From an uncultured Candidatus Saccharibacteria bacterium (lineage in GTDB: Bacteria; Patescibacteriota; Saccharimonadia; Saccharimonadales; CAZWFS01), in assembly GCA_964633325.1 (NCBI GenBank), contig CAZWFS010000007.1, forward strand, positions 1 through 60,006: a stretch of 60,006 bases of DNA, written 5' to 3'. Made by a program: the position numbers and the translations under genes. Shown here one piece after another: positions 1 through 60,006 of this stretch (position 1 is its first letter; each line of letters begins with the position of its first letter). The notes beneath the pieces were generated by a model, which saw nothing but the letters and a program-made list of their open reading frames with translations, was not told where the DNA came from and ran no database searches.

Positions 1-148
1 ACACCTTGCAGGCCAACTATGAGGGGACTGGGAACTTTGTTAAGACTAATTTGAATTAGCAATTTAGTTACTAAAAATAGGCCTTACAGAACCTGAGGTT
101 ATAGCGACCTCAGGTTCTGCTGTTTTGCTATACTTAAGCATAAGAGAT

Positions 149-601
149 ATGAAATATAGATTAAGGCGCCTTGAGCAAGCCGGTTTTACGTCCGTAGAGT
201 TGATTCTGGCATGCGTCATTTTCCCGATTATAGTTATAGGTATATCCAATGCATTTGATGCTGTGCGTAAATCTTATACAACCGCCAAACAGCTTAATGA
301 GATGTATGCGGTCCTTAGCGCTTGTCCAGAGATTGACCGGGCATTAGAGTTCAACTCTATTACCAGTACGACTAACTGTTTTCCAAATAATACATTCTCG
401 GCGGAAGGCGGCAGCGGCAAGACAATCACCTACACGCCAACCCTGACCGTAACTAGTACCAGTGATTTGGCCAGCTCCGATCCACTAAAATCTGTTCCTG
501 ATTCGAAGATCATAAATATAAGTGTGGGCTACCCAAAAAGTAGCGCTCCACCTCTACAACTACGTATGCTAATTACACGAAACGGAATCGGCCAGTTATG
601 A
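149..601 (+). CDS. Type IV minor pilin-like protein (prepilin N-terminal cleavage/methylation motif)
   Basis: QAG/FTSVELILACVIF class III signal peptide with E5; first gene of the pilus operon; ATG at 149 chosen over the upstream ORF-track start. Confidence 0.85.
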   Translation: MKYRLRRLEQAGFTSVELILACVIFPIIVIGISNAFDAVRKSYTTAKQLNEMYAVLSACPEIDRALEFNSITSTTNCFPNNTFSAEGGSGKTITYTPTLTVTSTSDLASSDPLKSVPDSKIINISVGYPKSSAPPLQLRMLITRNGIGQL

Positions 602-1404
602 GATTACGCGCACATGCACGGAACGCATGGAGTTTGGGCGAGAGAGGGTTTAGCCTGGTTGAGCTGCTCTCTGTCATGGTTGTTACTGGTATTTTTGTGG
701 GACTTATCATGTTCTTCACGTTCAGCTACTGGCGATACGGATTCCTAATGGAAGCGGATTTAGACACATTTGTCTCCCGGCTGAATGCCGGAGATTATAT
801 GAGGGAGGCCTTCAGTGCGTCTTCCGGCCTTATAACTCAAAATAGTATTCCTGATAACTACAGTCAAAATCCCGACCCGGCCATCCCCGGCAACCAATAT
901 TGGTCACCGATCCATGCGGTTCCAGGCAGCGTCCCAGTTGGGTCCAATGGTACCACTACACCGCTGGTTTATTTCCGGCGCCACAGCCTAAACTCATCTG
1001 GAACAGTAATAATGAACGGTGCACAGCCGTTCGAAGATGAGTACATATTATACCTTAATGGGTCTACCAAGCAGCTCTTGGTACGTGCCTTGGCTAATCC
1101 AAATGCTTCTGGAAATCGCTTGATGACCAGCTGTCCGCCAGCTTCCGCCTCTACGACGTGTCCGCCTGATAAGGTCTTGATAGGTGATTTGGCGTCTGTA
1201 GACATGCGATATTTCTCACGTTCCGGAAATATAGTGGATTATTCTTCAATTATCGACCCTGATACAGGACTGTACGCTGGCCCGGATTACCCCGTAGTCG
1301 ATGTCATCGAATTTACTTTAGGTGTCACCAAAAAACCGATTTTTCAGAAAACCAACGCTACCCAGAACAAGACCATAATCAGAGTAGCTTTGCGTAACAC
1401 ATAG
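598..1404 (+). CDS. Type IV minor pilin (PilW-like)
   Basis: ERG/FSLVELLSVMVV prepilin motif; ATGA overlap with the previous gene. Confidence 0.85.
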   Translation: MRLRAHARNAWSLGERGFSLVELLSVMVVTGIFVGLIMFFTFSYWRYGFLMEADLDTFVSRLNAGDYMREAFSASSGLITQNSIPDNYSQNPDPAIPGNQYWSPIHAVPGSVPVGSNGTTTPLVYFRRHSLNSSGTVIMNGAQPFEDEYILYLNGSTKQLLVRALANPNASGNRLMTSCPPASASTTCPPDKVLIGDLASVDMRYFSRSGNIVDYSSIIDPDTGLYAGPDYPVVDVIEFTLGVTKKPIFQKTNATQNKTIIRVALRNT

Positions 1405-1414
1405 GAGCAATAGC

Positions 1415-2851
1415 ATGGGATCATCGACAAATCGCAGAATAGAGAAGCAGGAGGGATCTATCATCGTGTCCATACTGGTTGTGATGGTTTTCTTGGTAAC
1501 TATTATTTTCAGTCTGATAGTACTTGCTAATTCCAATCTAGTACGTGCTCGAAACCGTGTCTTACTGCTGCAAGCCCAATACGCCGCCGAGTCCGGTGCC
1601 GACGCCGCTATCGCCCAACTTAACAGTGGCAACACAAGCTACAGTGGTTCCGGCGCAGAGATACAGATTTTATCCAATAATCTATACAAATCAACACTTA
1701 CGGTCAGCGTCACGGCTGGAACCGACGCCAAGGAAAAGATTATCACAGCCACAGGCAAGGTCTATGCTCCGTCAAGCGCGACTGTGGCTACCCAAAGCCG
1801 AACCATTGAGGTCCTAGCTCAACGCACTTCTAGCACTACTTCTTCATCAATTGTCAGCCGCAATATAATGGACATCCAAAGCGGAGTTAAGAACATTGTA
1901 GCCAAAGATGTTTATATAAACGGGTACATAAATATGAACAAAAATACGACTAATCTTAAGGCCGAGAATATAACGGTCGTTGACAAAAATACCGGCGCTA
2001 GCAATTGTTCCATAGGAGGTACAGGCAACCTGGTGAAGCCTGCTGTTTTTAGTAACCCGGGGCAGACAAAGACTAAAATTACGATGGGGTTTAACAACTG
2101 TATTTCGCCGCCTGGTAACTCTAGTAATATCAATTTCGATGTATTAGCTAACCAAACTTCCCTTACCAAAATCCAGTCCACGTTTATCCCTTGGTCACAA
2201 TATATGGATAGCTCATATCAGAATTCGGCAGGTGGATGCTCCGATTGGACAAGTGGCAGTTCGCCGCGAAACATTCCCAGTACAGGTAATACCAAAAAAA
2301 CACATTATCCAGATAACAGTGGCAACATCAGCACTTCATGTGGTTCCTCTGGTGATTTGGCACTCGGCAGTGGGCAATACAATATACGAGATCACGTTCA
2401 TTTAAGGGCAAACCTGTGCGCAGCCTCAGCTTGTACACCAACGTTTTATAATCCGGATTCCGGCGCTTTCGGCCTAAAATTTGTCTTCATAGAAGGAACA
2501 ATAAACTTTGACGGTATCCAGACCGCTGCGGGTAGTGGCCCTATAGTATTGGTGTCCTATGGAACCGATCCGGCTTCCAAAACCAGCGTATGCCCGCTGG
2601 GGGGGGCTATTTATGTAGGCAAGGACGGTACCACCAGTGCCCCGGCTGTGTTCTTGTTAGCTACCAATGGTCTGTGTTTGGAAAAAACTAAATTCGGCGT
2701 GGATCCAGCTCTGGGCGGTATTTCCGGCAAAAATATTTATGTGGCGACTAATCCGGGTACGCCTTTTGACCTGAGACTTAACCCGGACTTTCCGGTAAGC
2801 GAGATTCCAGTAGATCTAGCCTGGCGTGCCGTCCGTTACCTCAGGAAGTAA
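1415..2851 (+). CDS. PilX-like minor pilin with large C-terminal domain
   Basis: QEG/SIIVSILVV followed by the PilX N-terminal pattern QAQYAAESGADAAIAQL. Confidence 0.75.
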   Translation: MGSSTNRRIEKQEGSIIVSILVVMVFLVTIIFSLIVLANSNLVRARNRVLLLQAQYAAESGADAAIAQLNSGNTSYSGSGAEIQILSNNLYKSTLTVSVTAGTDAKEKIITATGKVYAPSSATVATQSRTIEVLAQRTSSTTSSSIVSRNIMDIQSGVKNIVAKDVYINGYINMNKNTTNLKAENITVVDKNTGASNCSIGGTGNLVKPAVFSNPGQTKTKITMGFNNCISPPGNSSNINFDVLANQTSLTKIQSTFIPWSQYMDSSYQNSAGGCSDWTSGSSPRNIPSTGNTKKTHYPDNSGNISTSCGSSGDLALGSGQYNIRDHVHLRANLCAASACTPTFYNPDSGAFGLKFVFIEGTINFDGIQTAAGSGPIVLVSYGTDPASKTSVCPLGGAIYVGKDGTTSAPAVFLLATNGLCLEKTKFGVDPALGGISGKNIYVATNPGTPFDLRLNPDFPVSEIPVDLAWRAVRYLRK

Positions 2852-2921
2852 GAATCATTGATACCGCTTACGTATGTTATAATTAACATAATCAATACAC
2901 ATACATGCCTCGGTGGGCAGC

Positions 2922-3995
2922 ATGAATAACACACAGAATTCCAAATATTTTTACCAAGACAAGCCAATATTCGGACTAGATATTGGCTATGGCAGCATAA
3001 AGGCCATGCAGATTGACTGGAGCCACAAAAACCAACGCGTCGCAGGGTACGGTGGCGGTACATTTCCGGCTAAGTATATCAAAGACGGTGTCATCACCGA
3101 AACAGAGGAATTAGCTCGCAGTATTCACGACATGTTTACTAATCATCTAATTGGCGACATAACCACTCGTAGGGTAGCCGTTGCAATTCCAGCCGCCCGT
3201 ACCTTCAACCGGCCCATAACATTGCCTAAACTCGCTCCGAAAGATCTTGCGCAAGCAGTAAAGCTGGAAGCCGAACAGTATATCCCTTTGCCAATTGAAG
3301 ACCTTTATTTGGATTATCACATTACCCGCAGGTCCGAAAAGGAAATACAGCTACTAGCGGTCGCAGTACCTAAAAAAGTCGTTGACTCATATATGTTACT
3401 TGCTCGGTTACTGGGACTTGAAGTAGTCACGCTCGAAACATCTATCGCCGCTAGTGGGCGCTTGTTTGTGCAGGCGGAAAGTAGCGATGCGCCGACTGTA
3501 TTGATAGATTTCGGTTCTATTTCGGCTGACGTGACTATTTATGATAATGACTTAATCGTTACCGGGACAGTACCGTGTGGCGGCGATATATTTACGGAAA
3601 TTATCGCGCAGAAGTTAAAAGTAACCAAGCCCGAAGCTCAACTTATAAAGACAAAGTACGGTCTTGGAGTAAGCAAAAAACAAGCCGAGATAACCGAAGG
3701 TCTCACACCAGAACTTGATAAACTCGTAAAAGAAATCCGACGCATGATTCGCTATTACGAAGAACGTTCTGACACAGAAGGCAAAATAGCCCAAGTTGTA
3801 ACTATGGGTGGAGGGGCCAACATGCCTGGCCTTAGCGAATTCATGACCAACCAATTACGCTTACCGGTTAGGATGTGTGACCCCTGGCAAAATATGAAGT
3901 TTGATGGTTTGCAGCCCCCAAACTCTGTGGAGAAATCTATGTACGTCACAGTTGCAGGACTAGCTCTTATCAGCCCAAAGGATATTTACGCATGA
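2922..3995 (+). CDS. pilM: Type IV pilus assembly protein PilM
   Basis: Actin-like motifs GLDIGYGSIK, LIDFG, VVTMGGGANMPGL; EAEQYIPLP motif; followed by pilN/O-like genes. Confidence 0.93.
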   Translation: MNNTQNSKYFYQDKPIFGLDIGYGSIKAMQIDWSHKNQRVAGYGGGTFPAKYIKDGVITETEELARSIHDMFTNHLIGDITTRRVAVAIPAARTFNRPITLPKLAPKDLAQAVKLEAEQYIPLPIEDLYLDYHITRRSEKEIQLLAVAVPKKVVDSYMLLARLLGLEVVTLETSIAASGRLFVQAESSDAPTVLIDFGSISADVTIYDNDLIVTGTVPCGGDIFTEIIAQKLKVTKPEAQLIKTKYGLGVSKKQAEITEGLTPELDKLVKEIRRMIRYYEERSDTEGKIAQVVTMGGGANMPGLSEFMTNQLRLPVRMCDPWQNMKFDGLQPPNSVEKSMYVTVAGLALISPKDIYA

Positions 3996-4636
3996 TAAAC
4001 CTACTACCACCGGATATAAAGCAAAATATCATTTACGCGCGACGTAACAGGCACTTGCTTCGTTGGTCTGGGGTCATTTTCTTTTCAATAACCACTATCA
4101 TAACTGTGGTGTTCTTGGGCCATATGTATATAAATCGTTCAGTGGTCGCTTATAGTTCCCAGGTAGAAGGCTCGCGCGAAGCATTAAAAATCCAGAAGCT
4201 AGAAGAAACCCAGAAGCGGGTCGACGATATTACCAGTAGCTTGAAGTTGGTACTACAAGTGCTCGCGCGCGAAGTACTCTTTAGCAAACTGATACGTCAA
4301 GTTGGAGCCGCTATGCCAGAAAGCACGATACTCACTAACCTACAAGTTACCAAGATTGAGGGCGGCATAGATTTGGACGCAGTATCTGTCGACTATAAGA
4401 CTGGGACCCAGATACAGGTTAACCTTAGCGATCCCAAAAACAAGATATTCGATAAAGCTGATATTATCAACATTACTTGCACGCCCGTTACCACTTCTAC
4501 CACACCAAGCGCGACAGCGACTCAACAAATCAATTCCAAATATCCTTGTCAGGTAAAGATAAGAGCCCTCTTCACCAAGAATAACCCATTCTTGTTCATC
4601 AACAATAGTCCGAATAGCGCAGGTAAAAAGCCATGA
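3992..4636 (+). CDS. pilN: PilN-like pilus alignment protein
   Basis: Starts MINLLPP; one TM helix then coiled coil; directly follows pilM. Confidence 0.8.
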   Translation: MINLLPPDIKQNIIYARRNRHLLRWSGVIFFSITTIITVVFLGHMYINRSVVAYSSQVEGSREALKIQKLEETQKRVDDITSSLKLVLQVLAREVLFSKLIRQVGAAMPESTILTNLQVTKIEGGIDLDAVSVDYKTGTQIQVNLSDPKNKIFDKADIINITCTPVTTSTTPSATATQQINSKYPCQVKIRALFTKNNPFLFINNSPNSAGKKP

Positions 4637-5274
4637 AAATGAATAGCAAAAAGGTATTCTTTGTCATGATTGGAATAGTCATCCTGCTCAGCGGTGCGGG
4701 TATTGCTAGCGTATATGTCGGAAATAACCTATTACAAAAGAAATCAGCCAAATTAGTAGAACTAAAGCTTGAGGACCGCCTGTTAGAGGAGCAACAAGTC
4801 GCCCTCGTGCAAGCCAACAAGGATATCCAGAAGTACGCCGAGCTTGAAAAAATAGCTAAATCCATTGTCCCACAGGAAAAGGATCAAGCAAAAGCAGTCC
4901 GGGAAATCGTCCAATATGCCGATGCTGCTGGCGTAAAGCTTCAGTCTATTAGCTTCCCGTCATCAACGCTTGGACAAGCACCGCCCAAGCCCGCAACTAC
5001 CACGGGCGAAAATACGGCCAGTACGGTACGGCCAGCTTCGCCATCAGTAACCCAAGTGAAACCGGCAGACGGCATACCGGGTGTTTACAGCATGGAGGTG
5101 GCCATCCATTCTGTTGAGAAAAACGCCACAACCTACACCGGATTTCTTGATTTCCTGTCAAAACTGGAACAAGGTCGCCGCACAGCCCAGGTATCCAATA
5201 TAAATATCAAGCCTGCGGTGGGTACGAATAATGTAAGCTTTAGCTTAACAGTTAACGTATATATAAAGCCATGA
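4633..5274 (+). CDS. pilO: PilO-like pilus alignment protein
   Basis: N-terminal TM helix, coiled coil, C-terminal FLDFLSKLEQGRRTAQVSNINI pattern; follows pilN. Confidence 0.7.
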   Translation: MKMNSKKVFFVMIGIVILLSGAGIASVYVGNNLLQKKSAKLVELKLEDRLLEEQQVALVQANKDIQKYAELEKIAKSIVPQEKDQAKAVREIVQYADAAGVKLQSISFPSSTLGQAPPKPATTTGENTASTVRPASPSVTQVKPADGIPGVYSMEVAIHSVEKNATTYTGFLDFLSKLEQGRRTAQVSNINIKPAVGTNNVSFSLTVNVYIKP

Positions 5275-5564
5275 ATATCAAAGATATCCCCAGCAAGATC
5301 CAACCTCAGATCCAAAAACTCCGACAATATATCGTTATGATATTCTTGGTCTTTATGGCAATTATTTTCGGATTTTTAGTTTTCCGCATAAGCACCCTGG
5401 CTCAGTCAGAACCATCCGAGGACGCTGTAGCTGAAAAGTTAAAAGATGTCAGGCGCCCCAAGATAGACCAATCAGCAGTCGACAAAATCCAACAGCTAGA
5501 AGGCACTAACGTAGAAGTCCAGTCTCTCTTCAAACAAGCCCGCGACAACCCGTTTCAAGAATGA
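5271..5564 (+). CDS. Small membrane protein at end of pilus operon (PilP-like position)
   Basis: One TM helix; C-terminal RDNPF motif; ATGA overlap with pilO. Confidence 0.6.
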   Translation: MNIKDIPSKIQPQIQKLRQYIVMIFLVFMAIIFGFLVFRISTLAQSEPSEDAVAEKLKDVRRPKIDQSAVDKIQQLEGTNVEVQSLFKQARDNPFQE

Positions 5565-5587
5565 GAGGAGGATTCACCTTCCCTTAT

Positions 5588-6292
5588 TTAGTTGCCATAT
5601 TTTGTTAGGTTCACTTCGTGAGCACCTACTATGTCTTTGGAGCGTTGGTAGGGACTCGGCGTGTAGGTGAAGTTATAGTTCTGTTGCTCACCGGATGTCT
5701 CGATGATGAGTGTGCCGTAGTTGAAGATGCGCGCGAATATCCCGTCCTGTCTGACCGTCACGTCCTGTATGTCACCGATGCTCAGCTGTGATATCTTGCG
5801 GTCGATGATATTACGATATAACACCTGAGCGATTTTCTCACTCGTGACCAGAACGACATTGCTTCGATAGATGAACCCGCCGATGAAGGCGCCTATGATA
5901 GCAAGGCCGGACAGGAATACACCGATGATGACGATGGCCGGACGGATGCTGGACACATCAGTCCCGGTCGACAGGACATCACCGGTCAGAAGGCTGCTCA
6001 CCACTATCGCTACCAACAGGATTATCGAAGCAATGATGAAGCCGGTAAAATAGATTATGAACAAGCCAAACGGATGCTTGCGGATTTCGCAGACCAGTTG
6101 TTCGTTGGGGTCGAACTCTATCTTGTCGAACAGCCCGTGGCCGACGCTCGAGAGCTGTTCGGGCGTCATTTTCGGCTGGGTCTGTTCGCCCGTCGGTGCT
6201 GCAGACTGGGGCTGTTGAGGCAGCACGGGTGTAGGTGGCTGCTGTGGCTGCGGGGGCGGCGTTACGGGTACTGGGTCCTGTTCCGGGTTCAT
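5588..6292 (-). CDS. Membrane protein with bacterial PH domain
   Basis: Pro/Gln-rich N-terminus, two TM helices, IQDVTVRQDGIFARIFNYGTLIIETSG bPH motif; TGCTATAAT lies 7 nt before the ATG. Confidence 0.85.
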   Translation of the reverse strand: MNPEQDPVPVTPPPQPQQPPTPVLPQQPQSAAPTGEQTQPKMTPEQLSSVGHGLFDKIEFDPNEQLVCEIRKHPFGLFIIYFTGFIIASIILLVAIVVSSLLTGDVLSTGTDVSSIRPAIVIIGVFLSGLAIIGAFIGGFIYRSNVVLVTSEKIAQVLYRNIIDRKISQLSIGDIQDVTVRQDGIFARIFNYGTLIIETSGEQQNYNFTYTPSPYQRSKDIVGAHEVNLTKYGN

Positions 6293-6300
6293 ACCATGGA

Positions 6301-7332
6301 TTATAGCAATGATTCCTGATCTTTTCCGAGGCGAGGTGATTTTCCGAGGTGCCGGTAAGCCTTATGGGTAGCCTTGCGGCCACGGGGCGTCCGCTCCAGC
6401 AGGCCTACCTGCATCAGATAAGGTTCATAAAAATCTTCTATGGTCATGCGCTCCTCGCTAGTCAAGGCCGCCAGCGTTTCCACACCGACAGGTCCTCCCT
6501 GGTAATTTTCAATGATAGCATTTAGTAGCATGCGATCGGCCGCATCCAACCCAAGTTCGTCAATTTCAAGTAGCTCTAACGCCTTATGGCTAATGTCCGT
6601 GTCTATGATGCCGTCGCCGTTTACATCGGCGTAATCCCGCACCCGTTTTAGTAAACGATTGGCGATACGAGGCGTTAGGCGCGCCCGTTTGGCCAGTTCT
6701 TGCGCGGCCGGCTTATCAATCTTGACGTTCAGTATTTTAGCGGCTCGTTCAATTATCTTTTGCACTTCCTCGGGTTTATAAAAATCCAGACGATGCACCA
6801 TACCAAATCTATCGCGAAGTGGCGCAGCCAACGAGCCAGTACGGGTAGTCGCACCAATAATCGTGAATTTGGGCAGATCCAATCGCAAGCTTTTAGCTGA
6901 CGGGCCCTTACCTAGCATAATATCCAGTTTGAAATCTTCCATCGCGCTATATAAAACTTCGGCTACGGCACGGTTAATCCGATGCAGTTCGTCAATGAAG
7001 AGGATATCTCCGTCTTGAAGATTAGTAAGTAAACTGGCCAGATCTCCCGATCTTTCGATTGCCGGACCACTGGTTACGCGAATAGCAGCCGACATCTCGT
7101 TTGCTATAACGCTAGCAAGAGTAGTCTTGCCCAGTCCGGGTGGGCCATGCAGCAGGACGTGATCAAGTGGTTCCCCCCTCTTCTGAGCAGCGTCGATCGC
7201 CAGCTTCAGATTCTGTTTGAGCCGTTCCTGACCGATGTAATTAGCGAAGTCCCTCGGCCGCAACGTCACCTCCAGCTCGACTTCTTGGTTGTCGTCAGAC
7301 GGCACCGCCGTATGTACTATCCGCTCAATCAT
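6301..7332 (-). CDS. ruvB: Holliday junction helicase RuvB
   Basis: [12 protein letters not shown], Walker [35 protein letters not shown]. Confidence 0.98.
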
Positions 7333-7916
7333 CAGGCGCGGCTCCGTAGAGCCGCTTTTACACGGTCCTCTGTTGATAATTCAATATCAATTCCCTGTAA
7401 AGCCCGGCCAGCATCGTAGGGAGAATATCCGAGAGTAATAAGAGCTACAGCTGCCTCGTCCTCCTGTAGTTTATCTTCTGATTGCAGCATGCCAGTACTT
7501 TCCAGATCTACCCCAATCAGCCCCACCTTGTCCTTGAGGTCAACCACCAGGCGCTCGGCCACGCGCTTCCCCACGCCGCTGGCCAGCTGAATAAACTTGG
7601 TATCCCCACCGGCAATTGCCCGGCGGACTTTATCGGCCGTACCTATATTTAAAATATTCAGTGCCATTCTGGGGCCTACCCCATTAACCTCTATCAATTG
7701 TTCAAATAACTGTTTTGTATCAGGCTTGCTAAAACCAAATAGTTCGTGGCTGTTCTCCCGGATATGCTCATATGTATAGATCTTTACCGTTTCGCCGGTT
7801 TGCAAACGGCTCATTTCTTCTACAGGCATAAACAAACCATAGCCGATCCCTTGGACCTCCAGAACAACATACTCCATAGTTTTTTCAGCGACCACACCAC
7901 TCAAAGTAATTATCAT
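7332..7916 (-). CDS. ruvA: Holliday junction DNA-binding protein RuvA
   Basis: [45 protein letters not shown]; RBS GGAGGAG precedes ATG 7916. Confidence 0.96.
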
Positions 7917-7952
7917 GTTCGGTACTCCTCCGTGCCTATTATGATGGCTAGA

Positions 7953-8056
7953 TGAACGGTGAGCAACCGTGCAAGGTGTTTCAAGCAATCCGCAGGCATA
8001 CAATAATGTACGTTGAGGAATGGATTGGAACGCATGGTGCGGTTGCTCATTGTTCA
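7953..8056. repeat. Palindromic intergenic element (REP/MITE- or ncRNA-like)
   Basis: 17-bp outer stem TGAACGGTGAGCAACCG / CGGTTGCTCATTGTTCA (two G-U pairs), inner CAATCC/GGATTG stem, apical TAC-AATAAT-GTA hairpin followed by CGTTGAG. Confidence 0.55.
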
Positions 8057-8088
8057 GACCCGTCAGATTAGGTATGGAGTAGTACCTA

Positions 8089-8565
8089 TTATCTCATATT
8101 CATACTGTGGCAAATTGCTGCGGCTAGGGCGTCGGCGCAATCATCGGGTTTTGGTTTTTCGGCTAGACCCAGGATAACCCTTACCATTTCTTGCATTTGG
8201 TTTTTGTCTGCACGTCCGTAACCGGTCAAAGCTTGTTTGATTTGCAAGGGTGTATATTCATGTAATTCCAGCTCATGCTGCCGGCCCAGCAGTAGTACCA
8301 CCCCCCTAGCCTGAGCCACAGTCATAGCCGTAGTCACGTTTTGGGCAAAAAACAATTTTTCAACCACTAAAACGGATGGTTTTAACTCTTCTATAACTTG
8401 CTTCAGTTCATCATAGATTATAAGTAGTCGCTCGGCATCTGGATGCTTCACGGGTGTCCTAATAACACCCCCGTCAATTAAACTAGCTTTAACCTTATCG
8501 TCTATTTCAATAACCCCAAACCCTAAGATTCCAGTGCCTGGGTCAATTCCTAAGATTCTTGCCAT
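8089..8565 (-). CDS. ruvC: Crossover junction endodeoxyribonuclease RuvC
   Basis: ILGIDPG, VEKLFF, QARGV, YTPLQIKQALTGYGRADKNQ, PDDCADALAAA. Confidence 0.97.
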   Translation of the reverse strand: MARILGIDPGTGILGFGVIEIDDKVKASLIDGGVIRTPVKHPDAERLLIIYDELKQVIEELKPSVLVVEKLFFAQNVTTAMTVAQARGVVLLLGRQHELELHEYTPLQIKQALTGYGRADKNQMQEMVRVILGLAEKPKPDDCADALAAAICHSMNMR

Positions 8566-8843
8566 ATAAGTACCAACTTAGTTAAGGCCAATATAAACAG
8601 GCTGGCGATTACATAGATCATGAAGTTAGGGTTCAGCATATTGATACCAAGATTAATATCCTCAGAGAATAGGGCGAGCTGTTGATCGCTGAGTGACCAC
8701 ATGGTTTGGGGCCAGCCAAAACCCCCTGGACGTGGCCAGAAGAACAACACAGCTATTAGGCCTAGCTGTCCAAAAAGCCATATAACCGCACTTATAGTAA
8801 CGGCTACAGAAAGCGCGCCAGAATGTGATTTATGTCTGCTCAC
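8550..8843 (-). CDS. Hypothetical small membrane protein
   Basis: Two hydrophobic helices; fills the yebC-ruvC gap on the same strand. Confidence 0.55.
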   Translation of the reverse strand: MSRHKSHSGALSVAVTISAVIWLFGQLGLIAVLFFWPRPGGFGWPQTMWSLSDQQLALFSEDINLGINMLNPNFMIYVIASLFILALTKLVLIWQES

Positions 8844-8856
8844 TACCTTGCCTAGG

Positions 8857-9585
8857 TTACGCTAGTAATCCCTCTGGGATGTCGAAGTTTGTATGGGTGG
8901 TAGTGACATCGTCTATATTTTCCAGGGCATCCATCAGGCGCATTATTTTTCCAGCGGTGGCGGCATCGGATACTTCAACGGTGTTGTTTGGCACATAGGT
9001 CTGCTCAGCTTCTAGCACTTCTACTCCCTGATTTCGCAATGCGTCACGGACCTTGGCTAGTTCCTTCGGATCGGTATAGATGACAGATTCGCCGTCATCT
9101 TCATGCAAGTCTTCCGCCCCGGCATCAAGCGCTTGAAGCATCAGCTCATCGCCACTGCCCTTCACCCGGATCATACCTTTGCGGTCAAACTGGAACGCTA
9201 CGGCTCCCTTTTCCGCTATATTACCGCCATGCTTGCTAAAGGCCAGCTTAACTTCTGGATAAGTACGGTTGATGTTATCGGTGGCGCACTCTACCAGAAT
9301 CGCCACGCCGCCCGGGCCGTAGCCTTCGTACATAAGTTCTTGGATTTGCTCACCGCCGAGCTTGCCGCTGCCTCGGTCTATTGAACGCTGGATGTTAGCC
9401 ATTGGCATGTTCGCGCCCTTTGCCTTGTCAATCGCCAAACGCAACGAAAAGTTCATTTCCGGATCGGCGCCAGCCCGAGCGGCAACAGCTATGGCGTTAC
9501 CTAATTTAGTAAAGACGGCTCCACGTTGTGCGTCTTTGACTCCTTTTTGGCGCTTGATTGTAGACCATTTGGAATGCCCCGACAT
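8857..9585 (-). CDS. yebC: YebC/PmpR family protein
   Basis: MSGHSKWSTIKRQKG, YEGYGPGGVA; classic ruvC neighbour. Confidence 0.97.
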   Translation of the reverse strand: MSGHSKWSTIKRQKGVKDAQRGAVFTKLGNAIAVAARAGADPEMNFSLRLAIDKAKGANMPMANIQRSIDRGSGKLGGEQIQELMYEGYGPGGVAILVECATDNINRTYPEVKLAFSKHGGNIAEKGAVAFQFDRKGMIRVKGSGDELMLQALDAGAEDLHEDDGESVIYTDPKELAKVRDALRNQGVEVLEAEQTYVPNNTVEVSDAATAGKIMRLMDALENIDDVTTTHTNFDIPEGLLA

Positions 9586-11088
9586 TTAGCTTCCTTCCTG
9601 AGTAATTTCATCTGTCAGTATAACATTTTTTGACTTTGTCTTCTGCCCGAGCACAAGGCTAATGCCAACAATCACGCCATATAAAAACAGCATAGGCCAC
9701 AAACCGAGCGATCGATGCGCCAAGGCATGGGGAATACGAGCAAGCAGACTTACCGTATCGAGCATATAAGTCAACAGCAAACGTCCCGGCCAGGCGAACC
9801 AACCGGCTATGAAAGGCATCAGCATTCCAGCCAGTCCAGCCGCAAGCGAGCTTAGCATGGCGAACGGCACCATCCACACCACCAGTACGTTGGCTAGTAC
9901 TGCTACCAAAGAAACTTCGCTAAAAATATACATAATAAGTGGCAGGGTCATTAGTTGGGCGCATAAACTTTCGATAACAATCATACTCAAGGCTTTCGGT
10001 TGCTTGTGAGGCCTGTAAAAGCGTTTCACTAACAAAGGGGCTAACACCAACACGCCAAAGAATGCTAAAAAGGATAGGTACCAGCCTATATCAGACCAAA
10101 TGTATATCGGATACCAGCCTGCCGTTAAAGCCGCGGAAATCAGCAGCAGCAATACCGGACGGAAAGCCCGGCCGTAGTACCAAGCTAGCAAGCTGAGCAA
10201 GCTCACTATGGCCGCTCGCACAATTGAGGCGCTAAAACCGGTAAAAAGCAAAAACAGCCCAACTAAGCTTAAGGAAAATATAAAGCTCTGGTATTTGGAG
10301 CGTTTACCCAGCAAGCGGCGGGTACCCCGGACCAGAATAGTCAGGTTGTAGCCAGATACGGCAATCAAATGCGTTAATCCCACAATAGACAGCTGTTCTG
10401 TAACATTCTCAGGCAGTGTATTCCGCTGGCCTATAAGCAAGCCTAGGCCGAATGAACCATGCGGTTCAGGTAGGGCCGATAGCATGCCGGCCACGAAGCG
10501 ATGCCGGATATTTTCGATTACAGAACCAGACCGACCCAACACCTCCAGCTTGGCAAAGCTCATACGGCCTTGGCGCGAACCTATAGTGGAGCGCAGTTTG
10601 CCTTCCATCCGCACCATATCACCGCGAAAGACAGCTGGCGTGCCCAAGCCTTCTACCTTAATTTTACCCACTAATTCAACCTGTTCCGGTTCTTCAATTT
10701 TTAACTTGCCTACATCAAAAGATAGCTGGGATTTGTTGGCATATACCGCATCGGTCTCGGCAACACCAGACAATATTACTGTTTGGTCATAGTATGCGTT
10801 GTATTTATTAAGATCCTGTAAGTAGGCCGAACCTCTCCACCATCCTAACGATAAACCTAGCAACAAAACGCTACATACAAGCGCAAGCCGTGAAGTCTTA
10901 TAGGCGGTGATGACCAAGATAAGACTGAATATAGCCCAAGTGCTATCTATATCAGCTCCGCTCCGTGCCGCACCCAACCCCAGTAGAAAGGCCGCAAACC
11001 CAACCATCATAATAGTAGTCCGCCGGATATGGTAGGTTTGAGAAAAATTCATATTTATTTTTAGGATTCTATAAATATAATACCCCAC
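9586..11088 (-). CDS. comEC: ComEC/Rec2 DNA uptake channel (no C-terminal MBL domain)
   Basis: GLLIGQR, VGLTHLIAVSGYNL, ASIVRAAIV, GWYLSFLA competence-domain motifs. Confidence 0.93.
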   Translation of the reverse strand: MGYYIYRILKINMNFSQTYHIRRTTIMMVGFAAFLLGLGAARSGADIDSTWAIFSLILVITAYKTSRLALVCSVLLLGLSLGWWRGSAYLQDLNKYNAYYDQTVILSGVAETDAVYANKSQLSFDVGKLKIEEPEQVELVGKIKVEGLGTPAVFRGDMVRMEGKLRSTIGSRQGRMSFAKLEVLGRSGSVIENIRHRFVAGMLSALPEPHGSFGLGLLIGQRNTLPENVTEQLSIVGLTHLIAVSGYNLTILVRGTRRLLGKRSKYQSFIFSLSLVGLFLLFTGFSASIVRAAIVSLLSLLAWYYGRAFRPVLLLLISAALTAGWYPIYIWSDIGWYLSFLAFFGVLVLAPLLVKRFYRPHKQPKALSMIVIESLCAQLMTLPLIMYIFSEVSLVAVLANVLVVWMVPFAMLSSLAAGLAGMLMPFIAGWFAWPGRLLLTYMLDTVSLLARIPHALAHRSLGLWPMLFLYGVIVGISLVLGQKTKSKNVILTDEITQEGS

Positions 11089-11107
11089 ACAAACAGATAT
11101 ATGAAAA

Positions 11108-11135
11108 TTGACTTTTAAGGGGAAACAAACATAAT
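11108..11135 (+). promoter_or_regulatory. Sigma70-type promoter for the tRNA-Lys transcript
   Basis: TTGACT (11108-11113), 16-nt spacer, CATAAT (11130-11135). Confidence 0.65.
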
Positions 11136-11257
11136 GTAAGGAGTTAATTCGTCTTACTTATTGCGACGAGGGCTCACCCGGTAGTGAGCTTTCGTTGGTG
11201 CTCACCTAAAAGTGAGCACTTTTTCGCCTAAAGGCGAAGGAACGAAAGTCTACTACC

Positions 11258-11334
11258 GGGCCCATAGCTCAGCCGGTTAGAGCACCTGCCTTTTAAGCAG
11301 GGTGTCCTGGGTTCGAGTCCCAGTGGGCCCTCCA
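11258..11334 (+). tRNA. tRNA-Lys(TTT)
   Basis: Acceptor GGGCCCA/TGGGCCC, anticodon arm CCTGC-CTTTTAA-GCAGG, T-arm CTGGG-TTCGAGT-CCCAG, encoded CCA. Confidence 0.97.
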
Positions 11335-11726
11335 ATGAAAAAGCCTGGCCTTGTGTCGGGCTTTTTCATTGGCATGCTTTACTGGACTCGATTCCATGAC
11401 ACGCCAAAAGGGGTGTCATGGGTGAAGATTGCCGGTGGCAATCTGCAAGGGAACGTTCCGATGCAAGCTGTGCTTGCAATAGCGAACTTCCGGGGTCGCG
11501 GAACGTGACCGAGTCCCAGTGGGCCCTCCAATGAAAAAGCCTGGCCTTGTGTCGGGCTTTTTCATTGGCATGCTTTACTGGACTCGATTCCATGACACGC
11601 CAAAAGGGGTGTCATGGGTGAAGATTGCCGGTGGCAATCTGCAAGGGAACGTTCCGATGCAAGCTGTGCTTGCAATAGCGAACTTCCGGGGTCGCGGAAC
11701 GTGACCGAGTCCCAGTGGGCCCTCCA
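11315..11726 (+). repeat. Exact 196-bp tandem repeat (2 units) containing 3 copies of the 20-bp tRNA-Lys 3' end
   Basis: GAGTCCCAGTGGGCCCTCCA at 11315, 11511 and 11707; the two intervening units are identical base for base and rich in hairpins. Confidence 0.95.
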
Positions 11727-11749
11727 TATGCGTTTGGAAATCTCATTTT

Positions 11750-12277
11750 ATGTTAAAGTTCCCAATCATGCCTAAACGAAATATTTTGATTAAAGATGAA
11801 GAAGTGATAAGGGACGCGGGTTATGTATATATTTGTTCTGGATATTTAGTAGAGAATAATAAAGTACTCTTAGTTCATCACAACGGATTTGATAAATGGG
11901 TTCCGCCCGGTGGGCATATAGAGCCTGGAGATACTTTTGCATCTGCAGCCGCCCGTGAGGTAAAAGAGGAAACCGGTTTGGAGGTAGAGGTCATATCATC
12001 GCAACCGAATTTAAACCTTGATGATAAGCTTGCTATTGCAGAAGCGGTGCCATTTTATGTAGATGTTGAATATGAATTTAAGCCTACTCCCGCGATTGTT
12101 CAGCTTTTTTGGATGCGACGTAAATCCGGAACAAAGGATGTTGATTTAATGGCACAAATTGAGGAAGTCAGCGATGTTGCCTGGTTTAATGCAGAGCAAC
12201 TAAAAACCCTGCCTACGTTTGAACAAGTGCGTGTTGTAGCGACTTACGCATTGACTCATCACCCTGACGCACTATAG
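11750..12277 (+). CDS. NUDIX hydrolase
   Basis: Nudix box GGHIEPGDTFASAAAREVKEETGL. Confidence 0.92.
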   Translation: MLKFPIMPKRNILIKDEEVIRDAGYVYICSGYLVENNKVLLVHHNGFDKWVPPGGHIEPGDTFASAAAREVKEETGLEVEVISSQPNLNLDDKLAIAEAVPFYVDVEYEFKPTPAIVQLFWMRRKSGTKDVDLMAQIEEVSDVAWFNAEQLKTLPTFEQVRVVATYALTHHPDAL

Positions 12278-12372
12278 TCGCAATAGCTTCCACCTAGCCC
12301 TCCGGGGATTAGAGTAACTACGACAGTTGCAACACATGGGCTTAACAAAGGCCTTTTTGTTATAGTACCGAC

Positions 12373-12978
12373 ATGCAGAATACTGTGATTGCAGAAAATA
12401 TAGGGCAATCCGATAATGCCTACGCGCTACTGGCAATACCTTCAACTGGCTTTAAGAAGCAAGTTTCAGATCTATTAGATAGTATTGTCGCTGAAATAAA
12501 TGACGTCATTTGGCCGATGCCCTCTAACGCTCTTCACATTACGCTATGTGAAATTATTCAGCCGAAATTGTACAGTGAAGATAAACAGGCACTTTATGAC
12601 CGCCATAAAGTTGAGTACGAAATGATACCGGAACAAGTGCTTTCATCCATTACTCCAATTACGGTGCGTTTCAACACTATTGAAGTTAACTCGCAAGCTA
12701 TTATCGTTCGAGGTGAAGATGGTGGAGTTTTCAATAAAGTTCGAGACAAACTTGTTGAGTCTTTACCGATTCCTGATGAAACTAAAAAGCCGCCAGATAT
12801 TGTGCATTCTTCAATAGCTCGATACCAAAAATCAGAAGATATCCGCTCCATACAAGAAGCATGCCGTGAACTAGCCATTGATTTTGAAGAAGTTATTTCG
12901 GAAGTTCAGCTCGTACACAACGCTCGCCCACCAATGCTCGAATATCAAGTAATTCGTAGCTACCCGCTTTCAAAATAG
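12373..12978 (+). CDS. 2H phosphoesterase (LigT / 2'-5' RNA ligase-like)
   Basis: Two Hx(T/S) motifs, LHITL and VHSSI, about 90 aa apart. Confidence 0.75.
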   Translation: MQNTVIAENIGQSDNAYALLAIPSTGFKKQVSDLLDSIVAEINDVIWPMPSNALHITLCEIIQPKLYSEDKQALYDRHKVEYEMIPEQVLSSITPITVRFNTIEVNSQAIIVRGEDGGVFNKVRDKLVESLPIPDETKKPPDIVHSSIARYQKSEDIRSIQEACRELAIDFEEVISEVQLVHNARPPMLEYQVIRSYPLSK

Positions 12979-13167
12979 TTCCAATAGCGTAACAGTGGAT
13001 CCTCCAATCGCATTGAATTAGCCTTTTCGGAAGCTGTTTTTATTTTTCTAAAATGTTCTTTATGTGAATTCTAGGTATATAAACTTTTGCCTCTCAAATT
13101 TTGTTAAATTAGCCAGAAAATAATCGCTGTCTATATATTCTCCCTCAACCCCTGTTATGATGTAGTT

Positions 13168-13944
13168 ATGTCACAAAAACTTGTTGTCGTAGATATTGAC
13201 GCTACACTGATTGATTCGCCAAAACAAAAAGTACCAAGTGATGAGTTTGTGAAAGTCGTACAAGATATCAAGAATGACGCACTCATAACGTGTGCGACTG
13301 GCCGTTCATGGTCATGGGCCAGGCCAGTACTTGAACATGCCAATTTTACTGCACCATGCATTATTGGTGGTGGTACGCTCCTGCTCAATCCCGAGACTCT
13401 AGAAATCATAGAAGAAAACCTGTTACCTCCAGGGCAATTAGATAACATCAAAACAGTACTCAAGGACTACCCTACAGTACATGTGTTGTTCAATGACTAT
13501 ACGGAAGAGGATTATCTTGGTGGTGGCTGGGAGCTATCAACGCTCGTGGAAAGTAATGAGTGCTACATCATGGAAATCGTTATGGTTACGCATGAACTAG
13601 CGGATGAGCTTATAGCGAAATTTAAGGTGCTCGAAGGCATTACATCAGTAAAGATGAACTCCTTTGAACAAGGTTTAGTTGATGTCCACGTCGTCAGTGA
13701 GCGTTCAACTAAAGAGCATGGCATTGCTACTATTCAAAAGATGTTTGGTATAAGCAAGGAGGATACAATTGGTATTGGCGATGGCCACAATGATTTACAT
13801 ATCTTCTATGCAGTTGGCATAAAAGTTGCTGTTGGTAACGCAGTGCCAGAACTGAAAGAACTAGCTGACGAGATAATTGACGACGTTACTAAAGACCCCG
13901 TGACAAGTTATCTCAAGGGTTTGGCGTCAAAAGCTAAATCATAG
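13168..13944 (+). CDS. Cof-type HAD phosphatase (HAD-IIB)
   Basis: DIDATL motif I, ATGR motif II, TKEHG motif III, GDGHND motif IV. Confidence 0.9.
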   Translation: MSQKLVVVDIDATLIDSPKQKVPSDEFVKVVQDIKNDALITCATGRSWSWARPVLEHANFTAPCIIGGGTLLLNPETLEIIEENLLPPGQLDNIKTVLKDYPTVHVLFNDYTEEDYLGGGWELSTLVESNECYIMEIVMVTHELADELIAKFKVLEGITSVKMNSFEQGLVDVHVVSERSTKEHGIATIQKMFGISKEDTIGIGDGHNDLHIFYAVGIKVAVGNAVPELKELADEIIDDVTKDPVTSYLKGLASKAKS

Positions 13945-14060
13945 GTCGAGCTTAGGCTGATGCATCTATATTTTCATCAAAAACTAGGTGTTGCATTACT
14001 TTTATTATAGGGCTCAATCCTAGAAATATTTTGCGCGCACACTAAGTACAGAAAACGAAG

Positions 14061-15752
14061 CTAGTATATGTTGCTACCGCCAGGAGACGATAGCTCCCAG
14101 CCCACACTAGAATTCCAGCCTGCATTGTTCAATGTCCCTGTCATAGATCTAAAGAAGATGTCCATATCCACACTACTTCTGGATATCGCCGAAGGGTTAC
14201 CACCTACGGCGTTGTTTGCCCTAGATGCTGTTGCGCTCCAGCCCGATACATTATTCCAGCCCGTATTCTCTAAATTATTAGCGCTGTCAGGATAAAATAC
14301 ATCCATGTTGTTTGCATCCCTCTTAATTGCGATCGGGTCACCGTTCACGCAAGGATTACCGCCTACTCCACAAGTAAGACCCCTGCCAGTTGGTGAAGTC
14401 CACCCCGTGGAACCATTCCAACCTACATTCAATAAATTATTATTTGTGTCGCGGTAAAAAACGTCCATATCGTTCCAGTTTCGAGTTATGGCCGAAGGGC
14501 TCCCGCTGACATTTCCGCCGCGGTAATTAACCGATCCCCAGCCAATACTTGCGTCCCAGCCAATATTTTGTAAATTGCCTGCATCGTCTCTAAAGAACAC
14601 ATCCATACTATTTCCATATCGCGTGATAGCGATTGGATCCGTTGTTACGCAGGGTGTAGATCCGCCACAAGTTACTCTTGTTACGGCACTGCCCCAGCCC
14701 GTAGTGGAGTCCCAGCCAACGTTTTTAAGGTTGCCGCTGCTATCGCGGTAAAAAACGTCCATGCTAGTAGAGCTGCGAGATATTACGGTAGGATTGCCCA
14801 CAATTCCACTCGCTCTAGATACAGTTGAGCCCCAACCAGTGCCCGAATTCCACCCGGTATTCTGGAGATTGCCATTACTATCTCGATAGAATACATCCAT
14901 ATCGACAGAGCTTCTTGCGACCGCAACAGGATTGCCAGCCACACATGGATTGCCACCCACACCACAAGTAAGCCCGCGGCCTACTGGTGAGCCCCAACCA
15001 GTACTTGCATCCCAGCCCATATTGAGTAGATTGTTATTTGTATCTCGATAAAAAATATCCATTGAGGTGGAGCTTCGAGTAATAGATGCTGTTTTAGAAT
15101 GTGTGCTTAGATCAATAGTGGAGCCACCTGCGCAAGCTTGTCGATTAGCTGTTGAGCCTGTTGTCCCTACAGTCCCTAATTCTATTCCTTCGCCCAACGT
15201 AACACCTGGATTACCATGATCTTTGTAGCACGCAGGATTTATAGAGCTTTTGAACTCTACATGTACATGCGGACCAGGGTTACAGCTTAAGTTAGCTACA
15301 GTACCCAGACTCATACCATTTGTAATTGTTCCGGATGTCACTGCTCCGGAGAGGTGAGCCACATATAATGTCCCGACAGCGACACCATTGTCACTAACGT
15401 TGACTGCAGTGCTAGAACCACAACCAGTGGATGAAGAAGCCCAGGAATAAGTCAGGGTGCCTGTACTGCCACTTACATTCCACTTCACACTTGTCCCAGC
15501 GGCCGCATACAGGTCGGTTGACCAGTTGTAACCCGAACCATATATTGGATGTACTGTAGGGTGGCTGGAGTTAGAATCAGTGTATGGCGGGTTCACATTT
15601 GCGTTATATGCCCACTTGCCCTGAAATGGCATGCCAATTGTAGCTTTTTCATTAGCTGCTAAGACGCTTAGCGGAGAACATATAAGAAATAGAAACGAGC
15701 TCACTATCAGTGCTAAAGCTGCGATTCTACGGGAGAGTCGAGTCAATTTCAT
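14061..15752 (-). CDS. Secreted M23-like peptidase fused to a 7-repeat lectin-like beta-propeller
   Basis: Signal peptide; STDLYA...YVAHL...GPHVHVEF M23-like motifs; seven repeats of R...MD(V/I)F(Y/F)RD..(G/N)NL.N.GW....GW. Confidence 0.7.
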   Translation of the reverse strand: MKLTRLSRRIAALALIVSSFLFLICSPLSVLAANEKATIGMPFQGKWAYNANVNPPYTDSNSSHPTVHPIYGSGYNWSTDLYAAAGTSVKWNVSGSTGTLTYSWASSSTGCGSSTAVNVSDNGVAVGTLYVAHLSGAVTSGTITNGMSLGTVANLSCNPGPHVHVEFKSSINPACYKDHGNPGVTLGEGIELGTVGTTGSTANRQACAGGSTIDLSTHSKTASITRSSTSMDIFYRDTNNNLLNMGWDASTGWGSPVGRGLTCGVGGNPCVAGNPVAVARSSVDMDVFYRDSNGNLQNTGWNSGTGWGSTVSRASGIVGNPTVISRSSTSMDVFYRDSSGNLKNVGWDSTTGWGSAVTRVTCGGSTPCVTTDPIAITRYGNSMDVFFRDDAGNLQNIGWDASIGWGSVNYRGGNVSGSPSAITRNWNDMDVFYRDTNNNLLNVGWNGSTGWTSPTGRGLTCGVGGNPCVNGDPIAIKRDANNMDVFYPDSANNLENTGWNNVSGWSATASRANNAVGGNPSAISRSSVDMDIFFRSMTGTLNNAGWNSSVGWELSSPGGSNIY

Positions 15753-15756
15753 AATT

Positions 15757-16449
15757 CTATTGACTGAATTCTAAAGAGTTAAGTATTTGATCACCGAAAT
15801 CTACTATATTAGTAGTTTCGCTTTTGTCACCAAGATAATTTATAACTACGTTGTAAACTGTCTCGTTCTTTTCGAAGAAATAATATTTAATGTTACCTAA
15901 ATCAGATTTCTTCGCTTGATATTCCAGTACCATGCCGCTCAGTCCGCCTACTTTTACTCCCTCTTCTTTAACAAGCTCGAAAAAATCATTCTTAGCCATA
16001 ACAGTTTTGATATTTGGGAGATCGAAGTCTTGAGAAGATCCTTTCTTTGCAACTACTAATTCAAAGGCGTTTATGCCTTCTTTGCTGGTAGTCTCGTGGT
16101 ATTCAACCGAAGAAGTATATATTCTACCGTTCGCGGGTGCTGTATTTTTGCCCTGAGAAAGTGACCACTGAGAATTAGATGGATATCTAAGGCTAAAGCC
16201 TTGTTCGGCATTGGTGTTATCTCTCCACACTATGGGGGTAGGTTGTATGGGCTCAGCCGGCTTTTGATCGGATGACTCCGTGTCGACTGGGTCTACGGGG
16301 GCTTGTTCTGACTGGGATGATAAGCTCGCAAGAGTTGGTTCGTGAGAGCGGCTAATGCCGAAGGCAACCGCCGCTACAACAGTTATCCCAATCAAAACTA
16401 AGATTCTGGTCAGTCCGATTTTACGTACCCTGGCAAGTGACATCTTCAT
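15757..16449 (-). CDS. Exported protein, pilin-like N-terminus, possible PsbP/Mog1-like fold
   Basis: Basic leader then one TM helix; GFSLRYPSNSQW and VKVGGLSGMVLEY resemble PsbP-like strands. Confidence 0.5.
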   Translation of the reverse strand: MKMSLARVRKIGLTRILVLIGITVVAAVAFGISRSHEPTLASLSSQSEQAPVDPVDTESSDQKPAEPIQPTPIVWRDNTNAEQGFSLRYPSNSQWSLSQGKNTAPANGRIYTSSVEYHETTSKEGINAFELVVAKKGSSQDFDLPNIKTVMAKNDFFELVKEEGVKVGGLSGMVLEYQAKKSDLGNIKYYFFEKNETVYNVVINYLGDKSETTNIVDFGDQILNSLEFSQ

Positions 16450-16461
16450 TAATCTAAGCTC

Positions 16462-17115
16462 TTAATTAACTTTAATTGTCTGGATTACTTGCTCTATAAG
16501 CTTCAGATTATCTGTGTTTGCTGTAGCCTTGTACACCACATTTAGTTGCCTACCATCTGCTAAGTTAAATACGTGCTGATATATTCTGTCGCCTTTCGTA
16601 ACACCAGTGACTGACTCGAGCCATTCTATAGTATATTTTTTACCTTTTACGCTGCCGATTGAGTATTCGCTGTTTGTTTCCTTACCATTATTATTTGGCG
16701 ACTGCCACTGAGGAGCATCGTAAGCATTAGCCGACAGGACTACATTGAATTTCTTCTGATCACCGACATATGACCGAGACTCTTCATGAATAATTGCTGG
16801 TTTCCCAGGAGTGTGTGTAATTTCGTCGCCATTAATTGTTCCGCCAGGATAATTGAAAAGCTCCCAGCCTTCCGGCGCTTTGATAGTAAAACCACCGTCA
16901 AGACTTGTGACCGTCTTCCAGTTTGCTGTCTCATCCGTGCTAGGTTTGGGGATTTGTTGAGCTGTGTCAGTATCTTTCTGCTGTGATTTGGCTGTATCTT
17001 TGGATGAAGACTTGAAGACTGCGTACCCAACGCCAGTAATTACCAGCAAAACCACCAGCACTAACACTAAAATGTTAGCACTAAAGCCCGCTTGGTTCTT
17101 GGTTTGAATTATCAT
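16462..17115 (-). CDS. Exported protein with class III (prepilin-like) signal, possible PsbP-like fold
   Basis: NQAG/FSANILVLVLVV (no E5); WKTVTSLDGGFTIKAPEGWE motif. Confidence 0.55.
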   Translation of the reverse strand: MIIQTKNQAGFSANILVLVLVVLLVITGVGYAVFKSSSKDTAKSQQKDTDTAQQIPKPSTDETANWKTVTSLDGGFTIKAPEGWELFNYPGGTINGDEITHTPGKPAIIHEESRSYVGDQKKFNVVLSANAYDAPQWQSPNNNGKETNSEYSIGSVKGKKYTIEWLESVTGVTKGDRIYQHVFNLADGRQLNVVYKATANTDNLKLIEQVIQTIKVN

Positions 17116-17284
17116 AACAAAGGTATCCTTGTCTTATCGCTTAAGCATACTATAAAGCATTTATATGTTCCAAGTAGTCCTATCGATGGCTCCAAAACTA
17201 CGACTCTATCCCGGAAGTTTTTATTTTGCCATCTGATCATTTCGGCAGGTGTATAATGAAAATATCAGGTAAGGAGGGCTCAAA

Positions 17285-17656
17285 ATGATAGGACAAAACG
17301 CAACACACGCGAACTTTAGCGTTGATGACATGAATGCGGCTAAGGCATTTTACGTGGATAAACTTGGCTTTACCATCAGACGTGAAACATCCTATTACGT
17401 TGTGTTCGAAAGCGCCGCCGGTACACGCTTCAATGTGTACGCAAAAGCCGACCACAAGGCTTGGGACTCCACTGTTTTCGGTATAGAAGTACCTGATGTC
17501 AAAGATGCGGTCGATGAACTTAAAGCTCAGGGCATCACCGTTGAGAAAGTCGATGGCACGGACGAAAACGGCATCATGAGCGATCCAGATATGGGAGACG
17601 CCGCATGGTTCCGCGACCCAGCGGGCAATTGGATCTGCATCGATAGCTATAGTTAA
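17285..17656 (+). CDS. VOC/glyoxalase family protein
   Basis: FSVDDMNAAKAFYVDKLGF; AWFRDPAGNWI; strong RBS AAGGAGG. Confidence 0.9.
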   Translation: MIGQNATHANFSVDDMNAAKAFYVDKLGFTIRRETSYYVVFESAAGTRFNVYAKADHKAWDSTVFGIEVPDVKDAVDELKAQGITVEKVDGTDENGIMSDPDMGDAAWFRDPAGNWICIDSYS

Positions 17657-17796
17657 AGAGTTTTTTGCCGGTAATAAGGGGGATTGAGCAAAAGTTTAGC
17701 TGCAATAGTCTCCACTACGCTTCTTCACAGATTAGTCCGGGTGGGATTGTCGCAACCAAGGAGCCGAAGATGGTTACATTTTGTTATCATTAGTTT

Positions 17797-18345
17797 ATGA
17801 AGCATAGATTCGTATTTGTTCACGGGAATCAAACCACACACTGGTCATTCGCCTGGGTTCCCTGGCTCAAGGCTGAGCTAGAAAAACTCGGGTACGAAAC
17901 GTTCTTTGAGACAATGCCGGATTCGATAATTGCGCGAGCTGAATACTGGCTCCCCTTCCTTAAAGATCATGTAAAGGCAGGCGACAATGACGTAATTATA
18001 GGCTGGTCATCGGGCGCGATGGCCGCCATGCGTTTTGCTGAGAGCAATAAGATCCTGGGGTCTGTCTTAATCTCACCAAGCTATACGGACCTAGGTGACA
18101 GCATGGAAAGGCAAAGTGGATATTTCGACAAGCCCTGGCAGTGGAACGACATAAAAGCCAATCAGCAGAATATTGCTTTGGTATGGGGCGACAATGATCC
18201 ATTCATCTCCCAGGATGAATTTGATTTTATCGCAAAGCAACTTAGGCCTACAGAAATAAAAGTTCCAAATGGCGGACACTTCATTGAGCGAAATGATTTT
18301 CCTGAAGTACTCGAATATATAAAACGAACGTACTCTAAAATTTAG
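17797..18345 (+). CDS. RBBP9/YdeN family alpha/beta hydrolase
   Basis: VHGN, GWSSG nucleophile elbow, DNDPF, GGHF. Confidence 0.88.
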   Translation: MKHRFVFVHGNQTTHWSFAWVPWLKAELEKLGYETFFETMPDSIIARAEYWLPFLKDHVKAGDNDVIIGWSSGAMAAMRFAESNKILGSVLISPSYTDLGDSMERQSGYFDKPWQWNDIKANQQNIALVWGDNDPFISQDEFDFIAKQLRPTEIKVPNGGHFIERNDFPEVLEYIKRTYSKI

Positions 18346-18445
18346 CTGCAATACCATCGCAGATGGCCATCCACAGCTTAGACCAAGTGAGGCTGCTGTA
18401 AGTACGAGCCATTTGTCTGCTCTCTTTGTTTGCTATAGTTATGGA

Positions 18446-19210
18446 ATGGTAGCTTACAACATAGAAACTGCAGAAAAAGATATCCAATTTCAGTATCCGA
18501 ACACTAACGACACCATGCTAGCCAAATTGAAGCGTTCATCTGGCACCCAGATTGATGTTTCAAAAAGCGAGGTGGAAAACGTAAAAGATTTAACTGGGTA
18601 TTCTCATTCACTCTTTACTCATAACGGCGACAATGTACCTTCAGCGGCCGATCCTTTAACAATTCTCAAAGAGGCCAAAGCTGGTAAATCCTTTCGATGC
18701 GTTGAGTACAGCACACTGGCAGTCGGATTATTATGGGCAAACGGCATACCAGCCAGGACTATCGGCCTTAAAACTAGCGACGTCGAGACACGTGAATACG
18801 GAGCCGGGCACGTCGTTATCGAATTTTGGAGCGGTGAATCCCAAAAATGGATTATGTGCGATGTCCAGGCGGGTGTTATCCCCGAGTACGAAGACAGACT
18901 ATTGTCCGCATACGAATTACGGCAACATCTCTATAACAATAAATCTGTAGTTTATATTCCCATCACCGGCTCTAGATTCTCCCCCACGAGCAAATACAGT
19001 GACAAAGAAAACTACTCGGAATGGATTAGTGAATATCTATACTTTATTGATACACCCGTCCACCTGACGTTGGGCAATGAAGACAAGCCAAAACAACAAA
19101 TAGCCATGCTAGTACCGATAGATATTGAACCACCAAGGATGTTCCAAGGCATGTTCGTGATGAACGTCTTATACACGCACAGCGTTTTAGATTTTTACCC
19201 TAATATGTAA
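18446..19210 (+). CDS. Transglutaminase-like protein
   Basis: RCVEYS...GIPARTIGL...GHVVIEFW...KWIMCD gives a Cys-His-Asp triad; TGCTATAGT lies 6 nt before ATG 18446. Confidence 0.8.
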   Translation: MVAYNIETAEKDIQFQYPNTNDTMLAKLKRSSGTQIDVSKSEVENVKDLTGYSHSLFTHNGDNVPSAADPLTILKEAKAGKSFRCVEYSTLAVGLLWANGIPARTIGLKTSDVETREYGAGHVVIEFWSGESQKWIMCDVQAGVIPEYEDRLLSAYELRQHLYNNKSVVYIPITGSRFSPTSKYSDKENYSEWISEYLYFIDTPVHLTLGNEDKPKQQIAMLVPIDIEPPRMFQGMFVMNVLYTHSVLDFYPNM

Positions 19211-19387
19211 GACTTCGAGACGCTTAGGCTGGTTCCAACAACTCCACACATGGCCCTCCAATACGCTTATGTTCAAGCTTTAAAACAGCTTGGCACTAGA
19301 TATTGCTTAGGAGAGTGGTTAATTTTAAACAGGTGGAGATATCACAAGTATTCTTAATCGTTAGCAGTTAAATAACCAGAGACCCCT

Positions 19388-21580
19388 TTACCGCCACACC
19401 AGCGGCCTATCTCCACTATTCCCGAACACGAACTCAACATTAGTTTTGGTCGGAATGGAGCTCAAGTTATTGTTAGATAGGTACCAGGTATTGCCACGCA
19501 CAACACCCACAGTATCAAAAGTGTCACCGTTCCAATCTCCCACGACCGGCCGGTCAGTAGAGTTGCCAAAAGCAAAAGGTTCACCCGCGCCACTAGTATT
19601 ACTATTGCGTAGGTAGAATGTACCACTGCGCCATATACCTGGCGTATCCGTACCATTGCCGTCCCAGTCGCCTACCAACGGCATATCACCCGTACCATTG
19701 CCGTAACCAAAAGCTAGGTCAGCCACACCAGCCGTATTGCTATTGCGTAGGTACCATTGGCCGTTGCGGACAACGCCGGGAGTCTCGCTGCCGTTCCCAT
19801 CCCAGTCGCCGCAGATCGGGATGTCCCCGGTATTACCGAAGCCAAAGATTGCTTGCGGCGCTCCGCCACTAGCGACAGCATTGCTGATATGCCACTGGCC
19901 GTTGCGAACTACGCCCGGTGATTTGGTACTGTTCCCATTCCAGTCACACATCAGCATCAGTCCATCAGTTTTATTACCATAACTAAACTGCTTGATTGTT
20001 CGGCTACCATCCCCCAGATACCAGGTGCCATTTCGCCATACAGCCGGTTTGGATGTGGGCCGATTATTGAAATATGGACTCCTATCCCTCAATAATGACC
20101 CCTGGCTGAGGTTAAGCCATTGCGATTCCCAACTATTATATTGGGCTTTGACGCAATGAGCGTCCATTAGGCTGCCGTCGCAGGTATGCGCTAGCCCAAA
20201 ACTATGGCCGGCCTCATGGGCTGGGTGGTTACGCCGTTTATCATACGTATTGCAGCTGCTGGCAGTAGTGGCCGCGAAACCGCTAATGTATTGGGTGGAG
20301 TCCACGTTAGTGTTTGGTCCGCCTATGCCGATGCAGCCTTCCGGAAGCCCAAACTCATACAATATGTTAGTACTAAAACCTTTACGACCGAACTCCGGCT
20401 GCAAGCTGAAGTAAACAGCCAGCGCTGCGCTGCCTTGGCAGTTCAAATCGGCAGGGCACTGCATGTATTGCGCTGCGGTCTTGCTGCCACGTACCACTTT
20501 GACTTCCGCTATATCGAAGTTTTTGCCGTTGGTACTGCGTGCGTAAAAATCCTGCACAGTCTGGGCTATAGTAGTGATCTCTCCAAGGTTGCCATTTCCC
20601 CCCACATCGGCAGGAACTACCCATAACCACCGCGTCTGCTGCAAGTTGGCTGCGCTGACCTTGCCTCTATCGTCCTTTTCCTCGGGTATAGGCTCCTCAT
20701 AAGCTGGAGGAAGCGGGACGCTGCGGACTTTGAAAGCATCATTACCGACCCGGTAGGAACGCACCTCTTTGGCGATAGTCTGCCGGGCTTGCCGGGCTTG
20801 CTGGCCCCCAAGCTTGCGGTTCTTGATTTGGTCTGGAGCTGCGTCGGTTGGGACCAGGTCGGCAGGCAAGGCCTCTGTTACGCCTGCCTTGGCGGCATCT
20901 GACAGCTTGATGGCTTCCACATTTACTTCGTCGGCCTCATACGGCGCGGCGGCCTTGGCGCACTCGCCTTTTAGCAGTTCTATGATAGCCGTGAGTTCAA
21001 GTGAGGATTCATTGGGATAGATACTGGCAATGCGTGACCCCTTAGTGGTGTTAAGACGCACGTGCTCTCCGGTGGAAGATGGTTGTATGTACTGGTCATT
21101 ACTGCGATCTTTGTTGGCTGCCTTGTTGAAGCCGCGGTCCTTTACTTCAGAAACGATGGACTTGACTTCTGATCGGCTCAGCCGCCTCTCGGTATAGCTG
21201 GGCGGGGCCGTGGGATCGTTCTTGACATGGCTGGTATCACCGCACAGCAAACGTCCATCGCCGTACAGCATTAAGGCCTGCGGCATCGAGGTATTAAAGT
21301 CGTTTTCTTTGTAACTATGGAGCATGCCTATCTCGTAGTTCAGTACCAGCTGGTTGGCCTTGTTCGGTACGCCGCCAGACAGGTCTGCGGCCTTGGAGTA
21401 TAAAAGCACTGAAGTGCCAACTACCGTGAATAAGGCCACGAAAACTAAGGCCCGTGAAGCCGAGGAGGCCCTCTGCCAGCGATACTGCATCTTTGATACT
21501 CTGCTTAAAAATCCTACATTCTTTTTGTTTGATTTGCGTTTTGATACGATTTTTTTGTTTTTTTTGGCAGGTAATGCCAT
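19388..21580 (-). CDS. Membrane-anchored/secreted metzincin metalloprotease with C-terminal DWxG(N/D)G repeat propeller
   Basis: HEAGHSFGLAH plus Met-turn SLMD; about 5 repeats of V.RNG.WYL....FG.G...D.P..GDWDG.G. Confidence 0.8.
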   Translation of the reverse strand: MALPAKKNKKIVSKRKSNKKNVGFLSRVSKMQYRWQRASSASRALVFVALFTVVGTSVLLYSKAADLSGGVPNKANQLVLNYEIGMLHSYKENDFNTSMPQALMLYGDGRLLCGDTSHVKNDPTAPPSYTERRLSRSEVKSIVSEVKDRGFNKAANKDRSNDQYIQPSSTGEHVRLNTTKGSRIASIYPNESSLELTAIIELLKGECAKAAAPYEADEVNVEAIKLSDAAKAGVTEALPADLVPTDAAPDQIKNRKLGGQQARQARQTIAKEVRSYRVGNDAFKVRSVPLPPAYEEPIPEEKDDRGKVSAANLQQTRWLWVVPADVGGNGNLGEITTIAQTVQDFYARSTNGKNFDIAEVKVVRGSKTAAQYMQCPADLNCQGSAALAVYFSLQPEFGRKGFSTNILYEFGLPEGCIGIGGPNTNVDSTQYISGFAATTASSCNTYDKRRNHPAHEAGHSFGLAHTCDGSLMDAHCVKAQYNSWESQWLNLSQGSLLRDRSPYFNNRPTSKPAVWRNGTWYLGDGSRTIKQFSYGNKTDGLMLMCDWNGNSTKSPGVVRNGQWHISNAVASGGAPQAIFGFGNTGDIPICGDWDGNGSETPGVVRNGQWYLRNSNTAGVADLAFGYGNGTGDMPLVGDWDGNGTDTPGIWRSGTFYLRNSNTSGAGEPFAFGNSTDRPVVGDWNGDTFDTVGVVRGNTWYLSNNNLSSIPTKTNVEFVFGNSGDRPLVWR

Positions 21581-21917
21581 ACTTATTCCAATCTCTTCTC
21601 TTAGTTTTTTTATTGAAGATGCTGCTTATGCATGTTACAAACTTAGTTTATTCAAAGATAAATTGGCTGTCAAGGAAGCGCAGGAGTAACACTTTATTGC
21701 AATTTAGCTGCAAGAATATGTCCGCTAGAGTCATAATTTGCCGGACGATGTGTTGACAATAAAGAGACCAACAAAGCACATTGCTTTGATTTTGAAATTT
21801 AATTAGAGAAGTCTTATTTCAGCTGCAACAGCCTCACAAACAGCCCTCCAATCTATACCCCAAGTAGTAATACCGCAACCAGGAACCTTAGTCGGGCCTT
21901 TTTGATATGATTGACAT

Positions 21918-22514
21918 ATGACCAAGTACGTATTGAATTCAGGAGCAATCAAGCATCAATCGAAACTCAAGCAGCAATTTCATCAAGAGCTCGTAAAAGA
22001 AATAGGTGCTGAGCCAAAGTTTTTGCTATGCAACTTTGCACAAGGACGGGAATACTGGGAGTCGAAATTTCAGGGTTACGCCAATGCAGTAAGTGAGGAT
22101 ATGCCGGTGGGTGTTACGCCTTCATTTGAGTTAGCTATGCCGTCTGCATTCGCAGATCAATGCAGACGGTCCGATATAATCTACTTGCATGGTGGTGATG
22201 ACCACTTGTTGAAATATTGGATGTCGCAATATGATTTAGGCGAATTATTCAGGAAAAAAGTTGTGGCTACCAATTCTGCCAGCTCAAACGTGTTGGCTAC
22301 ACACTTTTGGACTTGTGACTGGCGGCAGTGTGGAGATGGTCTTGGTATTCTGCATATAAAATTTATCCCGCATTACCAGTCAGATTTTGGTAAAGACGAT
22401 CCCCGCGGACCTATTGACTGGCAACAAGCCTATGATGATTTGGCGGCTTACGGCGATATATCCCTTCCAATACATGCACTAAAAGAAGGTGAATTCACCA
22501 TCCAAGAACAATAA
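21918..22514 (+). CDS. Peptidase E/S51-like (class I glutamine amidotransferase-like) protein
   Basis: DIIYLHGGD, ATNSASS nucleophile region, FIPHY. Confidence 0.75.
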   Translation: MTKYVLNSGAIKHQSKLKQQFHQELVKEIGAEPKFLLCNFAQGREYWESKFQGYANAVSEDMPVGVTPSFELAMPSAFADQCRRSDIIYLHGGDDHLLKYWMSQYDLGELFRKKVVATNSASSNVLATHFWTCDWRQCGDGLGILHIKFIPHYQSDFGKDDPRGPIDWQQAYDDLAAYGDISLPIHALKEGEFTIQEQ

Positions 22515-22618
22515 AATAATCGCTCCACCTAGTTCGATACCAGTTGCAACAGTATCGCACACTGCCCTCCAGCACAATCTGCTCGATTGACCCTATAAAC
22601 TGTTGTTATAATCAAAAT

Positions 22619-22903
22619 ATGCAAGAAGGCTTTAAAGTAAGCGGCCGGATAGAACTATTTCCCCAAGCTGGCGGCTGGCATTACGTCAAAGTACCAAAAG
22701 AATATACTCAAATCACAAAACCGCTCGCAGATATAGGGCTAGTAGCGATTACAGCGACACTTGGCGAATCATCCTGGAATACTTCCCTTCTGCCGATGGG
22801 TGATGACACACATTTTATAGCCTTACCGGCAAAAGTAAGAAAATCGGAAAAAGTACAGCTAGGACAAAACATTAACATGTCATTTATCCTTAGGCAGCGC
22901 TAG
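22619..22903 (+). CDS. DUF1905 family protein
   Basis: GGWHYVKVP, WNTSLLPMGD, ALPAKVRKSE; TGTTATAAT lies 6 nt before ATG 22619. Confidence 0.8.
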   Translation: MQEGFKVSGRIELFPQAGGWHYVKVPKEYTQITKPLADIGLVAITATLGESSWNTSLLPMGDDTHFIALPAKVRKSEKVQLGQNINMSFILRQR

Positions 22904-22990
22904 TCCACACCCCGTAAATGTAAAATAAAGTCTTTTGCACAAAAGTTGCAACAACATAACACACTACCCTCCAATCCCATGAGCTTTTGA

Positions 22991-24346
22991 TTATTGATTT
23001 AGGGCTGGAGGTATTAGTACGTCGCGGCTTTCGGCAGCAGTAATGAGATGTCGCCAGGCCTCAGTTAAATAGGCGAAATCATCAACAGCTTGCATAACGT
23101 GTTCGTCTAATCCTGCTCCAGCAGCTTCTAGTGCATCGGCCACACAGTTTAAGCGATCCATGACAGGACCCGCGGAAGCTGCCGCAGCTGCCGTATATAC
23201 CCGCTGGGCACCTAACCGTACATCCCGTAGCACATCTCGGGAAGCGGCAGTGATACTTCTGAATTTAGCAGCATAACTGTGGGCGTTGAATTCGTCCCCA
23301 TCCGTATATTCATCCAGGTGCTGCTCAATATATTCCCCTACCTGACTCCAGATGCGGCCCATCTGGATATACTGAACGTCACGTAACGCATAGCTTTGAT
23401 CGGCAGTTTGGTTGGCATGTGCTGATCGATCATTATCGTATGCGTGATGCATCTTGCGTGAATGAAAAAGGATCGGCTGCTGTAGCCGCCACGCCAGATC
23501 TTTGACCATATAGTCACAACCCAATATATCCGTCGGCATTTCTGGCAAGTCGCGGTAAAGGTCAGCGATACAACACGACTCCATCTCGACTCGGCCATCG
23601 ATTTCCAGCTCATAAAAATCTTCGGAGTAACGCGTTTGTGCTTCCTTAATCAGATAAGAAGTTGCCTCTTGCTCTACCTCTTTAGCCGGTATGCCCGGCC
23701 TACCTAATTGCTGCAGCGCAGTCAGATAGCTTATACCCGCCGTTTGAAGATCTCTGCGATCTAGCGTCGCATCACCGAACGTACCTGTACCGACAATCTT
23801 TACCTTAGCCTCTTTCGGGTATTCAATTTCGCCAAGCCTACGGATAGGTAACTCAATGCTATTGAGAGTTCGGCCAATAGCAGCGAGTTCCAGTTCAACC
23901 GGCAGGCTTTCTTGCCTGCTCTCGTCAAGTAAGACATCCGAATCACGGCGATGTACTGATACGCAATTCGTAGCAACAGCCAGCAAGTATGCCAAATTCG
24001 GTCCACGGCCATATGAAATGCCTTTTGGTAGTAACAATCTGTAAAGTCGGTCGCGATCATAGCGCAGGAGTGCCCCGTGAGTCAGCAAGCTATTAATGAA
24101 AGTGTGCTGTTGTGACTCAATAAAATGGATGATTGGTAGCCCTGCAGAGCGTTCTTTTAACAGTAGCCGCTTGTGTTGCTGCGAGATTTCATCACTCAGT
24201 TCATTCTCGATAATGCAGAAAGTAACAGAGTTGCCTGGCTGAGCATGAACCCAGCGTGCTTCTTGTAACCGCTGCTTCATGACACGACTACAATCACGGT
24301 GGGTTGGAACAAATATTAGCCTACGACTTACTAGATTTTGAATCAT
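22991..24346 (-). CDS. Hypothetical protein resembling DUF6271 (possible GT-A-like enzyme)
   Basis: PTHR..., GISYG..PNLAYLLA...C.SVHRRDSD, GCDY motifs; family assignment recalled, not searched. Confidence 0.5.
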   Translation of the reverse strand: MIQNLVSRRLIFVPTHRDCSRVMKQRLQEARWVHAQPGNSVTFCIIENELSDEISQQHKRLLLKERSAGLPIIHFIESQQHTFINSLLTHGALLRYDRDRLYRLLLPKGISYGRGPNLAYLLAVATNCVSVHRRDSDVLLDESRQESLPVELELAAIGRTLNSIELPIRRLGEIEYPKEAKVKIVGTGTFGDATLDRRDLQTAGISYLTALQQLGRPGIPAKEVEQEATSYLIKEAQTRYSEDFYELEIDGRVEMESCCIADLYRDLPEMPTDILGCDYMVKDLAWRLQQPILFHSRKMHHAYDNDRSAHANQTADQSYALRDVQYIQMGRIWSQVGEYIEQHLDEYTDGDEFNAHSYAAKFRSITAASRDVLRDVRLGAQRVYTAAAAASAGPVMDRLNCVADALEAAGAGLDEHVMQAVDDFAYLTEAWRHLITAAESRDVLIPPALNQ

Positions 24347-24432
24347 GGTTCACTTATCATCTTACAACACAGCTGAAAAGCCACACACGATTACCACAAT
24401 TATAAGCTTTTTAGGTTATTGATAGTGACGAG

Positions 24433-25152
24433 CTAATTCTCAAAATAATCTTTTTCGATACTGATTACTAATAGGTACTGATTATTCTTAGAAATGGCAT
24501 CTGCTATAGCGCCTACATTTACAAGACGCTTATCGGAAAAAGTCTTAAATAATGTAGCGCGAAGCATAACATTCTGGTAATTGCTTAGGCTATCGAGTAA
24601 ATACCTTGTATCCTGGTAATGCAAATGCATTTCCAGACTGCCTTTTTTTACGATAGTTCCCCCATTCAAGTACGCGTTCTGAGCGCTTCCTGCTGGAACA
24701 TTCCTATAAAAACGGTCAGTCATTGTAATCATATTTGAGTGAGAGGGATTATCTATATCCCAACCTAAAAAAGCTAAATTTTTAAAATAATTTAACATTT
24801 GAATTTTAAAATCAGGGTTAAATCCATAGTACTGTGTAATTCTATAGCTGCATCTATGGGCAAATCCTTGATGAACCTTCCAATTATTTTGACCTTTGTA
24901 ACACTCGTCTAAAAACTCCGATCCACTATTAGTTAAGCCAGTCTCCTGTTCGACTGCAGAGAATTCATCTTTTATTTCAGATCTTATCTTTTCCCTAGGT
25001 AGGGATACCTCCTTGCTTTTTGGGTTGGGCATTGATTTCAAATTCTTAGCTAAATTTCCCAAACCTCCATATAAAAAAGTAGTCGAAATAAATGCAAGGG
25101 TGGCACTTATCCCAAATGCAATAAAAATGACTAGCAAGGTTTTTTTGTTCAT
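24433..25152 (-). CDS. Hypothetical membrane-anchored protein
   Basis: 239-aa ORF with an N-terminal TM helix; TATACT lies 6 nt before the ATG. Confidence 0.65.
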   Translation of the reverse strand: MNKKTLLVIFIAFGISATLAFISTTFLYGGLGNLAKNLKSMPNPKSKEVSLPREKIRSEIKDEFSAVEQETGLTNSGSEFLDECYKGQNNWKVHQGFAHRCSYRITQYYGFNPDFKIQMLNYFKNLAFLGWDIDNPSHSNMITMTDRFYRNVPAGSAQNAYLNGGTIVKKGSLEMHLHYQDTRYLLDSLSNYQNVMLRATLFKTFSDKRLVNVGAIADAISKNNQYLLVISIEKDYFEN

Positions 25153-25303
25153 GGCTTAAGTATATATGTATTGAGCTAAACGTACGGGGAATTGAAGTAC
25201 TGGCTTAGAATTTTAATCGTAATAGCGTCGAATTCGGCCCTCCGCTTTAAGAGCCTAGGTGGGTGTTGGGCTTTCTGTGTGGCTGACTACACTAGCGGGA
25301 GTG

Positions 25304-26302
25304 CTATGACTGACCACCAAGATATAGTCTTGGATCTACGGGCTTACCGTTTATCCTGATTTCAAAGTGCAGATGGGTGCCTGTTGAAGCGCCAGTTGAA
25401 CCTGCATATCCTAGTATGGCTTTTTTATCAACTTCTTGGCCAACTTGCACCGTGATTGATGATAGATGAGCGTATACCGATGTCATTCCTCCGCCGTGAT
25501 CAATAACCACGTTGTTGCCTAGGCCTACTTTTGAGCGCACTGTTTCTATGACTCGACCAGACTTGAAAGGCTTAATGGGCGTGCTGCCGGAGCGCTGTCC
25601 GTCGCTAATATCTATACCGGTATGGAATGGTTGGAATGGCCGATGAGGCACACCAAACTTTGTTGTTATTGCACCGTTCATTGGCCATGTGGTTTCCAAA
25701 TCAACATGAGGCTGAGGAGTCGTATTTTTAACGGGCGGGTCAGGTTGAACTGCTGTCGAGACAGATATATTGGTATCAATTACCGGCACGGGAAGCTTAT
25801 CGGCCGGCCTGATTATAGCGCTCACGCTAGATTTATTCGCGATGAAGCCAACGGTATTACCGGCACTCTCTGTTACGAATTTAGAACCGCTACCTACGGA
25901 GTGCGTAATAAAATCCGCGCTACTATCCACTGCATGTGCAATTTGATTTGCGCCGCTACGTACACTGTGAACCGCAAACCTGCCACTCTGAACGGTGGTG
26001 GTTGCAATTGATTTTGAAGCAGAACGGATACTATTACTTACCGCTTGTTCCGCTGAGCTCGCAGCTCGCCCAACCTCGTCAGTTGCCGCAAACATACCGT
26101 TTGTTATTACATTTGGGCTATCTTCCCTAATCGTGTAAGAATTGTCGCCAGCAGAATCCAGGCGCGCACCCTGGGCCTGAGCTGTAGGAATTTTCCAGAT
26201 TATAGCTAGTAGAAACGGCAACAGTAACAAGCTAGCAATAACAAATATTCCAGCGACAAGAAATCGCAGTTTGTATAAAAATGTTTCACTAAATTCGCTC
26301 AT
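25304..26302 (-). CDS. Membrane-anchored M23 family metallopeptidase
   Basis: FHTGIDI, VYAHL, STGTHLHFEIR. Confidence 0.93.
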   Translation of the reverse strand: MSEFSETFLYKLRFLVAGIFVIASLLLLPFLLAIIWKIPTAQAQGARLDSAGDNSYTIREDSPNVITNGMFAATDEVGRAASSAEQAVSNSIRSASKSIATTTVQSGRFAVHSVRSGANQIAHAVDSSADFITHSVGSGSKFVTESAGNTVGFIANKSSVSAIIRPADKLPVPVIDTNISVSTAVQPDPPVKNTTPQPHVDLETTWPMNGAITTKFGVPHRPFQPFHTGIDISDGQRSGSTPIKPFKSGRVIETVRSKVGLGNNVVIDHGGGMTSVYAHLSSITVQVGQEVDKKAILGYAGSTGASTGTHLHFEIRINGKPVDPRLYLGGQS

Positions 26303-26432
26303 ACAGTCCGAACTCTTAACATTCGATTTTATAAATATTGATTATACACTAAATTTGCATATAAAACATGCATAAGCAATACTAAGGACTACCTTCGGGA
26401 GTATCTTTTTGATTCATTCATCATATGAAGGG

Positions 26433-26984
26433 TCAGCGAATGTATGTTGCCAAAATTATAGTTAGGTGAAAGCTGGTACCGTACAGAGTCTGCAAAGATA
26501 ACTGATGTTTCTTAGATTCTTTTACAAATGCAAAAAGTATCCATACAAGTACCATATATGCAGCCACTATAAGAGCAATCATTCTAATAGCTAATGTGAA
26601 ATCTTGAGAAAAAACTATAAAGAGACAGAGGGGCATCAGTAGTATGTGCATAATATAGGCAGTTACGTCGTGAATTGTTGTCTTTCTGCCACCTGTTGTG
26701 GGAATGATTAACGCAGCCAGTTGACCTATAACCGCTACGATTAGCAAAGCAGAAAACAATTTAGGCAAATGAAAGGTTGGCACGAACCAATTTGTCATAA
26801 ATAAATAAAATAGGAAGAGATGGATTGAAAAAATGGCAAAATAGTAGACAATCCCCTGTCTAGTCGCAGCCGCGTGTGCACTGTACGACATAGACCTGTC
26901 GCCCGGCCATTTGCGAATCATAAAAATTAGACATACCCATAGCTGAATAATAGATATTAGGCCAAGTGATTTGTATAGTTCCAT
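26433..26984 (-). CDS. Hypothetical multi-pass membrane protein
   Basis: About 6 hydrophobic helices. Confidence 0.7.
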   Translation of the reverse strand: MELYKSLGLISIIQLWVCLIFMIRKWPGDRSMSYSAHAAATRQGIVYYFAIFSIHLFLFYLFMTNWFVPTFHLPKLFSALLIVAVIGQLAALIIPTTGGRKTTIHDVTAYIMHILLMPLCLFIVFSQDFTLAIRMIALIVAAYMVLVWILFAFVKESKKHQLSLQTLYGTSFHLTIILATYIR

Positions 26985-27149
26985 AGCTTTTCGCCATTAT
27001 AACAGTTACAACAGCGTCATCTCGTGCTCCCGTACATAAATAATGCCCTTGACTATTAGGTATTATTGTGCTAATATGTTACTAAATTGAGGCGTAAGCC
27101 GTAATCTCTTCTCAAAACTAGAAAATTATCAAACAAGAAAGAAATATTT

Positions 27150-28028
27150 ATGTGGATTTTTTGGGCGCTATCGAGTGCCCTATTCGCGGCTAGTCGCCGC
27201 CCTCTTGAAAAAAAATTAGTCAACCAGCTTCATCATTTTACGTACGGATTTATCGTACAATTATTATCCTTACCGATAATAACGGTCGCACTACTTCTGA
27301 ATGGGAAATTCTTAAACCCGCTGCACCTTGGTGTTAGCTTTTGGTTGCCCCTATTAATTGTCGGCTTGGTATTTTATCCCTTGAATTCATTTCTGTATCT
27401 ACAGGCAGTTAAGCGGGGTGACCTATCTAAGGTGCTGCCAATTCAAAGCTTATGGCCTGTCTTCGCACTTATAGCTGCTTGGTTGACACTAGGTGAAATA
27501 CCAACGATCGTCGCATCTACGGGTGTTATGTTTACTGTAGTCGGCGTCTATGCGCTAGGCTTAAAAGGCCGGCGACTGCATCACCCGCTGCAACCATTCC
27601 GCGAAGATAAGAGTAGCCTGTATATGTTGCTTGGCGTAATACTTGTGACATGCATAAGCTTGCTAGAAAAGGGAGCAGTTAAGGCATCAAGTGCGTTATT
27701 CTATAGTTTCGCCAGTACGGTGTGTGCAATCTTTGCATTTTTCGCCGCCATGTACGTCACGAAAGGGAGCCGCCTTTCCGACACAAAGCCGGCGCTCAAG
27801 CACCTTGGTATCGTAGGCTCATTACACGGCGCCACATACAGCAGCTACCTAATCGCCATATCAGTCGGACCAATTGCATATGTGTCTGCCCTCCGAGGCA
27901 GCAATGTCTTAATGGGTGCCCTAATAGGCATTGTTTTATTGAAGGAAAAACTAACAAAAGCAAAAATAGTGTCCTTTGTGTTTATTGCGGTCGGTGCGGT
28001 ACTCTTGGCAACTGGCTCCTCAGCTTGA
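27150..28028 (+). CDS. EamA/DMT family transporter
   Basis: About 10 TM helices in two repeats; GEIPT and LLKEKLT motifs. Confidence 0.88.
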   Translation: MWIFWALSSALFAASRRPLEKKLVNQLHHFTYGFIVQLLSLPIITVALLLNGKFLNPLHLGVSFWLPLLIVGLVFYPLNSFLYLQAVKRGDLSKVLPIQSLWPVFALIAAWLTLGEIPTIVASTGVMFTVVGVYALGLKGRRLHHPLQPFREDKSSLYMLLGVILVTCISLLEKGAVKASSALFYSFASTVCAIFAFFAAMYVTKGSRLSDTKPALKHLGIVGSLHGATYSSYLIAISVGPIAYVSALRGSNVLMGALIGIVLLKEKLTKAKIVSFVFIAVGAVLLATGSSA

Positions 28029-28160
28029 TTGCAATCATACCGCATATGCCGCAGCAACAAGAAAAAGTCCGCGATCCCCTCGGACTCTCCAGTACACATA
28101 GAACAGATGTGCTCGATATGCGGAACCGCAGCCAAAGAGACCACTAGTTAATATGAGGAT

Positions 28161-28442
28161 TTAGGCGGTGTCCGGGGGTGGGGTAGGGCCGTTTAGGTCG
28201 GCTTCTGTCTCGTCGCTTGTGGGGGTTGGAGGAGTCTGCGGCAAACCGACGGCGGCATCGACCCCCTCCTGGTAGGCTTCGTCTGGGTCAGAATTTGTAT
28301 CTGTTACAGGATGATCTACGGGTAATGTAGAGGGCTGGTCATCCGGCGGAGAAAAAGGAGTGTTCTGGTCCTGTGGCAGCGGGCTGACTGGGTCGCCACC
28401 CGTTACGTCGTTATTCATACTTTGGTCATCTGTCGGATTCAT
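28161..28442 (-). CDS. Hypothetical acidic Pro/Asp-rich protein
   Basis: RBS AAGGAG before the ATG; low-complexity composition. Confidence 0.65.
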   Translation of the reverse strand: MNPTDDQSMNNDVTGGDPVSPLPQDQNTPFSPPDDQPSTLPVDHPVTDTNSDPDEAYQEGVDAAVGLPQTPPTPTSDETEADLNGPTPPPDTA

Positions 28443-28729
28443 AATGTATCTCCTTAATTAAGTGTTACATTTAAGAGCCAAGCCGATTGTGGTACAGCTA
28501 GATAACTAACACACGCATTTCGCACTTGAGCGTCAGGTGCGATTTCTCTCCGAGAAGCGGACTGAGCTGTACATGAGGTACTGCTCGGGAGCATCGGAGG
28601 GAAAAATCAATTGCTTCGCTCCTGGCAGCATATTATTAATAAGTCAAGGAAAAATCGTGTTTGGTGCCAAGAAGCCGGCAGGGTCTAGGGCTTCGCTCCA
28701 GAGCATGGTGGCTGGTGCGTAAGGCGGGC

Positions 28730-29218
28730 TTAATGGTGTTTCTTTTTACCGTGCTTCTCGTGACGCCTATGCCCTAGCCATAGCGTCATAAGGCTTAGTA
28801 ATATGCCGCCCCCGGCCACCAGGCTCTTTGCTTTGTCTAGAATCTCCCATGCTTCAGTATGGGTCATATTATATTGTATGCCACCCGGCAGCATCGGCAC
28901 CACCAATAAAGCGGCCAGCAGCCCTAAGGCAAGAGCCGGAATCATATTTGCCACCAACTTGGGTCCGGAAACCGTGCCACGCATAACGAGTGCACTCAAA
29001 ACTGCCGGCAACACCATGACGGCGATTTGTGCGGATTGGGTTGCTACATACGTTTTATTTACTGCTGAAGCGACCAAAACCACTTCTTCGCCGCTGAAGC
29101 GTAGCAATACATAGCCAGCGCAAAGGCTCAAAAATGCGATTGTAGCGTTGGTTTTAAGTAGTGTGAGGAGAATCCCCGGAACAACGATAATAGCAATAAG
29201 CACAACCATGTAGGTCAT
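28730..29218 (-). CDS. Hypothetical membrane protein with His/Lys tail
   Basis: 4-5 TM helices; TGATATGAT lies 6 nt before the ATG. Confidence 0.7.
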   Translation of the reverse strand: MTYMVVLIAIIVVPGILLTLLKTNATIAFLSLCAGYVLLRFSGEEVVLVASAVNKTYVATQSAQIAVMVLPAVLSALVMRGTVSGPKLVANMIPALALGLLAALLVVPMLPGGIQYNMTHTEAWEILDKAKSLVAGGGILLSLMTLWLGHRRHEKHGKKKHH

Positions 29219-29241
29219 ACGGTAATCATATCATGGGCGAA

Positions 29242-29742
29242 TCAAAATATGAGCTGCTGGCCGATTACTAAACCAAGCTCGCGGGAGGTGCCGGACGTAA
29301 ACTCCAGGACATACTTGGCGGGCTGAGGCGGACAAAAACTTTCTGGATAGCTGTCAGGGTCTGCATCTTCCTTGATATGTACAATCTGCTTATCGGCATC
29401 AAGCCAAACGATATCGATGAAAAACTTCATGTCCTTCATCCAAAAACACCGAGTTTGGGCGTCCTCGAACTCGAACAGCATTACGACATTGTCGTTTAGT
29501 TGTTCGCGGCCAGACAGTCCGCGCTGCCTTGCAAAGTCATCCCTAAGTACCTCCATGGCAAATTCTTTGTCATGGATTTTCAGTATCGGACCGCCATGAG
29601 TACTAGGGGCCGTTGACGGCTGCCTTATTATCAGTAACGAGCAGACTGGCACAATTACGACTCCGGCTACAAACCAAAATAATGCCTTATGCCTGGCGGA
29701 TTTCCCGCCTCCAGATGACTTACCACTAGATGCTTTAGGCAC
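29242..29742 (-). CDS. DUF192 family protein
   Basis: RQRGLSGRE, CFWMKDMKFFIDIVWLD, KYVLEF. Confidence 0.9.
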   Translation of the reverse strand: MPKASSGKSSGGGKSARHKALFWFVAGVVIVPVCSLLIIRQPSTAPSTHGGPILKIHDKEFAMEVLRDDFARQRGLSGREQLNDNVVMLFEFEDAQTRCFWMKDMKFFIDIVWLDADKQIVHIKEDADPDSYPESFCPPQPAKYVLEFTSGTSRELGLVIGQQLIF

Positions 29743-30640
29743 CTACCCGATCCTTCCGGTTTCGTTGTTTCGCGTTTCGTTCTACGTATTCGATTATTTT
29801 AGTCGCCACATCGCGCTTAGTAATAAGTTCCGGGGTCTTGATGCTGGCAGAGGAGTTTACTTCTAGCACAAGAGGCCCGTGTTCGGAGCGCATCATATCC
29901 ACGCCGCAAATCGGCAAGCCCATTGCTCTGGCGGCACGAATCGCATTTTTTTCTTCTTCTAGTGTCAGCTTGACCATACTGCCTTCCCCGCCCTGATGAG
30001 TGTTCGACCTGAAGTCATCGTCCAGGCTATGACGCTTAATGCTCGCCACGACGCGACCGCCGACAACAATGACTCGGATATCTTCGCCGGCTGATTCCTC
30101 GACGAATTCCTGTACTAAGAAATTTACACCCTCCACATAGAAAGCCTGCATTACGGCCTTGGCAGCCTTGCGGGTCTCAGCCAAAACGACTCCATTGCCG
30201 TGGGTCCCGCGGGCAACTTTGATTATTACCGGCGCGCCGCCCGCACGCTCAATGACATCTTCAAAGTCAGCCGTTTCGCGGGCAAAAACGGTCTTCGGGA
30301 CTCCAATATCAGACTTTGCAAGTAACTGATAAGACCGCAGCTTATCACGCGACCGTACAATGGCGATTGAGCTGGCGGTGGTATATACGCCCTGCATTTC
30401 GAACTGTCGCACCACTGCGGTACCGTATTTGGTATAACTCTGGGCGATGCGGGGGATAATGGCATCTATATCTATCAGTGGCTCTCCTTGATAGTAAACT
30501 ACCGGATTACCCCTCTCGATTGTCATGTAGCAGGCGGCATAGTTAACGACGCGTACTTCGTGTCCGCGCTTGAGAGCTTCCTCTTTTAGGCGTCTAGTTG
30601 AGTAGTTGCCTGGGCCTTTGGATAATATAGCAATCTTCAT
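29735..30640 (-). CDS. rimK: RimK family ATP-grasp alpha-L-glutamate ligase
   Basis: AIIPRI, SRDKLRS, GTHGNGV, QEFVEES.GEDIR, DFRSNTHQGG, LEVNSS. Confidence 0.93.
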   Translation of the reverse strand: MKIAILSKGPGNYSTRRLKEEALKRGHEVRVVNYAACYMTIERGNPVVYYQGEPLIDIDAIIPRIAQSYTKYGTAVVRQFEMQGVYTTASSIAIVRSRDKLRSYQLLAKSDIGVPKTVFARETADFEDVIERAGGAPVIIKVARGTHGNGVVLAETRKAAKAVMQAFYVEGVNFLVQEFVEESAGEDIRVIVVGGRVVASIKRHSLDDDFRSNTHQGGEGSMVKLTLEEEKNAIRAARAMGLPICGVDMMRSEHGPLVLEVNSSASIKTPELITKRDVATKIIEYVERNAKQRNRKDRVGA

Positions 30641-30652
30641 AACGTCGTAACC

Positions 30653-31069
30653 TTATCTGTTATCTTGAGAAACGTCAACAATAAAACCGTTACGCCGCAA
30701 AAATTTTCGGCCAAGTAGTACTGGGTACGACATTGACCGACGATCTGCCAGGCTAATGTGTATGGGATAAATTTTGCCATTCAACTTGATCTCGGTGTCT
30801 ATAAAATAACGGTCGACAGTCATGCCATTACTGCTCCGGACCCAATGCTTGCGGAATTTTGTGGTACTCACCTGGCGCTCGGGCACATTAAAAGGACTAA
30901 AGTATAGCCTTGGTGCCTCCGAGTCCAAAGCTTCTACTCGTATTCGCGTTGCAAGCATCGCACCACTATATGCTCCGGTGTCTACTTTAGCCGCTACCGA
31001 CTTCACCCCAAATTCAGGGAAATCAACACTCTCAAAGCGTCCAACTATTTTTTTATCGTTCATACTCAA
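30653..31069 (-). CDS. RimK-associated putative protease (DUF785-like)
   Basis: AKVDTGAYSG, VRSSNG, M.YPVLLGRKFL; immediately upstream of rimK. Confidence 0.85.
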   Translation of the reverse strand: MSMNDKKIVGRFESVDFPEFGVKSVAAKVDTGAYSGAMLATRIRVEALDSEAPRLYFSPFNVPERQVSTTKFRKHWVRSSNGMTVDRYFIDTEIKLNGKIYPIHISLADRRSMSYPVLLGRKFLRRNGFIVDVSQDNR

Positions 31070-31332
31070 TGCTAATTTTTGTAACCTTTAATAAGCTAGC
31101 ATTAATATCAGATATCGCTGCGCATTAAGCATATCATTATTCTTTGATTTTAGCAAGTATAGGTTGTCTGCCTTTGCATGGCAGGATATTCATCATTTAA
31201 ATCATTTTTACTGGGCCGATTTATTTGGCTGGAGCATGCCGAAAGCACAAGGTGAGCGTTAGTTTTAGCTACTATTCTTGTGTAGAGTGCTTACTCAACA
31301 AGGGAGTCAATTTCATCCCCCGCTTTTGTGTA

Positions 31333-31452
31333 TTAAGGAGCGGCCTTTTGTACTCGAATATAAGCCAAAGCAATTACAAATATGAGTACAGCTAAGATCA
31401 TGATAATCATAGTAATGAAGCCCTGTTGGTTAGATTTTTGTTTAGAACCCAT
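31333..31452 (-). CDS. 39-aa prepilin-like peptide
   Basis: MGSKQKSNQQG/FITMIIMILAVLIFVIALAYIRVQKAAP: basic leader, G/F site, one TM helix. Confidence 0.5.
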   Translation of the reverse strand: MGSKQKSNQQGFITMIIMILAVLIFVIALAYIRVQKAAP

Positions 31453-31643
31453 CTTAGGATAATCCCTGCAGTCCAAAGCTGTTTTGTCGAGCAGGATTCC
31501 GATTATTTTTGTGAGGATATGCACCTAAATGGTACATTGACGGGCCAAATAGCCGGAACCTGCCGGCAAAACAGGTTGCAGGGTAGGTATTTATTCTGAA
31601 ATGGGTTCTAGTCATTACCACTTATTATAGCAACAGGGAAGCG

Positions 31644-32765
31644 TCAGACCCAGAATTTCCGTTTTGGCTCCTCCGATTTGAAGGATTCTAGTAAGTCGCG
31701 TTGCTGCTTGGACAGTTTGGTGGGAGTATCTACTATAAGCGTGACGATATGTGCGCCACGATTTTCGCTCTTTAAATGGGGTATACCATGGCCGGATAGT
31801 TTAAAGTCTGCGCCGCTCTGCGCACCGGGAGGCACTTTCATCGTTACGGGCCCATCTACGGTAGCCACTTTTATTTCCGTTCCCAACGCGGCATCTACCA
31901 TTCCGATATGTTCTTCACTTAATATCAGGTCACCCTCGCGAGTAAACTTCTTGTGCGGCTTGACGCGCACGTTGACATATAAGTCCCCTTTAGGCCCATT
32001 GGCTACTGCTTCGCCATGTTCACGCAACCGAATGGTGGCGCCATCGTCAATTCCAGCTGGTATTTTAAGCGAGATCTCCTGGGCTTTCCTCTGCGTACCT
32101 TTGCCGTGGCAGACCGAGCAGACCTTTTCTGGAATTTTCCCACGGCCCTTACAAGTGGGACATGTACTAGCCTGCTGGATGTTACCAAAAATAGTGCGGG
32201 ATACACTAACTATCTGGCCGGAACCTTTGCACTCTTGGCAAGTTTTAAGCTCATGACCAGGTTCTACGGTGCTGCCTTTACAGTGCTCGCATGTATCTTC
32301 CAAATTAAGGTTAAGGTCTATCTCTGTCCCAAAGACTGCTTGCTCAAATGTCAGCTCCATGGACGTTTCGGCATCCCGGCCACGTGCTGCCCTTTGTTCG
32401 CGGCGCCCGCCGCCTCCGCCACCAAAGAAACTGCCCAAGATATCACCCAGGCCCAAGTCTCCAAAGTCAAAGTGTACTTCCTGGCCACCACCCTGTCCGA
32501 AGCCACCGAATCCCGCGAACGGATTGCCACCTTCGCTAGCAGCGCTACTGCCTACGCCTGCATGGCCAAATTGGTCATAGCGCTGACGTTTTGACGAATC
32601 CTTAAGGATTTCATACGCCTCGTTTACTTCCTTGAACTTGGTCTCGTTGCCCCCTTCTTTGTCTGGATGATATTGTACGGCAAGCCGTCGAAACGCCTTC
32701 TTTATCTCATCGGCGGAAGCAGACTTGCCTACTCCCAAAACTTCATAATAGTCACGCTTCGCCAT
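31644..32765 (-). CDS. dnaJ: Chaperone DnaJ
   Basis: J domain with HPD, G/F-rich region, four CxxCxGxG repeats. Confidence 0.98.
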
Positions 32766-32793
32766 TACTTTTCCTTGTTATATAAAAATCAGT

Positions 32794-33018
32794 TTATTTG
32801 CCGAAAATCCCAGAGGAGGAAGAATTTCCAGACTGTTCCAGTAGTGCCACTATACGCTCATTACTGGCGGCTATGCGTTCCAGTAACGGATAAATCTGCT
32901 TCAACTGAAGCATGCTTTCGTTACTGGAAGCCATCTGGGACATTATACTAGGCAAACTCTTTAGTTGGTCCAGGGAACTCTGGATTCCTTTTAAATAAGC
33001 TACCACTTGGTCATTCAT
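32794..33018 (-). CDS. Hypothetical 74-aa helical protein
   Basis: RBS AGGAGG before ATG 33018; lies within the dnaK-dnaJ interval. Confidence 0.6.
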   Translation of the reverse strand: MNDQVVAYLKGIQSSLDQLKSLPSIMSQMASSNESMLQLKQIYPLLERIAASNERIVALLEQSGNSSSSGIFGK

Positions 33019-33037
33019 TGTTACCCTCCTGCATAAT

Positions 33038-33256
33038 TTATGACTCTTCAGTTTCATCAGAACCAAAAAGACGATTCACACGTTCTAGATTTGCCGCTCT
33101 GTGTTCATCATCTGCTGGAGAGCCGTCACCAGGAGCGTCTGAGCCATCTGTCCCCTCAATTCCCTCAGTCTCAGCAGTACGCCCATCACTCCTGTTATAA
33201 ACAGGACCCATGCCGAGCTCGGGAAATGTATCTTCAGTTTCTGGGCCTTTAGTCAT
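33038..33256 (-). CDS. Hypothetical 72-aa acidic protein
   Basis: Start overlaps the dnaK stop codon by 4 nt. Confidence 0.45.
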
Positions 33257-35202
33257 ATTTTATCCGGTCCTTTATCTTCGTCGACAACCTCACCTTCAAC
33301 GGGCTCGTCTTTGCTTTTATCTTCTTTTTTGCCTTCCTCTTTTGCGGAGGCGTCATCGCCTGTGGCTTCGGAGGACGGGTCGGAGGATTTCTCATCTGCC
33401 TGAGCCGCTTCGTACATCTTGGCGCCGATTGGCATCATTTTGTCGGTTAGTTCTTTGGCGGCCGCCTCGATTTTGTCCTTATCGGCGGTTTTATCGGTTT
33501 TTTTAGCATTTTCGATCGCTTCTTCCAGCGTTTTCTTGTCTTCGTTGCTAAGTTTTTCCTTGTAATCGCCAATCATCTTCTCCGCCTGGTAAATTGTGCT
33601 GTCCAGCATGTTGGCAGCTTCAACGCTTTCGCGCTTTTTCTTGTCTTCTTCGGCGTGGGTCTCTGCTTCTTTGGCGGCCTTTTCTACTTCTTCTTTGTCT
33701 AGGTTGCCGCTGTTCTGGATGGTTATACTCTGCTCTTTACCGGAGCCCTTGTCTTTGGCCGATACATTCAAGATACCGTTAGCGTCCAGGTTAAATGTTA
33801 CCTCGATCTGTGGAACACCGCGGGGAGCTGGTGGAATACCATCAAGCACAAAACGGCCTAGGCTTTTATTGTCTGCTACCATCTCGCGCTCACCCTGAAG
33901 CACATGAATCTCTACCTGTGGCTGGCTGTCCGCCGCGGTAGAGAACACCTCGCTCTTGCTGGTCGGAATGGTGGTATTGCGCTCTATAAGCTTAGTCGTA
34001 ACACCACCAAGCGTCTCTATACCCAATGACAGGGGAGTGACATCTAGAAGCAGCACGTCTTTTACATCACCCTGTAGCACACCGCCCTGAATGGCCGCGC
34101 CGATTGCCACGACTTCATCAGGGTTAACGCCCTTGAGTGGCTCCTTGCCGAATATCTTCTTGACCATTTCTACTACCGCCGGCATACGGGTCATGCCGCC
34201 TACCAGAACGATTTCGTCTATATCGCTGGCCTTCAGTTTGGCGTCTTTCAGGGCTTTCTCGCTGGGTTCTTTGGTTTTGGCTATTAAATCCTCAACCATG
34301 CTTTCCAGTTTGGCTCGGTTAAGTTTGTGCTCGAAGTGCTTAGGGCCGTTAGCGTCGGCTGTCAGGAATGGTAGATTGATGTCCACCTGTTCAGTGGTAC
34401 TGAGTTCTTTCTTGGCCTTCTCGGCCTCTTCCTTGAGCCGCTGCATGGCTGCTTTATCGTCTTTAAGGTCGATCCCAGACTCTTTCTTGAACTCGTCTAG
34501 AAGGTGGTTGACTATACGGTTATCAAAGTCCTCGCCTCCCAAGTGGGTATCCCCATTAGTGCTTTTTACTTCAAATACGCCGTCGCCCAGTTCCAGGATA
34601 GACACATCAAAAGTGCCGCCGCCAAGGTCAAAGACCACGATTTTTTCTTCTTTTTTCTGATCTAGTCCATAGGCTAGGGCTGCGGCTGTAGGCTCATTGA
34701 TAATTCGTTTTACTTCTAAGCCGGCTATTTTACCAGCATCCTTTGTGGCCTGGCGCTGGCTGTCGTCAAAATATGCCGGTACGGTTATGACCGCCTCTGT
34801 TACCTTGTCGCCCAGGAACGCTTCTGCATCAGCCTTCAGTTTGCCCAGTATCATCGCGCTGACTTCTTCTGGGCTGTATTCCTTCCCAGCCATCTCCACT
34901 TTTACGCCCGTGCCGCTTTTGACAATCTTATACGGCATCAGGTCTATGTCCTTTTGGACTTCCTTGTCGCTAAACTTACGTCCAATCAGCCGCTTGATGC
35001 CATAAATAGTATTAGTAGGGTTAGTTACCCGTTGCCTGTTAGCAACCTGCCCTGCTAATCGTTCACCGTTCTTATTGATAGCCACCACGGAAGGTGTAGT
35101 CCGGTTGCCTTCGCTATTTGCGATAATCTCCGGCTTCCCTGCCTGCATCACAGCCATAGCCGAGTTAGTAGTACCTAAATCGATTCCTATAATCTTTCCC
35201 AT
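33253..35202 (-). CDS. dnaK: Chaperone DnaK (Hsp70)
   Basis: [34 protein letters not shown]. Confidence 0.99.
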
Positions 35203-35245
35203 ATTTACCCCTTCGCTCTTTAAATACGTGTGATTAACATTAATC

Positions 35246-35272
35246 TTAGCACTCTATATCGAGTAGTGCCAA
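35246..35272. promoter_or_regulatory. CIRCE-like HrcA operator (imperfect) upstream of dnaK
   Basis: TTAGCACTC-N9-TAGTGCCAA. Confidence 0.7.
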
Positions 35273-35292
35273 ACTGTATTTAGTCTAGAAAA

Positions 35293-35319
35293 TTAGCACT
35301 CTAATGTCAAGAGTGCTAA
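35293..35319. promoter_or_regulatory. CIRCE HrcA operator upstream of dnaK
   Basis: Perfect TTAGCACTC-N9-GAGTGCTAA. Confidence 0.95.
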
Positions 35320-35402
35320 ATACGGTACTCCTCCAGTTTCTCACTCACCCACTTTTCATAATCTGACCGTCTACCTATTCGCAGAACGTTACGCTTAGGA
35401 TA

Positions 35403-35621
35403 TCAAGTTACCATCCTATAATATGATAAGTCGTGAACTGTTTGAGCTCCGTTGTCGGAAGTGGTCGAGTTTGCTGGTGTTCCTTTGTTATCGGTAAGAG
35501 TGGTTTCGACTATGCCCGCGGGAACTGCATCTGCTTGTTGCTCTAGGGTGCTGTTGGATGACACTCCAAGTCCCTCACCTGAGCCAATCACCTCTAAAGA
35601 AGGATCCTCCTTGTACTCCAT
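35403..35621 (-). CDS. Hypothetical 72-aa acidic protein
   Basis: TAATG overlap with the grpE stop codon. Confidence 0.45.
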   Translation of the reverse strand: MEYKEDPSLEVIGSGEGLGVSSNSTLEQQADAVPAGIVETTLTDNKGTPANSTTSDNGAQTVHDLSYYRMVT

Positions 35622-36148
35622 TAACTTTGCTCAATTTCCATCTTTACCTTAACCATAGCGTGGCGGATAATTTCATCGCCTAGTTTGTAGCCAGGCTGTA
35701 GTTCTTCAGAGACGATTTCTACTGTACCGGCACCTTCTTCCATGCTGACAGCTTCGTGCAATTTGGGATCAAAAACCTCGCCGACCGTTTTGATACGCTC
35801 TACGCCCAACTCTGCCAGCACTTTATCAAACTGTTTAACTACACCCTGGACACCTTTTACGTAATCATTACCTGCAAGCTCTTTTGGAACGTGCTTCAGG
35901 GATCGTTCCAAATTGTCCAAAGCTGGTAACATTTCACGAATAACATTGGCTTTAATCAGTTCGTTGAGCCTGGCTGTTTGTTCCTCGTGCCGCCGTCTGA
36001 TGTTGGCCGCATCTGCTCGCTCCCGCTGTAAAGCCTCCGTCAATTCATTGATTTGCTGTTCTAATTTGTGAATAGTCGAGTCTTCCGCTTCCCTATTTTT
36101 AGTTTTCTTGCTCACCGCCCCCTTTTCACTGTTCGCTGATTTACTCAT
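35621..36148 (-). CDS. grpE: Nucleotide exchange factor GrpE
   Basis: RERADAANIRRR, LPALDNLERSL, FDPKLHEAV, LQPGYKL...IRHAMVKV. Confidence 0.96.
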   Translation of the reverse strand: MSKSANSEKGAVSKKTKNREAEDSTIHKLEQQINELTEALQRERADAANIRRRHEEQTARLNELIKANVIREMLPALDNLERSLKHVPKELAGNDYVKGVQGVVKQFDKVLAELGVERIKTVGEVFDPKLHEAVSMEEGAGTVEIVSEELQPGYKLGDEIIRHAMVKVKMEIEQS

Positions 36149-36857
36149 ACAGCGCTTCCTCTAATGCCTGCCCGGCGCGTTGGACCAGGCTTATGACGCC
36201 TCGGTAGCTTTGGCGGGTGGGACCGAGGGTGCCAATGTAACTTTTGTCGCTATATGGGCTTCGGAACCGGCTGATAATCAAGGTGCAACCACTATTACGG
36301 CCAATCGGGTTTTCTTTCCCGATATAAACGTTCATAGGTTGGTTTGGCGCGACTTCACGTAGCCAAGGCTCTAAATTATCCAACAGTTTGGCAACTTCCC
36401 GCACTTGTCCAGGGTGCATGAATTCCGGTTGGCCAAACAGGTTGGATAGTCCGCTCATATATAACTGGTTACCGATTGTAGCAAGACCTAAATTATGGGT
36501 AAGTTCCACCAAAGTATCGACAGTATTGCGGATGGTACGCTCAGGAACACCGCCGCCTTCAACCCTTGCTGTTAAAGCCCTCTCGGCGCGCCTTTCAGCT
36601 CCCGCAGCCGCTGGGTTTTCATCTTGAGTGCTCATATTGTTAACGTAAAAACGATACCCCTTATCGGTCGGGATACGTCCAGCACTAGTGTGTGGCTGCA
36701 TGATATACCCCGCCTCTTCCAACAACGCCATTTCAGCCCGGATAGTCGCCGAACTAACATTGAATGCTTTGGCCAATAGGCTGCTGCCCACCGGACTAGC
36801 CACCTCGGCATACTGCTCAATAATGGCTGCTAAAAGCTTAGCCTGACGCTCCGTCAT
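36141..36857 (-). CDS. hrcA: Heat-inducible repressor HrcA (compact form)
   Basis: MTERQAKLLAAIIEQY, SSATIRAEMA.LE..GY..QPHTSAGRIPTDKGYRFYV. Confidence 0.95.
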   Translation of the reverse strand: MTERQAKLLAAIIEQYAEVASPVGSSLLAKAFNVSSATIRAEMALLEEAGYIMQPHTSAGRIPTDKGYRFYVNNMSTQDENPAAAGAERRAERALTARVEGGGVPERTIRNTVDTLVELTHNLGLATIGNQLYMSGLSNLFGQPEFMHPGQVREVAKLLDNLEPWLREVAPNQPMNVYIGKENPIGRNSGCTLIISRFRSPYSDKSYIGTLGPTRQSYRGVISLVQRAGQALEEALYE

Positions 36858-36877
36858 AATATATATATTGTACCCCG

Positions 36878-36904
36878 TTAGCACTCAAGCGTCAAGAGTG
36901 CTAG
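36878..36904. promoter_or_regulatory. CIRCE operator upstream of hrcA
   Basis: TTAGCACTC-N9-GAGTGCTAG. Confidence 0.9.
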
Positions 36905-36978
36905 TAATTCGCGTGAACGGTCTTTTTGGATTACTCCAGAAACTCAAGCACTAAGTTGAGAGCGCCGAACTGACCTCT

Positions 36979-37470
36979 TTAGCGTGTCTGTTCTCTTAAT
37001 TGCTCACTTACTACATTCATGCAACGTACGACTTCACTTACCGTCATAGTGTTAACTGGTGGGGTCGTATCTGCAACTTCTATTGCGGACCATGTAAAAG
37101 ATTTTAAAGACACTTCATTAACCCCATCTATAGTCCTTTCGGTAGCTACAACACTGCCCAAGGTTAGGGCAGGAGTTTCCTGCCGAGTAATCTCAATTAC
37201 CGTTTTGACATTAGTAAGTTTTGCCCAGTCATCCATCTCCATCTCGATATGAGTGACTCCTTGGCTGTTTTTTGACACCGTGACTTTTCGTTTATATTCA
37301 TCTACATGCTCATCGCCATCCTCATGACTTTCATTATCTGGTAACTCAGCATCCATACATTCAATTTTGCTCAGACATCTGCGGAGGTTCCAACGGTGAA
37401 AACCACCAACCATTACTTCCCAAGCGGATCGGCGCGGAGTACCCTCTATAGGTTCAAGTAAACTATCCAT
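36979..37470 (-). CDS. Hypothetical protein
   Basis: 163-aa ORF preceded by a TTGCGA/TATATT promoter-like pair; no recognised motif. Confidence 0.55.
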   Translation of the reverse strand: MDSLLEPIEGTPRRSAWEVMVGGFHRWNLRRCLSKIECMDAELPDNESHEDGDEHVDEYKRKVTVSKNSQGVTHIEMEMDDWAKLTNVKTVIEITRQETPALTLGSVVATERTIDGVNEVSLKSFTWSAIEVADTTPPVNTMTVSEVVRCMNVVSEQLREQTR

Positions 37471-37651
37471 ATTAATATATTAACCTAAATAATAATTTTC
37501 GCAAGAATATGAACCGCCCCCTTAGCAACCTGGTCGATTTAGCTTCCTTATTCTATAATGCCTTTCTTTCCTAAATTTCATAAGTTTTTGAACCAAACTA
37601 AAAAATTACCCATGCAAAGCCTAGCGATGTGGCACCGTGACTGGCAAACGA

Positions 37652-37740
37652 CTCAATAATGGCTGCTAAAAGCTTGGCTTGGCTTGGCTCCGACATAATA
37701 AAATAATTGTACTCGGTTAGCACAGCGCCAAGAGCACTAG
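37652..37740 (-). pseudogene. Degenerate duplicate of the hrcA 5' end, promoter and CIRCE
   Basis: Matches 36816-36904 at offset 836; first 24 bp (CTCAATAATGGCTGCTAAAAGCTT) identical; CIRCE halves eroded. Confidence 0.8.
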
Positions 37741-37770
37741 CAGGGTCGGAATTAATCCAAAACGCCGGCA

Positions 37771-38511
37771 CTAAGTCTCTATACTCTTTAGAAAAACCTG
37801 AGTTTCCATGAAAAGTTTCTCGGCTAGCTGTCGGCCTCGTGCTTGCTCTTCAGGCATATACTGGCCAAAGCGCGCCAGTTGATGTACCCTTTCCACGGCT
37901 TCACTGAGTTTATCGTTCACTATAAATTTGTAATAATCATGCTTCAACGCGGCAGCAAATTCTTTGTGTGCGCTTTCTAGGCGTCGGCGTACCTCGTCTT
38001 TGGGCAAGCTGCCACGACCAACTATACGTCGCTGCCATTCCTCAAAGTTAGGGGGTAATAAAAATATTGCCAGCATGTTAGGTTTGGCTTTGATAATGTT
38101 GTTTACGCCTACGATTTCGATATCAGAGATTGCAATCTTACCCTCATCTTTTGCTCTTTCAAGCTCCCTTATACTGACTCCTGATACTTGCTGATTATGG
38201 ATAATGGAGGCCTCCAAGAACTCTCCCTCTTCTAGGTCCCGCAACACTTCTTCTTCACTACGGAACCAGTAAGTTACACCATCCCGTTCCAGTACACCGT
38301 CATTAAGCCGCGGGTTGCGAGTAGTATCCGATACTATAAAGTGATACTCCCCCGTTTTTTTGAGCTCTCTGATGATGGTATTACGCCCAGATGATGTGGC
38401 GGCAGCCATTACAACTAGCTGGGTTTGATCCAGGATACGCTTGCTAGCTTCCGAAACACGATAATGAGCCAAAATTTTTTGAAATTCGGCCAAATGTTTC
38501 AGCTTATTCAT
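37771..38511 (-). CDS. gmk: Guanylate kinase (variant P-loop)
   Basis: VSDTTRNPR..DG..E.DGVTYWF, FLEA, IFLLPPNFEEWQRR; P-loop reads AATSSGRNT. Confidence 0.8.
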   Translation of the reverse strand: MNKLKHLAEFQKILAHYRVSEASKRILDQTQLVVMAAATSSGRNTIIRELKKTGEYHFIVSDTTRNPRLNDGVLERDGVTYWFRSEEEVLRDLEEGEFLEASIIHNQQVSGVSIRELERAKDEGKIAISDIEIVGVNNIIKAKPNMLAIFLLPPNFEEWQRRIVGRGSLPKDEVRRRLESAHKEFAAALKHDYYKFIVNDKLSEAVERVHQLARFGQYMPEEQARGRQLAEKLFMETQVFLKSIET

Positions 38512-38661
38512 ATGATTATTACAAGGTAGCAGGTTATGCGGTGTATTTTCAAGTTACTAAATACTATGCCCTAAAGTTCTGTAATAGCCCAGGCTAATCA
38601 GTAAGCTAAGCCATCCCTCGGCAATCAACCACACTTATGACAAGGCGGTGTCGGAATAGCG

Positions 38662-39114
38662 TTATGGGAGTTGTTTTTGGTTTTTGGGATCTGAGGTGAA
38701 TCTCTTAGTAATCACATCTGTTTTCGTAGGTTTGTCTAATTTTTTAGTTTCTTTCTTGGGTACCTGAGTACTGTAATTATCTTCAGCAGGTACCTCCGAT
38801 TCCAAGACTGTTTCCGTATTCTCTCCGGCAATCTTTAAGGCCGTTGATAAATTTTTTGTAATGTTCAGTATTCCTTCGGGTTCTGCCGTAATACCTGATT
38901 GATCCACAACTAGTAATGAAGGGTCGCGCTGCTGGTGGCGTTGCTTGCCTTCTACATAATTTTTATCAGCCCTTTGGTTGATAGCCTTTTGGCCTCCAAA
39001 AACGAATAATAGCAACCCGATGACCATCAGTGAAACAGTAATAAAATGTCGAGCGCGATCTGCACGTCGTATTTGCTGCATATTTGTTACCCTTCCTGCC
39101 AAAGATTGTTCCAC
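38662..39114 (-). CDS. Hypothetical single-pass membrane protein
   Basis: One TM helix followed by a charged tail. Confidence 0.5.
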   Translation of the reverse strand: MEQSLAGRVTNMQQIRRADRARHFITVSLMVIGLLLFVFGGQKAINQRADKNYVEGKQRHQQRDPSLLVVDQSGITAEPEGILNITKNLSTALKIAGENTETVLESEVPAEDNYSTQVPKKETKKLDKPTKTDVITKRFTSDPKNQKQLP

Positions 39115-39171
39115 AAAGCATCTAGCATAAACAGCAAGATATTTAACTGAAACTTAACCCTGTATTTGTAT

Positions 39172-40953
39172 TTAATTCCGCTTCAGCATAACAGTGAACG
39201 CCTCGGCGGGGATGTCTACTTTGCCGAAGCGTTTCATGCGTTTTTTGCCCTTGGCTTGTTTGGCCAGGACTTTTTTCTTCCTTGAAACGTCGCCTCCATA
39301 CAGACCGGTCGTAACATCTTTGCGATAAGCGCTGATGTCTTCGCGCGCGATGAACTTGCCACCGATGGCGGCCTGCAAACTGACTTGGAACTGCTGCTTT
39401 GGAATTACATCCTTTAGCTTCGTTACTATTTCGCGGCCTAAACGTTCTGATTCGCTACGATGAACCATCGTGCTTAGAGCCTCGATAATTTCACCCGCCA
39501 CATAGAAATCCAACCGAACCAAATCTTCGGCCCGATAATCCGCTAAATCATAATTGAACGAGCCGTAGCCGCTAGTAAGACTTTTAAGTTGGTCGTAGAA
39601 GTCAGTAAGCAAGTTGGCTAGCGGAGCCTCAAAATCTATGACAGCCAGGTGGGCGTCTACATAGGACAGATTCTTATGCTGCCCGCGCTTGCCAGCAATT
39701 AGCTGGATTACAGAACCAACATAATCTTTTGGTGCTACCACTTCACCCTTAATCCATGGTTCACGGATTTCCAGTATTTTGGCAGGATCCGGCAGATCCG
39801 CGGCGCTTTTGATGGACATTTCTTCACCGCTAAGTAGCGTCAATTGATAGTCGGTAGATGGATTTGTAATGACCAGCTCCAGGTTATATTCCCGCTCCAA
39901 TCGCTCCCTCACTATATCCATATGTAACAGCCCCAGGAACCCGACCCGCACACCAAAACCAAGCACTGGCGAATTTTCGGGCGTGAACTGCAAGGCCGAA
40001 TCGCTCAAAGACAGCTTCTCAATAGCATCCTTCAGCAATTGGTAGTTTTCGTTGCTGTCAGGAAAAAAACCAGCATAGACGAAAGGCTTTACATCCTGGT
40101 ATCCCGGCAAGGCTTTGGATGGCGGTCGGGTGGAGAGTGCCACCGTATCTCCAACCTTGGCATCCCTAGTAGTTTTTAGGTTGGTTACTAAATAGCCGGT
40201 CTCTCCAGTTGCTATCCGCGGCAACGGGGACATGTCAGGCTTTAAGGCGCCTACCTCCAGCGCGATACCCTCCGCATTGGTTGCCATCATGGTTATGGCG
40301 TCATTTTTCTTAAGCTGGCCGTCTACTACCCGAATGTACAAAATAACGCCTCTGTAATCATCGTAATAACTATCAAATATAAGCGCACGGGTCGGGCTCT
40401 CGGGTTTGCCGGTAGGGTAGGGGATATCCGCAACCAAGCGTTCCAATACATCGGCCACCCCTTGGCCGGTTTTGGCGGAAACATGTAGGATGTCTTCCTT
40501 TTTACAACCTAATAACGATACAATTTCGGAACTTACGCGCTCCCCATCGGCGGCCGGCAGATCAATTTTGTTCAGCACTGGAATTATTACCAACTCGGCT
40601 GCCAAAGCCAGATAAACATTGGCTAGCGTCTGAGCCTGGATACCCTGACTTGCGTCCACTACCAGCAGCGCGCCCTCGCAAGCCTCCAAGCTGCGCGATA
40701 CTTCATAACTAAAATCTACGTGACCGGGCGTATCAATCAAGTTCAGCTGATAGCCCTTATCCTCCATCCGCACCGGCTGTAGCTTTATAGTGATACCTTT
40801 CTCGCGCTCCAGATCCATTCGATCCAACAGCTGCTCTTTCATAAGCCGTTTCTCTACCGTCCCCGTAAGCTCCAACAGCCGATCCGCCAAAGTACTCTTC
40901 CCATGATCAATATGAGCAATAATACAAAAATTCCTAATATGCTCCTGGTCCAT
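39172..40953 (-). CDS. lepA: Elongation factor 4 (LepA)
   Basis: IRNFCIIAHIDHGKSTLADRL, DTPGHVDF, GFLGLLH, KKRMKRFGKV. Confidence 0.98.
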   Translation of the reverse strand: MDQEHIRNFCIIAHIDHGKSTLADRLLELTGTVEKRLMKEQLLDRMDLEREKGITIKLQPVRMEDKGYQLNLIDTPGHVDFSYEVSRSLEACEGALLVVDASQGIQAQTLANVYLALAAELVIIPVLNKIDLPAADGERVSSEIVSLLGCKKEDILHVSAKTGQGVADVLERLVADIPYPTGKPESPTRALIFDSYYDDYRGVILYIRVVDGQLKKNDAITMMATNAEGIALEVGALKPDMSPLPRIATGETGYLVTNLKTTRDAKVGDTVALSTRPPSKALPGYQDVKPFVYAGFFPDSNENYQLLKDAIEKLSLSDSALQFTPENSPVLGFGVRVGFLGLLHMDIVRERLEREYNLELVITNPSTDYQLTLLSGEEMSIKSAADLPDPAKILEIREPWIKGEVVAPKDYVGSVIQLIAGKRGQHKNLSYVDAHLAVIDFEAPLANLLTDFYDQLKSLTSGYGSFNYDLADYRAEDLVRLDFYVAGEIIEALSTMVHRSESERLGREIVTKLKDVIPKQQFQVSLQAAIGGKFIAREDISAYRKDVTTGLYGGDVSRKKKVLAKQAKGKKRMKRFGKVDIPAEAFTVMLKRN

Positions 40954-41040
40954 AACAACTCAGTATAACAGAGGTGATTTTACTAATACATTAACCTGAT
41001 ACTTTTGAGCAAAAAAATAAATGTAGGGTAAAATGCCCTC

Positions 41041-41403
41041 GTGTCGATTCTTGCCTTTTTATTAAACCTACCGTGGACATTATCAGGCATTTTATGTGCG
41101 GCGATATCACTACCTGTCAGAGTACGCCTTTCACGAAAACCTTTTGCCGTTATTGCTTACGTCAGAAGTTTGTGGTGGAAAAAAGTAGGAGTGCGAGGCA
41201 CTGCAATCGGTCATGTAGTATTGCTAAAAGCCACAGCCGACGATAAGGATTTGGCGCATGAGCTGGTTCACGTACAGCAGAATATACGTATGCCGTTTTT
41301 TGGCCCTTTTGCGTATATCTATCAGTCTCTACGGTATGGTTATCGCAATAACAAATACGAGCAGGAGGCCTACGCCAAATCCGGCAGCCGCTACATCGAA
41401 TAA
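41041..41403 (+). CDS. Small HExxH protein (DUF4157-like)
   Basis: GTAIGHVV, LAHELVHVQQ, NKYEQEAY. Confidence 0.7.
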   Translation: MSILAFLLNLPWTLSGILCAAISLPVRVRLSRKPFAVIAYVRSLWWKKVGVRGTAIGHVVLLKATADDKDLAHELVHVQQNIRMPFFGPFAYIYQSLRYGYRNNKYEQEAYAKSGSRYIE

Positions 41404-41440
41404 TGTGATTGGTTTCAGTTTTTAAGTACCGCATGAAGCC

Positions 41441-41564
41441 TAGGACTTACGCACGCGAGTGCAGTTTGGGCGAAAGGAGAGCAACGTAAAGGAGCCGTAC
41501 TTAAAGGTACGGTGAGTGCGTAGCGGAAGCTTTCGCCCGAAATGTGCCGCGTGCGTAAGTCCTA
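41441..41564. repeat. 124-bp palindromic intergenic element between convergent genes
   Basis: Perfect 17-bp IR TAGGACTTACGCACGCG / CGCGTGCGTAAGTCCTA; inner 9-bp IR GGGCGAAAG/CTTTCGCCC; apical CCGTAC/GTACGG hairpin followed by TGAG. Confidence 0.8.
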
Positions 41565-41568
41565 CTCT

Positions 41569-43161
41569 TTAGAAATCGACGCGGATGGGTTTTAATACTA
41601 TCTGCTTCATCTTTGCAAGCACTGGCCGGACCTCTTCTAGGCCCATAATGGCTGAAATCAACACATGCACGGTCAAGGTTGCTCCAGCAATAATACCTAA
41701 TTTGGCGCCTAGGGTAACGAATCCGCGATCGGCAATCTTCAGCGGCAGGAAAGATACCATTATGAAGCTCGTCAGTATGCTGAAGCCCGTAACCGATAAA
41801 ATGCGGACACATCCGCCCCAAAATTCACGGTCCAACAGCTTGTGGTCGCGGGCTGTCATAACACCCACCAATATTACAACTTCACTTGTCGCAACAATGG
41901 ACTGCGCCATAGCCAAACCAGAAACGCCGTAGGACGATGGGCGCGACAGGAAATATGCCAGGAAAATATTAAAAGCGATAGCGAACAGTGATATATACAA
42001 AGGCGTCTTAGTGTCCTTCTGCGCATAAAAATAGCGCGATACAATTGAATAGATGATCCGGAACAGGATAGCTACTGTAAGGAAGCCAAAGATAAGGGCT
42101 ACTTCCGGGGCAACATCACCAAACAAAAGACGCGCCAGGTAGCCACGGCAAAAGTAACATATGACTACCACCGGCATACTTATCCAGATCATGGTCCGTA
42201 GGATTTTTAGGAAATCACGTCGGAAAAGATCGGGCCGGTTTTGGCTTAAGCGTTCGGTCAAGCGGGGAAATGCAGCGGTAGATATTGACGTACCTATTAA
42301 GGAGATGGGTACATTATGCAGCGTAGTTGCATAGGTATAGTAACTGGCTGGTCCTTGGCCCAATAGGATGGCCCGATTAATTTCAACTATGCTGTTGATC
42401 GAGTCGATCCCTTGGTCAACCGAGCGTGCGGGCAGCTGCCGAAGAATCTGTTTGAAATGACTGCTGCGCCAAATAATCTTAGGCCTATATTTAAATTCCA
42501 AACCTACTAGTCCGAAGCAGGCTATCACCAGCTGCAATACCGCGCCGATGAGCGCCCCCACCCCCAGACCAATAACCCCAAGGTTGTCTTTAAAAACATA
42601 GATACTGAATATGATTGCCAAATTATAAAACAGCGGTGCCATGGCATAGAAAAAGAACCGGCCGAATGTCTGCTGCATACTAGTGATGATGCCGGAAAGA
42701 GTAAAGAATAAGGGGTTTAGGGCTACCAGCCGCATTATGGTGACTGCCTGGTGATGATGCTCGGGGTCAAGTTTGGGAGCCACGATACGACCGATCAGAG
42801 GATCCGCAAAGATGAAAATTATAAGGGCCACGAACAACATGACCAGTGTCAATAGGTTTAACAGGCTGCTAGTAAGCTCCCAGACGCTTTGCCTGTCACC
42901 TTTTTCCAGCCTGTCTGCCAAAATGGGCATGAACGCCACGCCCAGTGCTCCGGCAGCGATGGTTAAGAAAAAGAAGTCAGGTATCTGGAAGGCCGCGAAA
43001 AAAGCATCTGTACTGCCGGGATCAACCTGTGTAAAATTAGTACTGACTAAACGGTTGCGCAAGAAGCCCAACACCTGGCCAAAAAGGGCTACAGCAATCA
43101 GCAATGTGGCTGCACCACCTAAAGATATCCGCCGGTTGGCTCGTTTCAGTAGTCTATTCAC
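41569..43161 (-). CDS. murJ: Lipid II flippase MurJ (MviN)
   Basis: LGFLRNRL, DAFFAAFQIPD, AAFPRL, RYFYAQKDTKTP; about 14 TM helices. Confidence 0.95.
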   Translation of the reverse strand: MNRLLKRANRRISLGGAATLLIAVALFGQVLGFLRNRLVSTNFTQVDPGSTDAFFAAFQIPDFFFLTIAAGALGVAFMPILADRLEKGDRQSVWELTSSLLNLLTLVMLFVALIIFIFADPLIGRIVAPKLDPEHHHQAVTIMRLVALNPLFFTLSGIITSMQQTFGRFFFYAMAPLFYNLAIIFSIYVFKDNLGVIGLGVGALIGAVLQLVIACFGLVGLEFKYRPKIIWRSSHFKQILRQLPARSVDQGIDSINSIVEINRAILLGQGPASYYTYATTLHNVPISLIGTSISTAAFPRLTERLSQNRPDLFRRDFLKILRTMIWISMPVVVICYFCRGYLARLLFGDVAPEVALIFGFLTVAILFRIIYSIVSRYFYAQKDTKTPLYISLFAIAFNIFLAYFLSRPSSYGVSGLAMAQSIVATSEVVILVGVMTARDHKLLDREFWGGCVRILSVTGFSILTSFIMVSFLPLKIADRGFVTLGAKLGIIAGATLTVHVLISAIMGLEEVRPVLAKMKQIVLKPIRVDF

Positions 43162-43313
43162 TCGTACCCATTATAGGGGGCGAGCTAGTAATTGGGAATC
43201 AAAACACTAATGGTTGGGTCCTTGTAGGCTTAATGAGGTGTTTCATTACGTACACATCCCAGGGAATGTAAAACTTGCTATCGGTCTCAATAACTTACTA
43301 GTGCCGGAAGATT

Positions 43314-45428
43314 TTAATTAGCAACCTTAACTGTAATGCTAGAACTGGCTACTTTTCCGTCTGTATCAGTTGCTTGTACTTTGATCGTGTGGTTGCCGTT
43401 GGCAACTTTTTTTGTATCCCAGGCAAAGGTATAGGGTGCAGTAGAGTCAATCACTACCAGGACTCCATCAACGTAAAGCCGTCCTGAAGCCACACCTTTA
43501 TCGTCTGTCAAAGTAGCTCTAACGGTTACTATGCCTGACACTGTCGCGCCTGCAGCTGGTGCAGTAATAGTTACCTTTGGTGCTTGATTTACGGTACTTA
43601 CTTGTCCAATCTTGACATCAAATATTGACAATTCAGTCGAACCAAAGAGACCAGTTGCCGTTAATCTTATGGTGTAAAGCCCGCCATCGTATTTAGTGGC
43701 ATCTATTGTTCCCAGCAACCCGTTATTGACTTGTCTAGTTGCATTGGGTACCGGTACTGCTGTCCAACTGGTTGGGTTACGGCCTTTTCCAGTCTCCAGT
43801 TTGTAATTTTTAAAATTTGGTCCTGGGGTACCGCCCATGATTCTTTGGTTGGCTTGGCCAGGCAAAATAGCATCGGTCGTGCGCAAGTTGCTAATGTATG
43901 GCGCCAATGGCTGAAAATTATTGTAGGCTTCGCTATTGGCATCGATACGCCCAAACCCAAAATTATTGTCACGGCCGACAGGTGACAAGTCACGGCTGCC
44001 AACTCTAAGCAACTGGCGGATTGTTTCCGGTTGGTTAGCATAATCGGGAAAACGCGCCATCAATTGTGCTGCCAAACCTGCCACGTGCGGTGCGGCAAAG
44101 CTAGTGCCGCTTTTCCAGCAAAGTATTCCATACCCACCGCCTGACGGCCTGTTACATAATGGGGAAACATCAGAAGTAACTGATAGTATGCTAACCCCTG
44201 GAGCAGCTACATCTATTTTTGGCCCCCTGTTAGAATCGCTTGCCAGCTGATCTGAAGGATCGGTTGAACTAACAACAATAGCATCACGGGCTGCAGCTGG
44301 CATTTGACCTAGTGCGTCTGCTCCGTTACCGTTGCCAGCTGACGTTACAATGACCATGCCGCGGTCATGTTCGTATTTGACCGCGTCATCAATTGCACGG
44401 GAATAGCCTAGAACGCCATAACTATTATTACTGACTTTAGCGCCTTTGTTAGCAGCATAAACCAAAGCCTTAACTACATTAGCAGACGTTCCGCTACCCT
44501 GGTTATTTAAAAACTTGAGGGCCATTATACTGGTTTGCCAGTTAACCCCTACGACTTCGACACCATTATTCCCGACTGCGCCCATAATGCCGGCTGTCAT
44601 GGTTCCGTGCCCGAAATCGTCGTTGGGATTATTATCGTTGTTAGCAAAATCCCAGCCATAATAATCATCTATGTAACCATTGGCGTCATTATCGGCACCA
44701 TCTACGGGATCGGCAGTATTGACCCACATATTTGCCGCTAGGTCAGAGCGTCCACGATCAACACCACTGTCAATACTTGCTATTACTATGTTTGCACTGC
44801 CGGTACTATGGTCCCATGCCCCAGCAGCATTAATTTTTTTCATGCCCCACATGTCATCGTAACCCGCAAAAAGTCCATTGGAAGAGTAATAGGGGTCATT
44901 AGGCACGGCATTAGCTTTCGCGACAAAAACCGGCTCTACCGCTTCCACGTCGGGATTGTTCGCATAACTCTTTATAGCTTTCTCTAACTGGCCAACAGCA
45001 TCAGGATCTTGAGCACGTGTTACTTTTTTCTGACTGTTTTTGGCTAGTTTTACGTTGTACCAGCCGAATATTTCACTATCACTTGTTCCGTCTTTTGATT
45101 TTTTAACGACTGGCTCAAACTTGGTAGCACCTACCGCTCCATTAAGAGCATCTAAAGAAGCTCTCCCTGTTTTAGTCGGTGCAGGATTTTCTGAAATACC
45201 TGGGCGCGCAGGCGCTTTAAGCTTTAACAATATTTCATCATTTAATACCTCTGATTGATCGGCAATAACTGCTTTGTGGGCTTGGGGTAAATCATCTGGT
45301 TGGGCATCAATTGCTGATATGTTAAGCGTATTTATACTAAGGCCGGATAATAAAACTAAGGCCGGAGTTATATAGATAGAGCGAGCAACAAGACGCTTCC
45401 CTGCTACGAAAAACTTTAAAATTCCCAT
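43314..45428 (-). CDS. Secreted S8 subtilisin-like protease with propeptide and C-terminal Ig-like domain
   Basis: IDSG (Asp), FGHGT (His), SGTSFAAPHV (Ser); C-terminal TITAPAAGATVSG...YTFAWDT..VANG.HTI. Confidence 0.93.
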   Translation of the reverse strand: MGILKFFVAGKRLVARSIYITPALVLLSGLSINTLNISAIDAQPDDLPQAHKAVIADQSEVLNDEILLKLKAPARPGISENPAPTKTGRASLDALNGAVGATKFEPVVKKSKDGTSDSEIFGWYNVKLAKNSQKKVTRAQDPDAVGQLEKAIKSYANNPDVEAVEPVFVAKANAVPNDPYYSSNGLFAGYDDMWGMKKINAAGAWDHSTGSANIVIASIDSGVDRGRSDLAANMWVNTADPVDGADNDANGYIDDYYGWDFANNDNNPNDDFGHGTMTAGIMGAVGNNGVEVVGVNWQTSIMALKFLNNQGSGTSANVVKALVYAANKGAKVSNNSYGVLGYSRAIDDAVKYEHDRGMVIVTSAGNGNGADALGQMPAAARDAIVVSSTDPSDQLASDSNRGPKIDVAAPGVSILSVTSDVSPLCNRPSGGGYGILCWKSGTSFAAPHVAGLAAQLMARFPDYANQPETIRQLLRVGSRDLSPVGRDNNFGFGRIDANSEAYNNFQPLAPYISNLRTTDAILPGQANQRIMGGTPGPNFKNYKLETGKGRNPTSWTAVPVPNATRQVNNGLLGTIDATKYDGGLYTIRLTATGLFGSTELSIFDVKIGQVSTVNQAPKVTITAPAAGATVSGIVTVRATLTDDKGVASGRLYVDGVLVVIDSTAPYTFAWDTKKVANGNHTIKVQATDTDGKVASSSITVKVAN

Positions 45429-45578
45429 ATATTTTAGTACCCCCTATACAAGCTATATAGTTAGTAATTGCAGTATATTTGCCTCTTATGCAATACGTCA
45501 ATTAAATATGTTTTAATCACAACTATTATAGTGATTAGGCAAGACGTTCAAGTTATCGTGTGTGCGGTATGTATTAAC

Positions 45579-47447
45579 CTAGTAAAGCGCTGCGGCTTTT
45601 GGCATATTCGAGCCTTCTAATAGGTTAATAACTTCCTCGGCCTCGATGGTTTCTTTTTCCAGAAGCCTACTTTTAAGCACTTTTAACTTTTCGATATTGG
45701 CGTTGATTACAGTACGTGCGCGGTTGGCAGCTTCGGTAATCAAGCTCTCTACTTCATCGTCAATTATTTTGGCCGTATCGTCTGAATACTGTCGTTCATG
45801 CATTACGCGCTCCATCATAATTCCTTCTTCTACGTGGAAAACTTGGTCTCGTAATTTCTTGCCCATTCCCTGGTTTACTACCATCTCTCTAGCAAGTTCG
45901 GCTGCTTTCTGCAGGTCGTTGCCAGCGCCGGTGGTTACTCGGTCTTGGCCGTATATAACTTCCTCGGCAATCCTCCCACCCAGCATACGGGCCAGCACAT
46001 CCTTGTATTCAATGATGCTGTGGTAGCTCTTGTCCTCTGGAGGAATGAACCAGGTAACGCCTCCTGTACCACCACGAGGTATAATTGTAACTTTATGCAC
46101 AAGATCGCTGTCCGGCAATACATGTCCTACGATGGCATGGCCAGCCTCATGATATGCGGTTAGCTCTTTCTCCTTATCGCTCATAATTTTACTTTTACGC
46201 TCCGGCCCGATAGCCACTTTCTCAAATGCTCCGGTAACATCAGACTGATTAATCTCTTTGCGATTATGTTTGGCTGCTATGATAGCCGATTCATTGGCAA
46301 TATTAGCCAAATCTGCACCCGATGACCCGGCTGTCTTGGCGGCTAACGCATCAAGATCTACAGTCTTTGATATAGGCTTTTTAGCAAAATGTACTTTCAA
46401 AATAGCTTCCCTATCCTTGCGATCAGGTAGATCTATATTTACACGGCGGTCAAAGCGTCCGGGCCGTAGTAGGGCAGGATCTAGCACATCGGCACGGTTT
46501 GTGGCGGCCAGCACAATTACATTCTGGCCTTGTTCGAAGCCATCCATCTCTACTAATATCTGGTTAAGAGTCTGCTCCCGCTCATCATGGCCGCCGCCCA
46601 TACCGCTTCCTCTACGCCGGCCTACCGCATCTATCTCATCGATAAAAATAATACATGGTGCGTTCTTCTTGGCCTTGGCGAAGAGATCGCGCACACGGGA
46701 AGCCCCCACACCTACGAACATCTCCACAAATTCCGATCCACTAATACTAAAGAACGGCGCGTTGGCTTCCCCAGCCACTGCCCGGGCCAACATAGTCTTA
46801 CCGGTACCGGGAGGCCCCACCAGTAGCACGCCCTTGGGTATACGCGCACCAACAGCTTCAAACTTTTTTGGAAATTTCAGGAATTCAACGACTTCTTCCA
46901 GATCCTGTTTGGACTCTTCCGATCCAGCTATATCGCTGAACGTTACCTTGTCTTTCTCGTTCCCATATAACCTAGCGCGGCTCTTGCCAAAACTCATCGC
47001 CTGGTTACCTTGCCCCTGCGCGCTTCTTAGCATAAAGAACAAGACCATGCTTATGATGATGACCGGGATGATCGAGGAGCCTAATGCGATCCACGTAGAA
47101 CTGGCGTTGGACTCGCCCTCGTTTTCTACTTGTACTTTGGAGTAGTCTATCCCCGCTTCTTTGAGGCTTTCGTCAGGATTTTTGCGTGATTTTAATGTAG
47201 CATTACCCTCACCTTTTTTGATGATCTCCAAGTTATCGCCTTTTATGACGATTTTCTGATATTGTTCCTGGTTGGCTTGCTGTATGACTTCGGAGTAGCT
47301 AATTTTCTTGAGGTTATCCGGTTGGCTAAAGGCCGCGAATACGATCAAGCCAAATAGCACCACTAGAGCCACAAAGCCCAGGTTCTTTATCCCGCGCCGT
47401 CCCTTGTTTCCTCCACCTTGTTTCGTGCCAAAGGGCTTCTTATCCAT
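45579..47447 (-). CDS. ftsH: ATP-dependent zinc metalloprotease FtsH
   Basis: Two TM helices, [36 protein letters not shown]; RBS before ATG 47447. Confidence 0.98.
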
Positions 47448-47497
47448 ACATCTCCCTGCTAATGAATACTCATTATACAAACTGTGAGCACGCTTTT

Positions 47498-48403
47498 CTA
47501 GCGGCGAGTGTTATTGAGTGCCAGAAAGTCCCGACCTATGATAATCTTCCGTTCTCGATTAACATCGGCCAGCCTACCCGGATTGTAGGTTTTAGCCGAT
47601 GCAACGAGCCGCTCCAATGTTTTTTTACTAAACTCACGAACTCCAGCCGATCTAAGCCAATGAGCCATAACTTCGCGTGCCGTAGCATGAGGCAACATAA
47701 TGAACCAATGACGATCCAATTGACTCCTTACTTGTTGTAGGTGTAAATGGTTAATCAACTCTTCGTCAATCTGTCGATTGAGCCCATGCATAAGCTCGAT
47801 CAAGTCGAGCATTTTCTGTCTGTCTACGCTCGCGAAGCGGGTAAGGATATTGTGGCGTATATGATTGCGCAGGTAGGTGGTGTCCCCATTGGTACTGTCC
47901 TCTCGCCAAACAAGCTGATTATCTTGGGCGTACGCAATAAGCTGAGGTTTTGGAACACTAAGCAACGGACGGATGACTAATTCCGTGCTTTTCAAAGACG
48001 AAAGTCCCAATCGGCCGGTTCCGCGGATAAGATTAACTATAGCCGTCTCGATTACGTCGTCCTGATGATGCGCGGTAATAATGGCCTGTGCGTCTGCGGC
48101 TCGCCTGACACAATGCAGAAATGCATAGCGCGCAAGCCGCGCCTGTTCTTCGCTTGCCCCCTTACCTAATCGCCCGGCATCAAACACAAAAGGTAGACCA
48201 TAGGTTTGAGCCAGTTGTTGTACCATCCTCAAATCTTTCTCTGAATCCGCCCGTATTCCATGATCAAAATGTGCTACCACTAATTTCCAAGGATTACCCT
48301 TGGAAATTAGATTTTTATGTTGTAGCAGGTGCAAAAGCGAAATAGAATCAACTCCTCCGCTTACTGCCACCACATATCGTCCAGGTCGTACTTCAATTTC
48401 CAT
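47498..48403 (-). CDS. tilS: tRNA(Ile)-lysidine synthetase
   Basis: VAVSGGVDS, HFDHGIR, TAHHQDD..ET, IRPLL, RNHIRH; upstream of ftsH. Confidence 0.95.
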   Translation of the reverse strand: MEIEVRPGRYVVAVSGGVDSISLLHLLQHKNLISKGNPWKLVVAHFDHGIRADSEKDLRMVQQLAQTYGLPFVFDAGRLGKGASEEQARLARYAFLHCVRRAADAQAIITAHHQDDVIETAIVNLIRGTGRLGLSSLKSTELVIRPLLSVPKPQLIAYAQDNQLVWREDSTNGDTTYLRNHIRHNILTRFASVDRQKMLDLIELMHGLNRQIDEELINHLHLQQVRSQLDRHWFIMLPHATAREVMAHWLRSAGVREFSKKTLERLVASAKTYNPGRLADVNRERKIIIGRDFLALNNTRR

Positions 48404-48443
48404 GCCCTATAATTTTACCAGTGTCGGGTTTATGCTGTTCTGT

Positions 48444-48610
48444 TATAGCAACCCCAAAATAAAACCTGCATTCTGAGCCGCGCCTCGACGGATAAAAACT
48501 GTCATCCCTCCCGCAACGTATCAACAGATATGTTTTAGTCGGCAATGATAGTTTTTGACTCACCGATCCATCAACTCAAAAAAGACATGTTTTGTTTTGA
48601 GGTTGCTATA
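48444..48610. mobile_element. 167-bp MITE-like or long-hairpin element
   Basis: 22-bp terminal IRs matching at 20/22 (TATAGCAACCCCAAAATAAAAC / GTTTTGTTTTGAGGTTGCTATA); inner IR AAAAACTGTCAT/ATGATAGTTTTT; TATA at both termini. Confidence 0.55.
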
Positions 48611-48619
48611 GTCTCTAAG

Positions 48620-49363
48620 TCAGGTATCCAGGAAGCTCAGATGCAGGAAAATGGCGGCGGCACACATGTCAGCTAATATACCAATCTTTATGTCTGGGTT
48701 AGCGGCTCTCAATGGATCAAACCCATTTTTAATTCTTAGCATCAAACCCCCATCAGTATGAGATTGCAAGTACTCGAACTGCTTTTGCAGTAAGGGCAGC
48801 CCGTCTAGATAATGCTGCGACCATTGGTACCTAGAAGTTGGAGGCTCCTTATTACCCCTCACGAGTTTGTAATAATCAATTGGGCTTGGGGCATTTTTCG
48901 TTTCCTTAGTTACTTCTAATAATTTCTGTGTTTTCTTTAATGAACTAGACCAAGCCACTTCCCGGGCGGCAATCATATTTGCTACGTCTTTATTATCGCC
49001 TTTTTTCATAATATTGAGTACGGTATCAATGACTTTATCGGGCTTGGCACATGTAAGTCTAGCGGCCACGACCGGAAACATAATCTCTAATAATCCAAGG
49101 TTGATAAACTTGTTGGATTTGTGCCAGTTGCTAGACAGCAGGGCTTCGACCTGCCGACTAAAAATTGAGCGACTGCCCGCTTGCCAGTCGGCAGCGAAGC
49201 CTGCGAATACATCGCTTACATTAATTGCGGCTATAATAAAATCTTCAAGAGGTTTGCCTTCGATATCCACGTATCGGCCAGTACAACCCGACTTGTCCGC
49301 AATTGCCTCCAGGCAAAAAGCCTTGCATACCAAATTTTGCACCTCACGCGGTCGCAGTTCCAT
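48620..49363 (-). CDS. CitG-like (triphosphoribosyl-dephospho-CoA synthase family) protein
   Basis: CLEAIADKSGC...LEDFIIAA, INLGLLEIMFP, C-terminal G.LADMCAAAIFL resemble short CitG homologs; recalled, not searched. Confidence 0.55.
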   Translation of the reverse strand: MELRPREVQNLVCKAFCLEAIADKSGCTGRYVDIEGKPLEDFIIAAINVSDVFAGFAADWQAGSRSIFSRQVEALLSSNWHKSNKFINLGLLEIMFPVVAARLTCAKPDKVIDTVLNIMKKGDNKDVANMIAAREVAWSSSLKKTQKLLEVTKETKNAPSPIDYYKLVRGNKEPPTSRYQWSQHYLDGLPLLQKQFEYLQSHTDGGLMLRIKNGFDPLRAANPDIKIGILADMCAAAIFLHLSFLDT

Positions 49364-49422
49364 TATTTCCAGCATATCATGCGATATGTTAGGCCGTTCA
49401 CCATGCGCTATACTAAAACCCG

Positions 49423-49893
49423 ATGTCTTCTAAAAAACCCGTTATTACCATCTGCTCCAGCGCCGCTTTCTATCGTCAAGCCAATGACATAAAAGAGCAG
49501 TTGGAAAAACAGGGTTTTACTGTTCTTATCCCGGCCATGGCCCTGAGGATGAAAGAGGCGAATGATTTTGAAGTCAGCCATCACAAGACTTGGTTTGGAG
49601 ATGCCAATGATTACCACAAAAAGACCGCCCTTATGCGGGGGCACTTTAATGAAGTAGCAAAAGCCGATGCAATTTTAGTCCTAAATTATGAAAAACACGG
49701 CGTAGCTAATTACATAGGTGGCAATGTGCTGATGGAAATGGCCCTGGCATTTCATCTGAACCTGCCCATTTTTATACTTAACGAAATCCCTGACCAGTCC
49801 TCATTCCTAGAAGAAATCATTGGATTGCAGCCCATAGTACTGCACGGCAAGGTAGAAGAATTACCAGTAAAGATTGAGAAATTAGCGGCTTAA
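49423..49893 (+). CDS. Nucleoside 2-deoxyribosyltransferase-like protein
   Basis: ITICSS.AF, KADAILVLN, YIGGNVLMEMALAF.LN.PIFILN. Confidence 0.65.
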   Translation: MSSKKPVITICSSAAFYRQANDIKEQLEKQGFTVLIPAMALRMKEANDFEVSHHKTWFGDANDYHKKTALMRGHFNEVAKADAILVLNYEKHGVANYIGGNVLMEMALAFHLNLPIFILNEIPDQSSFLEEIIGLQPIVLHGKVEELPVKIEKLAA

Positions 49894-49905
49894 GCAGCGG
49901 CAGCT

Positions 49906-51423
49906 ATGATTATAATAGTAGACTTCGGCTCCCAAACTACGCACCTCATTGGGCGTCGCCTGAAGGATATCGGTATCCCCTGTAGCGTAATAGACCCAGA
50001 CGCAGCCTATACCCAAATAAAGAAAATTAAGCCAGCTGGAATCATACTTTCTGGTGGTCCCGCGTCTGTTTTTGAAAAAGGTGCCCCTACCATCTCAAAA
50101 CGCATATTCGGACTCGGACTGCCGATATTGGGAATCTGTTATGGTTGGCAACTCATGGCTCAGATGCTAGGAGGCCAGGTTACCGCAGGACAACAAGAAT
50201 ATGGTCCTGCCAGATTGACCATAGCCGATTTTTCCGATTTGTTTTATGGTTTACCCGAAGCCTCTCAAGTGTTTGAATCTCATGGCACATCCGTAGTAAA
50301 ACTACCCTCGGACTTTCAAGTCCTAGGAAGCACGGAAGACCTGTCATATGCCGCGGTTGGTAATCCCAAAAATAGATTTTACGGCGTACAGTTCCACCCG
50401 GAAGCCTTCCACACCAAAAAGGGCACGCAAATCTTAAAGAATTTTGCCACCCGTATCTGCAGCCTGCCCATAAAGACTTCTCGATTGAATACCAAGGAAA
50501 TGATTGCCCAGATCCAGGAGAAGGTAGGAGACCATAAGGTTATTGGCGCTTTCTCCGGAGGCACCGACTCGGCCGTAGCAGGGGTGCTTACCGCCAGGGC
50601 GATAGGCAAACAATTTATCCCGGTTTACATAGATAGCGGCCTTATGCGCGATGAAACCCTGGGGCGTATCAAAAATGACTTCCCGAAGGTTCTAGGGGTC
50701 AAGGTCAGGGTCATCAATGCGCGACGCGAGTTCTTGGCGGCTTTAAAAGGTGTCACCGATCCAGAGCTTAAACGAAAGGTCATAGGCGGCCTGTACATTA
50801 AGCTTTTTGAAAAAGAGATGTTAAAGGAAGCTGGTATAAAATTCCTGCTTCAGGGCACCACCTACGCCGATTTCATCCATTCCCAAGGTACCAAACGATC
50901 CGCCCACATCAAGAGCCACCACAATGTTGGTGGCCTGCCAAAAGATATGAAACTTGAGCTGCTCGAACCTCTGCGCTTCTACTACACGGACCAAGTTCGG
51001 AAAATCGGCATGAAGCTAGGTATGCCAAAAGATATGGTCTACCAGCAACCCTTCCCAGGACCGGGCCATGCCGTCCGAATTATGGGCGAGGTTACAGCCG
51101 AGCGCCTTAAAAAGCAGGTGCAAGCAGACAACATCGTAGTAGAGGAACTTAAGAAAACAGGCTGGTACGACAAGGTCTTTCAATGTTGGTCTATTATGAC
51201 GGGCGCTAACAGTACTGCCGTCAAGGGCGACGGCCGCTTTTACGGCGAAGTTATCGCCTTACGCATCATTAGCAGCCGCGACCGAATGAGTGCCGACTGG
51301 GCTCGACTTTCCCACAAGGTACTAGCCAAATTGTCAACCCGTATAGTCAACGAAGTCCCCGGAATCTCCCGGGTAGTCTACGACATAACCACCAAGCCCC
51401 CCGCCACCATGGAATGGGAATAA
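49906..51423 (+). CDS. guaA: GMP synthase (glutamine-hydrolysing)
   Basis: DFGSQ, GICYG, QFHPE, SGGTDS, IKSHHNVGGLP, PFPGPG, KPPATMEWE. Confidence 0.97.
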   Translation: MIIIVDFGSQTTHLIGRRLKDIGIPCSVIDPDAAYTQIKKIKPAGIILSGGPASVFEKGAPTISKRIFGLGLPILGICYGWQLMAQMLGGQVTAGQQEYGPARLTIADFSDLFYGLPEASQVFESHGTSVVKLPSDFQVLGSTEDLSYAAVGNPKNRFYGVQFHPEAFHTKKGTQILKNFATRICSLPIKTSRLNTKEMIAQIQEKVGDHKVIGAFSGGTDSAVAGVLTARAIGKQFIPVYIDSGLMRDETLGRIKNDFPKVLGVKVRVINARREFLAALKGVTDPELKRKVIGGLYIKLFEKEMLKEAGIKFLLQGTTYADFIHSQGTKRSAHIKSHHNVGGLPKDMKLELLEPLRFYYTDQVRKIGMKLGMPKDMVYQQPFPGPGHAVRIMGEVTAERLKKQVQADNIVVEELKKTGWYDKVFQCWSIMTGANSTAVKGDGRFYGEVIALRIISSRDRMSADWARLSHKVLAKLSTRIVNEVPGISRVVYDITTKPPATMEWE

Positions 51424-51430
51424 GGTCGGC

Positions 51431-51886
51431 TTATATATACGCAAGCCTTGTGAACAACTCAACTGAAGGAGGCGTCAGGTTGTAGTCTTTTAATTGCTTT
51501 GGTTCCAGCCAAATTGTTTCTGCAATATCATCCCCAACCCTAGCTGCTATGTCGTTCGCATTTTTGTCTAATTCTATCCGGTAAACTTTAAAGGTCATCT
51601 CGCATAGTACAGTTTCACCGGTTTCTTTAAGGGTTCTATTTGATGTGCCAGTGCCCTTGTCATCTAGTAAGGTGACTGAAGCGTTAGCTATATCAATGCC
51701 TACTTCTTCTCTCATTTCTCGCGCTAAGGCTGCTGTCTCTGATTCCCCGACTTCAATGCCGCCGCCTGGTAAGTGCCAACAATCCGCATATACTCCACCT
51801 TTTTTGGGGTCTTTTTTGCCAAAAAGGATTTTCCCGTCCTTTGAAACAATAAATCCCACCGCGATATCCCGATGTATCGTCCGCAT
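51431..51886 (-). CDS. NUDIX hydrolase
   Basis: WHLPGGGIEVGESETAALAREMREEVGI; start taken at 51886 because the upstream ORF extension reads through terminators and the tRNA fragment. Confidence 0.9.
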   Translation of the reverse strand: MRTIHRDIAVGFIVSKDGKILFGKKDPKKGGVYADCWHLPGGGIEVGESETAALAREMREEVGIDIANASVTLLDDKGTGTSNRTLKETGETVLCEMTFKVYRIELDKNANDIAARVGDDIAETIWLEPKQLKDYNLTPPSVELFTRLAYI

Positions 51887-51966
51887 GTGTTCACTATATA
51901 ACAAACTAACTGGTCTAGCCGAGCCAAGAGGGGATTCTTGGCTCGGAAAAGGAAGAACAATGCAAG

Positions 51967-52013
51967 ATCCCACCTGAATTTTGGCCACTTGTTTGCCAAA
52001 ATTTAGGTGGGAT
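51967..52013 (-). terminator. Stem-loop downstream of the tRNA(CAT) 3' half
   Basis: ATCCCACCTGAATTTTGGC / GCCAAAATTTAGGTGGGAT inverted repeat. Confidence 0.6.
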
Positions 52014-52030
52014 TGGAATTGATTCTGACG

Positions 52031-52077
52031 TGGTAGCAGGGGCGAGATTCGAACTCGCGACCGCAGGCTTATGAGTC
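52031..52077 (-). pseudogene. Displaced 3' half of the host tRNA(CAT) (attachment junction)
   Basis: GACTCATAAGCCTGCGGTCGCGAGTTCGAATCTCGCCCCTGCTACCA has an intact T-arm and CCA but no 5' half upstream. Confidence 0.9.
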
Positions 52078-52214
52078 TTGCCTTTGACGCTAATGCTAAC
52101 GACTTCACCAAGGTGTACGAACGAGCATTACTACGTTTTCGTCAGCACTTGATTGGTGCTATTGCCGTCAACTCTAGCCGTCAAACTATTTAATAACTTT
52201 TTAATTAAATCAAA

Positions 52215-52291
52215 TGGTAGCGGCGACAGGGTTTGAACCTGTGACCTTAGGCTTATGAGTCCTACGCTCTAACCAACTGAGCTACGCCGCC
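52215..52291 (-). tRNA. Complete tRNA(CAT), probably elongator Met, carried by the element
   Basis: GGCGGCG/CGCCGCT acceptor, CTCATAA loop, ACAGG-TTCAAAC-CCTGT T-arm, CCA; own TGCTATATT extended -10; Met versus Ile2 inferred from G2:C71 and C3:G70. Confidence 0.92.
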
Positions 52292-52485
52292 ACGACTGAT
52301 AACCAATATAGCACGATTTACCCCTGTTGGCTACTAAGAACTTGTGCAACTATCACGGTATGTGGTCGTCAACGTGACACAGCATAATCGAACAGGTTAG
52401 GTCACTGTTCCTTACTTATAATAGCTCCGTCGTATAAACCGCCACCCGCCACACTGACCTATATAGTTCGGCGGTTACCAGTATC

Positions 52486-53124
52486 TTAGCTAATGTCTAT
52501 CGGCTCACCATTCTTAGCTTGTAGAAACTTAATGCCTTGCTTTTCACAGAATATATTTAGGCGTTCATAAAACTTTTGGCAAATCTCATCACGCCACAGC
52601 TAATCGTGGACTGGCAGTACATACTCTGGTTTTAATTCTTCAATAATAGCTGCTGCTTTAGCGGTTGTTCCCCAGGGAGCGGTAATTGGTAGTGCCAAGA
52701 TCTTTTTAGTCTCAGCAAAGTGATGACTATCGCCTGGACTAGTAAACACGTCTAGGTAATGAATGCCTGTGTTAGCAGGAGGAGCGTCAGCTAACGGTTC
52801 CATTGACTCGTGATTAGCACTAAAAAGAGTAGCCAAGTCATTACTGCTTGAGGTTACATTTTTAATTCCTTCTGCCTGTAGCTGCGTTGCTGCTGGTTCG
52901 GTGGTAATAATATTAGCTTGGGGAAACTTACTAAGCAACTCCTTAATAAACGGCAAGTACATGTGGTCCCCGTGTTCGTGGGTAATAAGAATATCGTCCA
53001 GTCTTTCGAGCTTGTTAAGGTCAAATGAGCCCGAATCCCACGACCAGTCGCCTGGGTCAAATAAACCCACCCTATCAGGTGTTTCAATTAGTACACAGGA
53101 ATGTGCAAACTTTGTGATTTTCAT
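52486..53124 (-). pseudogene. MBL-fold metallo-hydrolase with an internal amber stop
   Basis: HSCV, DPG, THEHGDH, PVHD then TAG at 52600-52602; the same frame continues 37 codons (LWRDEICQKFYERL...GEPIDIS) to TAA at 52486. Confidence 0.75.
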
Positions 53125-54071
53125 AAGCTCAACTCCTTTTTCGTTACGGGCTTAATGCCTGATTTATAAAATTGCAGTGTACCAGCAAGCACAGCTAGGC
53201 TTGCAGCTTCCTTAAGAGATATATCATCTTGTAGTAAGGCACATGTAGCAGCCATTGTTTGGTCGCCACAGCCTGTTTCATCTCTCTCATTACCAGCTTC
53301 AACTTTTGGTATGGGAATATGTGTTTGTTCTGTTTCAGTAAATAGGTAAGCACCATTTACACCGTGCGTAATAAACACATTTTTTATGCCTTTTGCTTGT
53401 AGCTTGTTAGCTGCTTGTCGAGCAGTCTCAAAATCAGTAACTTCAATATCGGTCAGCATTTTAGCTTCATGTTCGTTGGGCTTGATTAAGAAAACGCCAG
53501 CCTTAATAAGCTCGTCTATGTTATCGCTAATTTGCAAGCCACCTGGATCAAATAAAACTTTCAAACCGTGTTTGTTAGCTTGTTTCACAGCGTATAAGGC
53601 GGTATCAAGTGGGCATTCTAAAGTAAGGACTAGGAAGCCACTATCAGCACCTACGGTTTCAAAAAGTGGTGTTGCAGCGTCTATATCACCAGAACTAAAG
53701 TCATCACTAATTCCTGGCAACACAAATATCTGGTTGTTGCCTTGCTCATCTACTGGAATGAGTGCAATTCCAGGTAGCTTGTTGGCTTTTTCATAATCAA
53801 GAACATTTACATAGTCAGTATTCACGGTTGATTCTGCTAAAGCGTCCATTGGCAGCTTCCATAAACCATAAGGGTCTTTAACCGTTCTGCCGACCATTGC
53901 CACAGTATTTTCAGGTACGAGGTGTGCAATCATATCCGCAATATTACGGGACTTACCGCCAGCACCAATAAGCAACTCTTTACCGTATACATGCTGACCT
54001 GGCTTTGGGAACTGCTTAATGCCAGTCGCTACTAGATCAGTATTGAGTGAGCCAATGACTATTGTTTTCAT
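53121..54071 (-). CDS. Ribokinase/PfkB family carbohydrate kinase
   Basis: IGSLNTDLV, GGKSRNIA, IKPNEHEA, DETGCGD. Confidence 0.9.
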   Translation of the reverse strand: MKTIVIGSLNTDLVATGIKQFPKPGQHVYGKELLIGAGGKSRNIADMIAHLVPENTVAMVGRTVKDPYGLWKLPMDALAESTVNTDYVNVLDYEKANKLPGIALIPVDEQGNNQIFVLPGISDDFSSGDIDAATPLFETVGADSGFLVLTLECPLDTALYAVKQANKHGLKVLFDPGGLQISDNIDELIKAGVFLIKPNEHEAKMLTDIEVTDFETARQAANKLQAKGIKNVFITHGVNGAYLFTETEQTHIPIPKVEAGNERDETGCGDQTMAATCALLQDDISLKEAASLAVLAGTLQFYKSGIKPVTKKELSL

Positions 54072-54475
54072 TTCTTAACAATCGCTGTAACTTCAATCTC
54101 AATCTTTGCACCGTCTCTGGTCATTCTATTTGCTTCGATCATGGTACTTACGGGCATAGCGTTCTTGAAGTAATCGCCCCTGATTGCTGATATTTTGTCA
54201 AAGTCGTTCATATCAGTAATGTAAATAACTGCTTTCACGACATCATCTATACTTGCGTCTGCTTGCCCTAGTATCTTGATAATATCTTCAAATACCAGCT
54301 TGGTTTGTTCTTCTACATCATCAGTGACTACGCTGTGGTCGTCATTTTTTGGGGCTTGAATGCCCGACACAAAAATCAGGTAATGGTCGCCCAAATCTAT
54401 TTTCTTTGCAGGAGTATAGCTGCCCCGTGTCTTGTAGTCTTCAGGAAGAATGTCTTTGATAAAATCTTTGCTCAT
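54068..54475 (-). CDS. RidA/YjgF family protein
   Basis: SYTPA, FVSGIQ, VVKAVIYITDMNDF, KIEIEVTA. Confidence 0.9.
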   Translation of the reverse strand: MSKDFIKDILPEDYKTRGSYTPAKKIDLGDHYLIFVSGIQAPKNDDHSVVTDDVEEQTKLVFEDIIKILGQADASIDDVVKAVIYITDMNDFDKISAIRGDYFKNAMPVSTMIEANRMTRDGAKIEIEVTAIVKK

Positions 54476-54546
54476 AATTACATAATAACAGGGGTGATTG
54501 GAAATAGCTAGAACTCATCTAACAGTAGTGTGGCATAATCATATTC

Positions 54547-55407
54547 ATGATTTGGATACTACTGTTAGTCGGTCACTTGATAGGAATTGTCGGCTACACA
54601 CTACTCCTTCGTAGGAGTGCTTTGGGTAATCTCAATAAGATTCTTATGGCAGCACTCATGCAAACAGGTATATTTTTGCCGTCCATACTGTTTTTGATAT
54701 TCGGTAACGTGACTTTTAGCCATAGCCCCTCGGAGTGGTTCTTCCTTGTGTTAGGTGGCTTTATGCTTGCTGGACTGATGATAACTAACGTCTGGGCTTT
54801 GACGCACCTTGACGCTTCAATGTTCACTATTCTCTATAACCTACGGCTGCTCATGACAACCGTACTGGGCTTTCTGGTTCTGGGCGAACTACCTACGCCC
54901 CTGCAAATAGCTGGCGGTGTAATTATTTTGATAAGTATTCTCATGCTCAATCTACATCGTGATAAACGGTGGCGAAGTAAGGCAATACTGATTGGATTGT
55001 TTGCGATGATGTGGTTCAGTCTTCACGCCGTCTTAGAAAAGTACAACTTGAAACACATAGACTTCCAAAGCTATTTCTTCACGTTTGCACTGATAGGTAC
55101 AATTTTGCTTTGGGGACTGGTTGCTTGCAAACGCATAAATGTCCGTAGCCAAGTCGAACATATAAAGGACAAAAAGATTTATGCTTTGATAGCTACCCGT
55201 GCATTAAGTGCCTATGCATACACTTACGCCCTCTTGTACGGCTCATTAGCAGTTACTAACTACGTTAGTGGCATGAGTGTTGCACTGATTGTGCTATTCG
55301 GTATCTACATACTCGGAGAGAAAGACGACGTTAAGCAAAAACTAACAGCCGTAGCGGTGGCTTGTGTAGGTCTTACACTTATTCTGCTTGGCCGCTTACT
55401 GCAGTAA
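54547..55407 (+). CDS. EamA/DMT family transporter
   Basis: About 10 TM helices; LGELPTPLQIAGG and ILGEK motifs. Confidence 0.88.
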   Translation: MIWILLLVGHLIGIVGYTLLLRRSALGNLNKILMAALMQTGIFLPSILFLIFGNVTFSHSPSEWFFLVLGGFMLAGLMITNVWALTHLDASMFTILYNLRLLMTTVLGFLVLGELPTPLQIAGGVIILISILMLNLHRDKRWRSKAILIGLFAMMWFSLHAVLEKYNLKHIDFQSYFFTFALIGTILLWGLVACKRINVRSQVEHIKDKKIYALIATRALSAYAYTYALLYGSLAVTNYVSGMSVALIVLFGIYILGEKDDVKQKLTAVAVACVGLTLILLGRLLQ

Positions 55408-56422
55408 AATTCTGTTAAAATGGCCAAGAGCTTAAAGGTACAAATCAGCGACTTATTTACTGGAATGTAATCTATCTCAACTTTCGTCAAGTAGCACGTC
55501 CTAGACCCCTGTACGTGCGTCTCAGAGCTTATAAGTCGGTTCATGTTTTACCTACTTAATATAAGGAGCAAGGCCGTAGGAATTTTTTTCCCAGATTCTT
55601 GACCTCTCAACGTCTTTTCCGTTACCTACATGAGCTGTTGCGACAAGACTGCCATATATGCGACAAACAAAGCCATAAAATAGGCATAGTGTATAATAAG
55701 AAGTGTAATAAGTTAGACTTTTACAGAGGCACGTCACGCTGCTAGAGAAGACCGAAGAAGGTACAGTACCGAAGCAAGAGAGGGAGCATAACCCTCAATA
55801 ACCGTGAAGAAGTAATCTATCGTAAAACTAGCGAGGGCAGCAATGGTCTTATGCGGTTGGCGAACAGGTTGAGCGACGTGTTTGACATTAAAGGTGGTGT
55901 CCTTAGACAAGCCCACCCTGTGGTATAGGGCCAGTGTCAGTGTTGACGGGTTGACGGCCTAACGGCGGGAACTATCAGCATAACCTCTACTTCTTCAAGA
56001 GTAACGTTCAGACAACTTCTGGCGCTTGGGGATAGTAGGGGTAGTGTCTCAAAATCTCAGAGCCTTCAACAGGAACTGAGGTTATTCTATAGAGAATCCC
56101 TGTAGATCGGAGCAAAAAACCAGTTCTCAAACGTGAGCAGCGGCAAAGCCGGTGCGAGAGGCGGTAGCCGGTTGTGTCCATATGTTACGATCTCTATCAA
56201 TGTAATAAATGTGTATTAACCGTCAACAAGTTCTGTAAAAATCTGTCTAAATTCCGGCGTAGCTCTCTGCTATAATCGCCGGTTTTTTGTTATATAGCAT
56301 TCTTTCGGCCAGATTTTTGCGGCTGCAACGCCACCTCTCGTTACTTCATGGCCACCGAGTAATCTGACATAAAATCACTAAAAACCCTGCGAAAACGTGC
56401 AAGTTTTCGTCAAACCGTCAGA

Positions 56423-56653
56423 TTAACGTATGCTAAAAAATGGTGTGGGTACTTCGTTTTGGTATCTGTATGCCTTGATTATCAATTCTGTGAACTCAGG
56501 TTCTTGATTTAAATAGCGGTAAAAACTATCCCTTGAAATTTTATTCTTACGACACGTCTCAGTAACTGAATTATTACGCTGAATGTCGTCGGCAATGTTA
56601 ATCAAGGTCAGATAAGTTATCTTGTGCCTATTGCTGATATTCTTTTTGATCAT
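56423..56653 (-). CDS. Small HTH DNA-binding protein
   Basis: SVTETCRKNKISRDSFYRYLNQEPEF helix-turn-helix pattern. Confidence 0.6.
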   Translation of the reverse strand: MIKKNISNRHKITYLTLINIADDIQRNNSVTETCRKNKISRDSFYRYLNQEPEFTELIIKAYRYQNEVPTPFFSIR

Positions 56654-56746
56654 TATTAACTCCTAATTTTTGTTTCGTCCATCTCTTTTTATTATGACAG
56701 ATTGGGTATTCTGCTAGACGTTGTAAACACTTATAATAATTACCAA

Positions 56747-57541
56747 ATGAGCGAAGATACCGATACTGCCAACGATTACGCATTAGCAAGGTTGCTTAAC
56801 GAGCATGTCATCAAAATATTCAAGCTTTTAGCAGATCATAGAGACATTCCCGATACTACAGAGGTTAACCACAGCTACGTCTTGCTGGCTGATGAGCTAA
56901 AACAAATCTATGCACGACAACCTGAACTACAGAAAATCGGTCAGCCTATCTGCTGGCAAGTCATGGATAATCTCGAGATGTTTCATGAAAATATTGGAGA
57001 GTACAAAACACTGGCTTGGGATTACTACAATTCAGGGGGTGATTATGGCGAGGAGCATAATGCAAATGTAACCACGCTCTGCATTAAAGCTAACATTCGT
57101 GAGCCAATATTATCGTCAAAAATCGAAAACCTACTGGCTGAAGCCAATAAGAATTATGCCCAATTTAAGTATGAACTGGACAAGATGTACGCTACGCTAT
57201 CTATCGAATATGTTTCGGGTAGACCAGTGGTGTCTGTCGGTGATGAGCAGTATTATCTGTCAGCAATGCGTGATGGCTTGGCACTAACAGTTATTTCATA
57301 CTGCCTAAAGCATTATCCTGATAAACAAATAGACTTAAAAACTCTTAAATCTGAATTAAATGAAGCACAGATAAGTGCACCCGGACTGAATAATCTTCGT
57401 GAGAACATTCGCAACTCTCATTTTGGTGATAAGAAGTCGCTTAGCCCCTTTGTTCAAGCATTTCCTAAGGTAATATTGGTCAGGAAAACGACTGAACTGA
57501 GTGATGAACAGCTAGAAATAATCAAACTGGCGGACTCATAA
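56747..57541 (+). CDS. Hypothetical protein, possible C-terminal winged helix
   Basis: Long open frame; first in-frame ATG at 56747; no confident family. Confidence 0.7.
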   Translation: MSEDTDTANDYALARLLNEHVIKIFKLLADHRDIPDTTEVNHSYVLLADELKQIYARQPELQKIGQPICWQVMDNLEMFHENIGEYKTLAWDYYNSGGDYGEEHNANVTTLCIKANIREPILSSKIENLLAEANKNYAQFKYELDKMYATLSIEYVSGRPVVSVGDEQYYLSAMRDGLALTVISYCLKHYPDKQIDLKTLKSELNEAQISAPGLNNLRENIRNSHFGDKKSLSPFVQAFPKVILVRKTTELSDEQLEIIKLADS

Positions 57542-57830
57542 AAGATTTTCGGAATACTTCGGAATAACTGCTCGATTTTTCATAACAACTCGGCATTGAC
57601 GGATTTATTTTATATGGTCTGGGATAATTAGAGTATAACCATTTGAGTTAGAAAACTTGGTGGTGAAAAACTAATTAATAAATGAACGAAACGGTAGAGC
57701 ACCCCGCTCTAACGGCTTGTTCAGTGCGCCCAAAAATATTAACCAAACGAGGAGAAATTTTGACAAATAAAGTGAATTATACAGATAAGCATTGACAAAT
57801 ATTTACAATTAACTAATAATGGAGATTAAC

Positions 57831-58016
57831 ATGGTTAGATATAAATTTCATACGGTCCAGGAAGTTGCAGACATTCTGCAAGTCCACTGGCAAAGTGTAC
57901 TCACCTACATCAAGAGCGGTAAGCTAGAAGCCGTGAAGTTGGGTAAGGGCTATCGCATAAGCGAAACAGCATTACAGAAATTTATTGACGATCACTCTAC
58001 GAGGAAAAAGCGATGA
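57831..58016 (+). CDS. Excisionase-like HTH protein
   Basis: HTVQEVADILQVHWQSVLTYIKSGKLEAVKLGKGYRISETALQKFI; RBS GGAG. Confidence 0.88.
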   Translation: MVRYKFHTVQEVADILQVHWQSVLTYIKSGKLEAVKLGKGYRISETALQKFIDDHSTRKKR

Positions 58017-58222
58017 TGAAAGCACTAAATTTACAAGACTACCCGAAGCTGTTAACGGTGTCAGAAGCCGCAAAAGAACTTCGCATAAGCAACTGGTTGC
58101 TATATGAACTGATGAGAAAAGGCCAGCTCAAGACATTAACCATTGGAGCCCGGAGGTTGATTGCTGCTGATGATTTAGCCAATTTTATAAATGAACGCAA
58201 GGAGCAAGAATATGAAACGTAG
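58013..58222 (+). CDS. Excisionase-like HTH protein
   Basis: LLTVSEAAKELRISNWLLYELMRKGQLKTLTIGARRLIAADDLANFI. Confidence 0.88.
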   Translation: MMKALNLQDYPKLLTVSEAAKELRISNWLLYELMRKGQLKTLTIGARRLIAADDLANFINERKEQEYET

Positions 58223-59432
58223 ACGGGGTGAGGGAACGGTATATAAGCGAAAAGATGGACGGTTTGAGGCGGCGGCTTACGTACATACGCCAACGGGTAT
58301 CAGTCGAGTTCACCGTTATGCTGCTACACGAACCGAAGCAGAGGCAATATTGGTTGAGCTAAGGAATAAAAATAGGAGTGGCTTACTATCAAACACAAGA
58401 GAACAGAAATTGGGCGATTATCTGGATTATTGGCTAACAATAACTAAAACAAAGTTACGTCCAAACACCCATCAATGTTATGAGACTATAGTAAGGCTTT
58501 ATCTCAAGCCAGGACTAGGTAATAAATGCTTAGCTAAACTTAGCGTTGCAGATGTTCAGTCACACATACAAAGTCAACTTAAATTAGGAGTGTCTAATCG
58601 TACAATTCAAAAGCAGCGACTGGTCTTATCAGCCGCTCTCAAACGTGCGGAACACGAAGAAATTATTAGCAGGAACGTGGCACGACTTGTTGAAATACCG
58701 CAATATCGGCCAAAAGAAATTGTACCCTGGAACGCAAATCAACTACGCATATTTTTAGACTATGCTAGTAACGACCCACTCTACCCAATATTTGTTTTGC
58801 TATCTTTGTATGGACTAAGAACAAGTGAAGCGTTAGGTTTATCCTGGCATAACATAGATTTTGATAATAAAGTTATTCAAATACGGCAACAGCTACAGTA
58901 TTCCGACAAGTCATTTCATTATTCGGATTTGAAAACTCAAGCTGGACGGCGTGACTTACCGCTACTCGATATTACTCGTAAGGTTTTGCAGAACATTCCC
59001 CGAACCGATAGTGGACCGTTACCAGATCTAGTATTCAAGACAATAAATGGTAATCCGATTGATAGACGGAACTTACTTAGGTCATTTAAGCGTATTAGCA
59101 AACACGCTGGTCTACCGTTGATTAGAATGCACGACTTACGGCACACAGCCGCCACAATTCTGAAAGATATTGGCGTACAAGCACGGGACACTCAGCTTAT
59201 TTTAGGTCACGCCCATATCACGACAACCCAGCAGATTTACCAACATTCTGGCTTAGAAGAACGTGGTTTGATATTAGAGCGATATGAGCAGAAATTAGTA
59301 AGTATAAGTACCTCTAGCCGTCAATTTCAGCCGTCAAGCGATATATATGAGCAAGAAATATCTAAAGATAACTTCGGTAGTAGTAGGTTAATTCAAGCCC
59401 CTAACCCCAAGCTTATGAGTCCTGTGCTCTGA
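58212..59432 (+). CDS. Tyrosine recombinase/integrase
   Basis: RRRGEGTVYKRKDGR arm-binding N-terminus; GLRTSEALGL, K, RMHDLRHT, LGHA, IYQH catalytic residues; RBS AAGGAG before ATG 58212. Confidence 0.96.
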   Translation: MKRRRGEGTVYKRKDGRFEAAAYVHTPTGISRVHRYAATRTEAEAILVELRNKNRSGLLSNTREQKLGDYLDYWLTITKTKLRPNTHQCYETIVRLYLKPGLGNKCLAKLSVADVQSHIQSQLKLGVSNRTIQKQRLVLSAALKRAEHEEIISRNVARLVEIPQYRPKEIVPWNANQLRIFLDYASNDPLYPIFVLLSLYGLRTSEALGLSWHNIDFDNKVIQIRQQLQYSDKSFHYSDLKTQAGRRDLPLLDITRKVLQNIPRTDSGPLPDLVFKTINGNPIDRRNLLRSFKRISKHAGLPLIRMHDLRHTAATILKDIGVQARDTQLILGHAHITTTQQIYQHSGLEERGLILERYEQKLVSISTSSRQFQPSSDIYEQEISKDNFGSSRLIQAPNPKLMSPVL

Positions 59433-59451
59433 CCAACTGAGCTACCCTGCC
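59411..59451 (-). pseudogene. 5' half of the host tRNA(CAT), followed by a non-pairing degenerate 3' half (59375-59410)
   Basis: GGCAGGGTAGCTCAGTTGGTCAGAGCACAGGACTCATAAGC; acceptor GGCAGGG pairs with CCCTGCT at 52035-52041 and not with the adjacent sequence. Confidence 0.9.
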
Positions 59452-59503
59452 ATATAAGTCTGCAAATATAGCATACCAGTTTGTGAATCAATGGATAGAT
59501 TCA

Positions 59504-59533
59504 CAAAAGCCCCAAGAAGGTTTGGGGCTTTTG
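59504..59533. terminator. Intrinsic terminator-like hairpin
   Basis: CAAAAGCCCCAA-GAAGGT-TTGGGGCTTTTG. Confidence 0.7.
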
Positions 59534-59540
59534 GTAGATA

Positions 59541-59639
59541 CTAGGTAGTATCCACGATTATGACGCGGCGTTTGGCTCTTTGGGCGTGGCGTCGCTTCTT
59601 TGCCGCTTGTTTTACCGGCATGATGTCTTGAATTAACAT
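59541..59639 (-). CDS. Possible 32-aa basic peptide
   Basis: MLIQDIMPVKQAAKKRRHAQRAKRRVIIVDTT; purine-rich sequence upstream, terminator downstream. Confidence 0.35.
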   Translation of the reverse strand: MLIQDIMPVKQAAKKRRHAQRAKRRVIIVDTT

Positions 59640-59721
59640 CTTTTATTCTCTTTCTTTTTTATTTTGCAGGCATCATTTCACTGGCTACAGTTTTTAGTGT
59701 AAATAGGAAGTTGTTTAGGAC

Positions 59722-59817
59722 TTACAAACCGGCCAGAACGGCATCGATCTGCTTGATTTTTTGGTCGGTTGTTGGCACAAATTCATATGCCAATCCCGCG
59801 AATGTCGCAGCTTTCAT
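59722..59817 (-). CDS. Possible 31-aa peptide
   Basis: MKAATFAGLAYEFVPTTDQKIKQIDAVLAGL; GAAGGGG RBS-like sequence and a TATACAAT -10-like box upstream. Confidence 0.35.
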   Translation of the reverse strand: MKAATFAGLAYEFVPTTDQKIKQIDAVLAGL

Positions 59818-60006
59818 CGTAATCCCCCTTCGAATAAATTTAATTGTATAGCAACTTTTGGGCGTTGCCAATAATGGTTTTGTTAATTTTTGTTTGTGAT
59901 CACGAAACATTTACTATTATACATAAGTTTGCTAATAAGTCAATAGTATTATTACCCGAATCTAAAAACCCATCCATACCTGATAGCCCAGTAAAACCCG
60001 CAGATA

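Follow-up and report, generated by a model that had tools for sequence, protein, structure and literature searches.

Chromosomal integrons consist of intI, an attI/Pc platform and attC sites with an R''-L''/L'-R' hairpin, and they grow at a fixed proximal site. In staphylococci, ccr-less pseudo-SCC elements form att-flanked tandem cargo that can be moved by a recombinase acting in trans. Saccharibacteria are ultra-small epibionts with reduced genomes, in which the gain and shuffling of accessory genes are poorly understood.

The ssrA islands of Dehalococcoides lie in tandem 3' of the tmRNA gene and are bounded by direct repeats of its 3' end, each preceded by a conserved motif that is not alignable to the RNA gene (PMC3146451). 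In many of these islands, which measure ~10-30 kb, a CcrB-like serine recombinase module overlaps attL; some have no integration module and were read as cis-mobilizable (PMC3146451). The streptococcal accretion-mobilization arrays of CIMEs at tRNA-Lys are decay products of ICEs and IMEs, few per locus and many kb in size, and a recombinase provided in trans is able to move their cargo segments (PMC5704250). The tycheposons of Prochlorococcus come with a recombinase of their own, either tyrosine or large serine, and often with replication genes, and are found at 1-2 elements per genome (bioRxiv 10.1101/2020.12.28.424599).

Here, we describe an island from an uncultured Candidatus Saccharibacteria bacterium in which ~10 small gene modules follow a tRNA-Lys gene, each with a conserved ~33-bp site at its end. 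The island probably arose by gene accretion, through repeated site-specific insertion of small modules at the tRNA-Lys 3' end.

Organization of the island

The stretch analyzed, referred to below as the window, comprises 60,006 nt (GCA_964633325.1, contig CAZWFS010000007.1, positions 1-60,006, forward strand; GTDB lineage Bacteria; Patescibacteriota; Saccharimonadia; Saccharimonadales; CAZWFS01). The 17-kb island runs from the tRNA-Lys 3' end (11334) to ~28.0 kb (Table 1), and its GC content is lower and more heterogeneous than that of the core flanks. A single gene is found in 7/10 gene-bearing intervals. The two sites that flank the DUF1905 module are 402 bp apart. The last feature in Table 1 is probably the distal border of the island, with the core genes DUF192, RimK and DnaJ/K beyond it.

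Table 1. Features of the tRNA-Lys island in window coordinates
Feature	Coordinates	Strand	Evidence
tRNA-Lys(UUU), anchor of array	11258..11334	+	ARAGORN; Rfam tRNA 72 bits
196-bp non-coding unit 1 (SE)	11335..11530	+	TRF, RNA fold
196-bp non-coding unit 2, same sequence as unit 1	11531..11726	+	TRF
Module 1, NUDIX hydrolase gene; TAG stop overlaps next site	11750..12277	+	Pfam
Site copy, N12 spacing, GTCGCAATA-N12-CCCTCCGGG	12277..12306	+	external PWM 12.3 bits ungapped
Module 2, 2'-5' RNA ligase-superfamily gene; TAG stop overlaps next site	12373..12978	+	Pfam
Site copy; core CAGTGGATCCTCCAAT	12978..13008	+	pattern + external PWM
Multi-gene interval, five genes: HAD hydrolase (+), lectin-like 563 aa (-), PsbP-like (-), 217 aa (-), VOC/glyoxalase (+)	13009..17698	mixed	Pfam
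Site copy	17699..17729	+	PWMs
Module, serine hydrolase	17797..18345	+	homologs in other arrays
Site copy, begins on TAG stop	18345..18375	+	pattern + external PWM
Module, transglutaminase-like gene	18413..19210	+	Pfam
Site copy between convergent genes, then right-flank box ACGCTTATGTT	19232..19262	+	pattern
Module, M12-type metallopeptidase, 730 aa, GC 0.53	19388..21580	-	Pfam
Site copy, top match to external PWM, 41.8 bits	21822..21852	+	pattern + external PWM
Module, S51-like peptidase	21918..22514	+	weak Pfam match
Site copy	22543..22573	+	pattern + external PWM
Module, DUF1905 gene	22619..22903	+	Pfam
Site copy between convergent genes	22945..22975	+	pattern + external PWM
Two-gene interval: DUF6271 (451 aa), 239-aa secreted or membrane protein	22991..25152	-	Pfam
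Site copy, left arm diverged (ATCGTAATA)	25216..25246	+	PWMs
Distal interval: M23 peptidase (-), 183 aa (-), EamA transporter (+)	25304..28028	mixed	Pfam
Possible decayed terminal copy, begins on EamA TGA stop	28028..28060	+	borderline 8.1-8.8 bits

The junction site

An earlier note on this DNA had claimed nine copies of a bipartite motif on the + strand, from 12277 to 25216, and all nine were found in place with the sequences reported. Their ~33-bp consensus is yAGTTGCAAyAGCrTCACAGATGGCCCTCCA, the right 14 nt of which are the 3' end of Saccharibacteria tRNA-Lys, as the note had proposed. Two other loci (L004 and L026) have a tRNA-Lys(CUU) whose 3' end matches the consensus core CAGATGGCCCTCCA exactly, which argues for serial insertion, and the core of the 12978 copy shares 14/16 identity with its own genome's tRNA end plus 2 nt. 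Across all site copies, the tRNA-derived core measures 7-14 nt. The left arm (yAGTTGCAAyAGCrTCA) is not tRNA-derived and is kept across genomes; the suggestion that it represents a displaced T-loop is not supported.

The pattern GYTSCAAYA-N13-YCMTCC, with at most one mismatch, gave six matches, all on the + strand, versus 0.07 expected from 100 dinucleotide shuffles. A position weight matrix (PWM) built from the nine copies found no other match on the two strands of the 60 kb that rose above noise. When a PWM was built from 25 copies in other genomes only, 9/9 window copies were recovered at 12-42 bits, on the + strand only, whereas the top score across 30 shuffles was 11 and nothing convincing appeared elsewhere in the 60 kb. 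The confinement of nine co-oriented copies to the island supports serial insertion. The weaker copies listed previously fared less evenly: that at 28028/28029 is borderline, and that at 27005 keeps the left arm (16/17 by eye) but nothing else; that at 17167 needs indels and is a possible decayed copy, while those at 13990 and 24372 are unsupported.

Three copies begin on the G of an upstream TAG (12277, 12978 and 18345), and two (19232 and 22945) lie between convergent genes, both as previously described. In ~28/34 copies from the window and other genomes, the site follows the end of a co-oriented ORF at a distance of 0-80 nt; the window copies at 21822 and 25216 have no co-oriented gene ahead of them. 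Right-flank boxes are likewise enriched (5, 2 and 6 observed versus 0.06, 0.03 and 0.29 expected), and the box following the 19232 copy is present in other genomes too. Both the ORF ends and the boxes count in favor of serial insertion. The reported lack of hairpins was borne out by DNA folds of the nine copies, with z from -1.3 to +1.1 relative to shuffled sequence. A simple tyrosine-recombinase core would be expected to show dyad symmetry; none is clear in the consensus, which weighs against serial insertion.

Several other kinds of repeat were considered. Xer/dif modules (IMEX, pdif), with 28-31-bp sites, inverted arms and a 6-8-bp spacer, were rejected on the lack of dyad symmetry, and the alternating orientation of pdif sites on the single orientation of all copies. 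Dispersed repeats of the REP/MITE type, which are palindromic or hairpin units scattered between genes in both orientations, were rejected because the site has no fold and is confined to one island and one strand.

The position of the site directly 3' of co-oriented genes in most cases, together with its ending in a tRNA acceptor 3' strand plus CCA, would suit a role at the RNA level, either in place of a terminator or as a tRNA-like tag of mRNA 3' ends that serves processing, stabilisation or CCA-related recognition. Such a role is highly improbable: the site has no acceptor or T-arm partner strand, no stable fold (z ~0) and no Rfam match, two window copies follow no co-oriented gene, and the site is missing at all other gene ends in the 60 kb. 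Equally improbable is a regulatory role, with the site bound by a protein as an operator, an activator site or an alternative-sigma promoter of a clustered accessory-gene regulon, even though 5/9 window copies end 46-72 nt upstream of a + strand start codon and TTGCAA is similar to a -35 hexamer. Two copies lead into a convergent gene from its 3' side, copies stand at interval borders and not at every promoter, with none between the three minus-strand genes at 14061-17115, and a promoter scan gave no excess (38 versus 32 expected); on these grounds, a transcription-factor regulon site or promoter, which would keep a fixed distance to the promoters of its target genes, was rejected. Moreover, across genomes the copies lie mostly at or on the upstream gene's stop codon and occur only in tRNA-Lys flanks, their right half is a tRNA 3' end, and the core bounds an indel between two genomes (L026/L028, below).

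Repeat units beside tRNA-Lys

A perfect 196-bp tandem repeat, absent from the earlier note, was detected at 11314-11726 (TRF: 2.1 copies, 100% identity). Three exact 21-nt copies of the tRNA 3' end flank its units (11314-11334, 11510-11530 and 11706-11726), the repeated core being the last 21 nt of tRNA-Lys(UUU), CGAGTCCCAGTGGGCCCTCCA. Unit 1 comprises a tRNA-type terminator hairpin, a four-hairpin structured region and a 21-nt tRNA-end copy, in that order, and includes the left-arm 11-mer as well as the tRNA-end core. The predicted RNA fold of the unit reaches -98.9 kcal/mol (z=-7.3). A partial homolog is present in another locus (L006), and 8 compensatory pairs were counted.

Sites in other genomes

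Metagenomes were scanned with a strict 39-bit pattern derived from the window copies. Fifteen real loci were retrieved, all sharing far more than the pattern demands; because the pattern came from the window, the pattern positions themselves are not independent evidence. In all loci with enough flank (the window, L006, L013, L020, L022, L025, L026 and L028), the copies lie 3' of tRNA-Lys and are co-oriented with it. The proposed anchoring of the array on the tRNA-Lys 3' end therefore extends from the window to seven other loci, and this association across the retrieved loci supports serial insertion. The anchor can be either a UUU or a CUU tRNA-Lys gene, the array stays on the tRNA 3' side even with the tRNA inverted relative to RimK, and L025 carries 7 co-oriented copies. 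Two loci (L004 and L009) hold similar tRNA-Lys arrays without the motif, which counts against serial insertion.

In the window, L012, L016, L023 and L025, intervals are regular in length (402-890 bp) and hold a single gene that runs up to the site. Homologs of the serine hydrolase are located in tRNA-Lys-adjoining arrays in 6/7 other arrangements examined; in the seventh (L029/L030), the gene is part of the cargo of an ICE-like element, which is located at tRNA-Glu and has a serine recombinase and T4SS genes. The serine hydrolase, RelB/YafQ, an ArsR pair and NUDIX genes recur with differing neighbours and at differing distances from the tRNA. Intervals thus behave as modules, as had been suggested, with common genes in differing contexts across arrays, and this recurrence favors serial insertion. 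The cargo (toxin-antitoxin pairs, NUDIX, VOC and cupin genes) resembles cassette cargo; this resemblance, the low and heterogeneous GC and the three 21-nt tRNA-end copies point the same way. Conversely, modules shared between genomes are 65-75% identical at the DNA level, and among the loci compared there was no excised circle, no identical cassette in two places and no strain-level gain or loss, all of which argue against it.

A comparison of occupancy rests on one clean pair of fairly distant genomes. In L026, the tRNA is followed by a terminator, a promoter and the serine hydrolase, and L028 has the same terminator, promoter and gene with an 822-bp insert ahead of them, bounded by the tRNA CCCTCCA and by a second CCCTCCA with a degenerate left arm. 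In a distant relative (L001), RimK, tRNA-Lys and ComEC are adjacent, with no island and an empty tRNA-Lys site. The earlier note had proposed to check whether gene content changes at the motif, and the difference within the pair is bounded by the core. The pair and the empty site both count for serial insertion.

Recombinase search

Pfam scans covered window ORFs of at least 120 aa and smaller array ORFs. No recombinase was found in the array, in agreement with the earlier note, nor within ~30 kb of its distal end or anywhere on the tRNA side in the window. The sole Phage_integrase match (58191-59432) is part of a separate tRNA-Met element, ~30 kb past the distal end and 47 kb from tRNA-Lys. 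Element-encoded integrases were also lacking in the arrays of the window, L006, L013, L018, L022 and L025, with ~10-20 kb visible per locus. That no array examined holds a recombinase speaks against serial insertion.

The sites might alternatively be fossil attR scars, left by full-size ICEs, IMEs or prophages that integrated serially with their own tRNA-Lys-specific integrase and were whittled by deletion. This would amount to CIME-style accretion and decay, with cassettes that were never mobile and an array that is now static. Such a route to tandem arrays is documented at tRNA-Lys and ssrA (PMC5704250, PMC3146451), the window contains possible decayed copies (17167, 27005 and 28028), the modules common to genomes are old, judging by their nucleotide identity, and the ICE-like element of L029/L030 holds the same cargo genes. 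We nevertheless consider it unlikely, as the arrays of the window, L006 and L025 hold no integrase, replication, conjugation or phage gene remnant, the one-gene intervals are strikingly regular, the L028 insertion is a clean 822-bp unit, and conserved left-end boxes indicate that the small units have two defined ends.

Proposed origin of the array

Under serial insertion, modules of 0.4-5 kb, most with a single gene, would be inserted one after another at the tRNA-Lys 3' end. The incoming module would bring the left arm as the P side of attP, and the right part of the junction would be a core copied from the tRNA's last 7-14 nt. Each insertion would rebuild the tRNA and move older modules distally, so that a P-arm-plus-core junction would remain behind each module. 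A typical module would comprise a left-end box, its own promoter, a gene, and the P arm and core after or overlapping the stop. Insertion would be recombinase-mediated and pass through circular intermediates, and the system may be active today. The enzyme, which the earlier note had proposed to act in trans, would come from another part of the genome or from an element present only transiently.

More tentatively, Saccharibacteria, and perhaps other Patescibacteria, could possess their own integron-analogous platform for gene capture, although we think this rather doubtful. The tRNA-Lys 3' end would then be the fixed insertion site for single-gene cassettes with their own promoters, and an unlinked putative recombinase would insert and excise them at a ~50-bp linear site consisting of left arm, core and right-flank box. 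The 196-nt element might take part in such a platform, for instance as an accessory of the recombination site or as a guide-like RNA.

If serial insertion is correct, the site is a conserved, sequence-defined mark of a hypervariable cassette array at tRNA-Lys, and the array would be a cassette-scale, hairpin-free counterpart of integrons and of ssrA/tRNA island accretion. Its PWM would give a simple handle on the flexible gene pool in metagenome bins. It would also indicate a site-specific system, for which phylogenetic profiling could identify the recombinase, and genetic tools might use the site as a natural landing site in a phylum that is hard to manipulate. Were the sites only fossil scars, they would still be useful for annotating a recurrent island, though one of an ordinary kind.

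Comparison with known systems

The array was previously called integron-like, which fits its architecture but not its parts, as intI is missing, none of the sites is an attC hairpin and the cassettes seem to come with promoters of their own. As in chromosomal integrons, the modules are ordered, mostly single-gene and mostly co-oriented, the site lies directly 3' of the ORF and sometimes provides its stop, the cargo consists of small enzymes and toxin-antitoxin pairs, and growth would be at a single fixed proximal site. Unlike in integrons, there is no attI/Pc platform, the sites are ~33-50 bp, linear and hairpin-free, and the proximal site is the end of a tRNA gene. A classical integron was rejected, since Pfam scans revealed no adjacent intI and the nine sites have no attC-type fold.

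Several features of tRNA and tmRNA arrays (ssrA islands, tycheposons, CIME accretion) are present here: a location on the 3' side of the RNA gene, co-orientation, direct repeats of its 3' end and, in one clean pair, occupancy that differs at these repeats. An integrase encoded at one end of at least some units, a further feature of such arrays, was lacking in the ~10-20 kb visible per locus. Like CIMEs, the units are att-flanked cargo without integration genes, in tandem at the 3' end of a fixed target gene, but there are 9-10 of them, of cassette size and with defined ends. Tycheposon islands share the anchor at the 3' side of a specific tRNA, the partial tRNA copies between successive insertions, the inward displacement of older elements by new ones and a streamlined host with few classical mobile elements. 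The array differs in having no tycheposon hallmark genes, in its far smaller and more numerous units and in a junction that keeps a conserved non-tRNA arm.

Both likenesses are looser than that to the Dehalococcoides ssrA islands. The array differs from those islands in its target (tRNA-Lys), its units of 0.4-5 kb with mostly one gene, its unrelated site sequence and the absence of a recombinase from any unit seen. The claim that this is not a described system holds insofar as no description was found for Saccharibacteria, but the same logic has been published for Dehalococcoides (PMC3146451), and that precedent of a bipartite site counts in favor of serial insertion. Indeed, both have tandem units in a small-genome host, each marked by a conserved arm joined to a direct repeat of a stable-RNA 3' end.

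The Site and Its Copies in the Window

The nine copies of the ~33-bp site that punctuate the array downstream of tRNA-Lys lie where the earlier note had placed them and carry the sequences quoted there. Allowing at most one mismatch, GYTSCAAYA-N13-YCMTCC matches six times in the window, always on the + strand, against 0.07 matches expected from dinucleotide shuffles, and a weight matrix built from the window copies has no further matches of similar strength on either strand of the 60 kb. The strongest check on the motif is a matrix constructed solely from 25 copies of other genomes: this matrix recovered all nine window copies with 12–42 bits (shuffle maximum of 11 over 30 shuffles), and its matches are confined to the + strand and to the stretch from 12277 to 25216. 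The weaker copies proposed previously fared unevenly, as 28028 is borderline (~8 bits), 27005 retains only a left arm, 17167 needs indels, and 13990 and 24372 lack support.

The suggestion that the right half (the core) copies the tRNA end proved sound; in L004 and L026, two of the related Saccharibacteria loci (L numbers) used for comparison, the tRNA-Lys(CUU) gene ends in exactly the 14 nt that make up the right part of the consensus. The left arm cannot be aligned to the tRNA, so the accompanying idea of a displaced T-loop is not needed. As also described before, three copies begin with the G of the TAG that ends the preceding gene, and two lie between convergent genes; that the motif is a regulatory site is considered very improbable. 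The possibility of an RNA tag is given just as little credence. None of the nine site regions folds better than shuffled sequence, in agreement with the earlier observation, and neither attC-type nor hairpin folding was found at them. Rfam searches returned only tRNAs and spurious antisense matches, both in the window and array (gathering threshold and E ≤ 1) and in seven related loci (E ≤ 0.1). A dyad symmetry around GG|CC in class-A sites, judged by eye, was discarded as too weak (in one site, 11 positions out of 23 were complementary).

Occurrence in Other Genomes

A metagenome collection was searched with a pattern of 39 bits, to which four of the window copies conform. This search retrieved 15 loci, all 15 of which are alike far beyond the pattern positions; because the pattern was derived from the window, independent conservation resides only at non-pattern positions. 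The resulting consensus reads yAGTTGCAAyAGCrTCACAGATGGCCCTCCA; a few bases upstream of it are conserved as well. Seven copies occur in L025 (14 kb), three in L016, and two each in L012 and L023, on a single strand within every locus. In all four tRNA-bearing metagenome loci (L013, L020, L022, and L025), the copies lie downstream of a tRNA-Lys that has the same orientation; so do those of L006 and the diverged ones of L026 and L028. The anchor is tRNA-Lys(UUU) in the window, L013, and L025, and tRNA-Lys(CUU) in L006, L020, L022, L026, and L028. Compact tRNA-Lys arrays devoid of the motif are present in L004 and L009; thus, the site either does not occur universally or decays.

Among viral contigs (IMG/VR), the strict pattern had no matches and a relaxed one gave three noise matches (GC 0.26–0.60, PWM <10). 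With no real copy on these contigs, a phage-borne attP was not found there. A TrwB/DUF87-like protein encoded beside the L022 site was tried as an ICE marker and rejected; it is probably a core gene product, because it has more than 1200 homologs (~60% identity) across Saccharimonadales. Contigs of its close relatives carry neither tRNA-Lys nor the motif.

Evidence for Insertion From Related Loci

The serine hydrolase of the array has ~1000 Saccharibacteria homologs at 70–80% identity. In six of the seven other arrangements looked up, its context is an array starting at tRNA-Lys and composed of small, mostly co-oriented, unrelated genes, with different neighbours and a different distance to the tRNA each time. 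The RelB/YafQ, ArsR pair, and NUDIX modules are likewise common to arrays of different genomes, at 66–75% DNA identity.

L026 and L028 are the cleanest pair of empty and occupied sites, as an insertion model would predict. L026 has the order tRNA-Lys, terminator, promoter, hydrolase; L028 shares this terminator, promoter, and gene, and contains in addition an 822-bp insert between the CCCTCCA of the tRNA and a second CCCTCCA, which is preceded by a degenerate left arm. The earlier note had called for alignment of the locus across relatives, and in this pair the breakpoints fall at the core. The secreted-protein gene of the insert has a GC content of 65% in a 52%-GC genome. The inserted gene pair recurs in GCA_041743505.1 (L037 6001-6699) between glycogen genes and ruvA, with no tRNA and no motif there. 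The 112-aa protein was tried as a test of cross-phylum origin and rejected; it yielded 11 homologs, and the single context seen resembles another Saccharibacteria genome and is not at a tRNA.

Neither ComEC nor YebC of the window had an exact match on record. A contig search with ComEC found only two distant relatives (47–50% identity), neither with an array. One of them, L001, serves as an empty site, with RimK, tRNA-Lys(UUU), and ComEC side by side and the island absent. The tRNA faces toward RimK in the window and away from it in L025 and L013, and the array lies on the 3′ side of the tRNA in both orientations.

Organization of the Cassettes

Core genes flank the array on the left (PilM, RuvB/A/C, YebC, ComEC) and on the right (DUF192, RimK, DnaJ/K, GrpE, HrcA, Gmk). 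The island has a lower and more uneven GC content than its flanks (0.35–0.53 per gene). Its cargo genes are small and mutually unrelated, and seven of the ten gene-bearing intervals hold a single gene. Genes for PilM and a prepilin-like protein (type IV pilus assembly; 598-5274) and for ComEC (9586-11088) are situated just left of the array; these competence-type DNA-uptake genes are a possible route for cassette DNA into the cell.

A co-oriented ORF (≥70 aa) ends 0–80 nt 5′ of the site in ~28 of 34 copies, and the TAG of the site doubles as the stop codon in four. Downstream of the core, three boxes recur: CGCTTATGyT (5 observed versus 0.06 expected), GCATAAGCA (2 versus 0.03), and a TTAGACC-like box (6 versus 0.29). 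In several genomes, the GCATAAGCA box is also found after the tRNA. Together, the gene-end positions and the right-flank boxes indicate a unit with a defined left end, whose right end is the left arm plus core.

By eye, + strand cassette genes have extended -10 boxes of the TGnTAnnnT type 7–12 nt before the ATG and lack an obvious Shine-Dalgarno sequence, a combination that suggests leaderless or near-leaderless transcripts and a promoter in each cassette. A generic promoter and terminator scan showed no excess and was uninformative.

Features of the window and of related loci
Feature	Position	Remarks
tRNA-Lys(UUU) locus between RimK/DUF192 and ComEC	window 9586-11334, 28161-30640	tRNA and array inverted versus L025, L013
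Non-coding 196-bp units	window 11335-11530, 11531-11726	each ends in an exact 21-nt tRNA 3′-end copy
Extended -10 boxes	window 12350-12375, 17775-17799, 18425-18449, 21895-21920, 22598-22621	+ strand genes
Serine hydrolase	window 17797-18345	cargo of array interval
NUDIX, 2′-5′ RNA-ligase-like, HAD, lectin-like protein, PsbP-like, VOC/glyoxalase, transglutaminase-like, M12 peptidase, S51-like, DUF1905, DUF6271, M23 peptidase, EamA		cargo of array intervals
Separate integrative element	window 52031-59455	~52.0-59.5 kb, ~7.3 kb; low GC
tRNA-Met 3′ half, matching	window 52031-52077	
Intact tRNA-Met	window 52215-52291	inside element
Excisionase-like HTH ORFs	window about 57833-58190	integrase end of tRNA-Met element
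Tyrosine integrase	window 58191-59432	one end of tRNA-Met element
tRNA-Met 5′ half	window 59404-59455, minus strand	overlapped by integrase 3′ end
Non-coding repeats, ~390 nt, two	L025 8850-9245, 12308-12745	between cassettes, at junction positions; 87% identical
L028 insert	L028 1568-2389	own terminator, 112-aa secreted-protein gene (1690-2028), small antisense membrane ORF
ICE-like region	L029 4794-20549; L030 3159-18758	large serine recombinase overlapping tRNA-Glu, cargo, then T4SS genes

Structured Units Next to the tRNA

The tRNA-Lys(UUU) gene (11258-11334) is followed at once by a perfect 196-bp tandem repeat (11314-11726; 2.1 copies, 100% identity), which the earlier note had missed. 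In the 11314 phase, each repeat unit starts with the 21-nt tRNA end CGAGTCCCAGTGGGCCCTCCA; hence, the tRNA 3′ end is present as three exact copies. The unit also contains TTGCAATAGCG, the 11-mer of the left box of the motif. It comprises a terminator hairpin of the tRNA type and a region of four hairpins whose closing helix uses the 21-nt copy, and its predicted RNA fold has an energy of -98.9 kcal/mol (z = -7.3); no Rfam family was found for it. A partial homolog in L006/L007 (L006 6887-7016; nhmmer E = 8e-6) follows a site copy and a terminator, and comparison of two hairpins with L006 revealed compensatory double changes at 8 of 25 predicted pairs, with none broken. The unit probably represents either a structured RNA or several conserved palindromes. 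The two repeats of L025 (fold z = -3.9), both with a terminator and the sequence GTCGTCCTCCAAG, also have no Rfam match.

Other Mobile Elements and a Proposed Mechanism

No recombinase is encoded in or beside the array, as had been stated before. The sole integrase of the window was considered as the array recombinase and rejected; its gene overlaps with a tRNA-Met 5′ half and bounds a separate element. The disrupted gene may have a substitute in the intact tRNA-Met inside this element.

The sites might be fossil scars of larger elements that have since decayed. An ICE-like region in another Saccharibacteria genome (L029 and L030) carries a cargo run (deaminases, NUDIX, VOC, serine hydrolase, APH) that resembles the arrays and lies between the recombinase and T4SS genes; no motif copies were found in this region. 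Decayed larger elements are regarded as a rather unlikely source of the sites, which are probably insertion junctions of small modules. The simplest account is that units were inserted one after another, and site-specifically, where tRNA-Lys ends. An incoming unit would carry an attP-like site made up of the left arm, core, and right-flank box; recombining in the core would then rebuild the tRNA and leave a left-arm-plus-core junction behind the unit, and repeated events would drive older units distally.

Comparison With Known Systems

The array was originally called integron-like. It does work like an integron cassette array, having cassette-scale units with defined ends and no linked mobility genes; however, it fails the tests of membership, as it has neither intI nor hairpin attC sites, and its cassettes are apparently self-promoted. 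Insertion logic of the same kind has been described for Dehalococcoides ssrA islands (PMC3146451), at an RNA-gene end, and is shared by tycheposon-shaped islands at a tRNA end (10.1101/2020.12.28.424599) and by CIME accretion at the tRNA-Lys end (PMC5704250). Unlike in these three systems, the units here measure 0.4–0.9 kb and hold one gene, with at least nine of them per locus; each unit is conserved at both ends; and genes for integration, replication, and transfer were found in no array seen. A full-text literature search, including sequence strings, turned up no account, for Saccharibacteria or Patescibacteria, of the site or of cassette arrays at tRNA-Lys. The claim that this is not a described system is thus supported by the search for these bacteria and not for the mechanism, whose class is already known; the novelty lies in the site itself, the phylum that hosts it, the scale of its cassettes, and the absence of a linked recombinase.
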